From positions 186,001 to 250,000 of the forward strand of contig OU015567.1 of the NCBI GenBank assembly GCA_907165135.1: 64,000 nt of DNA, written 5' to 3'. This stretch comes from Oikopleura dioica (lineage: Eukaryota > Animalia > Chordata). A program made the translations under genes and the position numbers. The notes beneath the pieces were generated by a model. That model ran no database searches. It saw only the letters and a list, made by a program, of their open reading frames with translations, and had not been told where the DNA came from. Below are positions 1 through 64,000 of the stretch, one piece after another (position 1 is the first letter of the stretch; each line of letters opens with the position of its first letter).

Positions 1-1516
1 GAAGCAGAAGTAGAAAACACTGCAGCGGAAAATCAATCGACTGGTTTTGGAATTCAAATAGCTCAGCCGGATGAAGCGACTTTGGATAACGAAGAAACAG
101 AAGCACTTGAAGAAGAAAAAGAAGCACAAGGTGAAGAAAGAGAAGAGCCTGTTCCAGAGGTTACTCCTGATTTGTTTCCAGAAGGAGAGGCGGGTGAAGA
201 TAATGGGGAAGAAGTTTTGAATTTTGAAGGTAAGGAGAAAAGATTGTTATCTATTACGACTTTTATTGCTCGTTCAGGCGATACACCAATAGAAACTGAA
301 GAACTCGGAGAAAACCCCCGCATTCAACTCCCTGCCGAATCTCAAAATGATAAAGCTGAAGAAGAAGAACCGCAAATAACCGAACCAGAGCTTGAAATCC
401 CCGCAGAGACCACTCAAGGTACTCTCTGCTCCCCTGAGCTCAGCAACCCCATTTCTAGATCTCGAAGACGAAGAAGACGTCCTAGACAACGAGTACGAAG
501 AAGAAGCCGGAGAGGAAAATGACGCAGATGCTTACGATGAATACGAAGAATACGACAAATACGGCGAAAGCTACGATGAAGAATACGACGGAGAGTACGA
601 CGAAAGCGAGTATGACGAAAGTGAAAGGTAAAAAAAAATATTCGATTTGGAAAATGTTAAATTTAAGCAGCGATTTCTGGAAATTCAACGACAACGACAA
701 CGACGACTTGAGCGACAATTTGATCCAAGAAGAAGCCCGAAACGGCGATCTCTTCTCCGATCACGACGAAGAAATGGCGGAAGACAAGGCGAAATACAAT
801 TTTGCGTTTTTCATGATTTTGTTCGTCTTCGGCACGACAGGGGCCTATTACGTGTTCACCACTGCGAAGAACAAGTTCTTTCCGCAGAGCAACGTAAGTC
901 AATACCTCAAAAGCAAGAGATGGCGATATTGGGACAGAAGTCAGGTCCGTTTCCGTCTCGCAAGGGTGCAATTATTATTATTGGTGTTTTTCAAAAATTA
1001 TATTTCTTATTTTTCTTTTTAGAAACTATTCAAAAGGGTAAGAAAAAATGGCACAATCACTAGAATCATTTCTGTCAGAGTCCCTTCTAGATGAATTAGA
1101 TTCACTCATACCTTTACAGTCGTTACGCACAATTCCGTAACGCACAAACCGGAAAATGTATTCGTTAACCTGTGTAAAAAAACTGTGTAGAGAGAGCTTT
1201 TTGTAGCACGGCTTTGCAAAGATTCGACAATTTCTAAAAATAAAAATTCTTGCTTGGCGGCTTTGATATTCTAAATCCACTACGCGGCTCTTTCGAAACC
1301 TGAGTCAGGTTTTCTACGCAGCTTTCATTAGTTAGTTTAGAGCAAGAATCAACTTTGAAATCGCTTAGTTTTAACCTCAACCATTTTCAATAAAACCCTC
1401 ATCAATTTTGTTTCTAGCACGAGCAATCCTACAAGCTCCTCCCGAAAACCGACACGGACGTGAAACAATCGGCGTCTTCTGAAGACAAAGACGAGTGGAA
1501 CAACGACGACTGGTAA
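1..1516 (+). CDS. 3' part of an acidic, single-pass membrane protein (Glu/Asp-rich ectodomain, one TM helix, short tail with YKLL motif); loosely TGN38/KCT2-like
   Basis: Glu-rich frames are joined by short GT-AG introns (230-277, 419-458, ~628-670, 894-1417). TM segment YNFAFFMILFVFGTTGAYYVF. Last exon 1418-1516 reads HEQSYKLLPKTDTDVKQSASSEDKDEWNNDDW*. Confidence 0.7.
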
Positions 1517-2131
1517 AATGAATCCCCAGTTTAATTAAAATAAAAGCTATTTCGCCGATTTTCTGTCCTAAAATTATTTTTTCTGCAAAACGAACTCAAC
1601 AGCAAAAAAGTAGAAATTTCATTTTCCCGGCCACGCTGCAATTATTTCTGTATAATCTTCTTTTCGATTTATTAATAAAATATTTATACATATCGAATTT
1701 CGCGAAATTGCCACTTTTATTATTTTTTTCGTTAAGGATCATTCAGACCCTCACATGGGTTTTAAAGATAAAAACCGCAAATTAATGAAAAGACCATTTG
1801 TTTTATTTTGATCAATTAAAACAAACGATCAAAAGATTCTTTATTTGGAAAAACGATCTTCCAACTAATTGGCGCACTAATTGAACTGCGTCGACATTGT
1901 ATCTTTATTTCTTCGCTTTCTAACATTCCCATTGAAAGGTGAGCAGCAAGACGATGAACATGTAAGTCTTCACGTTAAGCTTGTCCAGTGGCTTCATAGA
2001 TCGCGAACTAAAAACCGAAAAATTGTCCTTCCCTCAGAACTTAAATTGGATGAAAATAGATGTATCGGGCTTGAAAATCTCAGTTTGTTTTTCCCCAAAA
2101 TAAAAATACTTCCGCTCCTGCAAATTGTTAA

Positions 2132-2469
2132 GAACCCCCCCCCCCCCACCGTTATCAATTTTCCTTAAAAAATCAAAAATTTCAAAAACGCCATATTTTG
2201 GCTTTTTAGAGTGCCTGGAAGCTCCATTCACCATAAAAAATTGCTCGGGCACTTTTTGACCACTAAAAATCTGAAATTTTAGCAAAATTGGGACTTTTTC
2301 GTTATTTTTCGTCAAAAAGTCCAATTTTTAAACCCGATTTTGAGGGTTTAGAGTCGAGATAGACCCCCGAAAATGAGGCCTCAAAATCGTTTTTTGACCT
2401 GAAGAATCCATTTCCGGGATCAAAATTTTTAAATTCAGAAAATCGATTTGTTGACGGGGGGGGGGGTCC
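2132..2469. mobile_element. MITE, GGACCCCC-TIR family, TTAA TSD (Kolobok-like termini)
   Basis: ttaa|gaaccccc...ggggtcc|ttaa. Internal sequence is shared with copies at 7700, 17429, 31533, 49065 and 57110. Confidence 0.85.
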
Positions 2470-3102
2470 TTAAAAAATTTTACTTTAAATTTAAAAATTT
2501 TTCAAGGACACAGACTTTGGAGCCTAACTCAGGCTTGCTCAGGTTGCTCAAATTGCTATTTTAATCTTTTTTTTTTTAATTTTTGCGAACTCGCGGCTTT
2601 GCTTTTGAGAAATCCGCTCCAGGGCTTTTTCTTCAAGCTCTTAAGAAAACCTGACTCAGGTTTTAAGACAGGTTCCCATGCCGAAATCCATGTTTTTTTC
2701 GGGTTGACCACGTTTAATTCTTCATTCACCCTTTTTTAACCAAGTTTCTCTAGGACATCTCGTTTATTTGTCAAAAAACATAGGCCCTTAACAAGGACAA
2801 TCAAGAAGATCTCCGAAAGAAACGTGATAAGAAAGGGCTAATAATTCAAAAGTAAAAAGATCTCACCAAAACGTGGCTCTTTGTTTGATTAATTGATAAA
2901 CTCGTATTTGGGGCCATCTATAAATTCATTTTTCCCCACCTTTGCGAATTAAATAGACTCCAGAGTTAACAAAAACAAATTCAATTAGCGCCTCTCCAAC
3001 GTGTCGTTTTAACAAGAATTAATTTTCGCTAAAAGATGGGTCAGTTTGTAAAAATATCGCAAAACGGCGGTTTTAGATCCCCCGTCAAAATTGAATGATT
3101 TT

Positions 3103-3356
3103 TGGGTGGCGGGCGACCAGGTTCACAATCGATTGGTTCACAATTTTGTGAAAAAATTTGGGTCAAAAAATTGGCTCAAATTGAATGAAGGCGCGGTTGC
3201 AGAGAAAGCTTATAACGTCAAAAATGAAATTTTCTATGAAATCAGGCGCGGAGCGCATATAGACCCCTGATTTCGTACTTTTAAAAATTTTGTGAGCCGG
3301 GTTCACACAAATTGTGAACCGGATTCACAATTGTGAACCTGGGCGCCATACACCCT
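3103..3356. mobile_element. MITE with GGTTCACAAT subterminal repeats
   Basis: gggtggcgggcgaccaggttcacaat ... attgtgaacctgggcgcccatacaccc inverted ends. A related end occurs at ~28630-28676. Confidence 0.65.
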
Positions 3357-3379
3357 GATTTTTTAAAATATTAATTTAA

Positions 3380-3646
3380 CCCTAGCCGGTCGAGGTACTC
3401 CAAATATGGAGCAGGTTTTTACTCATTTCCAAGTACCTCACAATATTCTACGTATAATTTCTAAGAAACTCATTCTGGAGCGATTTTTTCTATTGCATCT
3501 TGATAGGCAGGGTTTAATTTATTTCCCCAAGACCAAGTAATTTAACCTTTATCATTTGTATAGTCCTATTTGCAGGTAAATCTCTGGCGCCAAATATGGA
3601 GTATCTTGACCGGTACCCGAGAAAAATCATTTTTGGCGGGCTAGGG
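3380..3646. mobile_element. piggyBac-like MITE (CCCTAGCC TIR, TTAA TSD)
   Basis: ttaa|ccctagcc...ggctaggg|ttaa. A near-identical inverted copy lies at 38418-38635. Confidence 0.85.
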
Positions 3647-5899
3647 TTAAGAAAAAAGTATTTCTCAAGATTAACTAAGAAATGATTTCAAGGGTTCGAA
3701 AATGCAATTGAAGTGCTTCTTCGCTTGAATTCTGAATTTATAACATCTGCGCTGAGGAATCGAGAGCTTATGTTATCTTCAGGGGTTTTGAGAAAATTGG
3801 AGATGTTAACATAATTTTGGGACCTCAAAAACTCTTTCGCCGCTACTTTTGGATTACAAGGATCTCGCCTGTTTAGTTCCCTCAAGACGAAGAAAAGTTT
3901 TTGTCTTTTTCCCTTGAGATCTTTTTTCAGAAGTTTTCTGCATAAAGTGTGAATAACAGCCGCCCTCCAAAATCTCGAGAAAAAATATTTCTCCCAATTA
4001 TTTTTTGTCTTAAAAAAACTCTTGGCCGTCTATTTTGCATAATAAAAAGGTCAGAAAAACGTGAATCCTTCGTAAAAATTAACACCATTCATAAACAAAA
4101 AATAATCATCCGCGGCGCTGCTTCTCTAGACCCCGATTAAAATCTAATTGACGAGAGATCTGATTTGATTGAGCGCGTTTTGGGAGATTCCAATTTGAAA
4201 CACTTTATCGCTTTTTTCGTAACTGATTATCAAGCATTTCAATTTCAAAAAAAAAAAAGAAAAATATTTTTGGAAATTTGAATTCAAAGTCAGGATTTGT
4301 AAATTGAGATTAGTTCAATCAAAATTCGATCTCTTCAAGAGTTGCTCTAGAAAACCAGCAGATCATCAAAAGTAGCGCTAATCAAATCGATTGACACTTG
4401 TCAACCATGTGCCAGAGTACTAAGTCTAGGCTTATCAATAGACATGTAAATCTAAAATTCAATTTGTCGAAAAATTATCATTATTATAAAAAGCATCTTT
4501 CAAGCGAGGATTTTTCGAAATAAGTAATTATGAAAAGCGAAGGTTAATAAGAATTGATAAAAGAGTTTTTTCTGATCAAAATTCTTTAGAAAAAGACTCA
4601 GATTTTCTACAGAAGTTGCCGAAACCAAATCGAACTTATGGAACCCGCACGTGAGAAGACAAACTAGATATTTATAACTAAAGAAACGGAGTCGAATGTT
4701 ACCTTGACCACGAGACATCAAATAATTCCAACTCGATTTTAAACAAGAAAAAGTCAAAATGGCATATTTATGGGTGTCAACAACGATTCTGGCCATATTT
4801 GTAACAATAGCTTAAGTGACTTCACTATTCATTTTTGAATTTTTTCTTTACTCATATCTAAGATTGAACCCTTTTCTACAAAGTAAATTTGAGGGATTTT
4901 CGAAAACAGTATTGAATGCATCTTTTTTCATGCATTGTTATGTGTAACAATTTTTTCAAAGTTTGAACTCAATTTAAGTATTGTTCCTGTGCATCGATTT
5001 GTTTCTTTTTAGTAGTAAAATAGTTTGATCCTATGACAATATCCAGGAGGGCTAAGATCAGAAAATATATCGATTGCTATATAGAATGTAAATTTTAAAA
5101 ATAGCATTCATCACAGTGCATTTCTAGAACATCAATGCATTAGCACGCCCATAGAATCGATCATATGATATGACTCATATCTCGAGAACTAGATGAGATA
5201 TTGAAGATCTGAAAAAAGCTTTGGAATCAGCGTCTAATATGCAACAAATAAAGGTTCGGTCAGCCAATCAGACATGACTTGAACTGGTCGTTGTTCACAC
5301 CCTTAATGATAAAAACAAATTTAATAAAGAATATTTTCCTTTTGTTCTGAGCAAGGCAACCTGTGTAGAAAAATTGAAGAAAATTTTACTTTTTATAAGA
5401 AATCGCCTTGCATAAACGCTCTTAGAACCCTGAGACAGGGTCTCTTTTCGTAAGTCGTTTTTTCCAATCGCGTTTTGTCTATAAGTCGAGATCACTATCA
5501 AGAATTTACCAACAACCTCGGAAGCACGTAAATTATCAAAATTAATTGCTCCATAAATAAAATTCGCGCAAATAAGCCAATTAATGGTTCTCGAAAATCA
5601 TGATTTCGCGGTGTCAAGCAATTATCAAAAGCGGCTTATTGTTCTATTGATTGCAAAGTCACTAATTTTCTTCTCGCTTCGCTATATTCCAAATTGCGAT
5701 AGGTGGCGCTCTTATCGCGCGCCTTATCGCGATAAAAACGCAAATTTCTTTTGAAAAAAACAAGTCATAATCAAAAATTACTTTTCGAAAAAAAAGGAAA
5801 GTCTAGACACGATTCCTCAAGAAAAAAAGAGTTATTGGTTAATTTTTATTTCGAAAACAAAAGATAGCCAATTTTTGACGACAACTGAAAAAAGAGAGG

Positions 5900-8367
5900 A
5901 TGAAGATCTTTGGGCAAATTTTGGCGGCTTCCGTTTCGGCTAGAATCAGTATTAGCGGTATGTTAGTTTTATTATCTTCTATCGCGATTTAAAAACTAAA
6001 GATTGATGATTAATAAAAAAAATCAAATACTCAAAACTTATACTCAAATTTCGTAATTTTAGTCGGGTCAAATAACGAAGTCAATTATTCCGGCGGCCCA
6101 GTCCTCGAGCGACCAGCGGTTCAGCCGACGCGTCGACCAGCCGCTCCGAGCAGCTCCGACAGAGACCGATTCATGCTCGTTTCTGGGCCAGAATCGGAAA
6201 ATGGCGAGTCAAATCGGTTAACCGGCGAGTCCGGCTGCTGCGAAAAAATCATCATCCACGATCTAATGAACGGCCAAAGGGTTTTCGAAAAAAGTCCGTT
6301 CGAAGAAACCTGGCTCGATCGAGGCGGCGACGCGATTTTTTTCAACCCTCAATTTCAGATCTGGCAGTTGGTCCCTCAATCTGATCCTTCTTCGCTCGGA
6401 ACAGGTAGATTTAAAAAATGGCTTTAAGGACCCCCCCATCAAGATGAAAAAAGTCAAAATTTTCAAAATTTTTTTGCTTTTTTGGGTAGTTTAGACCACG
6501 AGGAACAACTTTTATTCAGAAAATTTTTTTGATTTTACAGAAAATTTTGACAGAAATGGACTTCAAAAATTGAAAATTAACATTTAACATTTCATAAAAA
6601 TCTTTAGTTCGCTATTTTTTAATGGTAATTAAGGGTATACTAACCATAAAAACTATTTCTATCATAAACACGAGTATAAAAACGTAATTCAGGGCAATTT
6701 AGGCAATAATTACTGAAAATTTAAATCTGGAAATTCGACTAAGATTCGACTTATAAAATTTTAAAGGGGCTGTACTTCTTAAGTTCGTAGACAAAAAACT
6801 CTAAAAAAGCAAACGGTCGTAGCTAAGGGCCTTAACTTTACCATGAAAAAAAATTAAGGGTATACCCCAACGAAAACCCCAAAAAAAACGTTCACTAAGC
6901 AACTTTACCTTTAACGGCCTGTATCACCTTAAATTTGGCATAGAGATCATCTTAAGGGGAACGGTTGCAGTAGAAGGTTCGATCTGAAGGATGCAATTAA
7001 AATTAAGGGTCTAGCTAAGATAGTTTTGGAGAAAAACTTTCACTAAGATGCCCAATTTTCGCGATTCTTGATGGGGGTCCTTAAATCCTGGCTTCTTTAA
7101 TTGCACCCTGAATTATTTTTCAATTGCTTAAATTACTCTGCAGCATTTACATCCAATCCGGCCTCCCTCGCCCCCGGCTGCCCCGACCACTTTCCCTGGC
7201 TGGTCTCAAACGACCATCGCTGGTCGACAGTCAAGAAATACGCCCAGTGCGTCGAAGATACAACCAACGAGGACAAGCTAGCTTACGATCTCTCCGAGCG
7301 AGTCTGTCAAATAATGCAAACGGCTGTTCCTTCGCTTAGAGCGAGGAAAATCGCCACGCTTTGCCAAAGAGCTAAATCCATCGCGGAGGTGAGTTTCATT
7401 TTTAAATTCTAAGCAAGCCAATTAAATGAACTCTGCTCAATTTGTTTTTCGCAAAACTGCGCGTTCAAACGTTTTTTTTTTGCGATATTTGATGATGATT
7501 GAATTAGGCAGCAATTCCCCAGTTTCCGTCAGTGTTTTTTGAAAATTCAGCTTGTTTACATAATTCTAGCGCGTCATTAAACAGCGATCCTGCGCCGCCG
7601 CACTTCTGACCAGAGTAGACTCGAATTTGGTTCTTTCGCTCGAAACTCTTCGTGAATGGAGGTAACTTCAGGACCTTCTCTCTCTTGTCATTTTGCAATT
7701 TTCAAACACGATTTTGGGGGTGTTAGAGTCGAGATAGACCCCAAAAGAGTGAGGCCTCGAAATCGTTACTCGACCCCCCCCCCCCCCGTAGAATCCATTT
7801 CTGGGGTCAAAATTCTGAAATTCAGAAAATAAATTTTTCGAAAATTGTTAACGGGGGAGGGGGTCCTTAAGTAGTGAGCGAGCAATTTTTCTTTATATTT
7901 CCTTAAATAACTTTCTAGCTATAGTATCGAGTCGATACAATCGACAAAAAAATTTTTTGAAAATCTTAAGGTTATCAATTCAAAATATTGAAAAATAACA
8001 AAAGCAAGTCGATTTGGTTATGTCTCCATTTTACGGTTTATTTCTAAAAAGCGATAACCAATTAGTCGGGTTATTTGGCCAACTTGTTCTTTTACAAAAT
8101 AGTATTTATATTCAAATAGGCGCTGCTTCATAACCCACGTGAATCCACGTTTATTTTTGATTGCAATTTGAAAAGTTATTTTCAATTTTGTTATTACAAA
8201 TTTCTAGAGACAAAATGATGGCGATCAACGCGCAGCGAAACGAGGATTGCGAGAACAACGAAGATTTGGACGGAACGATCGGCCGTTTTTACAGCTCCAT
8301 GACAAGGAAAATCACAAAGGCGCAAAGAAAGCCGAGAAAATCGAAATCGAAAGGAAAGAAAAACTGA
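5900..8367 (+). CDS. Secreted Cys-containing protein of unknown function, 5 exons
   Basis: Signal-like MKIFGQILAASVSA. Exons ~5900-5958, 6063-6403, 7144-7388, 7570-7661 and 8208-8367 join in frame via GT-AG introns (…KSIAE|RVIKQRSC…LREWR|DKMMAIN…KGKKN*). Confidence 0.7.
6428..7080. mobile_element. Kolobok-like MITE (GGACCCCCATCAAGA TIR, TTAA TSD) in an intron
   Basis: ttaa|ggacccccccatcaaga...tcttgatgggggtcc|ttaa. The paralogous empty site gct-ttaa-atc is at 30516. A diverged inverted relative lies at ~54480-55080. Confidence 0.9.
7700..7866. mobile_element. Truncated GGACCCCC-family MITE
   Basis: Matches the right half of 2132-2469 and ends ggggtcc|ttaa. Confidence 0.7.
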
Positions 8368-9494
8368 AAGCTTCAAAAAACATCAATTGACGATTTTTTC
8401 TTCAAAAAATATTTGAAAAGCGATAACTAAACTTAAATAATTTTTGAATCAAAAGATGTTATTTTTTGCTTGAAAATTTTGTATATTTTTAAAATTAACT
8501 TTTTATTTGACGCTATTGATTTAACCTTACTGTACAAAACTCTCATATTTACTGTGAAAGGGATATCTCAATAAAGGAATAATAAAATTTACAAAATAAT
8601 GGTTTTGAAGGAGAAAATCATTTTTAGAGACTCTAGAAATTGCACTCAGTGCATCCGCTCATGCTTTTCTGTCCATTTCTCTCTCAAATTTCGCCCGAAT
8701 TTTCATTGAAAAGTTTTCAAGTTTGAAGAAAACCTTCAAGACCTCAGCAACGAAGCTTTAACTAAATCATATGTTAATTTCAGTAACTGCTACTTAATTT
8801 TATTTAAATGATGTACATAACACTTGAACATAAACTGCAAAACAAGAGCTAGATGAATTTAAAAACAATAAATTTATTGAAAATTAATTGAAGATGAATC
8901 GCTTAAAAAGCTTGCTAAAACATGTTTTTCAGTAGTTTATTTGAATTATCTACAGAAGAAATGTTATTTTCGGAGAGTTTGTACTGGTATTTACATTTTT
9001 TTGCAATTTGTTTGGTATGTTTCACCTCTGCCCTCTGCGCAGAACTCCTTCGCCGGCGGATACTGATCGCTCAAATCTATGCGTGCTTTTCTGTCAACAC
9101 AGAACGGCCATAAGGCCTTCAGCCAGGGCTTGCCGAGAGACGCTGCGCAGTAGTTGATCAAAAAATACGGTCTTAGGGAACTCTGGCGTCGGCCAATTTA
9201 TCAAAACGCAAAGCTGCGAATTCACTTTAATCATTTTTTGGTTTTCCCTTTTATCTTTTTAAAAAGAACCACTGATCTGTCGACCGCACCTGTTGTTTTT
9301 ATCAGAATAATGCAAAAGGCTCATAAATTCGTCGTTTGCACATGGTTATCACGATTAATTAGCCTATATAATTGAGTTTTGCGCTTCTTTAAATTTTAAA
9401 TTAATTAATTTGTTTATTTTAAATGAGAGTTTCCAACCTTTTACTTGGAGCTCTTTACCATTCAGTAAGTACAGTTGTATGAGGAGTTTCTTAA

Positions 9495-10015
9495 ATTTTT
9501 CAAAAAAAAATTTTCCTTTCTTAACGAAAATAGGTCTAAAAATGTTCAAATTATGTGAGCGACTTAAATTAAAATTTTTTTTCGGAAAACGCTCGAAATA
9601 TGCTTCTAAAGTGGACCTATCTCTTGACAAAATTGTGAGGAAACCCTTAAATTTTTTTCGAAATTAAATTTATTGTGAAGATAGTTCAGACCCTTAGGCA
9701 AGTGGGCAAAATAGTTTTAGAAAGGTCCCTTTACATTTTGAGGTCGCAGAAGCTGATTTAAAAAGTGTTGTTTTCATCAAAATCGTCATTTTTTAGTCAA
9801 TTTGAGCTTTAATTTTTGAAAAACTCATAAGTATTCTCAATAATTGCCTTTTTATTAGTAAAATCTTTTATTTTAACAATATCTCGTAGCAAAAATCATG
9901 TAAATATCGGTTTTAGTACAGAAAATCAAATTTAAAAAATTCGAAAATTCTTTGAAAAAATGAATATAAATGCCGGAAAACAAAAATAGCATGAAAATTC
10001 TCGACCACCAACCCC
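9495..10015. mobile_element. Truncated inverted copy of the 39293-39952 TTAA MITE
   Basis: Reverse-complement similarity to ~39430-39890. Ends ctcgaccaccaacccc|ttaa. Confidence 0.75.
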
Positions 10016-10269
10016 TTAAAAAGATAAGAGTCCGAATTTCTAACAATAGGTGTGTGCGGGGACAGACTGAAATTGATCAACTCAGAGTTTCAAGCATTTG
10101 TCAAGCCCCTTAAATTCAAAAAATCAAGGAGCGGGGCTGAGACTTTATTTATTTTTAAATAATTATTTTGGTCGAAATGCATTTTAAAATGAAATATATC
10201 GTTTTTGGACAAATAATATTTTATATTTAATATCACATTCGTGATATATAATTATATTTAAGCATAAAG

Positions 10270-13200
10270 ATGTTAAAGCTGACGTGGTCTTCACGGGTTG
10301 TCAAGCTGATGTAATTAGGAGCCAACCAGGATGGGAAAATGTGAAGCTGGATACTGACGGAAGCGAATGCATTGCTGATCAGGCCCGAGGCGTGTCTATT
10401 TTCTCTAATTGGCACGATTATCGTAACGAAACGACAGGGAAATGGATGATTCCCTTCTACATCGAGGAAGAACATTACAATTCCGATGAAATTGAAAAGA
10501 TACGATCACATGCTCGTCAGTTCGAAAAGAATACTTGCATTCAGATGAAAGAACTCATTACTGCGGAGGATTTCGATTACTTCACAAACAGAATCAAAGT
10601 CTTTTCAAATCCAGCGGAATATAATTGCGCAAGCAAAATCGGTAAAATTGGAGGAACTCAGCCACTCTGGTTGCAACCAGATTGCATTAACGAAAAAGGG
10701 TACTCGGAGACAACCACAAACCACGAGTTTATGCACGCTTTGGGTTTCAAACATGAGCATAGCCGTCCGGATCGGGATGATTATGTTTACATTCATCCTG
10801 CAGTTATTGAAAAGGGTTAGAATTCCTATTAGTTACACCAAAATTTTTCATTTCTTCTTCATAAGTTTTCACTTTATCTGCGAGATCTTTCGAACTGAAA
10901 GCTAGGTTTCAAATCAAAAAAATGTATTAATACAGAGATGATACTTTTAAGACGCATCAGGTGCGAATAAGAAAATTCGACTGGAAAAAAATTGAGTGAC
11001 TGTTTAAAATTTCAGAAAACACTGACAAGAAATCCGATTTTTGCTTCCTTCCCCCTTAAAATATGAAAGAAGTTCTGAAATATTGAGGCCGGAAATAAGG
11101 TAAAAAATAAAAATAATGTTGGAGATATCGGAGAGTCAGAACGACCTTAAAATTTTTTTTGAAAATTTTGATAAAAAGTACTATTTTCGGCCCTCCGAAG
11201 GTACTTAAAAAACAAAATTTTGAGCCACCCTAATCATATGCCAGAAATCATATCCGATCACTCAAAGTTTGAAAGTAAACAGGTGTATTTTTTGAAAATC
11301 TTTTTCGAATTCACTCTTTCGTCTGAATGCGATCAGTTGATAAATTTAAAAGCAGTGCATTAACAATAGATAAAGTTTTTTTTTACCTGAAAACCTAACC
11401 CTGAGGTAGATAACGGCAATTATGCAAAAATGTTAACTTCTATCTGGACAAATACAAGCTCTCCTTACGATTTTAAGTCGATCATGCATTACGAGCCGGG
11501 CATGGTTAGTGATGGAAAATGGACAATTGGACTCCCCCCAGGCAAGAGTTCAAATATTTCTTAAAGTTTTTTCGCTCTATGATTGGAAACTCAGTTATCA
11601 GTATTTTTAATATATTATAAAGTATCTCGTTTATTGCAGAAACTTTTCGCCTTTTGGCATCATCAGTGCTTTAGAGACGCAAAGTTGTATCTCAGATACT
11701 CGAGATAATGTTTTAAATACTCGTCAATTTTGCGATATATTATAAAGTTCTTTAATGTCAGGAGCTCAAATGATAATGAACTCTTTCAAAGATGGCCAAG
11801 AGCGTGCTCCAGTTGAGCATGTTTATCCTTTTTCAGAGCAGGATATATATCAGATGATGATTTTCTATCCATGCGACGATGCTAATCGCTGTGATCCCAA
11901 TCCTTGTGGAGATGGGCAAACTTGCGTTCTCGACGCAACCAATCAGCCGATTTGCGAATGTCCGGAAGGATCGCTGCTGAATTCGGCCGGAACATGCCAA
12001 GTTGTGGCTTCAATGGCCGTCGATGATTTTTCAGATCTTGTGAATTACAAATTCATAAGACTTCGCCGTAGCCCCTCAGTCTCTCTTTACGACAACAACG
12101 GTCTTGTGATTGACCTTGCGAGTGCCGACGCAAGTGAAATCACAGTTCTTGCAGAAGTAGAAGAATGTGGAGAATCATTAACAGTTGATGAATGCCCTTT
12201 AGAAAAAAATTCCGCAATATTAAACGGAGAATCTGCGACGCTGAGCTCTCTGATATTTCTCAAGTCTGTCAATCAGCGACTCAGATTTTCTCTCCGAAAA
12301 AATGGAGTCAATTTCCTACCGGACATCTGGAGCATTTCCGGCGAGTTTGTGATTAAAGATGGACTGGAAGCAGCGCCGTGGAATATCACATGGACAGGCG
12401 ATCATTCAACGAAGTATTTTGGCGCGCCTCTAGAAATAACAGCATCTTTTACTTCTTACAGCGGAGAATCAATTGACTTAGGTCCAGGCGAAAGAGATAT
12501 ACAAGCGTGTCTTTGGCTCAATGAAGCTGGAACAAATGGATTAGTCATGGGCTCGGCAAACATATAAATAGCGCTAAATTTTCGTTAAGAATTTTTTTGC
12601 GTAATTTATTTAAAATGCCCAAAATTTTCCGTCTATTCGAGTCGTTATGATGAATTGACGAAGAGTTGATTCTGCTGTTCGTGGCGTATTGATTATTTTA
12701 ATTTGTTAAATCTGCTCTTAACCGCATATGATATGCGGCATATCGAATTTTGCGTAGGTCAAGCCTTTTAAGGCTGTTTTGGTTAAAATAAAATTTTGAG
12801 AAGCACACGATTGGAATTCTTCCAACTTCGAAAGATTCGAACCCGAACGATCCGGAAATAAAGAATATACGTTATTTATGTCCTTCTTCATGTCAATGGT
12901 CAATTTTTAAGAATTCTTAATTTATTCAAAGAATTGATTTTTGATGGAGCTGCCCGAAGCTAGATATGGGGGCAAACGTTAATGCCTCCCGAAAATTTTG
13001 CGCACGGCGCCCCGAACTCGGGGCAGAGCCCCTTTATCCTTGATTTTGTCCCATTTTTGTAGACAAAGAATTTCGACAACCCGACTTTATTGGGATCAAA
13101 TTTTACGTGCAAAATGATTTAACGTAGAAAAAAAAATTTTAAGGAAATTTTTGATTCTAGTATTGAGAAGAAAAGTCAACTTGGGCAAAAATACGTACAA

Positions 13201-15474
13201 ATATTTTGAGATTCTCTAATTTTCTGAATATAAACCTGCCCAAAATCTTATTTTGACGAAACCCTAAATATATACCTTAGAAACAAAAGAAAAGAATTTT
13301 CATATTTTTCCGATTTTCGATCCGCAAAACTCTTAAAATTGAAGCATCAGTTATTGTCTGATTTAAGTCGATTTTACTTTTAATATTATTTTTTTTTCTT
13401 TTCAAAATTGATAAAAGTGTCGAGGAGCCCCTGCTAAAGACTAAGTTTGATTTAAGATTAAAATTCTTTTGCGCTAGAACGGTTAAGATCTTGCCCCGAG
13501 TTCGGGGCGTTGTGCGCTTACCGAGATAAAGTTTTGTGCGCTCGCGCGTTAGAAGTCTTAAAAGATTCATATAGATTCTACTTAGCGAGTTATGCAGTTG
13601 CCGAGCTCAATATCAGCGCCGGTTGAACGCAAAGATCTTTTTTTATGAATGCAGAAACGCTGATCAATTCGGAAACTTCGATTTAGACAATATTACATTC
13701 TACTATACCGACGTGGACGATCACGTCGCCGTTCCTGCCGGCAACTATTTTTTAAGTCTTAGAATTGTCGCCTTCGACAGCTGGGGACCCGAGGATATGT
13801 TTTTTCTAGATGAAAATTATGGAGGGTCTGTTATGTCTTCTGGAATTTTCGAGCTAACTCTTTCTGACACTTGTGCGCAGGAATGTAACGCAAATGGATA
13901 TTGTCATCCGACAGCATCGACTTTCGGCACTCCATCTTGTGTCTGCAACGACGGTTACGAAGGCGACGGTGTCGATTACTGTATCGAGGTCATCGACGAA
14001 TGCACGAGCAATCCATGCCCTGCCGAACAAGAATGTCTGGACAAACTCTTTGGCTACGATTGCATTTGTGGATCAGGCTTTTATAAAGGCACAGCTAGGG
14101 TTTTTCAAGGAAAGTGTAATATCATTTAATTGGCCTCAAGATTTTAAAATTCGTGTAACTTGAGTCGCTTATTTCAAATACCAGAAGATTTTTCAGGGGT
14201 ACTGAATTGCTCCGCCCTGCGCCGCCTTGCACCGCCCAGCTTTCGGACCGGGCGGCGTTAGGCGGCGCAGGGCGGCTAAATCAGTACATTTTTGAATTCA
14301 AACGTAAAACAAATAAACGAGCCGTTCCGTGCAAACCCTAGGCACAGCTGATGATTGCCTTGATATTGATGAGTGCGCGGACAATCTTCATGTCTGTAGC
14401 GATGGAACTAGCTGTGAAAACACATTTGGCGGGTACTTCTGCAATGCAGACAACAATCAGCCAAGTTGCGACCCAAACTGCGATGCTGGCTTCTTTTGCG
14501 ATTCGGCAACGGAAACATGTGTTGACATAGACGAGTGCTCTGAGGGCACTCACGATTGCAAGGATTTCGAAAGCTGCAGAAATACAAACGGAAAATTCAT
14601 GTGTGATTTCGACAACAGTCAGTGTCGTGACGATTTACCGCGACCTGAATGGAAAGGGGTACGTTATTTATGCTTTTTATTTTTTTTTGAATCATTCTTG
14701 ATTTTCCAGAATGAAAGAAAGAAAATCTTTTTTTATAAATATCAAAATCAAAAATAAAAAAAAACCTTCTATTTTATTAAAATATATTATTGAATATTAT
14801 AATTTGGTTATTTGAAAAAATAAATGGCTTTAAACCTTTTTTTATTATTTCAGTGATTCTTGGATCAAAAAACTCTTAATGAGAATATTAATTGATATTC
14901 AATAGCGATCAGGAATGCGATACGTTTATCAATCCTCTAACGGCGCCGTGATGGGTATGAAGTTCAAGAACAAGTTCAAAACGGTCAACATCCGCAACGA
15001 ACTCTACACGGGCGTCATTATGTTCACCAAGACTGTCTGCGGAATGGACTTTCTTCGCGCCCTTCAAGATGGCAGAGTACGAATCGACCTCGTGGATTCA
15101 TCCCCTCTCTATCAGATGCATGATTTTCACTACAAAAATCAGCAGAAGTACTCGGCCATCGGTTTCACATTTGATCTTCTGAGCATCGAAACAAAAGATA
15201 TGCCCTGGTCTTTCAAGGTTCATTCAGTTTTTCTTTTCTCATCAAAAAAATAATAATTTATTAGTCTGGAATTCCAACCAAAAATATGGGCTCTGATGAC
15301 GTCTATATTTCCTTCACAGGTTTGGAACAAGTCAACTGGCTCACGAATCAGGAGAATTGCCTTCTTCTTGGCGCTCAGGCAGCTCTTCCTTACGACGATT
15401 TCGACGAAGTCGACAGAGCATGTTTCGTCGATTTGAAGACTTTCTGGAAAACGCCCCCTCTTCCGAATCCTTAA
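10270..15474 (+). CDS. Astacin (M12A) zinc metalloprotease with multiple EGF/calcium-binding EGF domains; 5' end uncertain
   Basis: HEFMHALGFKHEHSRPDRDDYV zinc motif (~10722). Met-turn YDFKSIMHY at ~11467. EGF repeats in exons ~11760-12550, ~13590-14088 and 14342-14658. Final exons ~14906-15218 and ~15265-15474. Confidence 0.88.
11624..11734 (-). mobile_element. 111-bp hammerhead-containing non-autonomous retro-insert with 14-bp TSD, in an astacin intron
   Basis: Direct repeat atatattataaagt at 11610-11623 and 11735-11748. Contains a hammerhead followed by AATAAA on the minus strand. A degenerate relative lies at ~18888-19025. Confidence 0.75.
11636..11669 (-). ncRNA. Minimal type-I hammerhead ribozyme (near-intact)
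   Basis: Minus strand reads GCA-CUGAUGA-U-GCC-AAAA-GGC-GAAA-AGUU-UC-UGC then AAUAAA. Core is intact, stems I and II pair, and stem III is one base from the palindrome AAGCUU. Confidence 0.75.
13000..13517. mobile_element. MITE with ~28-bp GC-rich TIRs in an astacin intron
   Basis: gcgcacggcgccccgaactcggggca ... tgccccgagttcggggcgttgtgcgc. The same TIR appears at ~44899. Confidence 0.65.
14096..14340. mobile_element. hAT-like MITE (TAGGGTTT TIR, 8-bp TSD GGCACAGC) inserted in coding sequence; predicted GC-AG intron 14089-14341
   Basis: ggcacagc|tagggttt...aaacccta|ggcacagc. Removing it restores CICGSGFYKGTADDCLDIDEC. Confidence 0.8.
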
Positions 15475-15532
15475 AAATCATATTCAAAAATCTTTTGTCA
15501 ATTATTCACTTTTATTATTTATCTGGTGTCGT

Positions 15533-15630
15533 TAGTTCTCTTTGCACTAGAGATGACATAAAAAACCCGTTATCGATATGCAATAAATTTAATATCGAAT
15601 CATTTACATCGATGTCATTAATCAAGATTT
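15533..15630 (+). repeat. Degenerate copy of the Penelope pLTR/hammerhead segment, just 3' of the astacin stop
   Basis: tagttctc..tgcact..gatg..ccg..tcgatatgcaataaa...catttacatcgatgtcattaatcaa aligns to the reverse complement of 58431-58525. The hammerhead core is destroyed. Confidence 0.7.
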
Positions 15631-16427
15631 CGATTTCCAAAAAATTTCATGATAAGCAATCACTGATTTCCAGTAAGGCAATTCTCATTTATGCGTAAAA
15701 GCTTTCACTATTGCCTTATCAAAGATCATCTACAGGACTCTATTTTCAGCGCGCCGTTTGAACTTTCAAAAGGTGAAAATGCTCGTTTTTGTCGTCGCAA
15801 CATTTTGAAAGGAAGAGCCAGTTGTCAAATTGTCCGACAAAGAGTCGGGGTCTCGACAATCCTTAAAAACAAAATTTACTTATAGACGACAAAAGTGACC
15901 AACTAAACAATTCTTGAGCGGAATCTTTGTTTAATAGAAGATTCATTGTGATATTGACTATGAAATCTTTGATCGAATATGATCTGAACTGTCCTTCAAG
16001 AAGAATATCATTGAAATAATTTGTTATTGACGAAATCTTATTATCTAAAAAATTATATACACCAAAAATTTACGCTAAAATTTTGTGTAAAAGAATTCGT
16101 TCCAAGTGTTAAAAATCTTTCCTTTATGCTTAGTTTAAGTTTAAACTCATACGGAAATTTTGCTTATCGAACTAAGCTGTCATTTTGTAGAACCTTGCAT
16201 TCAACAGTTGTACTGTTTTCAAAGTAGCCAATACTTTGAGCTTGCTGAGCTGAGCTGTCCTTCCCGAAAAATCATTGAGTTGGGTTGACTCTTCAAAAAA
16301 TTATTCAAATGATTTGAGCAAGGCAGTCCATATTGAAAAAATTGACCTGAGCTGAGGCACACAGCCTCTTCAGCTCACTAAGCTCAGAAAATTTGCAATT
16401 TTCAAAATCGGAGAGAGTAAACGAACA

Positions 16428-16818
16428 GAGTGGTCTCCCTTTTGCCCAAGTCGCCGTTTGACCAAGATCACTGTTTGCTCAAGTGGGGAAACGGTTAATC
16501 GGACAAATGGCGATAAGTTTAAATTCAAATTGATTGATCAGATGAATTTATTTTATGGGCGTCCCAATAATCAATCCTGACTTAACCATCTCCAATCCCT
16601 GCTTCAACAACTTGAATCCTTGCTTTTCAGACGTCGATCCTGGTGGCTCAAACATAACTGATGTCTAAAAGCCAAGATTGACATTGGAGAAGCCAAATAA
16701 TGTTTCAATCAATCATAATTAATTCATTCACATCGCCGTTTGTTCAAGATCTCCCTTTCCTGAAGTTGGGCGAACGGCGATTCGGGTAAACGGCGACTCG
16801 GGCAAACGGAAACCACTC
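16428..16818. mobile_element. MITE with GAGTGG termini and ~19-bp subterminal repeats
   Basis: gagtggtctcccttttgcccaagtcgccgtt ... aacggcgactcgggcaaacggaaaccactc. Confidence 0.65.
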
Positions 16819-17045
16819 GTCGGAACGTATAGAAAACAAATAAAAATGAAATTGAACTTCAAATGGACACTTTTTCAAAATTTACATATTTTTGGAAAAT
16901 TTTCGCTTTCGCTTTTCATTTTTGGCCAAAATCAAGACCCCTGATTGAAGGTTGATCTCGTGCCTTAAGATTTTTATTTCTCTGAAAGAAGATTGAGAAA
17001 GAAGACGATCTAGTTGTTACTCAAAAAATTTTTTCAAGTGATTTG

Positions 17046-17311
17046 AATGGGGAGGTGTCTGGAACCGACAGAAAAATCCCGACAAAATTTTTCATTTTCT
17101 TCAAGTGAATTTTAATGGCCCGCATTATCTGCTGCGCTAACGAAAATTTCTCAAAACTGCCTAGAAACCTCTATCATGGCCTGAAATAGATATTCCTGCA
17201 TAGTTTTTAGAAAAAATTATTATCAATAAATTTTTAGAGTATTTTTTCTGAAGAGTCTATTTTTGAAAATTTTTGTCGGAATTTTTTGTCGATTCCAAAC
17301 ACCTTCCCATT
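17046..17311. repeat. Inverted repeat (~45-bp arms), probable MITE
   Basis: aatggggaggtgtctggaaccgacagaaaaatcccgacaaaattttt versus aaaatttttgtcggaattttttgtcgattccaaacaccttcccatt. Confidence 0.6.
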
Positions 17312-17428
17312 TGTATAGGACTTTTTTGAGAGCATAAATCAAATTTTTCGACATTTTTCGGAAAATATTGCGTCAAAAATGTCCAAAATTCAATAATAAC
17401 TGTAACCGCATAAACTTCGGAGGGTTGA

Positions 17429-18481
17429 GGAACCCCCTGTCAGCTTTTTCCTCCGAAAAATTGAAATTTTTAAAAACACCATATTTTTGGTTCTTTATGC
17501 ATCCTCAACTTAAACTTGCTTCAAAAACTTGATAAGACGAAGATTTGACCAAGAAAAATCAACATTTTTGCCAAAATTAGGGCAAATTCGTCAATTTTCG
17601 GCGAAAAGTCCGATTTTCAAATGCGATATTGAGGGTGAGGGGGTAGGATTCATTTGCACAATAGCTTCGTTTGCACAGAGCTTCATCTGCACAAGAGCTT
17701 CATTCGCACATTCTGTGCAAACGAGGCTTTTGTGCCAGTGAGGCTCTTGGGCAAATGAGTGTCAAATTATATTTTTGATGAAAAAATTGAAACGTTTAAA
17801 AATATTTGGAGAAAATTAAAACTTATTAGTTTGACGGTCGTATTTTATCAAGTTTTTGTATCCTTAGTCAAACATAAGAAATTATCTGGAAGAGTTAACT
17901 GAAAAGTTTAATTGTATCGAGTAGGTCTGCCAGACGCCAGAAAACTGCGAGTGTATGTCGCGTTGACTCATCGCAATTTTTGAACATACCAGTATGTTTG
18001 AGCCAGAACCGATTTCATTATAATTTATAATTTTTATAATTTATAAACCCAAATGATTATAAAATCGATTGATTATTAAGAAGGGTTCATAGAGAACGCA
18101 AAATTAGTTTTGATCTGCTAAGAAAGATTTTTCCTTATTTGAGAAATTTTCTGAACAAAAATAATATCGACGATATTATATCGTCGGCAGCCAATAAGCG
18201 TAAATTGAAAAAGCCCACGAAATCAAAACCCTCATTAGCACAGAGCCTCACTGGCACAAAAGCCTCTTTTGCACATATTGTGCAAATGAAGCTCTTGTGC
18301 AGATGAGGCTCTGTGCAAATGAAGCTATTGTACAAATGAAGCCTACCCAGGGTGAGGGAGTCGAGATAGACCCAAAAAAAATGAAACCTCAAAATCGTTT
18401 TATGACCTGTAGAATCCATTTCCGGGGTCAGAATTCTGAAATTCCGAAATTTGATTTTTCGAAAAAAGCTGACGGGGGTCC
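17429..18481. mobile_element. GGACCCCC-family MITE interrupted by a nested element
   Basis: ggaaccccctgtcagc...gctgacgggggtcc|ttaa. The host sequence resumes after the nested insert. Confidence 0.75.
17641..18348. mobile_element. Nested non-autonomous DNA transposon, 9-bp TSD AGGGTGAGG, GGGTAGG termini (MULE/Merlin-like)
   Basis: agggtgagg|gggtagg...cctaccc|agggtgagg. TIRs of ~120 bp are built from ttcatttgcaca-type repeats. Confidence 0.85.
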
Positions 18482-19087
18482 TTAAGGGTAAAGCAGAAGA
18501 ATTGGTGGTAACCGACAAAGGCTAGGGTTAACCTTTGTCACAAAACCTTTGTGACCCTCCACTCGCCGGGACTCTGTCTACATATTTTAACGGCGAGTCG
18601 AGCTTCTCCCGTAAAATACGGGTCTGCTCAAAATAGCCAGCTGTCAAAATTGATCTCACCAGGCCTTAAAAGCGACCTTTTTCGCTTTAAACTCATAGTT
18701 TCTTTTTTCTATCTTTGACATCACTTGCAATGATTTTCAAAGATGAAACAAAGACGAATCGGAGTCAAGACAAGCAACAAAAAGTTCAGGTAAAGTTTTT
18801 CGAAGAAAAAAAGGGTACAAAATTTATGAAGCTTGTTTCAGAAATGTCTTTTTCTTATAAGTAGAACGTCCATTTTTTATATTTTCTTGTTTATTGCAGA
18901 AGCCTTTTGCCTAACGAATTTAAGAGTGTTATAGGAATAATAAAACAGACAGAAAACTTTGACAATCATATGATATGATTCATATCAAAAATAGAATTAC
19001 CTTTAGAGATGCGAAGTTGTATCTGACAATTAAGAATCCACCAGAAACGGTCATTTTTCTTTTAATCTTCTTAATTGTGCCCCTTAA

Positions 19088-19423
19088 GGGGGAGGGTGGT
19101 CAATATAGATTTTCAGTGGTGATCAAAATCCCATTTCAACATAAAGTGTGCATATGAATCTTATATTTTTGGAATCTCAAGATCTTAACGAGTCTGTTGA
19201 GCCTAAAATTATTATATAATAACAAGTGTTTGATGAATTTTCGCGAACTTTCCTTGCTTTGGGGCCATCTTTGACCGAGTTTTTCTGACCTACTTTTTTC
19301 TCGTTTGCGCCTGTAGAGTTTAACAACCCTTTTCTTTCTCCTTAACAATTTGATTTTTGTCTATCCAATCAGGTTTTCCCGCTTTTTTGGTCGAGAGAAA
19401 CCCCGATATTGACGACCTCCCCC
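19088..19423. mobile_element. Kolobok-like MITE (GGGGGAGG TIR, TTAA TSD)
   Basis: ttaa|gggggagggtggtcaat...attgacgacctccccc|ttaa. Confidence 0.75.
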
Positions 19424-19674
19424 TTAAATCTTATTTTCTCGAATGATTTTAGGCTCAAAAGATTTGACAGGGTCTTAAGATTCCAAAAATTCAAGTTTTA
19501 TATCCAGACTATGTGTATTAGTAATACAGTATAACTTAAACAGTAGGGGATAAATTATGATCATCTTTAACATAATTCTTGTCGACTTCAATTTAAGTGC
19601 ATTAAAAATTTTTTTTTATTTTGCTCATTGTCATCATCTTGAAATCGAAATCTTTAATAACATAATCATAGTGT

Positions 19675-20135
19675 ATGGACTGCCACTGTATCGGCACTCT
19701 TAACCAAAAGAATGAAAAAGTCTTTTTTGGTTCCGGATGAAGTTCTGACTACTCGGAGCATCCACACTCAAAAACAAGACATGCAACGGAAGCCAACTTG
19801 GAAGAAAAAAATCACCGCAAAAATGAGCTTGGCTAAACACGGAAGCGCTACTGATAAGCAGCAGCACACTTATCTCATACTCGGCTCTATTTTCTGGATA
19901 ACAGTGATGCTCATAGGTAGGCTTATTTTTTGTTTAAGTATGGTTTAATTTATGGCTAGCAAATTTTCAATCGCTTGAAAAATCTCGCGGAGTAACGACT
20001 TATCTGACGTCGACTTGTCATCGAAATTACAAGAAGTGCGTCAAAAGTGAATCGATGGGACCGTGTTTGAAAACCAAAATTTTAAGTATTAAATTTCCTA
20101 GAAAGTCTTTTGACGAAGGGAATCGAGTGTTTTGA
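19675..20135 (+). pseudogene. Truncated, frameshifted tandem duplicate of the 5' exons of the 21486 gene
   Basis: DCHCIGTLNQK..GSIFWITVML and ANFQSLEKSRGVTTYLTSTCHRNYKKCV parallel DCHCVGVLKQK..GSFFWIAVML and ANFYSLEKSRGVTTFLTSTCHRNYKKCV. There is a frameshift in a poly-T near 19725 and an early stop. Confidence 0.6.
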
Positions 20136-21485
20136 TGGGCTATCAATGATAGGCCTTAGGGTGCGGACACTCCTCACAAAACTGCCATCCTTTAAGAGTC
20201 TGCTCACTACCCTTTGCTGAAACCTGGGCTCTGCCGGTCATTTACATTTTTGGAAAAATACTTAGGGGTCGAGCATTTTTTATCGGTTTTTCTTTGGATA
20301 AAACAAACTGAGAACTACCATGGGCCATTGTGTGAATATCTTACGCCGTATCGATTACAAGACGAGAGTTTAGAAAAACAGATAGCTCATCTAACATCTA
20401 ACAATCATGAACAAAAATAAAATGTTCTTTGGCTGATTTTTTCCTTATCGGAATTTACGTTTTTATACAAGTCAAAAACAGGTCAAGGGGCCTTACCAAC
20501 CAGAGATCTTATAAGAAGCCCAATAATTTTTTCTTTAAACATGTTTGACTAGACATGTTTGAAATCCCGGGTAAAGGCTTGCTTTCACCGGTAAGCTATG
20601 ACATTCAAGAAAGCACATTCTGGGAAAAAAATCTATAAAGCTGTCAATCCAAGAAAAGAAAAAATTATGAGCCAGCGGTGTTTTCTATTCCCTTTTAACT
20701 TTTTTTTCCGAGATGATTTCAACTAACGCTCAAGATAAAGAGGGTAATGAGACCCCAAATCATTTTTTCGGCTCCAAAATTAAGGTTCTTATTATTATTT
20801 TTTAATTTCCAAAATATAAAATACCGCGATTGGCAGATCTGACTGACTGATTTTTCAGTCAATAAATGACCCGTTACAACTCTCCATGCTAAGACGTAGC
20901 GGATTTGTAACGGCTCTCGATTGGTCGACTGATTTGACGAAATTTTTTAAAGAGGAGACCAATAATCCAGATTAATCCAGATTATTTAATCAGATTCATT
21001 TTTTTTTATTCATTTCTTTTGAGCTATCCATTGAGCACTTAATTATACACCTTATTCTGTCGACTTTGAAAAGTCGAAAATTTAGCGAATTTTTTCTTTG
21101 TAAAATTTTTATCAAAATAAGCCATTTTAAAAGCTTTTTTACGGCTAATCACGTGACGTACACCCCTTGACATAATATATTAAAATGATCGTTAGTCTAT
21201 GGAGATTTTAAAAATACGTCAAACGAAAGCTCTCGATGATTTTTTTCAAATCAGTAGGGGATTCCTTAAGGAGGAATAAATGAAATTTACTTTTTTCGTC
21301 CGTCCATGCTTATAAGTTCCAAAAAAGGTATTACGCCGTCGCCGGTCGATTTCAACAAACCTTTTTTTCACTTGAGAAGTTAAAATTTTTTACCTTATCA
21401 GGTTTTCTCGCTTTTTTGGTAACACGAGTTAAATAAGATATAAATCATCTCGTCTTATTGATCTGATAAAATTTATTAAAAGTGT

Positions 21486-24400
21486 TTGGATTGTCACTGC
21501 GTTGGTGTTCTCAAGCAAAAAGACGATAAAATCTACTTGTTCCCTGAAGAAATATTATCTTCCCGGAGCATTCATACGCGGAAAAGGGATTTAAAAACAA
21601 AATCATACAAAAGGAAAATTAACCTAGCCACGCACGGATCATCAACGATTCAACAGAAAGCGTCGTACTTAGTAGGCGGCTCCTTTTTCTGGATCGCCGT
21701 CATGCTTGTTTGTAAGTTATTTATAAGAAAACTCGGTTAAAAAAAATAATTTATATCTGAGTCAGCAATCTACGCATGCTTATGCTTCTGCTACAACCTC
21801 TCGCGAAAAAACCATAAAAAATCTCTCTTCATTTGCGAAGGATATTTCTTGTTTGAATTTTGACACTCACTTAAATATATTGTAGCAAATTTTTATTCGC
21901 TGGAAAAATCTCGCGGCGTTACGACTTTTTTGACTTCCACTTGCCATAGAAATTACAAAAAATGCGTCGAAACTGATTCGATGGGCCAGTGTTTGATATC
22001 AATCGAATTTTTGGTCCATCAAGGAAGGACTATCTTTTGTCCAAGGAGCTCAAACGGTTGTAGGCGGTCTCGTGGGATTTTTATTCCACGTAGCTTATGA
22101 AGAATAAGAGATCGATTTACGATGGAAATTCTTCCAATGACAGATTGTTGTTAGATAGAATTTTCTTCGAGCAGAGTTTTCAAACACTGCGATAGACTTT
22201 TGCGGACATTTGATGAAAGAATGTTACTCAACCAAGAAATTTGTGTTTCCGGAGCCTGTTTCTATAATTGAGCACAGTGTCTCTGAGCTTGTCGAATTTT
22301 CTCACGAAGAAAACGAAATAAATTTGGCCCGCTGTCAAAAGAAACAATTCTACGACCAGAAAATCTGCCGCCATCTCTGCTCGAAAACGCTGGTTCTGAA
22401 ATCAACGTGGACCAACCCGATATCGCCTTGTGAGAAAATCTGCTTTGCTCTGACAAGATCTTTCGATGCTGCGGGAGAAGTTTGCCCCTTTCAGAAATAC
22501 TGCTCGAATGGGTGTCCCTGTCCTCATTACGAGTGCGACAAATTGGAATCGTACCAGAAATTGGTGCCGGTTTTTGATCTTCAGAAACCGGAAACAATTG
22601 ATTTGGATGATGCGACAGGAAAATTTGAAGCTCGCTTAAATATTAAGATTTCTTTTTCTTACGCTCAAATCAGTAAAAGGATTCGAAGACGAAGAGTTTT
22701 TACCTATTGACGGAATCACTGGGCGTTGGGAAGAGCGCGAACGAAAAATTGAGATGTTTCCGATCGCTCTTACTGATTTATCCGAGAAAAGCAGTAGAGT
22801 GTCAGTCAATGCATCGAGTTCTTTGTTTCCTTACGGACGTTTTTGATCAAAATAAATTTCGGACTAGCCGCAGAATTACCAAAAACCTCAAAAGTCAACT
22901 GGCGCTACTTTTCTTAATGGCGAGCACTATCTGGTTGATGCTCTTGGAAACCTGATGAGAATGGCAGAAACTGACAACAAATACATTTTTATGCGAAATC
23001 AAGACAAGAAAATGTATGTTTTTATTCTTCAAACTTTGTTCGATTTTCAGGCGTTTCTTCATTTTCCATTTCGGCTCTTCCATCGGGACTCATCAAATCC
23101 AGATTCGCAGCAAAGAGAAAGACAGTCTTACTTTTCCCGTTGTTGTCATTTGAAAAGGGTCAAAATTTTAGCATGTTCAGATTTCGTTGAAAATTTTTAC
23201 CTTTTGAAGCTCCCCGACAGCGAGATCGGACAAGTGCTTTTACTACGCCCCCGACTACAATTTGAACCGCTTCGAAGAAGCTCAGGGTTTCATCGCTAGC
23301 AATCATTTCAACGCAAAAGTGTCTTCTGCAAGTTTCAAAGGAGTTTTCTATCTGATGAGCGTTCGCATGGGAGACGAGTATATCAAGGAAGGATGAAAAA
23401 TTTTAAGTCACGTTCTTCTCGAGAGTCTGCTCTTCGTTCGTGTCTAGCGTATAAAATAGCTAGGGAAACTCGATGAAAAATGAGCTTTTATGGGCTTAGA
23501 AGGGAGGAGGTATAATACAGTTTTAGAAAGCCCAGAAGCTTGGGATCATTTTGACTATTTACAGTTATTGGTCTGACCCATGCCCTGGGGCATTTTTCCC
23601 TTCTAAAGAGCCGAAAATCTGGTACTTTCAGAATAGAGGGTCGTAACTTCTAGTATCGCGGATTTATTTCAATAAAACTTACACCAGATTGTAGAGAAGG
23701 CTCTGACGGTTCAGAAAATGTGTAAAAACTATCGTTATCGGCATTCTAGAGGGCGCTAGAGGCTCTAGAAGTTTAGGAAGTCGGCCGAAAATGGGCACTC
23801 TTGGTCCCAAAAAAATACGAAAATGTTATTTTATTCGACTAAAATAGATTAAAGAACGTCTCGAATAGATTATTAGATGTCAAAATGCATGGATGCATGG
23901 ATGACTAGAAATCGGAATTTACGATTTAGGAAAATATTTTCAAGTTAAATTCTAAGAGTGTTTAAGGCCTGTCGGCCTAATAAAACCCCGTTCGAATGTA
24001 AAAGGGGTCCAGAAGGCTTATTAAGGGGGTTTCTTAAGACCGGTAGGCCTCTTACACCCTAAGCATTAAGGGGAGGTCGTCGAGAAAAATTTTTCCCTTT
24101 TCAAAATTTTGATTATATTTTTGGATTCCTCGATAAAAAGGAGTATTTTTGGTCTCTAGCTTTTTTCACTTTGTTAACTTTTTAATGTAAAATTTTCGAT
24201 TTTAAGTCTCGAACTTTAAATTTCTTGAAAATTATTAGTTGGTGATTTTGTCTAAAAACTATCTGAAACTAATTATTATGCACTAGGCATTGTTTTAAAA
24301 TGATTTCTGACTAATTATTCTTATAAGAATCCTATTCTTTGTAATTTTTATAGAAATTTCCATGAAAAAATGGCTAAAAATGTCGATTTTGACGAAAATC

Positions 24401-27400
24401 GAATATTTTTAATCAATAAGAAAAAATTTTTATGAAAGTAACCCTTAATTTTTTGATCGCCGGTTAATTTTTAAGGGTCTAAACTATTTATAAATAATAT
24501 TTGATGAAGAAAAAACTCGGTTTTCGAGATTTTTGGTCACGAGACACCCCACTTCAACCCTTATTTTTGAAAAATTTTTCAAAAATTTTTTTCTGCTTTT
24601 CGCCGGTTAATTTTTCAAACCCTTCTCTTTAAATCTGAAGAGTCAGAATTTTCCTATCTAATCGGGTTTCTCCGCATTTTTGGTCACGGAAATCCCGATT
24701 CTCGTCGACCTCCCCTTAAGTTTGAAAAAATTTCAAAAATCGAAATTTTCTTTTTCTTTTTCCTTGGCTTGGAAAAACCTTTTCTTCCCGTCAATTCCCT
24801 TTTTTCCGTCAATGATGTTAAGTTTCAAAATATGAATAACGCCTGTACAATTTACTCGTTCTAATTAATTATTTTCCCTGATAACCTTAAAATAGGCGTT
24901 TTTCGGCATATTTGTCGTCATAGTGTTGACGAAATTTTCGATCCTGCTAAAAGCTTTCAACAACTGTCTCTTTATCAAAATTAAGAAAAGAGGAGGAAAT
25001 GGAAAAAGGCTGGAAGAAAAATGAAATTGGACTTCCGAGGGAATACAGAGAATTAGACCCCGTCCATGTCATCTCCTTGAAAGGGTTCCGAAAATTTTAT
25101 TTTTTCTGATTTTGACGCATTTTTACGGGAAGAGCTCGGTTAGAATACCAATTGGTATTCAAATACGAATTTTTGGTATTCATATAACAAATTCGTTCAC
25201 TATTACCATTTTTGCTTACCGAAAAATGCGAATGTGCGGTCCGCGCCTGTTTCGTAGGAAGCTCTAGATGTGATTTACCTGTTTTTTAAGGAAAAAAATT
25301 GTTTCCAGTAGAAAAAATTAGTATTCAAATACCAATTTTTGGCAGGTACTGAAAATGTCACGATATCACGACTGTCACGAATTGGCTGAATATGTCACGA
25401 ATTTCGAAAAATTGGCTTCAATTATTTTTTGAATTGAGCAATCCTTCTTCGTGCATTTTCTGGTAGATAACTCATTGTCTTGGCGGGGCCCAACTCTTAC
25501 TGCACGCAAAACTCAAATTTTTCGGCCTCTCTCACTGACGATGTCACGAAAAAAGTGGTCAATTTCTTGACATTCCTGACATTCGTGACATTTTCAGTGC
25601 CATCACAATTTTTGGTATTCTAACCAAGCGCCCCCGATTTTAACCCCTAAAAGACTGATCTTGGCCGTTTGATTCTGATAATAGTGACAAGAAGCATTGC
25701 TCTCTCAAACACTCAGTATTCGATACTGTTGGAAGCAGAGGGAAAATTTCTGACTCTAGGCAGCGAATGGATGGGATCAATTGTTGAATACGAAGATAAG
25801 GCAATTTGTTTCTCGAAGATGTTTTCTCAAGATGATACAAGCTATATCGACCTTATGGGGATTAAAAGCAACGAATGCAGCTATTTTGCAAATGCTGTTG
25901 TTAACAAAGAGAAATTTTACATTACAAATTATGTTTTTGAAGTGAATTTTGCAATCGAATTCGATTTAGGAAAAGATTATACGAAATTAATTTCATTTTA
26001 GGCTGAGTTCAGGTTCTCTTACTAGGTTTCTAAAATTAAGTGTTTTGTTTGAGCGCGGATCTGTCCTGATAAGTATGATAAAACTTATAACATTTCTTTA
26101 AATCTATAACAAAGAAAAGATCACACTCGATTTTACCCAAGTTAGGACGAACAAGAAGATGCACGTTTTAAGCAATCCGAATTTTGCTTTTCACGACGAC
26201 GTTTTTCCGGTCTTCGCCAAAAACGCAGCTTTCCAGCCTTTATTTTCTCGTTCAGCTTCTTCTTTCACGCGACCGTTTCCGAAGACAATAATCCCAAACC
26301 GTTATTTTGAGTCATTTGAAGAGTCTCAACACATATCAACCCTCAAACTCAAGTTGAATGGAAAAGAAAACTTCAAATTTCAAATAGAATTCGAGGCAAG
26401 AACTCATGGAATATAATATTTATTGGCCGTAAAAGACGCGTAAAAGACTGTTTTTCCATCAGGTTACAGGGTTGAGGGGGAGAGTCCCTGTATCTTACAG
26501 AGATTCTTTTCAAGAGTTTTCTTTTAAGACAGCTATCAAACTGGCCCTTACCTCAATGTTTCATTTCATTTTTAGAAAATATATTACAAAGGTTTAGTTC
26601 AAAAAATATACTAATGAAATCAATAGGAAAGCGACAAAATTGAAAAACAGAAAACTATCATGGATTTACGATTTTTCGACGAAAAGACGTTTCTCAGCTT
26701 TGGTGCTAATCAAAAGGGGCAACTTTGGATAGATTCATCTTTTTCAAGCGAACGAGCATATTTTAATCGTAATTCATCGAAATCAGCGGAATTTCAATTT
26801 CAAATTCATTCAAATTCGTTAATTACGACGCTGGAAATTGTCGAGGAAAGGAATTGAAAAAAGTTTAATTTTATATCTCGATTTTTCGAAAAAATGAAAC
26901 TTTTCTAGAATCCGAATTCAATCGGTAACGAAATCGTCTTGAATAAAACTGCTTTTGGAATGGTTGGACTGGAAAGAATTTATGACAAAAGAATACGCAT
27001 CTTCAAAATGGACAAAAAAACTAAGATAAAAAATCTTATATATTTCAAGAAAAAATCGACCCATGTTTATGTCCTGAATAATTTTAGAAATCCCTATATG
27101 CAAAGAGGCGACGGATCAATGCAAGAAGTATCTCTAATTGCTAATGATTGGATTGGTACATATATTCTCGACTCTCGACAAGCTCTTTTAAATGGCCAGC
27201 TTCATATCTTTGGAGGAAGTGGATATAGCACGCGTTCTCCTTATCAAGTAAATAATTCAATCCAAGCAGAAAAAATTTTTTAAGATTGCTCGCTTGGAAA
27301 GATGTTCATTTACCGAACTATCAGTCAAACTCAACAATTTTTATTACAGTGAGCATCAAGCTCTCTCAATAGATAACGGCACCAGAGGTTAGCTATACGG

Positions 27401-29927
27401 TTAAGTCTATACCAGATTCTTTTATCTGAAAAAATCATGGTTTCCTTAACCCTTTAGGCGAACATGGCGTTTTAAACGCCACGGGATCTTTGGCGGACAA
27501 TTTCTCTATGAATTTCCCGATGACTTGATAAAATTTTTATTGTTCTGAAAAATTCAGACATTTTTCTACATAATGGTCACTTCAAAATTAAATGAACGGA
27601 AGAAATACTTCTTCTAAAATCAAAAAGAAAAAATCCGATTCCCCAAAAATAGGCTCAGTCACGCGCTTTTCCTTTCAGAAAGGGAAAGGAAAGAGAGAGC
27701 GCGCTGCATTTCTCTGTTTTTCGGTATTACTTTGCTGATCATTTACCTAGGGTCGGCGCCGACACTCGACCAAATCGACATTGTCGGGTGTCGGTCGGGC
27801 TTTGGTCGGTACCGACCCGACCCGACATTGATTTTATAAAACAATTGGTCGGAAAGTGGTCGGAGGTGGTCGATGGTCAGTTTTTGGTCGGGTCGGTTGT
27901 CGGAAACCTACGCTTTTTTCATGTGAGAAAATGACTGAAATTAAAATTCTGCCTTCTGAATCAGCGAATATGCTTGCGAAATAGTCATAATCGCCGGCCA
28001 GACCCACAGACTCCGTCGTGAGATCACCCAAGGTATTTGATTCGTTTTCAGTTCATTTAATCAGGGGGCCTCACAATCCGGACTACGGAAAAACAAAAAA
28101 AGCGGAGAAACCTGATTTGATTAAAGAAATTCGAATTTACGGGTAAATAGAAAAGGGTTGGAATAATTTATTGGTAAAAACAAGAAAAAATATTAGCCAG
28201 GAAAACGACAACCCGGGTACGGGTATCTATTTTCAAAAGGGGTTTATATTGCCTGTAATATTTTTGTCGGGCAATTCTTTCTTCTTACGATAAAACATTA
28301 TAGCTTCAAGCTAATACGCTTTTTCTACGTTTCTGGTCACAACTTGTGACTCACAAGAGAAAAGAAGAAAGACCACTTCCTGCAAAACCACTTGAGTTAA
28401 ATATAAAATTCTAGCACCTACTGCCTCAAGCGCTCGTACACTAACTTTTTTGATTATTTTTTTCTGAAATTTTCTTTAAAAAAACCGACAACCGACCCGA
28501 CCAAAAGGCCGACTCGACCCGACCCGACCCGACCATGACTTTGGCCATTTCAAAGTGGCCCGACCCGACCCGACATTGAAAAAGGGTGGTCGATGCCGAC
28601 CCTAGTCATTTACAGATATTTAGGACTTAAAAATTGTGAACCAACCGATTGTGAACCTGGGCGCCCGCCACCCCCCAAAGGGTTAAGCTAGTGTTTCTAA
28701 AAATAATATCAGAATTCTGGTTATGTTTTTAGTACTTCTTTTTTGCTCACATTAAATATATTATTAATTATTAAATATATTAACTATATTGATTTCAGTT
28801 ATTGTTTGTTTCGACAGCACAAATGAGGCCTGGGATTTCACAACAAATCAAGCTATAAGGTATCCACCTGCTTTAACATGCGATCTGTTTGATGGATCTA
28901 ACATAACGACCTCAAATAAAACGAATGTCGACCATAAATTGGGTGGCTTGGAGCTATACAATGGTAAACCTACCGCTATTGGGGGAATAGACAATTCGCA
29001 AACCGTGGAGACACTGACTGAAAATGGATGGAAACTACTTTCTCCTCATCCACAGTAATGCCGTTGATAGTTGATTCCAATAAGTTTTAATTCAGAACTG
29101 AAAACTTCTTATTTTCAACAATCGGACTCCCATCTGGAAGTCTTTTGACTTTTGCGAATAATTTCGATTTTGGTCCTAATCAAATTTACAAATTAGAAGG
29201 CAACAAATGGTTCTCAATGGGTTTTCTCCAAAAGGTAAACATATCTGAGCTTTTTTTTCGTGCAGCGATCACATCTGCCAATAAGACAAGCTTCTTCAGT
29301 CAATTTGCCTTATCTATAAAGAGTTAGAAAACTTCCCCTGAGCTAAATTTGTCCTTTCTTTCTTGTCAAGAATTGAAAAATTACTACTGTTTATAATGAA
29401 ATTAGTTTGTCAAAATAATAATTATCTTTTTGCGGAAAATTTTGTCAATCATAACCGCATCTGCCGCACTTAGGAAGTAAAAATTTATTTTGTAAATTGC
29501 AAGATCAATTAAATCATAAAAGTCTGCAAAGAATTATTCCCAAATAATAACTCGCCAACAGTTTCAAATTAAGTCTGTTTTCGCTGACTCAGCGATAATG
29601 ATCGACAACACGATTTACCTTTTTCCCGGCGAATCCTTTTCAGCAGATCTGGCCATACAAAGGGTACATTTAGGTCAAGGTTCTATTTAATAAGTTTTAC
29701 AATAGCCTTAAGTCTCTTTTTAACGACATGAAGCGAAATACGAGCACTTTACCTTAAACCCTCAATTCACGCGCATCTCATAAACAGTGAAGAGCGTCGA
29801 ATTGAAACTTGTTTGAAACCTTGATTGAGATTCCGAAGAAAAGATATCGAAGACTGATATATTTTTACCAGTGGAAGATTCAAAAGAACGTCCCATCATA
29901 TTTTTATCTTCTGATGATTTTTGCTGA
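21486..29927 (+). CDS. Multi-exon membrane-anchored protein with a Cys-rich CPxxxxCxNGCPCPxYEC domain and C-terminal kelch-like beta-propeller (may be more than one gene)
   Basis: N-terminal TM segment. CPFQKYCSNGCPCPHYEC at ~22483. Kelch-like LHIFGG (~27200) and HKLGGLELYNGKPTAIGG..VETLTENGW (~28930). Ends ..SSDDFC*. Confidence 0.6.
24070..24715. mobile_element. Kolobok-like MITE (GGGGAGGTCG TIR, TTAA TSD)
   Basis: ttaa|ggggaggtcgtcgaga...tctcgtcgacctcccc|ttaa. Confidence 0.85.
25126..25636. mobile_element. MITE (GGTTAGAATACCA TIR) carrying a nested TACTGAAAATGTCACGA-TIR element at ~25345-25601
   Basis: Two nested pairs of inverted termini are visible. Confidence 0.6.
27450..28682. mobile_element. 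piggyBac-like element (CCCTTT TIR, TTAA TSD) in an intron
   Basis: ttaa|ccctttag...ccaaaggg|ttaa. Confidence 0.6.
27747..28605. mobile_element. Nested hAT-like MITE, 8-bp TSD TCATTTAC, with CCGAC subterminal repeats
   Basis: tcatttac|ctagggtcggc...gccgaccctag|tcatttac. Confidence 0.85.
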
Positions 29928-30400
29928 TTTTGATAGTTTTCAAAAATAAAATTAATAATTCACAACATTTGATATAAATTTTTGTTAATTCTGCGCAAAA
30001 TGCGTTTAGCAGGAAAAAAATTCGTGCGTTCATGCGTTAAGAAAAATTATACGATTCTCGACGAAATCTGATGGTTATTTTGGGGAAATATATAAAAGCA
30101 GAAAAAAGATGTTCGACTTTCAAAATAGCCTAAAACTAAATTTACCGCTTTAGTTCTTTTTAAAGAAACTTTATCAATAAATTATATTAAATTTGAGCAT
30201 TAGCATTTCGCAAAACCGTATGTCTCGCAGGAGGGATCGGAACAACGGGCGTTTTTGCATGTTTGCGCATTAAGGTTAGACTCTGCTTGTCTGAGTTTCC
30301 GATATCGTCAACCTTCTTCGAGGATTAAAAGGACATTCGTTACTTGCAAAAAGCGACCAAGACGAACAAAACCAGAATGACAAAGACGGCGATGATGAAC

Positions 30401-32296
30401 AGGCGGCGAAGCGATTTTTTTAACCCTCAATTTCAGATCTGGCAGTTCGTCCCTCAATCTGATCATTCTTCGCTCGGAACAGGTAGATTATTAATCTAAG
30501 ATTAAAGGAATAGCTTTAAATCTTGGGTTCTTTAATTGCTCCCCTGACTAAGTTTTTTTTTCAGTTTCTAAAATCATTCTGCAGCATTCACATCAAAGCC
30601 AACCTCCCTCGCCCCTGGCTGCCCGACCACTTTCTCTGGTTGGTCTCAAACGACCATCGCTGGTCGACAGTCAAGAACTACGCCCAATGCGTCAAGATAC
30701 AACCAACGAGGACAAGCTAGCTTACGATCTCTCCGAGCGAGTCTGTCAAATTATGCAAACGGCTGTTCCTTCGCTTAGAGCGAGAAAAATTGCCACGCTT
30801 TGCCAAAGAGCTAAATCCATCCCGGAGGTGAGTTTTTTTTTTTATAAAATTCTCATATAAGCTGAAATTGATAAATACTGGATGCTATAAAAAACTATTG
30901 TAAAAACTGAAAATAAGCAAGCCAATTAAATGAACTCCGCTCAATTTGTTTTTCGCAAAACTCCGCGTTCCAACGCGTTTTTTTGCGATATTTGATGATG
31001 ATTGAATTAGGCAGCAATTTCCCGATTTCCGCCAATTTAGTGTTTTGTTTTTGAAAATTCAGCTTGTTTACATAATTCTAGCGCGTCATTAAACAACGAT
31101 CCTGCGCCGCCGCACTTCTGACCAGAGTAGACTCGAATTTGGTTCTTTCGCTCGAAACTCTTCGTGAATGGAGGTAACATCAGGACCTTCTCTCTCTTTT
31201 CCTTTTGCCCCCTATGTTTGAAGAGTTTTAAGTACAACACTTTTGTATTCGTCATTAAAATTCGAACTTTTCGGGTTTTTTTCGCAAAATTTTTCCAATT
31301 TTTCCGCTGGTAAGCGATTCCCTTTATCAAAGTAAACCCCTCAAAAATATCATAAAGTTTCTTCGCCAGAGGTCCAAGCTTACTTTCGAGCATAAGTTAT
31401 GCGGCATAACTAAATAATTTCATTTAAGGTCATCCGAATGATACCCTCGTTTGGAAAAGTCTGAACTTAAAACTTACGAAATGACACCCTTAAGAGCATC
31501 TAGTAGTGAGCGAGCAATTTTTATTTCCTTAAAGACCCCCCCTCAGCTTTTTTCGAAAAATCTATTTTCGGAATTTTAAAATTTTGACCCCGGAAATGGA
31601 TTCTAAGGGTGAAAAAACGATTTTGAGGCTTCATTTTTTGGCGGTCTATCTCGACTCTAACACCCTCGAAATCGCCTTTGAAAATTGGGCATTTTGCGAA
31701 AAATTGACCAAGTTCCCATAATTTTGGCAAAAATATTGAATTTTCCTGGTCATATATTCGTATTATCAAATTTCTGAATAAACTTTAACCTAAGGACGCA
31801 TTATTAAAAAAAGATTACGGGGGGTCCTTAAAAAATTTTCTTGCTATAGTATCGACAAAAAAATTTTTGAAAAATCAATGTTGTTTTAGTAATTTCAAGA
31901 TGTTAAAACTAATTTTGAAAAATAACACAAAAGCAAGTCGATTTGGTTATGTCTCCATTTTACGGTTAATTTCTAAAAAGCGATAACCAATTAGTCGGGT
32001 TATTTGGGCAACTTGTTCTTTTACAAAATAGTATTTATATTCAAATAGGCGCTGCTTCATAACCCACGTGGATCAACGTTTATTTTTGATTGCAATTTGA
32101 AAAGTTATTTTCAATTTTGTAATTACAAATTTCTAGAGACAAAATGATGGCCATAAACGCGCAGCGAAATGAGGATTGCGAGAACAACGAAGATTTGGAC
32201 GGAACGATCGGCCGTTTTTACAGCTCCATGACAAGAAAAATCACGAAGGCGCAAAGAAAGCCGAGAAAATCGAAATCGAGAGGAAAGAAAAACTGA
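30401..32296 (+). pseudogene. 5'-truncated, frameshifted duplicate of the 5900-8367 gene
   Basis: High nucleotide similarity to 6322-8575, including introns. Lacks exon 1 and most of exon 2. One-base deletion gtcgaagat>gtcaagat at ~30693. Confidence 0.8.
31533..31827. mobile_element. GGACCCCC-family MITE, TTAA TSD
   Basis: ttaa|agaccccc...ggggtcc|ttaa. Paralogous empty site at 7903-7906. Confidence 0.85.
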
Positions 32297-32563
32297 AAGC
32301 TTCAAAAACATCAATTGACGATTTTTTCTTCAAAAAATATTTGAAAAGCGATACCTTGACTAAAATAATTTTCGAAACAATTTTTTTTTGTTTAAAAATT
32401 TTGTATATTTTTAAAATTAACTATTTATCTGACGCTATTGATATAACCTTACTGTACAAAACTCTCATATTTACTGTGAAAGGGATATCTCAATAAATGA
32501 TTACAAATAAATTTACAAAGATAAAATACAAATTTGAGGCAAAAGTTTTATAGACAAAAATAT

Positions 32564-35500
32564 TTAGAAAAGAAATTGAATATTCCAGCGAATATAACCA
32601 GCTGGCCCGACATAAGGAGTTGAAACGGACTGTTCACTTCCACCGGAGCTGTAAATTTCTTCAGTTTTGTTTGTTACGTTTCCAGATTCTGGACAGATAT
32701 TTTCTGCAATTGCGCGAAATTTAGAAGATCCTAAAATATACAAATATAGAAAATTAAAGGGCGCTACCATTTCTTTTCGTAATGTAGAGATACCAAATGG
32801 AGCCATCACCTTGTTTCGGGCATCTTATTCTGAGTTCATTGCAGGTTCGATCGTACGATTCATTCCATGCAAACTTAAAAGATATTTAGTTTATACTCGG
32901 AAATCGCTAACTAACTTTTAAATTTATTTGGCGGAGGCCATTTTTGACTTTTTCAGCAATCGTCGAATGGCAGAATTTAACGTTGCTATACGTATTTCCA
33001 TTTGAATCTGTGGTATTATGAGACAGCTTATATCTCGTATCATTATCATCCTTTCCATAATAAAAACCTAAAAAAAATAAATTCAAAGCAAGATTTCAAA
33101 GCTCAACTTACCAAGTCCCTTCAAACTATCAGAATTGCAAAAATAAACTTTGCTGAAAGTCCTCGCTTCTCTTAATTCCGCTTCGAGGCTTGAAATCGAG
33201 CTCTCTAATCTGGCAAAGAGCTGAATGTAACATTCAGAATGTTCCATCTGATATACCCAGCTGTTCCAACAAAAGGCGTTGAAACACATTGTTCGCTTCC
33301 ACCAGAGCTGTAGATTTCATCTGTTTTGCTTGTCACTTCTCCGGTTTCTGGATGTATGTTTTCGGCAATTGCTCGAAATTTTGAGGAGCCTCAATTTTTA
33401 CGAATAAAGAAAATCGAGAATTATTACCATTGCTATTTGTTATGTACAGATACCAAGTCGACCCAGCGAATGTTTCATCTTTAGCGACACATTTCGGGCT
33501 TCTTATTCGAAGTCCATTGATCGTTTCGTCGTAAGATGATTGAAAATGAAACTTTAAGGGTACCTAGGTCGAGTTTGGACACCTCCTTAAATTATTTTCT
33601 GACCGTAAAATCGAATTCTTCAGGTTCTGAGGAACAAAAAACTCTACAATGACCCTATAGATATCTTAACGTTTTCACCGTCAAAATCCACTTCAAAGTT
33701 TAAAATCTAAAGGAAATGCTAGCGCCTCAAATTTGGACGAAAAATTTTCATCTCTGATTTTACTGATTAGGGGCTTAAATGAAAGCTTATGGCCTGGTTA
33801 ACATCGTAATCAAGCTTAAAATTGCCCCAGAAAATTAAATTCATCTCAAAATCGGGGAAAATGAAAGCTTACCAAGCAAAAATGCAGAATTCGCGAAGAC
33901 TAGTCCAGACTTTTGGAAATTTAATTAAGAAAGTTTTAGAATTTCATCAAAAGCTACTGACAAAATTTAGATGAGGGTCTGAAATTTATATTTCAGGCTT
34001 AAAAAAGGGGGGTTGCTGAGGCAGATATCTCGGAATTTCGCCATTTAGTTGGTCCATTTTCGGCGAGATTCCAACTTTGACGGGCTAGATTTCCAAAAAA
34101 ATATTGACGAATCATTAAAAGCTACTGACAAAAGTGAGATCTAGCTTAGATCTTTCAAAAAAACTATTGTACGCATTTTTTGCCCTTCCAGGTTCCCAAG
34201 AATAAACCCTTAAAGTCGGCCATCTCGACCCAGGTACCCTTAAAGATTTGATTTAACTGAAAAAGCTCACATTTTACCTTGAGATTGATTTGACGAAGAC
34301 CATTTCTAACGTGCTTTGCGATTGTTGAATGACAAAGACGGTCATTTGTGAAATTTCCATTTGGCAATGAGTTTCGTGTATCGCAATCATCTTTGCCAAA
34401 ATAAAACCCTGTAATATATTATCGAGCTATTTCAAATTGAATTTCCCACCGAGTCCCTTCAAGCTGTTTGACTTTGAGAATGAAACGGTACTAAATGTCT
34501 TTGTTTCTTTTAGCTCAGATTGAAGATTTGAAACTGCGTTCTCTAATCGGGCAAAAAGCTGAATGTTCCATCTTATATATCCAGCTCTTCCAACAAATGG
34601 GGTTGAAACGCATTGTTCGTCTCCGCCAGAGCTGTTGATTTCTTCCGTTTTGTTGAGGACTTCACCCGTTATTGGATGTATATTCTCCGCAATAGCGCGG
34701 AACTTTGAGGATCCTATTCAAGTGAAAATTACTGATTACCAAAATCAAACAGAATGTTTTTACCATTGCAGTTAGTGATGTACAGATACCAAGTTGTGCC
34801 GGCGCATGATTCATCATCCACATTAACACATTTTGGGCTTCGGATTCGGAGTCCATGGATTGTCTCGTCGTAAGATGATTGAAAATGAAACTTTAAGTTT
34901 TTTTTCTATTTTTTAAAAGAGAATTTCATACTTTTAGATTTATCTGACGAAGGCCGTTTTTTAGTTTTTCAGCAATGATCGAGTGTGACAAAAGATTGTC
35001 ATTCGAGTTTTCCTTTTTCATGAAACTTCGAATATCTCTGCTATCAGGACCGTAATAAAAACCTTAATTTTCTCATACAATTTTCATTACTTGGCTCTCT
35101 TACCAAGGCCTTTTAGACTTTCAGTGTTCGACATAGAAACACGAGAAAAAGTCCTTTCTTCTTTAAGTTCAGATTCGACAGTTTTTAAAGATTTTTCTAA
35201 GCTGCTGATTGTCGAGGTTTTCGACTTGATTGTTCTTTCATGATCAATGATTTGAGATTTATTTCTTCTAACTTCTCTTTCAAGAGTATCTTTCTCATCT
35301 GTCAAAAATTGATTTTTCTCATCAAGATTTCCATTTTTCACCACTTCGTTTTCAAATTTTTCTTTCCAATTATTTCGATCATCGAATTAATGCTGATTTA
35401 TTCGCCTCACAACATCAACTGCTTCTTCCGAGTATTCAAGCGTTTCCTGATCGACCCCGAATTCCAATTGTTCGATAAGACCACTGATTCTTGCATTTTT

Positions 35501-36848
35501 GGCGAGTAAAGAGGCATTTTCAACTCGTTGAAGCTGGTCTTTTCTCAGACAAACATCAATCAAGTCCTGGCATCGAGAAAAAATAGTTTCTGGTTCATGT
35601 TGATTCGCTAACAAATAAAAATAAGAAAAAACAATGAATGTTTTTGTACCTTCATAAATATTGAAAAGAGTTTTGATATGTTCTTCGTTTTTGTCCAAAA
35701 AAGGATGAGTCAAATAAGCAGTTTGGTAAATAACCACCCCCATCGCCCAAATATCCCTCGCAAAAGTCAGCTGATCGCCCTTGTTTCTATTAATCACCTC
35801 TGGAGGCAGATAATATTCAGTTCCGACGATTTCAAGAAGATTCGTTGTCGTCATACCGGACGCAACTGCCTCGTCATCTTTTAAGTGATTTTTTTTAAGA
35901 TTCCTTTCGAAAATTTCTCGTGTTTTTTTTATCTCATTTTATTTGGCAGAGACTGGTTTCGGAGTAAAACTCCTTCTTCAGGCTACAGATCAATAAACAG
36001 TTAACCCAGAAATATGATGTTACCTTGAGAAGCGAAAAAGCGCGTCTGAGTTAGAGCGAGATTACAAACGAGATAAAAGCGCGTAACAGAAAATGACAAA
36101 AAGGGGCGCCAAGATCTTGGCTCTTACTCAGACGCGCTTTTTCGCTTCTCAAGGTAACATCATATTTCTGGGTAAACTGTTTATTGATCTGTAGCCTGAA
36201 GATGGAGTTTTACTCCGAAACTAGTCGCTGCCAAATAAAATGAGATAACGACAAGGTCAACTAGAGAATTATCTAATTTTTCATAAATCATTCCTGAAAT
36301 ACCGAAATCGCCCACAACCACCCTCATTCTCTCTCCGATAAAAACATTTGAAGGTTTAATATCTCTGTGCAGAATTTCTTTCGAATGAATGTAGCTTATT
36401 CCATTCACAAACTGGCAAATTATCTGAAGAGCTTGATTTTCAGCCCAATTTTCGGGATTTTCCGCTTTTCTTTCGATGAACGAGCCAAGATCACCTAAAA
36501 AAATATTTTTTTTCCTAAATCTTTTTCAAAATATCACCAGCGGTCATGAATTCCATCGTGATCGCGAAATAGCGAATATCTTCGTTGCTGAACGAAAATC
36601 CTTCAAAAACTTTTAAAATGTTCCGGTGATCGAGAGTTTTCATGATTTTGAATTCTTCTTCCGCATCTTTGGCATTTACAAGTCCTTTGAGACAAACCTG
36701 CTTTCTTTCTGAATAATAATTTCAAATTTCGCCTTTTTTTGTTTAAAAAACCGTAAATATCTTCGACGATCCAAAAAAGCTTCGTTTGATCATTCGATTC
36801 TCGAATATTTCTCAAAAAATTATATTTTTCATTAATTTCAATCGCCAT
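32564..36848 (-). CDS. Ser/Thr protein kinase (NEK-like), coiled coil, then three tandem ~150-aa repeat domains
   Basis: ITMEF, YIHSKEILHRDIKPSN, VGDFGIS, VGTEYYLPPE and DIWAMGVVIY kinase motifs. Coiled coil at 35087-35400. Repeats contain TTWYLYITNC, GSSKFRAIAENI and GYIRWNIQ. Confidence 0.85.
33558..34239. mobile_element. Kolobok-like MITE (GGGTACCT TIR, TTAA TSD) abutting a splice acceptor
   Basis: ttaa|gggtacctaggtcgag...ctcgacccaggtaccc|ttaa. The paralogous repeat intron at ~34890 is empty. Confidence 0.9.
35946..35986 (-). ncRNA. Degenerate hammerhead copy (sense to kinase pre-mRNA)
   Basis: GUAGC-CUGAAGA-A-GGAGU-UUU-ACUCC-GAAA-CCAG-UC-UCUGC. The stem III palindrome is broken and the first stem I pair is mismatched. 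Confidence 0.6.
36191..36231 (+). ncRNA. Minimal type-I hammerhead ribozyme (intact, GUC cleavage site)
   Basis: GUAGC-CUGAAGA-U-GGAGU-UUU-ACUCC-GAAA-CUAG-UC-GCUGC. Core is intact, stems I and II have 5 bp each, and stem III is the palindrome ACUAGU. AATAAA follows. Confidence 0.85.
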
Positions 36849-37142
36849 TTCAATAAAGAGGCAAGGCTTATTTCCCGCGAGAGTATTTATGCCAGCTATT
36901 GCAAATTTGCAGAGAAAATCAACATTTAAAAACTGACGAATTCACATTGATGAGCAAGAATTTGTGCTCATGCAAACAAAAAAGGGAAATTTGAATCAAC
37001 AAGCAAATTTTGCTGTATTTTTCACAATTGCTTAAATTTTTCATATTTTTTATCTACCTATAAGTGTTCTTTATAATAATTACGAAGAATCTTGAGATCA
37101 GAAGAAATCTGATAAATAATCTCGCCATTTTATTTCATTTTA

Positions 37143-37799
37143 GGGGGAGGTGGTCGAAAATTAAGATTTTTCAAACCAAGATTGAGAAAAAACCGAATGG
37201 GACAAGAAAATCTATATTTTCTAGGGTTGAAGATAAACGTTGAAAGAATGTGGGCGCGTGGAGAAAAAAAAATTTTTTTTTTGAAAAAATTGAGGAAAAC
37301 TTCATGGAAGTGGACCCTACTTCAATCCAAGATTACGGGCAAAATAACTTTTTTTTCAAAGATCAAACCTCATATGATGATAGAATAGACCCTTACGGAT
37401 GTGGGCGCGTGGAGAAAAAGTAGGGTTGCTATGATAATTAAGGTCGTAACGGCCGATTTAAAAATGTCGTTTTTGCTAAAAATGGTCAGTTTACACTTAA
37501 AATGAAGTTTTCCAAAAAATCGCCAATAACCCTAATTTTTTAGATATTTACAATTCTGACCTGATAAAAAAACTATATCTTCCAATAAAAAATGAAGTTC
37601 TGTTGGTTTTAGTGCGAAAAACAGCTTCTAAAATTCCGAAAAATCTCGACTTCATGACCTAAAATCAAAAATTTTCTATGTTAAAGTTTATCCAATCAAA
37701 AAAAGCTGGACACCAAAAATGCTTCTTTTTTAATGGAGAATTCAAAAAAATAATCAAAATTTTGAAAATCGAAAAAAAAATTTTTCGACCACCTCCCCC
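37143..37799. mobile_element. Kolobok-like MITE (GGGGGAGGTGGTCG TIR)
   Basis: ttta|gggggaggtggtcgaaaa...ttttcgaccacctccccc|ttaa. Confidence 0.85.
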
Positions 37800-37838
37800 T
37801 TAAACGCATGTTTGTTTATCAGCGCCAGGAAATTATTA

Positions 37839-38009
37839 CAGTGGATAGTCCTATCTTGGGTAGGTCACTTTAACGCGTCGCTACCCAGTTTAGGATTAGG
37901 CCGGCGCGGCCTTTTTTCTCTTGAGAAATAGAAATTTCTTTTTCAAAATATGGCCTCGCTACCCAGTTTAGGACAAGGCGGGCGCTACCTTAGAAAGGAT
38001 TATCCACTG
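37839..38009. mobile_element. Tc1/pogo-like MITE, TA TSD
   Basis: ta|cagtggatagtcct...aggattatccactg|ta. Confidence 0.75.
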
Positions 38010-38149
38010 TACTTAGACCATTTTTTAAAAATAGACTCAGTCGACTTTGCTTTTTTATCAAGAAGAGTCGATATTTTTAAATAAGTTAGGATAAGTTTGT
38101 ACCCTTGAATGTCTGAATTCTTTTCCCTGAAGACAATAGATGATAGTTC

Positions 38150-39090
38150 TATAAACATGCATACCATTTGCTCTTGAGATTTTCCATTGGAAATTCCATG
38201 CTTCTTGTAGTCTGGGTTCTCAGAAGAGTGTTTCCATCCGTACCCGAAGTAGATAGCGTATCCGGCTAAAAGAAAGATATTTCCCGAGTTTTAGTTCTTT
38301 ATCTACCTGCAAGCCAGAAGGTGAGCTTGACCCAGATCGTCCATCGCAAGAACACCATCAGATAGACATTGACAAGGATATTTACAACAGGGATGAATGG
38401 GATGAGGGGCACCTTAACCCTAGCCGGCCAGGTATTTACCTGCAAATAAGACTATACAAATGATAAAGGTCAAATTATATGGTCTTGGGGAAATAGATTA
38501 AACCCTGCCTATCAAGATGCAATAAAAAAAACCGCTCCAGAATGAGTTTCTTAGAAATTATACGTTAAATATTGTGAGGTACTTGGAAATGAGTAAAAAC
38601 CTGCTCCATATTTGGAGTACCTTGACCGGCTAGGGTTAAAAATGACCATCTTGATATAAGAGCAACGATACCTTGAAGTTGAGAACGGCCTCCGACTCCG
38701 GTTGGCGCCAGAAAAAAATGGAGAATACGATGATTAAAACGCCGAAAAGGAGCATTCCCTTCGTCCACTCGAACTTTGAGCACACTGAGAAGAGGATTGA
38801 AAAGATAGCTGAATGCGGCTTTAGAAAGGATGTTCAGCATCTGCACTCATTACCAATAAAAGAGGTGGAGTACGACACAGCCTGTGCGGACAATTTGGTG
38901 GGAGTGCCATATCGACGCGCGAAAAAATTCTTGATGGCAAAAGTCTCCGCAGAAGTATCAATCACTGGATCAGCGGATGTGTCCAATCTGTAGCAAAGTA
39001 CCATGACCGACGTAGCGACAAGAGTGTAAGCCATAAGGGTTCCAATCGACATGAAGTCAACAAATTCTTCGAGATCGAAGACGAGCGCAA
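38150..39090 (-). CDS. C-terminal half of a cationic amino acid transporter (SLC7A1-4/CAT family); N-terminal half not found, possibly a gene fragment
   Basis: LALVFDLEEFVDFMSIGTLMAYTLVATSVMVLCY; WRQPESEAVLNFK|VPLIPFIPVVNILVNVYLM; GYAIYFGYGWKHS. Confidence 0.8.
38418..38635. mobile_element. piggyBac-like MITE inserted into the TTAA of a TTAAG splice acceptor
   Basis: ttaa|ccctagccgg...ccggctaggg|ttaa within intron 38413-38671. Same family as 3380-3646. Confidence 0.9.
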
Positions 39091-39292
39091 GGCGTTCAAA
39101 ATTTTGAACGTAGCCGCCCTACACCCGCTAAAGAACCAAATGAACAAATAGAAACGGAAAACTCATTCAAGTGAAGTTTGCAAATTTTTATGTCTTTCGT
39201 ACTTTGGATCAAAGTGGAAAGCTGAATAGCCTATTCACTAGCTTCATCGAATTACTTTTCATCAATCATTTAAGGAGCCGATTAGCCTTTAA

Positions 39293-39952
39293 GGGGGTGG
39301 TAGTCGAGAATACTTTTCTCGACTTTTTGAAATTTTGATTTTATTTTTGAATTCCTCGATGCAAAAGGAACATTTTTGGTCCCTACCATTTTTTGATTTG
39401 ATCAACTTTATTTTAGAAAATATCGATTTTAAGTCGGGAATTTATGATTTTTCGAAACTTGGAAATTTGATTTCCTTTACTAAAACCGATATTAACATGA
39501 TTTTTGCTGCGTGATATTGTCAAGATAAAAGATTTTACTAATAAATAGGCAATAATTGAGAATAGTTGTTATTTTTTCGAAAATTAAAGTTCAAATTGGG
39601 TGAAAATTGACGATTTTTATGAAAACTACATTTTTTAAATCAGGTTCTGCGACCTCAAAATGAAACAGAACCTTTTTTAAACTTATTTGCCCACACGCCT
39701 AAGGGTCTGAACTATCTTAAGAATAAATTAATTTTCGAAAAAATTTAAGGGTTTTCTCACAATTTTGTCAAGAGATAGGTCCACTTTAGAAGCATATTTT
39801 GAGCTTTTTCCGAGAGAAAATTTTTTAAAAACTATGTCGCCCACATAATTTGAACCCTTTCAAACCCATTTTCGATGAGAAAAGAAAAAATTTTTTTGAA
39901 AAATTTTGAGCTAATTTTGTTGAAAAAAATCCGATTCTCGACCACCACCCCC
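39293..39952. mobile_element. Kolobok-like MITE (GGGGGTGGT TIR, TTAA TSD)
   Basis: ttaa|gggggtggtagtcgagaat...attctcgaccaccaccccc|ttaa. Confidence 0.85.
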
Positions 39953-40033
39953 TTAAGAAATAATCACGAAATAAATTCCTTGCAAAATTTGCGCGCACTA
40001 GACTTTCATCTGCATTGTACCGCTGTACTTTAA

Positions 40034-40520
40034 CCTTACCCCGCCAGGGTACACCTCCTCATACACAGAGGTCAAAAAATTAATTTTTCACAGAGAAGGA
40101 CTTTGACTTTTGGAAAAAGAAAAACTGTAGAGCTCTTTATCGATAAGCTTTCTTCTGGTTACCCTTTCAGCACTCAGGGTTAGGGTTAGGGTTCGGAAAT
40201 CGGCGTTTTTGAAAATAACTGCATGCACCTCCTGAGGTCTATAGCTTAAATAACGGATGCACCTCCTGAGGTGTTTTTGTCGGGTAGGCTAGTGATTTTC
40301 CGCCAAAAAGAAAATCTCTTCCCCACTCACAAGAAATTTGGAATCAACTAAATATGCTCCTTACATAAAATATGCATAATTCAGAATTATTAATTCTAAA
40401 ATATTATATGATCTTGCATAGTTTTTTCATGTATCAAATATATTTCTGTATCAATATGTGATTATTTAATATGTGATATTTTTGCGGGTAAGGACAAAAT
40501 GACGATTTGGCGGGGTAAGG
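40034..40520. mobile_element. piggyBac-like MITE (CCTTACCCCGCCA TIR, TTAA TSD)
   Basis: ttaa|ccttaccccgcca...tggcggggtaagg|ttaa. Confidence 0.85.
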
Positions 40521-40646
40521 TTAAGGAAAGAATTGCGCTGGTTCAGAAATCGAAATTAGACAGAAACGTTAAAAGAAAAATTTTTTGAGAAATATTCATA
40601 TATAAGTCTAATCAAAGCCATGTTAATCGGTCTTCTTCTGAGCTTA

Positions 40647-40740
40647 CAGTGGTGTGAGGAGTTTCCGCACACCTAAAGAGCGGGTAAAAGGTGCGGCAAC
40701 GCAGCACTCACAAAGGGTGCAGAAACTCCTCACACCATTG
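40647..40740. mobile_element. 94-bp Tc1/mariner-like MITE, TA TSD
   Basis: ta|cagtggtgtgaggagtttc...gaaactcctcacaccattg|ta. Confidence 0.75.
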
Positions 40741-41186
40741 TAGATAGATAAGGCCGCTTCCGCCGAGAAGCAACCGTGCTTATTTTCTATCAACTGTTTT
40801 CCCTCGCTCTTTCTGTGCTCTATCCGCAAGGATCACTTAATCATGCAAAAGTCACTCAGCTGAAAAACACCCAAGCAAAGCTCAGTATTTTACCCATTGT
40901 GTAATAAATATGCTTCAGTCACAAAGAATTCAGTTCATTGAGTACGGGAAAACTAATAAACTTGTAAGTTATAATCGACGTTGAACTCCTAAGGAGCAAT
41001 GAAATTTTCGTTTGAAAAGATTTTATTGGGAAATTAGCGGTTACTTTGAAGATTATCAGAAAACAGTTGGTTTCCTATTTTCTTGAGGGAATTTTTCTTG
41101 ACAATTTTTGGATTTAAACACCGTTGAAGTCAACGAGAATTAGAATTTTTAGAACAATTTTCCCGATAAAACGAATTCCGCAAGTA

Positions 41187-41990
41187 CAGTGAAACCCCAA
41201 CTTAAGGCCACTTTTTGGATGACAGCTAATTTGAAAAGTGGCCTACAGTTGGGTGATTCTCCATCTAAGTTGGATGACGCTAAAATTTTTCTATTTCTGG
41301 AGTAAGGGACTGAATCATGTGAATCAAAAATGAAAAGTGGAGGGTCTTATGAGAAATTTGTAAAGTATGAATTGTAAAAACTGAATGCGCTAATTGAATC
41401 AAACTTGAGGTTATTTTTTTATTCTCTTAAAAATAAATTTTGCCGCAAGCATGTCGCAAGAAGAAAAGAGAATCCACATGACACTGGCCGAGAAAAAAGA
41501 TATGCAGAGATTCTAGTGAAGACGCCGAAGAAGTGTGATGCAAAGAAGATTATCAATTGGCTATTTCGAAAGAAACATGATGGAAAAGACATTCCGACGC
41601 GGACATTTTCTCGGCTTTATGATCAGCGGTTCAAAATATTGGATTCTAAATCGAAACGAAGGTTTCAAATGTCTCAGCATTTCTTGGCGCTTCAAATTGA
41701 TGAAACACGAGCTGCAACTCCGATGGAGGTTGAAGAAGTACCACAACTTGTGGTCCACAAGTTCAAGTGAGAGAAGATGCCGACGCTGAAAAGCCATCGA
41801 CATCAAAATCGCCAAAGAAGCAGCAGAAGATAACGAGTTTTTATAAAAAGTGAATTAAAAAGCGATTTACTCACTGTGAATAAAAATTGAAAAAAGTGGC
41901 CCTAAGTTGGATTTTTTTCGGATGACAGATTTCGGGGATTTTTCAAAAAAGTGGCCTTAAGTTGCTCGGCCTTAAGTTGGGGTTTCACTG
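41187..41990 (+). mobile_element. Internally deleted pogo/Tigger-like transposon with a frameshifted transposase N-terminus
   Basis: ta|cagtgaaaccccaacttaaggcc...ggccttaagttggggtttcactg|ta. The internal MSQEEKRIHMTLAEKK/..IPTRTFSRLYDQRFKIL resembles the CENP-B/Tigger HTH. An orphan TIR lies at ~51455. Confidence 0.8.
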
Positions 41991-42471
41991 TATATTATGA
42001 CTAGTCGGGTGAGAATTAAAGGGTATTTAGAGGATATCGGCAAAAAGATTCGCGAAGATTTGTAAAAATTTCGTGCACTCCTTTACCAAATGTGACCAAA
42101 ATAAATAGCGAAATAATCAGAAAACTTGCCGAAATCAAGGGGTTTGGCCCATACGGCATCATTGATGCATCATCTCGACGCGAACAAATGCATCAACGAT
42201 GAAATTCTGCCGCGGATCTTTGATGAGTTCACTGCACTACATCGAGCGATAGATTTTTCGGGACCGAAATCAACGAGAACCGGATCGCAGAAATTTCAAG
42301 CTATGGTGAAGGTTGTTTTTGAAGAAAAATGATGAGTTTTGTTATAATTTTTCGCTGGAAAAGAACTGATGCGATATTGGTGCAGAAATTTGACAAAACT
42401 TCCTGGCTGGGGAGGAAAACATCTTCAAATTTGTAATAATTTTGTTTCAAAGCAGCACAGTCCAAGAGCCA

Positions 42472-43145
42472 TGATGATTTCAAAAAAAATTTCGCGGGCC
42501 CGGAAATCGTCAAAAAACTTCTTGTCTATTTTTGTAGAGCTCGTCGAGACGAGTCGAATGATATATAAAACTCCAGATAGTTTTAAGATTTTCCGCCAAA
42601 AAAGTGATAAGAAGGTGTCTTATCAAAAATTTTCTGACCAGCGCCGTTTCTGTTCTAGAAAAGCTCAGGTGATGCTTGACCCCGGAAAATGATGCTCATG
42701 GTCTGTTCTATTCCGGCAAAAAATTTCAGCTCGTCCTCACATATCCTGCTGTGCTTATCAGCGAAAATCAAAAAATTAGTGCATTTTGTTGTCGCTGCAC
42801 GTTCCTAGTTTCCGGCCCATTTACAGTCCCATTTTCCTTGGAAAATGAAATTTTACGATAAACTCGGCTGGGTATACGATGACGAGCTGAATTTTTTTGC
42901 CGGAATAGAACAGGCCATGAGGATCATTTTCCGGGGTCAAGCATCACCCCAGCTTTTCTAGAACAAAAACGGCGCCGGTCAGAAAATTTTTGATAAGACA
43001 CCTTCTTATCACTTTTTTTGGCGGAAAATTTTATAACTATCAGGAGTTTTATATATCATTCGACTCGTCTCGACGAGCTCTACAAAACTAGACAAGAAGT
43101 TTTTTGACGATTTCCGGGCCCGCGAAATTTTTTTTAAAATCATCC
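42472..43145. mobile_element. Foldback-type element with ~270-bp inverted arms
   Basis: ~42472-42740 is the reverse complement of ~42875-43145. A single partial arm lies at ~44603-44800. Confidence 0.8.
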
Positions 43146-43524
43146 ATGCTGAAAGTTTGGTTCTTTTTTGTATATTTTTTATTTCGAAAAGCAGTATTTA
43201 TGCATCAACCGTGTTGTTTTCTGTTATTCTGCAAAAAAGCGAGTAAGCTATTTTTTAATTTCGGCGGGGCAGAAATAAATATTTATCCGTCGAATCTGCT
43301 TGTGCTCTTTTGGTGAGTGCTGCTCAAATCAAGTAAAACAGGCTTTTTTCGACTAATTAAAATAAATTCTAGCGTTGTTTGATGCTTCCATTTCACTTCA
43401 AGAATTTGATTAAAAATATATTAAAAAACAAACTTCGTAATTATTATTATTTTCGATTCTTTTGAAGCTCAGTTCTTTTTATTTAAAACAGGTACGCAAG
43501 AAACAGATGAAAGCGAGTAGATAT

Positions 43525-46500
43525 TTAAGCGCAGAATCCTGCGGAGACTGGAAACAAGACTGGCACAACTTGGCTATTGCTATGAGTGCCAATTATTTCG
43601 GAGCTTTTTATTTCGTCTCCCTCCATGTCGATTCTTTCAAGAGAGTGATTTGGTTCTCCATAACCGGGGATCAGGAAAATCGAATCGTTGATTTTTAGAG
43701 ACGAATGCACGTACATAGCCTTAGAACACATTAAAAATCGAATAAATAAAAGCAAATCAAAACTTCAACGAACTCATCAATCCATCAAGTGATGAATAAT
43801 AAACTTACGCTTTTCAAAGTTCCAGTTCGCGACCAGGAGTCGTTTGAGAGAAGCCAGACATGATCCAATATAACATTTCCATCAGTCCAGCCACCAAGCA
43901 TGAGTAGATTTCCGCTTTCAAGCCCGACCAAGACATGACCCCAAAAACGACCACTAAAAATAACTTCGATGATAAAAAATAACTCATTTTACCTTATTGG
44001 TGGATCTCCAATCACCCTCCATTCATTGTTTGTTAGTGTTTCCCCTTTTTCCGTGTCGTAACTAGAACCAACAGTGGTCGGTTGATTTTTATACATCCCA
44101 AGTTTTCCAAATGCATGCCCGTAATTCGAGGAGGTCGCGGACGTTGAACTCGATCCATCATAAATTTCGCAGTGGTTCTTATTTTCACCATTAGCGAAGC
44201 AGATCAAGACTGAAATTTTTATTTTTCATCGGATATTTAAAATTTATAATATGAAAAAATTTGCTCATTTACCTCGCGAATTGCCGTCAATAGAAAGAGC
44301 AGCGCTTCCGTTGTCTATGTCATTCAAAAGCTTCGCCGATTTTTCTCCAAAAGCGCAATTTTCAAGAACAGCAATCTGAAATTCAAATTTTCATAAAAAT
44401 AACAAGTAATTATCAAACCTTTCTTTTGTCCGATATTCCACCAAAGATATAAAGTTTATTTCCAATGAGCGCATGCTGAGCATCTTTAGGATAATTCCCA
44501 ACTGGAGCTGTGATTTTTGCAGAGACTTTTGAATTTCCTTCTCGAGAAATCACATATGCGTCCAAGACCGAGTTACGAAGAACGAGAATGGAATTTCTCT
44601 GAACAAAAAATTTCTTGTCTAGTTTTGTAGAGCTCGTCGAGACAAGTCGAATGATATATCAAACTCATTTTAGTTTATAGATTTTCCGCCAAAAAAGTGA
44701 TAAGAAGGTGTCTTATCAAAAATTTTCTGACCGGCGCCGTTTTTGGTCTAGAAAAGCTGAGGTCATGCTTGACACTGGAAAATCATCCTTATGATCTGTT
44801 CTACTGCTGCAAGAAAAATAAGGATAAGATAATAAAAATCTCTTCTGATAAATTTATACCAGCTAGTATTTTTTAGCGCACAAAATTTTTCCCTGTGAGT
44901 GCACGGCGCTCCGAACTCGGGGCAACCCCTTTTTCTGTTCTAGCGCAAAATAAATTAAAAAATTATTTTGACTAATTAGTTTCGAACGGTCAGGTCCATT
45001 ATAGACTATAATAAAGGCTATAAATTATAGCCTATAATTTATAGCCTAATATAATTTATAGTTGACAGCTTTCCCTGCGCGGAGAGACTTCTCTGCGCAA
45101 GGACGAAAGTATCTTCTCCCGTAACGAAGATCGCTTGCTCCCTCCTTGAAACCCTTTCTCCCTGTGCACGGGGAGGGGCTCGAAACAATTCTGCATGCAG
45201 AACTATTCTGCAAAAAATAGAACTATTCTGCAGAAAATGGAACTATTCTGCGTTTCGCAGAACTATTCTGCCGAATGCAGAACTATTCTGCAAATGTAGA
45301 ACTATTCTGCAAAATACAGAACTATTCTGCACAGATGCAGAACTATTCTGCGAAAAGCAGAACTATTCTATAAATCCAGAACTATTCTGCATTTCGTGAA
45401 TTAAGCACGCGACAGGCCTACGGCCCTTACGCGTGCATTTTCTGGTAGGAAACTCATTGGGTTGGCAGGGGCAGTCTTTCTCTACCGCTGGGACTCCAAT
45501 ATTTCGGTCAATTGAGTCTTTTGGTGTTTTTGTGCTAATATCCGTTTTGGCGGGTGCAGAACTATTCTTCGAAAAATGCAGAACTATTCTGCATGCAGAA
45601 TTATTTCGATCGAATAAGGGCGATATTTGATCGAAACAATTCTGCATTTTGCAGAATAGTTCTGCATGCAGAATTGTTTCGATCGTTTCCCTGTGCACGA
45701 GCTTTTTACGCACGTAAATATGCATTCTTCCTACGTAACTCTCTCTCTCCTGACGCAACTGTCATACTTCCGTTCGGACAAAGCTCTGTCCGTACGCACA
45801 GAATTAGTACATAGTATATAAGTCGTTTTAGATTTTAGTATATAAGTCGCTCTGCTTCGCAACTCGACACTTACCTTCATGATAGATCTGACCGTCCGAA
45901 ATTTGTCGAAATTAATTTATACGACCAATTTATTTTCAGATAAATAATTATCCTCGATCTTAGAAAGAGTTCGACGGGGTGACGGCGGGTTTTTGGCAAA
46001 GATCAGCCCGGCAAAAACTATCCGCTATTTATCATAATAGTGATTTTCCAAAGATCCTTTTATATTGGAAATTTTGAAGTCAAGATTGGGTTACACTTAG
46101 TTCTATTTTTTCTTGTTCTTCTATTTCAAAGGAAAAATTATTGAAATTATTATATTACGGAAAACCAGTGTATTAAAAAATTTTCAAAACATTTGTAAAC
46201 TTACCGGGCCACTATCCTCATCTGATGCAGAGCAATCAGCAAGGCAATTTGGGTCATCCGCCTTGCAAAAGTCGATCTAAAGAAAACTCGTAAAGCAACT
46301 GTAAAAATGAAAAAAAAACTTACGTTGCATGATATCGTCATCTTTGCCGAATCTGCGCTCTGGGGAAATATAAAAATTGTGAAGGAGAATTTCAAATCAG
46401 ATGTTGTTTTTTCTCCCCAGACGAAATTCAGTCCATTTTCGAGGGGACACTTATCTTCAACAAGAGCGAGACTGGTATCAGTCAAAGCCTCATCTTCTAC

Positions 46501-49500
46501 TGTGCATGTTTTAACGACGAAGCTGGTGTCCGGAATTGAAGCTGGGGCTTTTATCTTTCAAGAGTTACTCACTTTTCCCGAAGTTTTATGACCTATCTCG
46601 AGCACGAGCATATTTTTAGAGCTTGTCTTGATTGAAAGACATTGTAAATAGACATTTTGAAAAAAAAATTATTTTTATCTGGCTGTTTAATGATAGTCAC
46701 TGATAGTAAGGGAAACTTTCGAGATGATTCTGCATGCAGAAAAGTTAAGCATATAAGAAAAAATAATCTTTTAACGAAGGAAGCGCGAGAGTAGAGAAAG
46801 TTGGCAACCTTCAGAAATGAGTTCCCTACCAGAATTTGCGCGAAGGGGCCGTTTGTCACTAGATAAAGATCGTTTTTCCGGCACTATGTAGAATGCCGAT
46901 GAAAGATGGGGTTGCCCTGGACTTGAGCCCGAATTAGCGACACCATGTGTGCGTGTTTCGCTTTTTCATTAAGCGGAGGAACCCGCCAGGTGGAAGACTT
47001 CGCTTTTACGAAAAGAACATCCTCTCACTGAACTAATGAATTTTTGGATTTTTTCAGGTGAGCCCCTAAATTTAAAAATCAATATATGGAGATAATCTTT
47101 TTTTTTCCGGGCAATACTTAACTTTCATCGGTAGTTCTATATTTTGCAGAATTCTTTATTTGCAGAATTGTTCTGCATTCTGCAGAAAATTTTTGCGGAA
47201 CGGGGGGAGTTCTTATGAAAAAATTTGCTAAAATTGTTATTCATAGTGCATTATTGAAGAAATTTTTGCTGTTTTTATCAATTTTACGTTGAAAAGGAAA
47301 AATCATTTTCAAATGAACCCCTTAAGGATATAAGCTATGAATTTGAACTTTCGTAGCGCCTAAATGCGACATAGGATCATTTTCATTTCAAAAGCAGTCC
47401 TACCTAAAATTGCACGTAGAACTCAAATCTGGAACTTTTGAAAAAAATTTATGGAAAATTTTCTCTCTAGAGCGATTTCAAATCTTACGCTCTCGATTGC
47501 TCGAAATTTTTCCACTAAATCGGTCGAGTTTTTTCGATAAATAACTTCTCTTAACCCTTATCTACGAAATTGACGGATCAGTTTTCGATAATTCCGACCG
47601 AAACCGATTTTCGAGCCATTTACATGAGGCTTACCCAGCGTGTGAATAGTGTAAAAGCGGCGCGCTGGGCGCTCGCTCTCTCAACTCCTCTTTTCCGTGA
47701 GAGTGGCGCGGTTGAGCGTAGCGCTTTGATTGGTTGCCCGCGACAAAGCACAAAAAGAAGAAAAACTCGAGCAAGAAAGAGGAAAACGCTAGAATGAAAA
47801 TTTGAGAGAGTTTGGAAATAAAAGCCCGTCAATTTTCTAGCTTAACATCATCAAAATAAAAGAAACGGTTTAATTTTAGCGATTCAATGGAAAAATTCGA
47901 GCAATCGAGAGCGTAAGATTTGAAATCGCTCTAGAGAGAAAATTTTCCAAAAATTTTTTTTCAAAAGTTCCAGATTTGAGTTCTAAGTGCAATTTTAGGT
48001 AGGACTGCTTTTGAAATGAAAATGATTCTACGTCGCATTTAGGCGCTACGAAAATTCAAATTCATAGCTTATATCCTTAACCCGTTGCCGAGCGCGTAGC
48101 ATTTAGGATGCTACAACCTGCCCCAGGGCTCGAAATCCAGCTTACTATTGGCGTAGATGGCTTTTATACACTTCGCGCTCGGCAACGGGTTAATATATCT
48201 TTATTTTTTCTTCTGATGCCCTCGATATCAACCTAAGCTATATTGAGAGTTTTTAAAAATTTTTGATTGTTGAGGTCATCTCAGAAATATCGATGTTTGA
48301 AACTTGAACGTATTGTTGCGACACCCTTAAGAAGCGCACGAGCGTGCATTTTCTTCTAGTCCCCTAGACCAACTATCGGGCTACCCAAAAGCAAAAAGTT
48401 TTCGGAAATCTTAAGGGGATCACCTCGAAATCACTGTTTGAAAAAGTTATTCCCACATGACAAAGGAGGATAGGAGCACATTAAATAAATAATTTTCCAT
48501 CAAGTCCCCACTTATTATGAGTAGAATCTTTGATCAAATATTTTTATAGTTAGAACTCAAGGGCTGTCCATAAAGAGTGCTTCCGACTTGTAATTTCATC
48601 GTAGTAAAATCGACTTCGTTTTCATATTTTGAGGTATCATAGAAAGAAATCGGAACATCGAACTCGATGAGCTCATTATTAACATCGCCAGCATTGAACG
48701 TGAGAGAAGTAACAGCGTTGCTTTGGTCGGGTTGCTATTGCCATCAGAAAAAGTAGGGCAAAAAGATAACTGGAAGTTCAATTTGAGCAACTTTCTTTCG
48801 CAAATTTTTTTTTGGTTCAATTTTGTCAAAAAATAAATTATCAAAAAGTGAGTAGTCTTATATAGTCTATTGTATTATATTATATAATTTTATATATATA
48901 GAGAGGCATAACGCACAGAAAAATCAATTTTTTCCCTGTAATAGATACAAGTTTGAAAATTTGGGAGCAACTAAAACACCAAAAATGAAATTTTTGAAAT
49001 TTTTTTTGTTGAAATGTTGTCAGAGCACAAAAATCTATCTGATAGGTGAAAATTCGCTTCTTAAGGACCCCCCCCCCCGTCAACAATTTTCGAAAAATCA
49101 AATTTCGAAATTTTTTTAATTTTGACCCCGGAAATGGATTCTACGGGTCAAAAAACGATTTTGAGGCTTTTTTTGGGGTCTATCTCGACTCTAACATCCT
49201 CAAAATCGCGATTGAAAATTGGACTTTTTCACGAAAAATGATGAAAATGGCCTATTTTTGCTAGAAAATCAGGTTTTTCTTGGTCAAAAATTGCTCCGAA
49301 CAAGTTAATATGATGTTTTAAACTTCCAGGAATACTCAGAAGCCAAAATATGGCTGTTTTAAAATTTTCGATTTTTTGAGGAAAATTGTTGACGGGGGTC
49401 CTTAAGACTTACAGATAAAAAGTCGATTTTTGTGCGTTATGCCTATATATAGATAATATAGAATTTTAATATATTATTTACTATAAATATAATATAATGA

Positions 49501-50863
49501 TATAATATTACATTATATTATATATTAATTTGGGGTTAAACCAATTTACGGAAAATTTAATTTTGGAGGGATTAATTTAGAACCGATTAGTGTGGATAGA
49601 ATAATTTAGAATCAATTAGTATGTCTAGAATAAAAAAGAACCAATTAGTGATGATGGAATAATTAAGAATCAATTAGTGTGTCTAGAATAAAAAAGAAAC
49701 GATTAGTGTGTCTAGAATAATAGAGAACCATTAAGTCCTTGGTTTAGTCCTTAATTTGGGTCTAAACCAATTTTCGGAAAATTTAATTTTGGAGAAATGA
49801 ATTCTGAAACGATTAATTTAGGAAAAATGAACTTTTTTGATTAATTTTTAAAAAATAATCTAGGACCGGTTAATATTGGAAATCCAAATCTCCAAAAATC
49901 ATTTTTGGATGACCAATAAGATTGCCGTATTTGGCCTACCGGCCAATCAAAACCCTGTCTATAAAATCACTTCCAAAATTAGTTCTTCCAAAATAAGTCG
50001 TTTCAAAATAGTTTCATCCCCACTATTTGTTTCTCAATTATTCTATCCCCACTAATTGTTTCTCTACTAACTTCTCCAACACTAAACTTTCCGAAAATTG
50101 GTTATACCCTTAATTTGTATAATATGTATAATTTATATATTTATAGACTAATAAAAGATCATCTAACAATAAGATACCAAAAAAACAAGCGAAAATCAAG
50201 GCTTCATGCCTTGATGGATTCAGAACCCTTTCCTTGCAGTAAAAATGCTCCTTGCAGTTGCTGAATTCTTGTAATTGCAAGAATAGCTGATTTTCGCACT
50301 TCGTCCAAAAACGATTCCATTTTTGACTGCACTTCCTATATGAAGCGCATTCTCCACGATAAAACGCTCGTCGTTTTGAAAGGCTACTGTTGCACCACAA
50401 CCGCCGACGGTCGAGCTTACGATTTCCCATTTATCATCATCTCCATCGACTGCAAGACAGTTCTCATCATTAAGGTGGATTGCGGCTTTAGCAACGTCGG
50501 GGACAACGCATTTGTCGATCAAAATCGAGACGCCTTCGGACGAGCATGTGACTGTTGCTTTTCCGGGAGAAATAACGCAATCTTTTTTGTTGCTTTCTTA
50601 GAAATTTTTAAAGTAAAAATACATATCCGCGTCTATATCTACATGATAAGAAACTTACTAAGCTCCCAACAAGGTGGGCAAGAGCATATCCCGTCGTTGC
50701 AAAAATGAGAACAGCCTCCATTTAGCAGCTTAAAGCAGCTTGGCGCCTCGGGTATAAATTGACATTCGACAAACGCCGCAAATATGAGTATTCTTATTTT
50801 TGTTAAAAACCTTTTTTAAATATATATGTAAATTATTTCCATTTTTCGCTACCTTAAAGTCAT
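43525..50863 (-). CDS. Secreted EGF + zona pellucida (ZP) domain protein, apparently continuing into a C-terminal kelch-like propeller
   Basis: MTLR|ILIFAAFVEC signal; CFKLLNGGCSHFCNDGICSCPPC EGF. ZP-N at 50220-50560 and ZP-C at 46200-46590. Kelch-like LYIFGG, HAFGKLGMYKNQPTTVGS and LLMLGGW at 43525-44600. Confidence 0.7.
45171..45691. mobile_element. MITE with GGG..CCC termini, 8-bp TSD TGTGCACG, and an array of ~20-bp GCAGAACTATTCTGC palindromic units
   Basis: tgtgcacg|gggag...tttccc|tgtgcacg. Ten or more tandem units at 45197-45390, and inverted units at the right end. Confidence 0.75.
47326..48076. mobile_element. TTAA-flanked foldback element with ~190-bp near-perfect TIRs
   Basis: ttaa|ggatataagctatgaatttgaa...ttcaaattcatagcttatatcc|ttaa. 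Confidence 0.9.
48081..48189. mobile_element. 109-bp piggyBac-like MITE sharing a TTAA with the preceding element
   Basis: ttaa|cccgttgccgagcgcg...cgcgctcggcaacggg|ttaa. Confidence 0.85.
48904..49444. mobile_element. MITE (AGGCATAACGCACA TIR) in (TA)n context, hosting a nested TTAA MITE
   Basis: aggcataacgcacagaaaaatc ... gatttttgtgcgttatgcct. Confidence 0.7.
49065..49401. mobile_element. GGACCCCC-family MITE, TTAA TSD
   Basis: ttaa|ggacccccc...gggggtcc|ttaa. Confidence 0.9.
49533..50109. mobile_element. MITE with GGG..CCC termini, 8-bp TSD TTAATTTG and ~29-bp internal tandem repeats
   Basis: ttaatttg|gggttaaaccaatt...aattggttataccc|ttaatttg. Confidence 0.75.
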
Positions 50864-50965
50864 AGACAACTTATTTACTAATCAAATCACAATCAATAAA
50901 ACTCATATGGATGTGGTTCATCTTTGGAATCCCCGGAATCGTCAACTTTACGTTGTAAAAATATA

Positions 50966-51606
50966 TAAGACAGATCTTTAAATCTAGGCCTGAAGGACAC
51001 TCTCACTATTTACAAACAACGTATATTTTGGATTCTATTTATTTAATCTGTATACAAAAATTTATCTTCCCATTTTAATTCTAGCGTAGGAAGTGTGGGG
51101 CGGTTTGGCGAAAATGCGAATTCCAAAGTTTTCAAAAAAGGCCCCTACGTTTTTTTTATCAACGTCATTTAACGATAGAGTTAATTATTAGCTCTAAATT
51201 AATCACTTAATTAAAGCTCAAAGTAAGCCTGAGCAATAACTATACCCATAATGAAGCATTTCGCGGAAAATCGTGCAGGTCATTATCATTAGTTCTATCG
51301 GTAAGGATTTTCAAAGGGCTTCATTTGTTATTGAAAAGATTTTTTCGATAGAAATTATCAGGGGGTTTTGGCGCTAGAGAGCCTCCAAGAAACACCAATT
51401 GTCAAAAATCGTGATTTTGCGTCATTTTTGAACACGATTTTTTCTATGAAAATACAGTGAAACCCTTACCTAAGGCCCAGCAACTTAAGGCCCCTTTTTA
51501 AAAAAAATAAATTTTTGTTTACAGATTAAATAAATAAAATCCAAAATATACGTTGTTTGTAAATAATGAGAGTGTCCTTCAGGCCTAGATTTAAAGATCT
51601 ATCTTA
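50966..51606. mobile_element. Element with ~85-bp TIRs
   Basis: agatctttaaatctaggcctgaaggacac...ctgta versus tacagattaaataaa...ggcctagatttaaagatct. Confidence 0.75.
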
Positions 51607-52409
51607 GATCTTACTATTGACAAGAGCTTTTTAAAAAATTCCTTCATTTTTGCCATGTAAAGACCCCTCAAAATTGGCATCTCGGACTGTTTTTATGTAC
51701 GTAAAATGATTTTTAAAAAATGTAATTCGTTGTTGTTATGAGCGCCGGTCAAAAATGCCTAATTTCGGATAAATCGTTGAGGACCCTCTCAAGGTTTGTT
51801 ACCTAATGATTCTGTTGAATTATTTTATGTGGCATCCCAATGAGCAATAAGTCTAGGACTTTCTATTGAACTATCTCTTTTAGATAAATTTCAGTTTTTT
51901 AATTCCAACTTACTAAATAAATATCTGAATTCTGATCTGCCGAAAAAAATTATTTTTAATTAAACATATCAAATTTTTATAATCGTAGAAAATAAATATG
52001 TCTTGAATAAATTTTTAACCGGAATCTGAATATTTTCTTCATCAATCTCTTGCTGCCTTGCTCAAAAATGCTAAACGTTCTTTTTAATTTAATGCTCTTT
52101 TGGTGGTGGTGTACGGGCTGTCAAGCAAGTTAACTTTTCAAACCTCGGGCGATTTAAATAAAGCGAATTTTGTTAAGAAGCTCGCTGAGTGAGTGGCGCT
52201 CGAGAGCTTTTCCTCTGAAAACTGATAAAAGTTCATTTCTTCTTCTATAAAAAGTCTTACACGTTGCTTAAGAACTTGAAGTGTACAGAAGAGCCCGTCG
52301 AATTATTGAGATTTTTGACTTTCAATCGACTAATTTGTTAAGATTTATGAATGCTCAAGGGGCTTCGTGATAAGGCATTTCGAGAAAAGGTTTCGAAAAA
52401 GATTAATGT

Positions 52410-53620
52410 TTATTTTAATGACAGAAAAAACGAGGCGGAAATCGAAGTCAAAAATGACCGAGTCAAGATAAAGGGGAAACTAAGGTTGTATTTTTGTGAT
52501 TTCATAAATTTTCTGAAAAGAGACCATCTTCGAACATCATTCGCTGAATTGTTTGTATCATCTCGAAAGCATGAACATAAATTCCGTCTATAAAAATTTA
52601 AGAAAAATAATTTTTCAGTAAATATAAAAAGGACCTAAAAATACCTTTTCTAATGATAGTTTTCTCCAGGCATCTTTTCGTTGATGCGCATCTTTTTTGC
52701 TCTCTTTATATTGCGGATCGGATATGATCGAGAATTATTTTCAATAAATTCTTCATCTTCTTGATCTTGCTCCAACTCTTCTAATTCACGTCTTTTTCAA
52801 GAATTTTATCCTCTCTAGGAACTTCAAAGTCAAAAAGCATAACGTCATTATCCCGGGATAGATCAAAATTATTTGGTTTTCTGGTTGATGAAATAAGCGA
52901 TGATTCTTGATTCTTTGAGAGTATCATCATTTTTGATCTCGTCGATGTTGACATCGTTGTTGAAGTTGTCGTTTTTGATGGTTCACTTGATCTTGTTGTG
53001 TTTTGCGTTGTGGATTTTGTCGTTTTTGGTTTGGGAGTCGTCGACTCGATCTCTTCCGTCTTCCACTTGCATCCGGTGAAGACATTGAATGGTCCCACAT
53101 TTGTATGACAGTAACACGTCCTTTTAAAGGCATAAAGATCTCTTATTTATAATCCAAAATCAGGCGTAAACCTTTTCCTTTGATATTCTTTTGTCTCGGA
53201 TTCGCTGAAACTCCGCGCAAAAGCAGTGCAGCTGGAAAATTCAGAAATACCATTAGGACAGTTCCATTCCCCACAAATCCGTGAAGAATCGCTTTCATTG
53301 CAAAAGAACTCTTTCTTTTCAGAGCATTGGTCACGTGATTCGACGAATACGTCATAGCCATTGTATGACGCTTTTGGCGAATTTTCTTTTCCTTGAACTG
53401 AATCAGAAATTAAATTACAGATCCATCAGACTGGTTTATTATTCAAATTATCTTTTTAAATAAATTGTGGAATTTTAAGCCTTGACTGAATTTACAAATA
53501 ATTTTTGCATAAATTCTGCCATGAAAAACCAAAGGAGCAGTTTTTTTATTTAAGACTATCATCCGTATCTCGTAAAAGCTTACCTTGAACAGCAAGAGAA
53601 AACAAAGCAAACAAAAACAT
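52410..53620 (-). CDS. Small secreted protein with a Cys-containing N-terminus and a Thr/Ser-rich mucin-like segment; 3' exons uncertain
   Basis: MFLFALFSLAVQ signal; RDQCSEKKEFFCNESDSSRICGEWNCPN; TCYCHTN..GCKW; STTPKPKTTKSTT. Confidence 0.5.
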
Positions 53621-54479
53621 GATTTTGTTCTTTATTAACCGATTTCCTCTTTGACGAAAACAGGAAATGAGCTTGATAGCGTTTGACAACGCAATTTAAA
53701 TTGAGCTGCTTTGTTTATCTACAAACCAACGAAATTAGGTTTCAGGAGGAATTTTCAAAAAGACCAATCAAAACAAACTCAATTTATCCGCATTAAAAGG
53801 TTTTAAGATTAAAAATCAATTTGTCACTGATTCAGAAGGGATAATTTCCGGAGCGAATATTTACAATTTTTTGTTATTAAAGCGCCTGGAATCGACAAAA
53901 ATCAAGACACGAAAACACCGAATTGCAAATTTACCATGGTCTATGGTCCAATTTGTATATTCAGATAACTGAAGAAGAATACTCATTTCACCCACCAAAA
54001 ATGCGAGTGTGCGCTCCGCGCCTGTTTGCGGGTGCCCTCCTTGTGCCGGGAAAAACCTTGAAATCCCGGCACACGGAGGGTCAAATCCCAAACGTTCTAG
54101 AAATCCCCTGTTTCCGTCTTTTTAAAGGTTATGTAAAAGGTTTTCTTTAATGTTTGGTCAGGGAAGAGAACGATAAAATACTGGCGATGCTCTTCTAAGT
54201 AAAAATTCAAAGTATTTATCAATCATATATTTGGATAGGAGTGCTGCGAGTTTTTATCCATGAAATTAGTTTTATCATCTGTTTTTGACTCTTTTGTCGG
54301 CCAAGCAGATTATTTATCTTTTTGACCGTATTCTTCTTTTATTTGGGTTAGGGTTAGGCAAAAAAAAATTAAAAGACTGTCTTGAATTTTATTATTCGAT
54401 TAGTTTTTCTTCAAAAACACTCGATTTGAAGAGTTTCTTGGTCAAAAATCAATGGCTTTTTGGGATCTCTAGAACGCCA

Positions 54480-55080
54480 CTTTAGTTTTTTTCAGAAACT
54501 GTCTTAGGTAGACCCTTAATTTCAATTGCATCCTTTTGACGAAACCCTCGACTACACCCGTTTGATTAATAATGAATTTTCGATATCAAACTTAAGGTTA
54601 TACAGACCGTTAAAGGTAAGGTTGGAAAATGAAGGTTTTTCGAGGTTTTAATGAGGGTACAATCTTTATTTTTTCCAGGTTAAAAATAAGGCCCTGAGCT
54701 TTAATAATTACCCTTTTGACAGTTTTTGCTAAATGAATTTAAGAAGGTCAGCCCCTTTAAAAATTTATAAGGCGAAAATAAAGCAAAATTTTAGACTGTC
54801 ATTTTAGAGTTTCCTGCCTTGAATCATTTTTTTTTTGACAATTTGTATGAAAGAAATGCATTAAATAATAAGAATTCCCTCAATTTTCATTAAAAAAGAG
54901 CAAATCAAAGATTTTCAGAAAAAAATGAAACGCAAATTTCCCATTCATAAAGCCAATCTTAACTTAATTTTCTAAAGCAGCAAAAATTGTGTAGGTAAAA
55001 GTCTTTCTTTGTTGTCTAAAGAACCAAAAAGCCAACAAATAATAAAAATTTTGACATTATCCATCTTGATGGGGGGGGTC
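54480..55080. mobile_element. Diverged inverted relative of the 6428-7080 MITE
   Basis: Ends ccatcttgatggggggggtc. Internal reverse-complement similarity to 6430-7030. Confidence 0.6.
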
Positions 55081-55804
55081 TTTTCCGAGGTTAACTTCAA
55101 ATTCAAAAAGCATTTTGACTTCCGTGAATAATCAAAATTCTACTTCTTAATCAGGTTTCTTCGCTATTTTGCTCACTTAGACTCTTAATTTTGACGACCT
55201 CCTCCTTCATTAGCACTGATTAATCTCATTTTCATTCCTTCTTTGGAAAATTATATTTCGCGGTTTCGATTTAAACAAAGACTCTTTCAGTGTCCAAAAT
55301 CATTAAATTAAATATAAAAGCATAAAAACAAAACTTGTAGAAAGATCCAATAGCGGTTTAAAGTTTTTAGGTCGGAGGAAGTTACCTGCAACCGCTTTAT
55401 GATTGCAAATGCTTAATTATTTGCTTAATTTATACTGCATTACAATTTTTGGCCATTTTTTGGCGCTGAAGAGCAATTGAATACCAAAAAACCGCCAAAA
55501 ATCGCTTCAAAAAGTATAAGAACTAGGAAATTTTCGTTCGCAAATCAGATTATGCTGGTTCTTCCAGAATAATAAGTTCAGGGTCACAACTTTCTTCTAC
55601 AGTTAAAAGCTTTAAAATTAAAAAGCCAACAAAAAAGAAGATACCATTTCAAAAGGGCCTAAATGGCCATTTTTGCCAACCTCAATCACTTTGACGGTCT
55701 CTTATGCATAAGCCAATGGCGAGAAAGAGAGCTTATTCAATCAGAATATCTTTATTTAAAAATGAGCTTCCCCAGGGGTAAACCAAAATAAGTAAGTCTT
55801 AAGC

Positions 55805-56219
55805 TAGGACGTGACAGCAAAGGAGCGAACAAGAAAGTTTCATACACAAAAGGATGAAATAAGAAAGTATCATACATTAAAGTATCAAATAAGAAAGTAT
55901 CATACACGAAAGGATCAAATTATAACGGAAGATCCAAGCCAGTACTTTGCAAGATTGGATCGGGCATACATTTGAAAATGATTGAGGATGGGTTTCTTAT
56001 AGGCCGGTAGGCCTTATACGGCAATCTTATTGGTTCCAAAAAAATTTGATCCTTTAATGCTTGATACTATTTAATTTGGTACTTTCATGTATGATACTTT
56101 CTTATTTGATCCTTTCGTGTATGATACTTTCATGTTTGATACTTTAATGTATGATACTTTTTTATTTGATCTTTTCGTGTATGATACTTTCTTGTTCGCT
56201 CCTTCGCTGTCACGTCCTA
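55805..56219. mobile_element. MITE with TAGGACGTGACAGC TIRs and ~29-bp subterminal tandem repeats
   Basis: taggacgtgacagcaaaggagcgaacaagaaag ... ctttcttgttcgctccttcgctgtcacgtccta. Confidence 0.8.
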
Positions 56220-56768
56220 TCTTATTACTTCCTTATTTTAGTTTGTGCCCTTCCCCATGAGCGCTTGATCAGCCTCGTACGTAAGACCAACAAAAAAAGA
56301 TACGGGTTTAAGTTTCAGAAATCGGGGAGGGGGGGATCCCTTGCTGGAAATTCTAATTTGCTGGAAAAGCTAACGGCTGGAAAAGCTAATGGCTGGAAAA
56401 GCTCCCGTCTCCCTTAAAAATGGGCAAAAAGAAGCAAAGTTTCCTTCAAAAGAAATTATCGAAATCCTTAGTTGATGCTGAGAAATTAAATTTACATTGA
56501 TTGATCTCATTAAAATATTCCCCCTTATGATCGGTTTTCGTGGTTTTTTAAAGTAAACATTGCTGTCTTATATAAATTGCGATGGTAACGGACATCTCCT
56601 TCATTTCCGGTTTTTTGTCACAAGTGAATTTCCGGACACAAAAAATTTCGGAAGTAAAAATAATCCTTTTTGGTCTCGAACAGGTGTAAGTTAAAAAAAA
56701 ATCGTCAAATTTTTCAACAAAAAATCAGAAAGATTTACTCAGCTCATTTATACCAATTTTCGAAGAAA

Positions 56769-59700
56769 ATGAAGATTTTTATTTTTCAATTGCTGTGTCT
56801 TTCCGTAAAAGCTTCCGGAAGCTACAATCTATCAAATGACCCCAAGCCCGAGATAAGTCTCCAAGCGTTGAACGATAAAACAGATATCATTCCCGACGAA
56901 CTAAACTGTTCTCTGTCCAATGGACAATTTCTGAATGCTGGTAAGCGTCATTCACGTTTTCAACAAGTTGAATCATTACGATTTGCACTAATTCATATTT
57001 CTGTATGTTTAGCCGACTGGGTTTGCCGGAACTTAAATCGATCAATCAAGCGTCTTCAACCAGAGATCCCTGAATGTGAGCAATAATGATTCAAACGCCA
57101 TTTTAGGCTAAAAAAGTCGAGATAAACCCAACTAAAAATTTTGAAATTCCGAAAATAAATTTTTCAGAAAGTATTGACGGGGGGGGGGGGTTATTAAAAT
57201 TCAAAAAAAGTTTGTTGTCCTAGATTTTTCGGAAATATTAAGGAAAAGAATTTTAAGCGATTGCTGAATATGTTTGCAGTCCGCTCCCTCCTCTTTTAAA
57301 CGGTGAAATTTTCTGTTTCGACGAATGGAAGATCGGAACCGTTTGCATGGGTGTTTGCAAAAATGGATGGATTCTCGGTAAATATAATAATTTTTCATTC
57401 AATAAAATCAATGAGATTTGCCTTAACTCGATAAGGATATTTTGACAGTTTGTTATTGAAGAGCCTCATAAACGAAAAAAACGATGCTTACCGACGAGAA
57501 ATCGGAAAGAAAGGAGGACAGAAGAGAGTCCCGTCAAATGGAATTTTGCTAAATCAAATTTTAAATGCGTCAAAGATTACCAGGGTAAGCGAGAAAAAAA
57601 GTAATTTCTTTCTTAAAATATTCAATAAGAATCACCTTGCTCAAATAACAAGGGAGGCTGCTCTCACGAATGCATCGACAAAGGAGACATGATTCCGATC
57701 TGCGTTTGTCCCTGCGGGCATACTCTCGCGAACGACGGAAAAACCTGCATTGATGAGCGAAAGTGTCCACTAGATATTTCGCTTTGGCTTGATGGAACGA
57801 CTTCAGCATGCGCAAAAGACGGATTCAATCACGCTCAAAAAACTATGATGGCGAATTTGGTCGGCTTTTTGGATCATGAGGTTCGTAAGAAATTCAAAAA
57901 TAACAAGTGATTGTCTTTCGTTCATACTTTGGTATTCAGTCTCATAACTTCGACGCGAAAATCTTCGCCGCGTCCTACGGTGACGGTCAAGTCCAACAGA
58001 ACGCCTCTCATTTTGTAACGCCTCTTCTTCATGAAATTCAAGAGTTTCTTGATGCTCTGACAATTTCATGCGCAAACAATTCGATTGCAGACGTCTTTCA
58101 AAAAGTAAATAAGATAATGATTAAATTTATCGCCTAAAAATTCCTTTTTTCTTCAGAGACGTGATCAAGCATTTGATTCTACAACAGTCTCCGTTATCAC
58201 CCTTGCTGCCGAGTTGTTGGACCCGTCAGAACTGATAAAAATGAACCGACCGAGAACAGATACAACGATTGTCATAGTTGACAGACAAAGGGCAACGAAA
58301 CAAGCACTGATCCAAGCTTCTATTCTTGCCTGCAATCATGAAAATACCCAAAGATGCGAAAATATTTTCAACCTTAACGAAGGTAAATTATGATAATTTA
58401 TAAAATTTTAATAATTTAATAATTTTAAATAATGTTGATAAATGACATCGGTGTAAATGAGTTTGATGTGAAGTTTTATTGCATATCGATTTCGGCTTTA
58501 AGCCATCGTCAGTGCAGAGAACTAGAACAAGTGGAAATAAAATCCAAACGCAACTCCTTACCGTCTTGGGATTGAGGACGAACTAAAATTCCTTTCAGCA
58601 AAAAACTGACTAACAATAGTATTCTAGAGAAATTATAAACGAAAGATATTTTTGATTTTTCAGAGGCACCTTTTGCGCATTTATCCTTCTCGAAATTTTA
58701 CGATGAGAATTCCTTACACAGGTCATCGAGTTTCGAAAATAACTCAGGGCTTACGAAAACTCATCAAATCTTTTATTCCGAATTTTAATCTACACTTTCC
58801 CCACAAGACACTCACTGTTCGAAACACTTTGATCTCGCACTTGATGCCCAAAATTGAACAGACTAATTCGCTAAACTCAGTTTATCTTTTTACTTGTTAT
58901 TGTAATAATCAGTATGTTGGGGAGACGGAAAATTTGAATCAACGCTGTCAGGATCATCAACAGCCTTCAAAACAAACAGCGATTTATACACACACTTCTG
59001 AATGCCAACTTTATCAGACTAAATTTGCAGAGTTTAGTCAGACAAATAATTTCGAGTCTCGGTTTAATTTTCTTCGTAATAGAATTGAAATTTTACATTC
59101 GAATTTAGATTATAGAACCCGTGTTCAGACAGAACCAATCGAAATAAGACTCAGACGTCCACGGCTGAATCGACAAGTCCAACATAAATCCCTAGTGATT
59201 ATTTAATGTTAACCATTCAGAGGCTTCTATAAATGCGCAAAAGGTGCCTCTGAAAAATCAAAAATATCTTTCGTTTATAATTTCTCTAGAATACTATTGT
59301 TAGTCAGTTTTTTGCTGAAAGGAATTTTAGTTCGTCCTCAATCCCAAGACGGTAAGGAGTTGCGTTTGGATTTTATTTCCACTTGTTCTAGTTCTCTGCA
59401 CTAACGATGGCTTAAAGCCGAAATCGATATGCAATAAAACTTCACATCAAACTCATTTTAAATAATATATAATAAATATATATAATATTAAATTATAAGA
59501 TAACATTTTGTTTTTCGGGTTTCAAACAAAAATAAAATCATTTAAGTGTTATCTCCCGGAGAAATCTTAAACCGTGTGAGCCGTGAGTCTTGCTTCAGCA
59601 GAAATTATATGTCAACAATTTCATGCGGCGATTTCTTCATGGAGCTGGATGTGCCTATCTGTTCGTTAAGAGGACTTCAACAAGAAGATTTGATTTTAAA

Positions 59701-60787
59701 CGCGGGAAAGGATGGGTCGTGCACCCCGACTTTGGAAAATAATGGTAAATAGATATTTAAATAAAAAATACTTTTTTTTTTAATTTCAAAAGTAATAAGC
59801 TTTGCATTCTTGAATTCGATTCTAATCAAATGAAAGGAACTCACTACAAGTGGATCATTGGTTACGAAGATTGCGGAACTAAACGGACTGTTGATGAAAA
59901 ACTTGAAAAAATCACTTTTACCAACAATATGCGGACATGGATCAACCGAGATGCTCCCGTTTTTCCAGTCCTTCCTGAATTCAATATTGATCTTGAATGT
60001 GCTGTTTCGACCAGTTTCGAATTTTTCTCTCAGGGCGACTTCTACCCTGAGCTTAGCTCCTTCAGGGGAGTGGCAAACTCAATCGGTACGTTGAATATAA
60101 GCTTGTTGTCATGAGGCCGGCATTCATAAAAAATGATTTTTGACATATAGAAAGAGAAATCAGCTTTCAGGATCCTATTGGAATGATTTTTATTCTCTTA
60201 TTTTCTTTCAGGAAGTCAAACTGGCAACCTGCAAATATACGCCGACCCGAGCTTCACAGAAACTTGGGACGAGAAAATCATGGGAACAGGCGTGGATCTA
60301 TTCGTCGAGTCGAATTTCACTTTCGTGGATGCGAGCAGGGAGCTACAAGTCACTGATTGTGTCGCCAGTTCAGGAGAACTCATCGACCTCGTATCCGTGT
60401 CGGATAAGCCAGTCCTGAAGATGATTGAAGGCGGATGTTTAACCGATAGGACTGTAAAGATTCTTCCTCGAGGGCCGAGAAATCAAGTGCGATTCCAATT
60501 TAAAAGCTTCCGATTTCATGGCGAGCTGAGTGGTGCAAAGGTGACTTATATAAAATAATATTAGCTCAAATTTTTTTTAATTTTTTAAAACTTTGTTAAT
60601 AAAATTCAAAATATGCGATTTTCGGCGCTGATTCGAAAATAATTCTCTTATTTAGATAAATATACAATGCAAATTTAAAACCTGCGAAACTAAAAACTGT
60701 GCCTCGATAGCAAAATGTACAGGAGAAATCAGAAAAATACAACGGAGAGCTGCAGTTACTTCTCGCTTTCAATTTTCCCCAGTCTGA
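56769..60787 (+). CDS. Secreted sushi/CCP + EGF + VWA-like + ZP-domain protein
   Basis: [15 protein letters not shown] signal; [25 protein letters not shown] sushi; [31 protein letters not shown]; [13 protein letters not shown]-like; ZP motifs EDCGT..FTN and [27 protein letters not shown]. Confidence 0.8.
58480..58516 (-). ncRNA. Minimal type-I hammerhead ribozyme (intact)
   Basis: UGCA-CUGACGA-U-GGC-UUAAA-GCC-GAAA-UCGA-UA-UGCA then AUAAA. Palindromic stem III AUCGAU. Confidence 0.85.
58685..59206 (+). CDS. Penelope-type GIY-YIG (Uri) endonuclease domain, 5'-truncated (RT absent)
   Basis: RIPYTG..; [42 protein letters not shown]...PRLN pattern. Confidence 0.85.
   Translation, partial: PSRNFTMRIPYTGHRVSKITQGLRKLIKSFIPNFNLHFPHKTLTVRNTLISHLMPKIEQTNSLNSVYLFTCYCNNQYVGETENLNQRCQDHQQPSKQTAIYTHTSECQLYQTKFAEFSQTNNFESRFNFLRNRIEILHSNLDYRTRVQTEPIEIRLRRPRLNRQVQHKSLVII
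59397..59433 (+). ncRNA. Hammerhead copy with a core mutation (CUGA>CUAA), probably inactive
   Basis: UGCA-CUAACGA-UGGCUUAAAGCC-GAAA-UCGA-UA-UGCA. It differs from the left copy at conserved G5. Confidence 0.7.
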
Positions 60788-61779
60788 TTGATACTTTTTG
60801 CATTAAAATATAGGTTGTTTATTTTTCTTTATTTCTTTGAAATTTCGTCATATGTCATTTGACGAGTAAAATTATCTGTAAAGCTTCTTTAATATTAAAT
60901 TGAAAATATAAATAGATCACAACTTAAAATTCTGCAAGATTAGCGCTGAAAATTTCTTGTCAAAAATTTGTGCATTCTTCCTTTAAATTTTGGCATAAAT
61001 TTTGATTTTTTGTCAAGTAGATTGCTACTTTCCCAAGTCTTTTTCAAGCTTAAGGCCTGTTTGGATCTTCTGGACCACGTTTTTTCATCTATTGTGAATT
61101 CAAATCGACCCTCGTTGAGTCCACATTAACCCTGTTTAATCTGCCTGAGCCAAAGTCATAATCAATTCCTCGATTCCACATCCCTCAACTTGCTAAAAAG
61201 CTGCTTTTGTCAGCGCAGCTTTCTTCGCATGCATATTTGATGCGTTTTAAATATTTCTGGAAATCGCGGACAAGTCTCTTGGGACTGCTCTAGGGGCGAA
61301 GGAACTGATTCTAGAGCTGAAAAGATAAATTTAAACGTATTGGAAAGAAAGAGAGACAAATAAAATAAGAAATTAAAGCAGAAAATTATGGGAAAGGATT
61401 TACAAAAAATTTTCTCGTTTTCTTAGAAAATTACTCTTGTCAAATAAATTCTGAAAAATCCGTGCAAAAGCGAATTTCACAGAAGCCCGAGTCGGCACAA
61501 TCGACCCGTCTCGCGCACTCGTCCTTGCCTCCATCCTTCAGGTTCATTTGTCAGATTCACTTTACGTTCCATTTGCCCTTCTGAATTATTTATCTACGTC
61601 TCGCTTTTTCTACATAACTTGAAAGCTGCATTCGCCACTTATAAAAACCGCTTTTCATTTTTTCCCGAGATAACAAGAAAAAAAACGCGTAGAAAAATGA
61701 TGATAAAATACATGGTTAAAAAAAAAGGTGTTCAGAATCACAAACCAGTGGATTATGGAATTCCGGCTGGGATTTGCCC

Positions 61780-63233
61780 GACGATGGATTTTAGGAAAAA
61801 GTTTGAAAGTCAATTTTATGAGAACAATACTCCATTTACAGAAAGCATATTTGAAACAAATAAAGCCCAAAAGCCAACGAAACCGAATCATCTGGTCGCT
61901 TCTGCGAAGTCGATCCGTACAAGGCAAATTACTACACGACTGGAACTGTGATCAAAAAAGTGAATAACTTCATCTGCTACGATCCTGACTTCGGCCGAGT
62001 CTACCCCGTCCGAGGAATGGTCAAAGCGGGGACGAAGGACTTAGAGAGTTATTGCCATATTTCCGTTAGTTATATCCATTCCGGATTGGAGGATGGAACG
62101 AGGGGTCCTGGGGGGAAGGTCTTTGTTGATACCAGCGTGTCCATCAATGTAAGTCTGTGCATCAAGTTGTTTTGCTCCTGACTAGATTATTTTTCTGAAT
62201 ATTTAAAAAAAATCCGCTTTGCAAATAAAAAAAAAAACGCTTTGATGCTGGCTTTGGCGCGTAGTTGACTCTTTATAACCTAAATTGACGACATTTTGAC
62301 CCCTGCTCAGCGAGTGCAAAGAAGGCGTCTCAGGACTCAAGTGTACGCATTGTGCCCCTGGGTACATTCAGACCAAGTCACCGATTAAGCCATGCGAAAA
62401 AAGTAAGAAAAAACTGCAGCAGCTCCATCAGTTATCGGTAATGTCTTGTCATTATGACCAAGAACTTATTCTAAGATACGATGGCTCAGAAATCCTGGAG
62501 GTTTTACCAGAGACTACGCGAAGTCATTTGTATATCGGTGGTCATATTCCACTTTACCGAAATCCTGATCACCCAGGCGACCTTTTTTCGATACTACTTG
62601 GTGGCTATGATAGTAAATTTGGTATCTACAGGAATTCAGTTGAGTAGCTAAGGTGATTAAATGTAGAAAAATCTCCAGAAAGGTTGAGAAAATTTGTAGC
62701 CCGGATAGTGGATGGATCGAAGATGAGAGTTTGACGTTTCCTGAAGAAGATAATACTGGAAAAGGTCTAAGTGCTTATTGCGCTGTTTCGGGGGAATTCG
62801 GACTGGTAATCATTCCAGGAAGAACAAGGTTAGTGAATATATGAAGCAAGATATTCACCAATTTAAAAGCTCGAATCGAAAAATATGGCGGCTTCACAAA
62901 AATCAATGGGAAAATATCGGACTCGTTCCATGGTAAGATAATCGAGAGTTAATTAAGTCCTTTTAATTTCTTTTGTAATTTTTAGGACATCATTCAGAGG
63001 ATACGCAAGAGCTGTTCTTTTTCCTTATAACGAGGTCAGTTGATTCTATTTGGCGATTTTGTTCATTTAATGTTTCGAAGATAATGGTCCTTGGAGGATA
63101 TTCGGGAGATTGGAAGTTCACCAAATTCATATTCAACGAAGATTTCACCTCGATCGAAGGGGAAGATCTTACCCATTTGCCCGCACTTAAAAATTGGGAT
63201 GATCTTTCTGCGATGCTTGTGCTTGAAAATTAA
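61780..63233 (+). CDS. Multi-exon protein with a C-terminal kelch-like region; start uncertain
   Basis: SILLGGYDS..RNSVE, WIEDESLTFP..AYCAVS..LVIIPG and IMVLGGYSG motifs, separated by short introns. Confidence 0.5.
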
Positions 63234-63274
63234 TGTGTGATCAACTGAGGAATAAAAAAGAGCCTGAGGAAGAC

Positions 63275-63494
63275 CTACAGGCGTGGACTAATTTTGAGTC
63301 GCGAAAGGCGACGTCATAGCAGCGCCTCAGCCAGCTATCAAGAATTCCTATCGTCCAGCCCACGAATCAGCAGGGTCACATTTGCGCGCATTTTAAACTT
63401 CATCTTCGGGCCAGATGATAGGAATTCTTGATAGCTGGCTGAGGCGCTGCTATGACGTCGCCTATCGCGACTCAAAATTAGTCCACGCCTGTAG
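63275..63494. mobile_element. Young hairpin MITE, ~77-bp near-perfect arms, TA-flanked CAGG..CCTG termini
   Basis: ctacaggcgtggactaattttgagtcgcg...cgcgactcaaaattagtccacgcctgtag. Confidence 0.85.
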
Positions 63495-63570
63495 AGCCTC
63501 TAGGCTAGAGGTTGAGTAAAAATTGTCTAATTGAAGTATATTTTTGAAAAAAAAAAGGGTTCAAAGAATA

Positions 63571-64000
63571 TTACAGTGCAACAAGCTCATCGCCATTGAT
63601 AAGAATTCCGAGATCGATTAGTTCACGAATGACACTTTCAGCTTCGAGAGGAAAATCATTGATCGTAGCCAGGCCAGAGCATTCAGCTAAGCCAGCAAGA
63701 CGAGCGATAGTGAAATCGAGACCGCAGAAGATTCGTTTCTCCCCGATTTGGAAGAAAATTCGCTCGGACATTGGGACAAACCCGGGTCCTAAAATATAGA
63801 AATTAATCAAGTGCACATAGAACAACTGAATCGTTATTTTCTGTTTTCGAAATCGTTAATTTGGAAAGAAAATAGCGTATCTTCGAATGCACAGAAGAAT
63901 TATGGCTTTCTTCTCGTACCTTTTGCCGTGGCCTTCAGTTTCATCAGTCTTACTTTCGCCGCCATGGCTCTTTGTTTGTCCGAGAGTTTCTTCTTGCTCG
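63571..64000 (-). CDS. 3' end of an unidentified gene
   Basis: Last exon reads GPGFVPMSERIFFQIGEKRIFCGLDF...LEAESVIRELIDLGILINGDELVAL*. It follows a short intron, and an upstream exon runs off the window. Confidence 0.45.

What the first reader, a model, noticed from the sequence alone, without database searches (positions are those of the whole stretch)
11624..59458. Dispersed hammerhead-ribozyme retro-inserts whose intact ribozymes all lie antisense to the host gene
Seen in sequence: three distinct minimal type-I hammerhead families, each with CUGANGA, stem II, GAAA, a (near-)palindromic stem III and UH, followed within a few bases by AAUAAA. Intact copies are at 11636-11669(-), 36191-36231(+) and 58480-58516(-), each antisense to its host intron (astacin +, kinase -, ZP gene +). 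The sense-oriented copies are each damaged: 59397-59433 has CUGA>CUAA, 35946-35986 has broken stem I/III pairing, and ~15543-15583 has an eroded core. Established: minimal hammerheads with palindromic stem III are characteristic of Penelope-like element pLTRs and cleave as dimers. Inference: a family of Penelope-mobilised ribozyme inserts colonises introns here, and selection disables only the copy that would cut host pre-mRNA. The sample is small (two paired arms plus two singletons).
Basis: partly seen in the sequence, partly recalled or inferred. Interest (0 to 1): 0.85.

Follow-up and report, generated by a model that had tools for sequence, protein, structure and literature searches.

The report
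Penelope retroelement ribozymes in host introns
The small self-cutting RNA motifs are real, but they are the ordinary ends of recently jumped Penelope-type retrotransposons, and elsewhere in the same genome intact copies sit in gene introns on the strand that is transcribed, so the proposed rule that selection disables only those copies does not hold.

Summary
The motifs are real. Three intact minimal type-I hammerheads (0 in 30 shuffles) and the damaged copies lie where stated, in an Oikopleura dioica (Okinawa-size) genome. They are pseudo-LTR ends of 5'-truncated Penelope-like elements with an inverted arm: a GIY-YIG ORF lies between the arms at 58.5-59.5 kb, and about 290 such cores and several 820-850-codon ORFs occur genome-wide. 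In this window all three intronic insertions do have a damaged or missing sense ribozyme. Outside it the rule fails: seven intact sense ribozymes sit in introns (HPD, RING, hydrolase, SIL1-like and three more genes) against at most one damaged; differences between arms fall in ribozymes no more often than chance (7 vs 8.2 expected); and the window also holds a decayed antisense copy. The 15.5-kb copy lies after a stop codon, not in an intron. Most likely the sense arm is harmless: it is a weak dimer-dependent ribozyme and is buried in a long hairpin with its own antisense arm, which is always transcribed first. A weak bias in older or unpaired copies is not excluded. The scan noted similar intronic pairs in this genome before.

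The parts
11624..11734 (.). 111-bp Penelope-like insertion in astacin-gene intron 11542-11761, bounded by a 14-bp target-site duplication (11610-11623, 11735-11748); copied from spliced element RNA (lacks the pLTR intron)
11636..11669 (-). Minimal hammerhead, antisense to host; core intact, palindrome drifted to AAGUUU; AAUAAA at 11635-11630
11692..11734 (+). Remnant of the sense arm: first bases and tail only; ribozyme and AAUAAA absent (later deletion or truncation at insertion)
   Evidence: interpretation inferred
10863..10910 (-).
   Evidence: loose read ends, sequence
15533..15611 (+). Old pLTR end, about 80% like the TCGA family, core eroded; lies ~70 nt after stop codon 15472-15474; its AAUAAA (15582-15587) is the only AAUAAA/AUUAAA within 1 kb after the stop
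18877..19025 (-). Old decayed pLTR end of the AGCT family, no confident host gene
35929..36057 (-). Sense arm in kinase intron; hammerhead 35946-35986 with broken palindrome and first stem-I pair
36120..36248 (+). Antisense arm; intact hammerhead 36191-36231 and AAUAAA; carries two derived neutral changes
58455..58684 (-). Inverted pLTR arm, antisense to ZP-domain gene; intact hammerhead 58480-58516
58652..59206 (+). 3' end of Penelope-like ORF: GIY-YIG endonuclease (PF01541, E 6.7e-6), 49% identical to the endonuclease of a full-length copy
59229..59458 (+). 3' pLTR, sense to host; 40-nt spliceosomal intron 59352-59391, hammerhead 59397-59433 with G5>A at 59403, AAUAAA intact, short tail

Best explanation
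The motifs are the pLTR ribozymes of young Penelope-like retrotransposons (RT + C-terminal GIY-YIG). Each pLTR end reads: short exon, ~40-50-nt spliceosomal intron, minimal hammerhead, AAUAAA, tail (shown). Insertions are mostly 5'-truncated and often carry an inverted copy of the pLTR, so one ribozyme lies on each strand, pointing outward (shown). In a host intron the sense ribozyme is close to neutral: it is a weak ribozyme that needs a partner or the element's protein (literature), and because the arms point outward the antisense arm is always transcribed first and pairs with the sense arm, hiding ribozyme, splice sites and AAUAAA in one long hairpin (geometry shown, folding predicted, effect inferred). 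After insertion both arms decay by drift; the three damaged sense arms in this window are mostly a chance cluster (inferred).
For: GIY-YIG between arms; 77 endonuclease matches, five with 820-850-codon frames beside ribozyme triplets or pairs; RVT_1 in relatives; 337 pattern hits vs 49 control, about 58 inverted pairs with both cores matching outside contig C3 (hand count). Intact sense ribozymes in introns: HPD, exons match residues 96-163 and 176-233 on either side; RING domain split across the insert; hydrolase, thyroglobulin-repeat, SIL1/HspBP1-like, coiled-coil genes; an unpaired sense copy in a GH20 gene intron. Arm differences in 20 pairs: 7 of 45 in ribozymes, 8.2 expected. Pooled sense 7 intact/4 damaged vs antisense 10/2, Fisher p 0.37. 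34-37 of 34-40 ribozyme bases pair with the other arm in the folded introns. Low activity, dimers: PMC4209133; protein-assisted and dispensable for insertion in vitro: PMC11167929.
Against: All three intronic insertions in the window have the sense ribozyme damaged or missing, and the one mismatch in 230 nt is a core base. The intact sense examples are all very young (0-2 differences in most), so selection has had little time and some may be unfixed. Pairs were found through intact cores, which under-samples core damage. Only 8-9 outside sites could be oriented; four of the seven rest on a self-trained gene model.
Confidence: 0.72

Rival explanations
1. Weak orientation selection exists but acts on the whole sense arm (3' splice site plus AAUAAA, a ready-made terminal exon) and mostly on unpaired or old copies; ribozyme damage is incidental. 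This is the known antisense bias of intronic retroelements.
For: pLTR carries a real intron (exact intron-less copies in three families) and AAUAAA next to the ribozyme; at 11624-11734 the missing part includes AAUAAA; solid unpaired intronic copies are 3 antisense to 1 sense.
Against: AAUAAA is intact in the sense arms at 35.9 and 59.4 kb; an unpaired sense copy with AAUAAA persists in a GH20 intron; sample too small.
Confidence: 0.13
2. One reading: sense ribozymes cut host RNA often enough that point changes in them are favoured over time, most plausibly where no antisense arm masks them (e.g. the 3'-end copy at 15.5 kb).
For: 3 of 3 in-window intronic sense arms damaged; G5>A as sole change; both derived changes of the kinase sense arm hit stems; at 15.5 kb 4 of ~11 core bases changed while AAUAAA is kept; one more tentative case (L046).
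Against: Seven intact sense copies in introns; damaged antisense copies (10863 in window, L033, L056); no enrichment of changes in ribozymes; single minimal hammerheads showed no cleavage in vitro (PMC4209133); selection usually removes a harmful new insertion rather than waiting for a rescuing change.
Confidence: 0.12
3. The single G5>A difference at 59403 is an assembly error or a heterozygous site, not a fixed change.
For: The assembly paper estimates 1.3% read-to-assembly disagreement (PMC8008620); near-perfect inverted repeats are hard to polish.
Against: Ten of 20 other pairs show no arm differences at all, so errors in arms are rare.
Confidence: 0.03

Closest known systems
Minimal hammerheads of metazoan Penelope-like elements (Cervera and de la Pena 2014, PMC4209133; Lunse et al. 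2017, cited in PMC6765202)
   Same: Type I, extra base between 9 and 10.1, G10.1-C11.1 pair, palindromic stem III, short stem I, located in pLTRs, many families per genome, dual copies 100-700 bp apart on opposite strands, pLTR intron ending at helix I as in Drosophila virilis
   Different: Stem II shorter (3-6 bp vs 7-8 in Schistosoma); tunicate families; AAUAAA adjacency not mentioned in the passages I read
Canonical EN+ PLE insertion structure (Craig et al. 2021, PMC8557442; Schostak et al. 2008, PMC2377424)
   Same: 5' truncation, partial tandems, inverted 5' copy, optional 30-40-bp tail, C-terminal GIY-YIG
   Different: None found; the Okinawa assembly paper calls PLEs 'almost absent' (PMC8008620), which the genome search contradicts
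Non-LTR retrozymes (bioRxiv 10.64898/2026.07.22.740005)
   Same: PLE-derived, ribozyme-bearing, reported depleted in introns and exons
   Different: Retrozymes are head-to-tail non-coding arrays; these are inverted, truncated copies of coding elements
Antisense bias and poly(A)-signal donation by retroelements (e.g. 10.1101/2020.11.30.405357, abstract only)
   Same: Possible for the 15.5-kb copy and for unpaired arms
   Different: Not shown here; no ribozyme needed

Membership tests
Minimal type-I hammerhead ribozyme (PLE type) | Core CUGANGA...GAAA...UH with stem II and stem I | tested here: met
   covarying stems across families
Minimal type-I hammerhead ribozyme (PLE type) | Palindromic stem III allowing dimers; unpaired base 5' of stem II | tested here: met
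Minimal type-I hammerhead ribozyme (PLE type) | Self-cleavage as dimer | not testable with these tools
   no bench data; RNA runs were from another lineage
Penelope-like element, EN+ canonical | C-terminal GIY-YIG endonuclease | tested here: met
   PF01541 at 58652-59203; 49% to full-length relative
Penelope-like element, EN+ canonical | Single ORF with RT upstream of EN | tested here: met
   in genomic relatives only (RVT_1; 820-850-codon frames); window copies are truncated
Penelope-like element, EN+ canonical | pLTRs, direct or inverted, with hammerhead, and optional tail | tested here: met
Penelope-like element, EN+ canonical | Spliceosomal intron retained in some copies | tested here: met
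   GT..AG intron before stem I with exact intron-less copies in three families
Penelope-like element, EN+ canonical | RT phylogeny (Penelope/Poseidon, Neptune or Nematis clade) | not tested
   no tree built
Non-LTR retrozyme | Head-to-tail non-coding monomers bounded by ribozymes | tested here: not met
   arms are inverted; coding remnant between them
   seven intact sense copies

The most novel reading that the evidence does not exclude
Young inverted insertions are tolerated because they mask themselves, but once masking is lost (old, unpaired or 3'-UTR copies) host selection specifically removes the ribozyme's catalytic bases on the transcribed strand, in one case keeping the adjacent AAUAAA as the host's poly(A) signal (15582-15587). 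That would be population-genetic evidence that minimal Penelope hammerheads cut RNA in vivo, which is an open question.
Probability: 0.15. Interest if true: 0.65.

Novelty: new member of a known kind. Interest (0 to 1): 0.27.

Why it matters
As it stands: a compact chordate genome reported to be almost free of Penelope-like elements holds many young families that the ribozyme motif finds easily, which is a useful annotation fix. The genome is also a good place to ask whether these weak ribozymes act in vivo, since it has about 130 insertion sites in gene-dense DNA with built-in sense/antisense controls. The striking claim (strand-specific disabling) would matter for that question but is not supported by the sites tested.

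Tried and rejected
Rfam scan: no hammerhead hit, only chance miRNA hairpins. RNA reads on 10200-16100: four runs laid 2-44 repeat-derived reads each, no exon coverage; they come from a diverged lineage, so introns, 3' ends and cleavage could not be seen. Exonic insertion in the kinase: the empty site is an open frame, but homologs need a 14-residue spacer, so an intron is preferred. MITE/DNA transposon: rejected by the endonuclease remnant, spliced copies and tails. Lunse et al. 2017 could not be read. Marine metagenome copies lie at contig ends and could not be oriented. Sites L055, L066, L040 look intergenic and were not counted as intronic.

Full report
Source. The window is G000:C5:186001-250000 of a 64,281,565-base, 19-contig genome. 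That matches the Okinawan Oikopleura dioica assembly OKI2018_I69, 64.3 Mbp in 19 scaffolds (PMC8008620); the identification is an inference from size and gene style.

Observation. A hammerhead descriptor finds three intact motifs (C3 at 11666 -, 36196 +, 58512 -) and, allowing one mismatch, 59401 +; 30 local Markov shuffles give none. All have one extra base before stem II, a palindromic stem III and AAUAAA 3-7 nt after the cut site. Rfam does not see them. The arms 58455-58684/59229-59458 differ at one base, G5>A at 59403. The arms 35929-36057/36120-36248 differ at five sites; by family consensus the two damaging changes (palindrome, stem I) are in the - arm and two neutral ones in the + arm. 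Host genes: astacin/EGF (+), kinase (-), ZP-domain (+). Introns 11542-11761 and 58383-59546 join exons in frame. For the kinase, removing the element leaves an open frame, but four close homologs have 14 residues between DFGIS and the P+1 loop against 58 unspliced, so a GA-AG intron of about 36293-35878 is the better reading. So the three intact copies are antisense in introns, as stated.

Corrections. The 15543-15583 copy lies after a stop codon at 15472-15474 and is not intronic; its AAUAAA is the only one within 1 kb of the stop. The 11636-11669 copy is not pristine (two changes from its family, one in the palindrome) and not a singleton: a 14-bp target duplication bounds 11624-11734, and the sense arm is reduced to its first bases and tail. 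The window also holds a core-deleted antisense copy at about 10863-10910 in another astacin intron and an old copy at 18877-19025.

What it is. Between the arms at 58.5-59.5 kb lies a GIY-YIG ORF (PF01541, E 6.7e-6), 49% identical to the endonuclease of a full-length element on C1. The genome has 77 endonuclease matches, five in frames of 821-850 codons next to ribozymes, and relatives carry RVT_1. A core pattern gives 337 hits against 49 for the reversed control. By hand count, outside contig C3 about 58 sites have matching cores on both strands in outward-pointing pairs or triplets and about 69 are single. The pLTR end has a fixed order: short exon, a 40-50-nt GT..AG intron ending at or near stem I, ribozyme, AAUAAA, tail; exact intron-less copies exist in three families, including the 11624 insert, which shows passage through spliced RNA. 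All of this is described: minimal hammerheads in pLTRs, dual copies on opposite strands and the intron ending at helix I (PMC4209133); inverted truncated arms and tails (PMC8557442; PMC2377424). The same ribozyme-AAUAAA order turns up in many unrelated families in metagenome contigs (the pattern required it, so this shows spread, not enrichment). The assembly paper calls PLEs 'almost absent' here, which is an under-annotation.

Test of the orientation claim. I fetched 80 loci chosen by ribozyme sequence alone, removed the elements and ran a self-trained gene finder on the empty sites. Intact sense ribozymes with intact AAUAAA or stems sit in introns of: HPD (flanking exons match human residues 96-163 and 176-233; same family as the 11636 copy), a RING gene whose zinc finger is split by the intron, an alpha/beta hydrolase, a SIL1/HspBP1-like gene, a thyroglobulin-repeat gene and a coiled-coil gene (model only), plus an unpaired sense copy in a GH20 gene. 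Against these seven, one tentative damaged sense copy (L046); antisense: seven intact, one damaged (L033). Pooled with the window, sense 7 intact/4 damaged vs antisense 10/2, p 0.37. In 20 pairs, 7 of 45 arm differences fall in ribozymes, 8.2 expected from length (biased low because pairs were found through intact cores). At such rates a few of 60 pairs will have one core hit by drift. Limits: the sample is small and mostly one chromosome; the intact sense cases are very young.

How it most likely works. For the element, the ribozyme probably processes tandem transcripts; genomic copies extend past the cut site, so uncleaved RNA is the template, as found in vitro for an Anolis element whose ribozyme needs the element's protein and is dispensable for insertion (PMC11167929). 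For the host, a sense arm offers one weak monomer; single minimal hammerheads did not cleave in vitro (PMC4209133). The outward geometry means that on either host strand the antisense arm is made first; folding the three introns buries 34-37 ribozyme bases and AAUAAA in the arm-arm helix. Masking was suggested by an earlier scan note (s1-331796) and computed here; its effect in cells is inferred. Hence near-neutral decay of both arms (0.72). Rivals: selection on the sense arm's splice site and AAUAAA (0.13); slow selection on the ribozyme itself, best argued at 15.5 kb where no mask exists and cleavage would cut between stop codon and poly(A) signal (0.12); G5>A as an assembly artefact (0.03).

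Verdict. Real motifs, correct family, known kind; the headline rule is not supported beyond this window. New member of a known kind, interest 0.27.

Noticed in passing
L034/L035, L067-L069, L055, L066: Four ribozyme families lack the downstream AAUAAA but carry one inside stem II, 11-13 nt before the cut site; about 16 families with a downstream AAUAAA have none there. Probably one clade, so one event; hints that the signal is functional and tied to the ribozyme.
   Followed up: partly
window 15582-15587: AAUAAA of an old Penelope end is the only such hexamer within 1 kb after the host stop codon; may serve as the host poly(A) signal.
   Followed up: partly
G000 C4:8248754, C4:4740202, C4:12376937, C5:15854063, C5:624134: Endonuclease matches inside open frames of 821-850 codons beside ribozymes: apparently intact Penelope-like elements in a genome reported to have almost none.
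   Followed up: partly
G000 C5:534799 and C5:537802: Another asymmetric pair (one arm G12>A); host strand could not be determined.
   Followed up: no
window 35878-36293: The kinase intron without the element is an open reading frame in phase with both exons; intron retention or an older exonic origin is possible.
   Followed up: partly
L033-L079, spliced copies L051, L064, L013, L023: Splicing of the pLTR intron keeps stem I intact in the AGCT families because the exon ends in the same base as the intron.
   Followed up: partly
G000 C3: Contig C3 (about 2.9 Mb, probably the Y-specific region) has the highest density of these elements, many older.
   Followed up: no
window 7255-8581 and 30694-32503: A 93-98% identical repeat of about 1.3-1.8 kb, 23.5-23.9 kb apart; many MITE-like inverted repeats also present (e.g. 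42473-43144, 47322-48080, 50960-51612, 55780-56244).
   Followed up: no
L089, L127, L128, L131, L151, L158, L160, L197: Marine metagenome contigs hold the same AGCT-type ribozyme ends, including both-intact inverted pairs, in Oikopleura-like gene context.
   Followed up: partly
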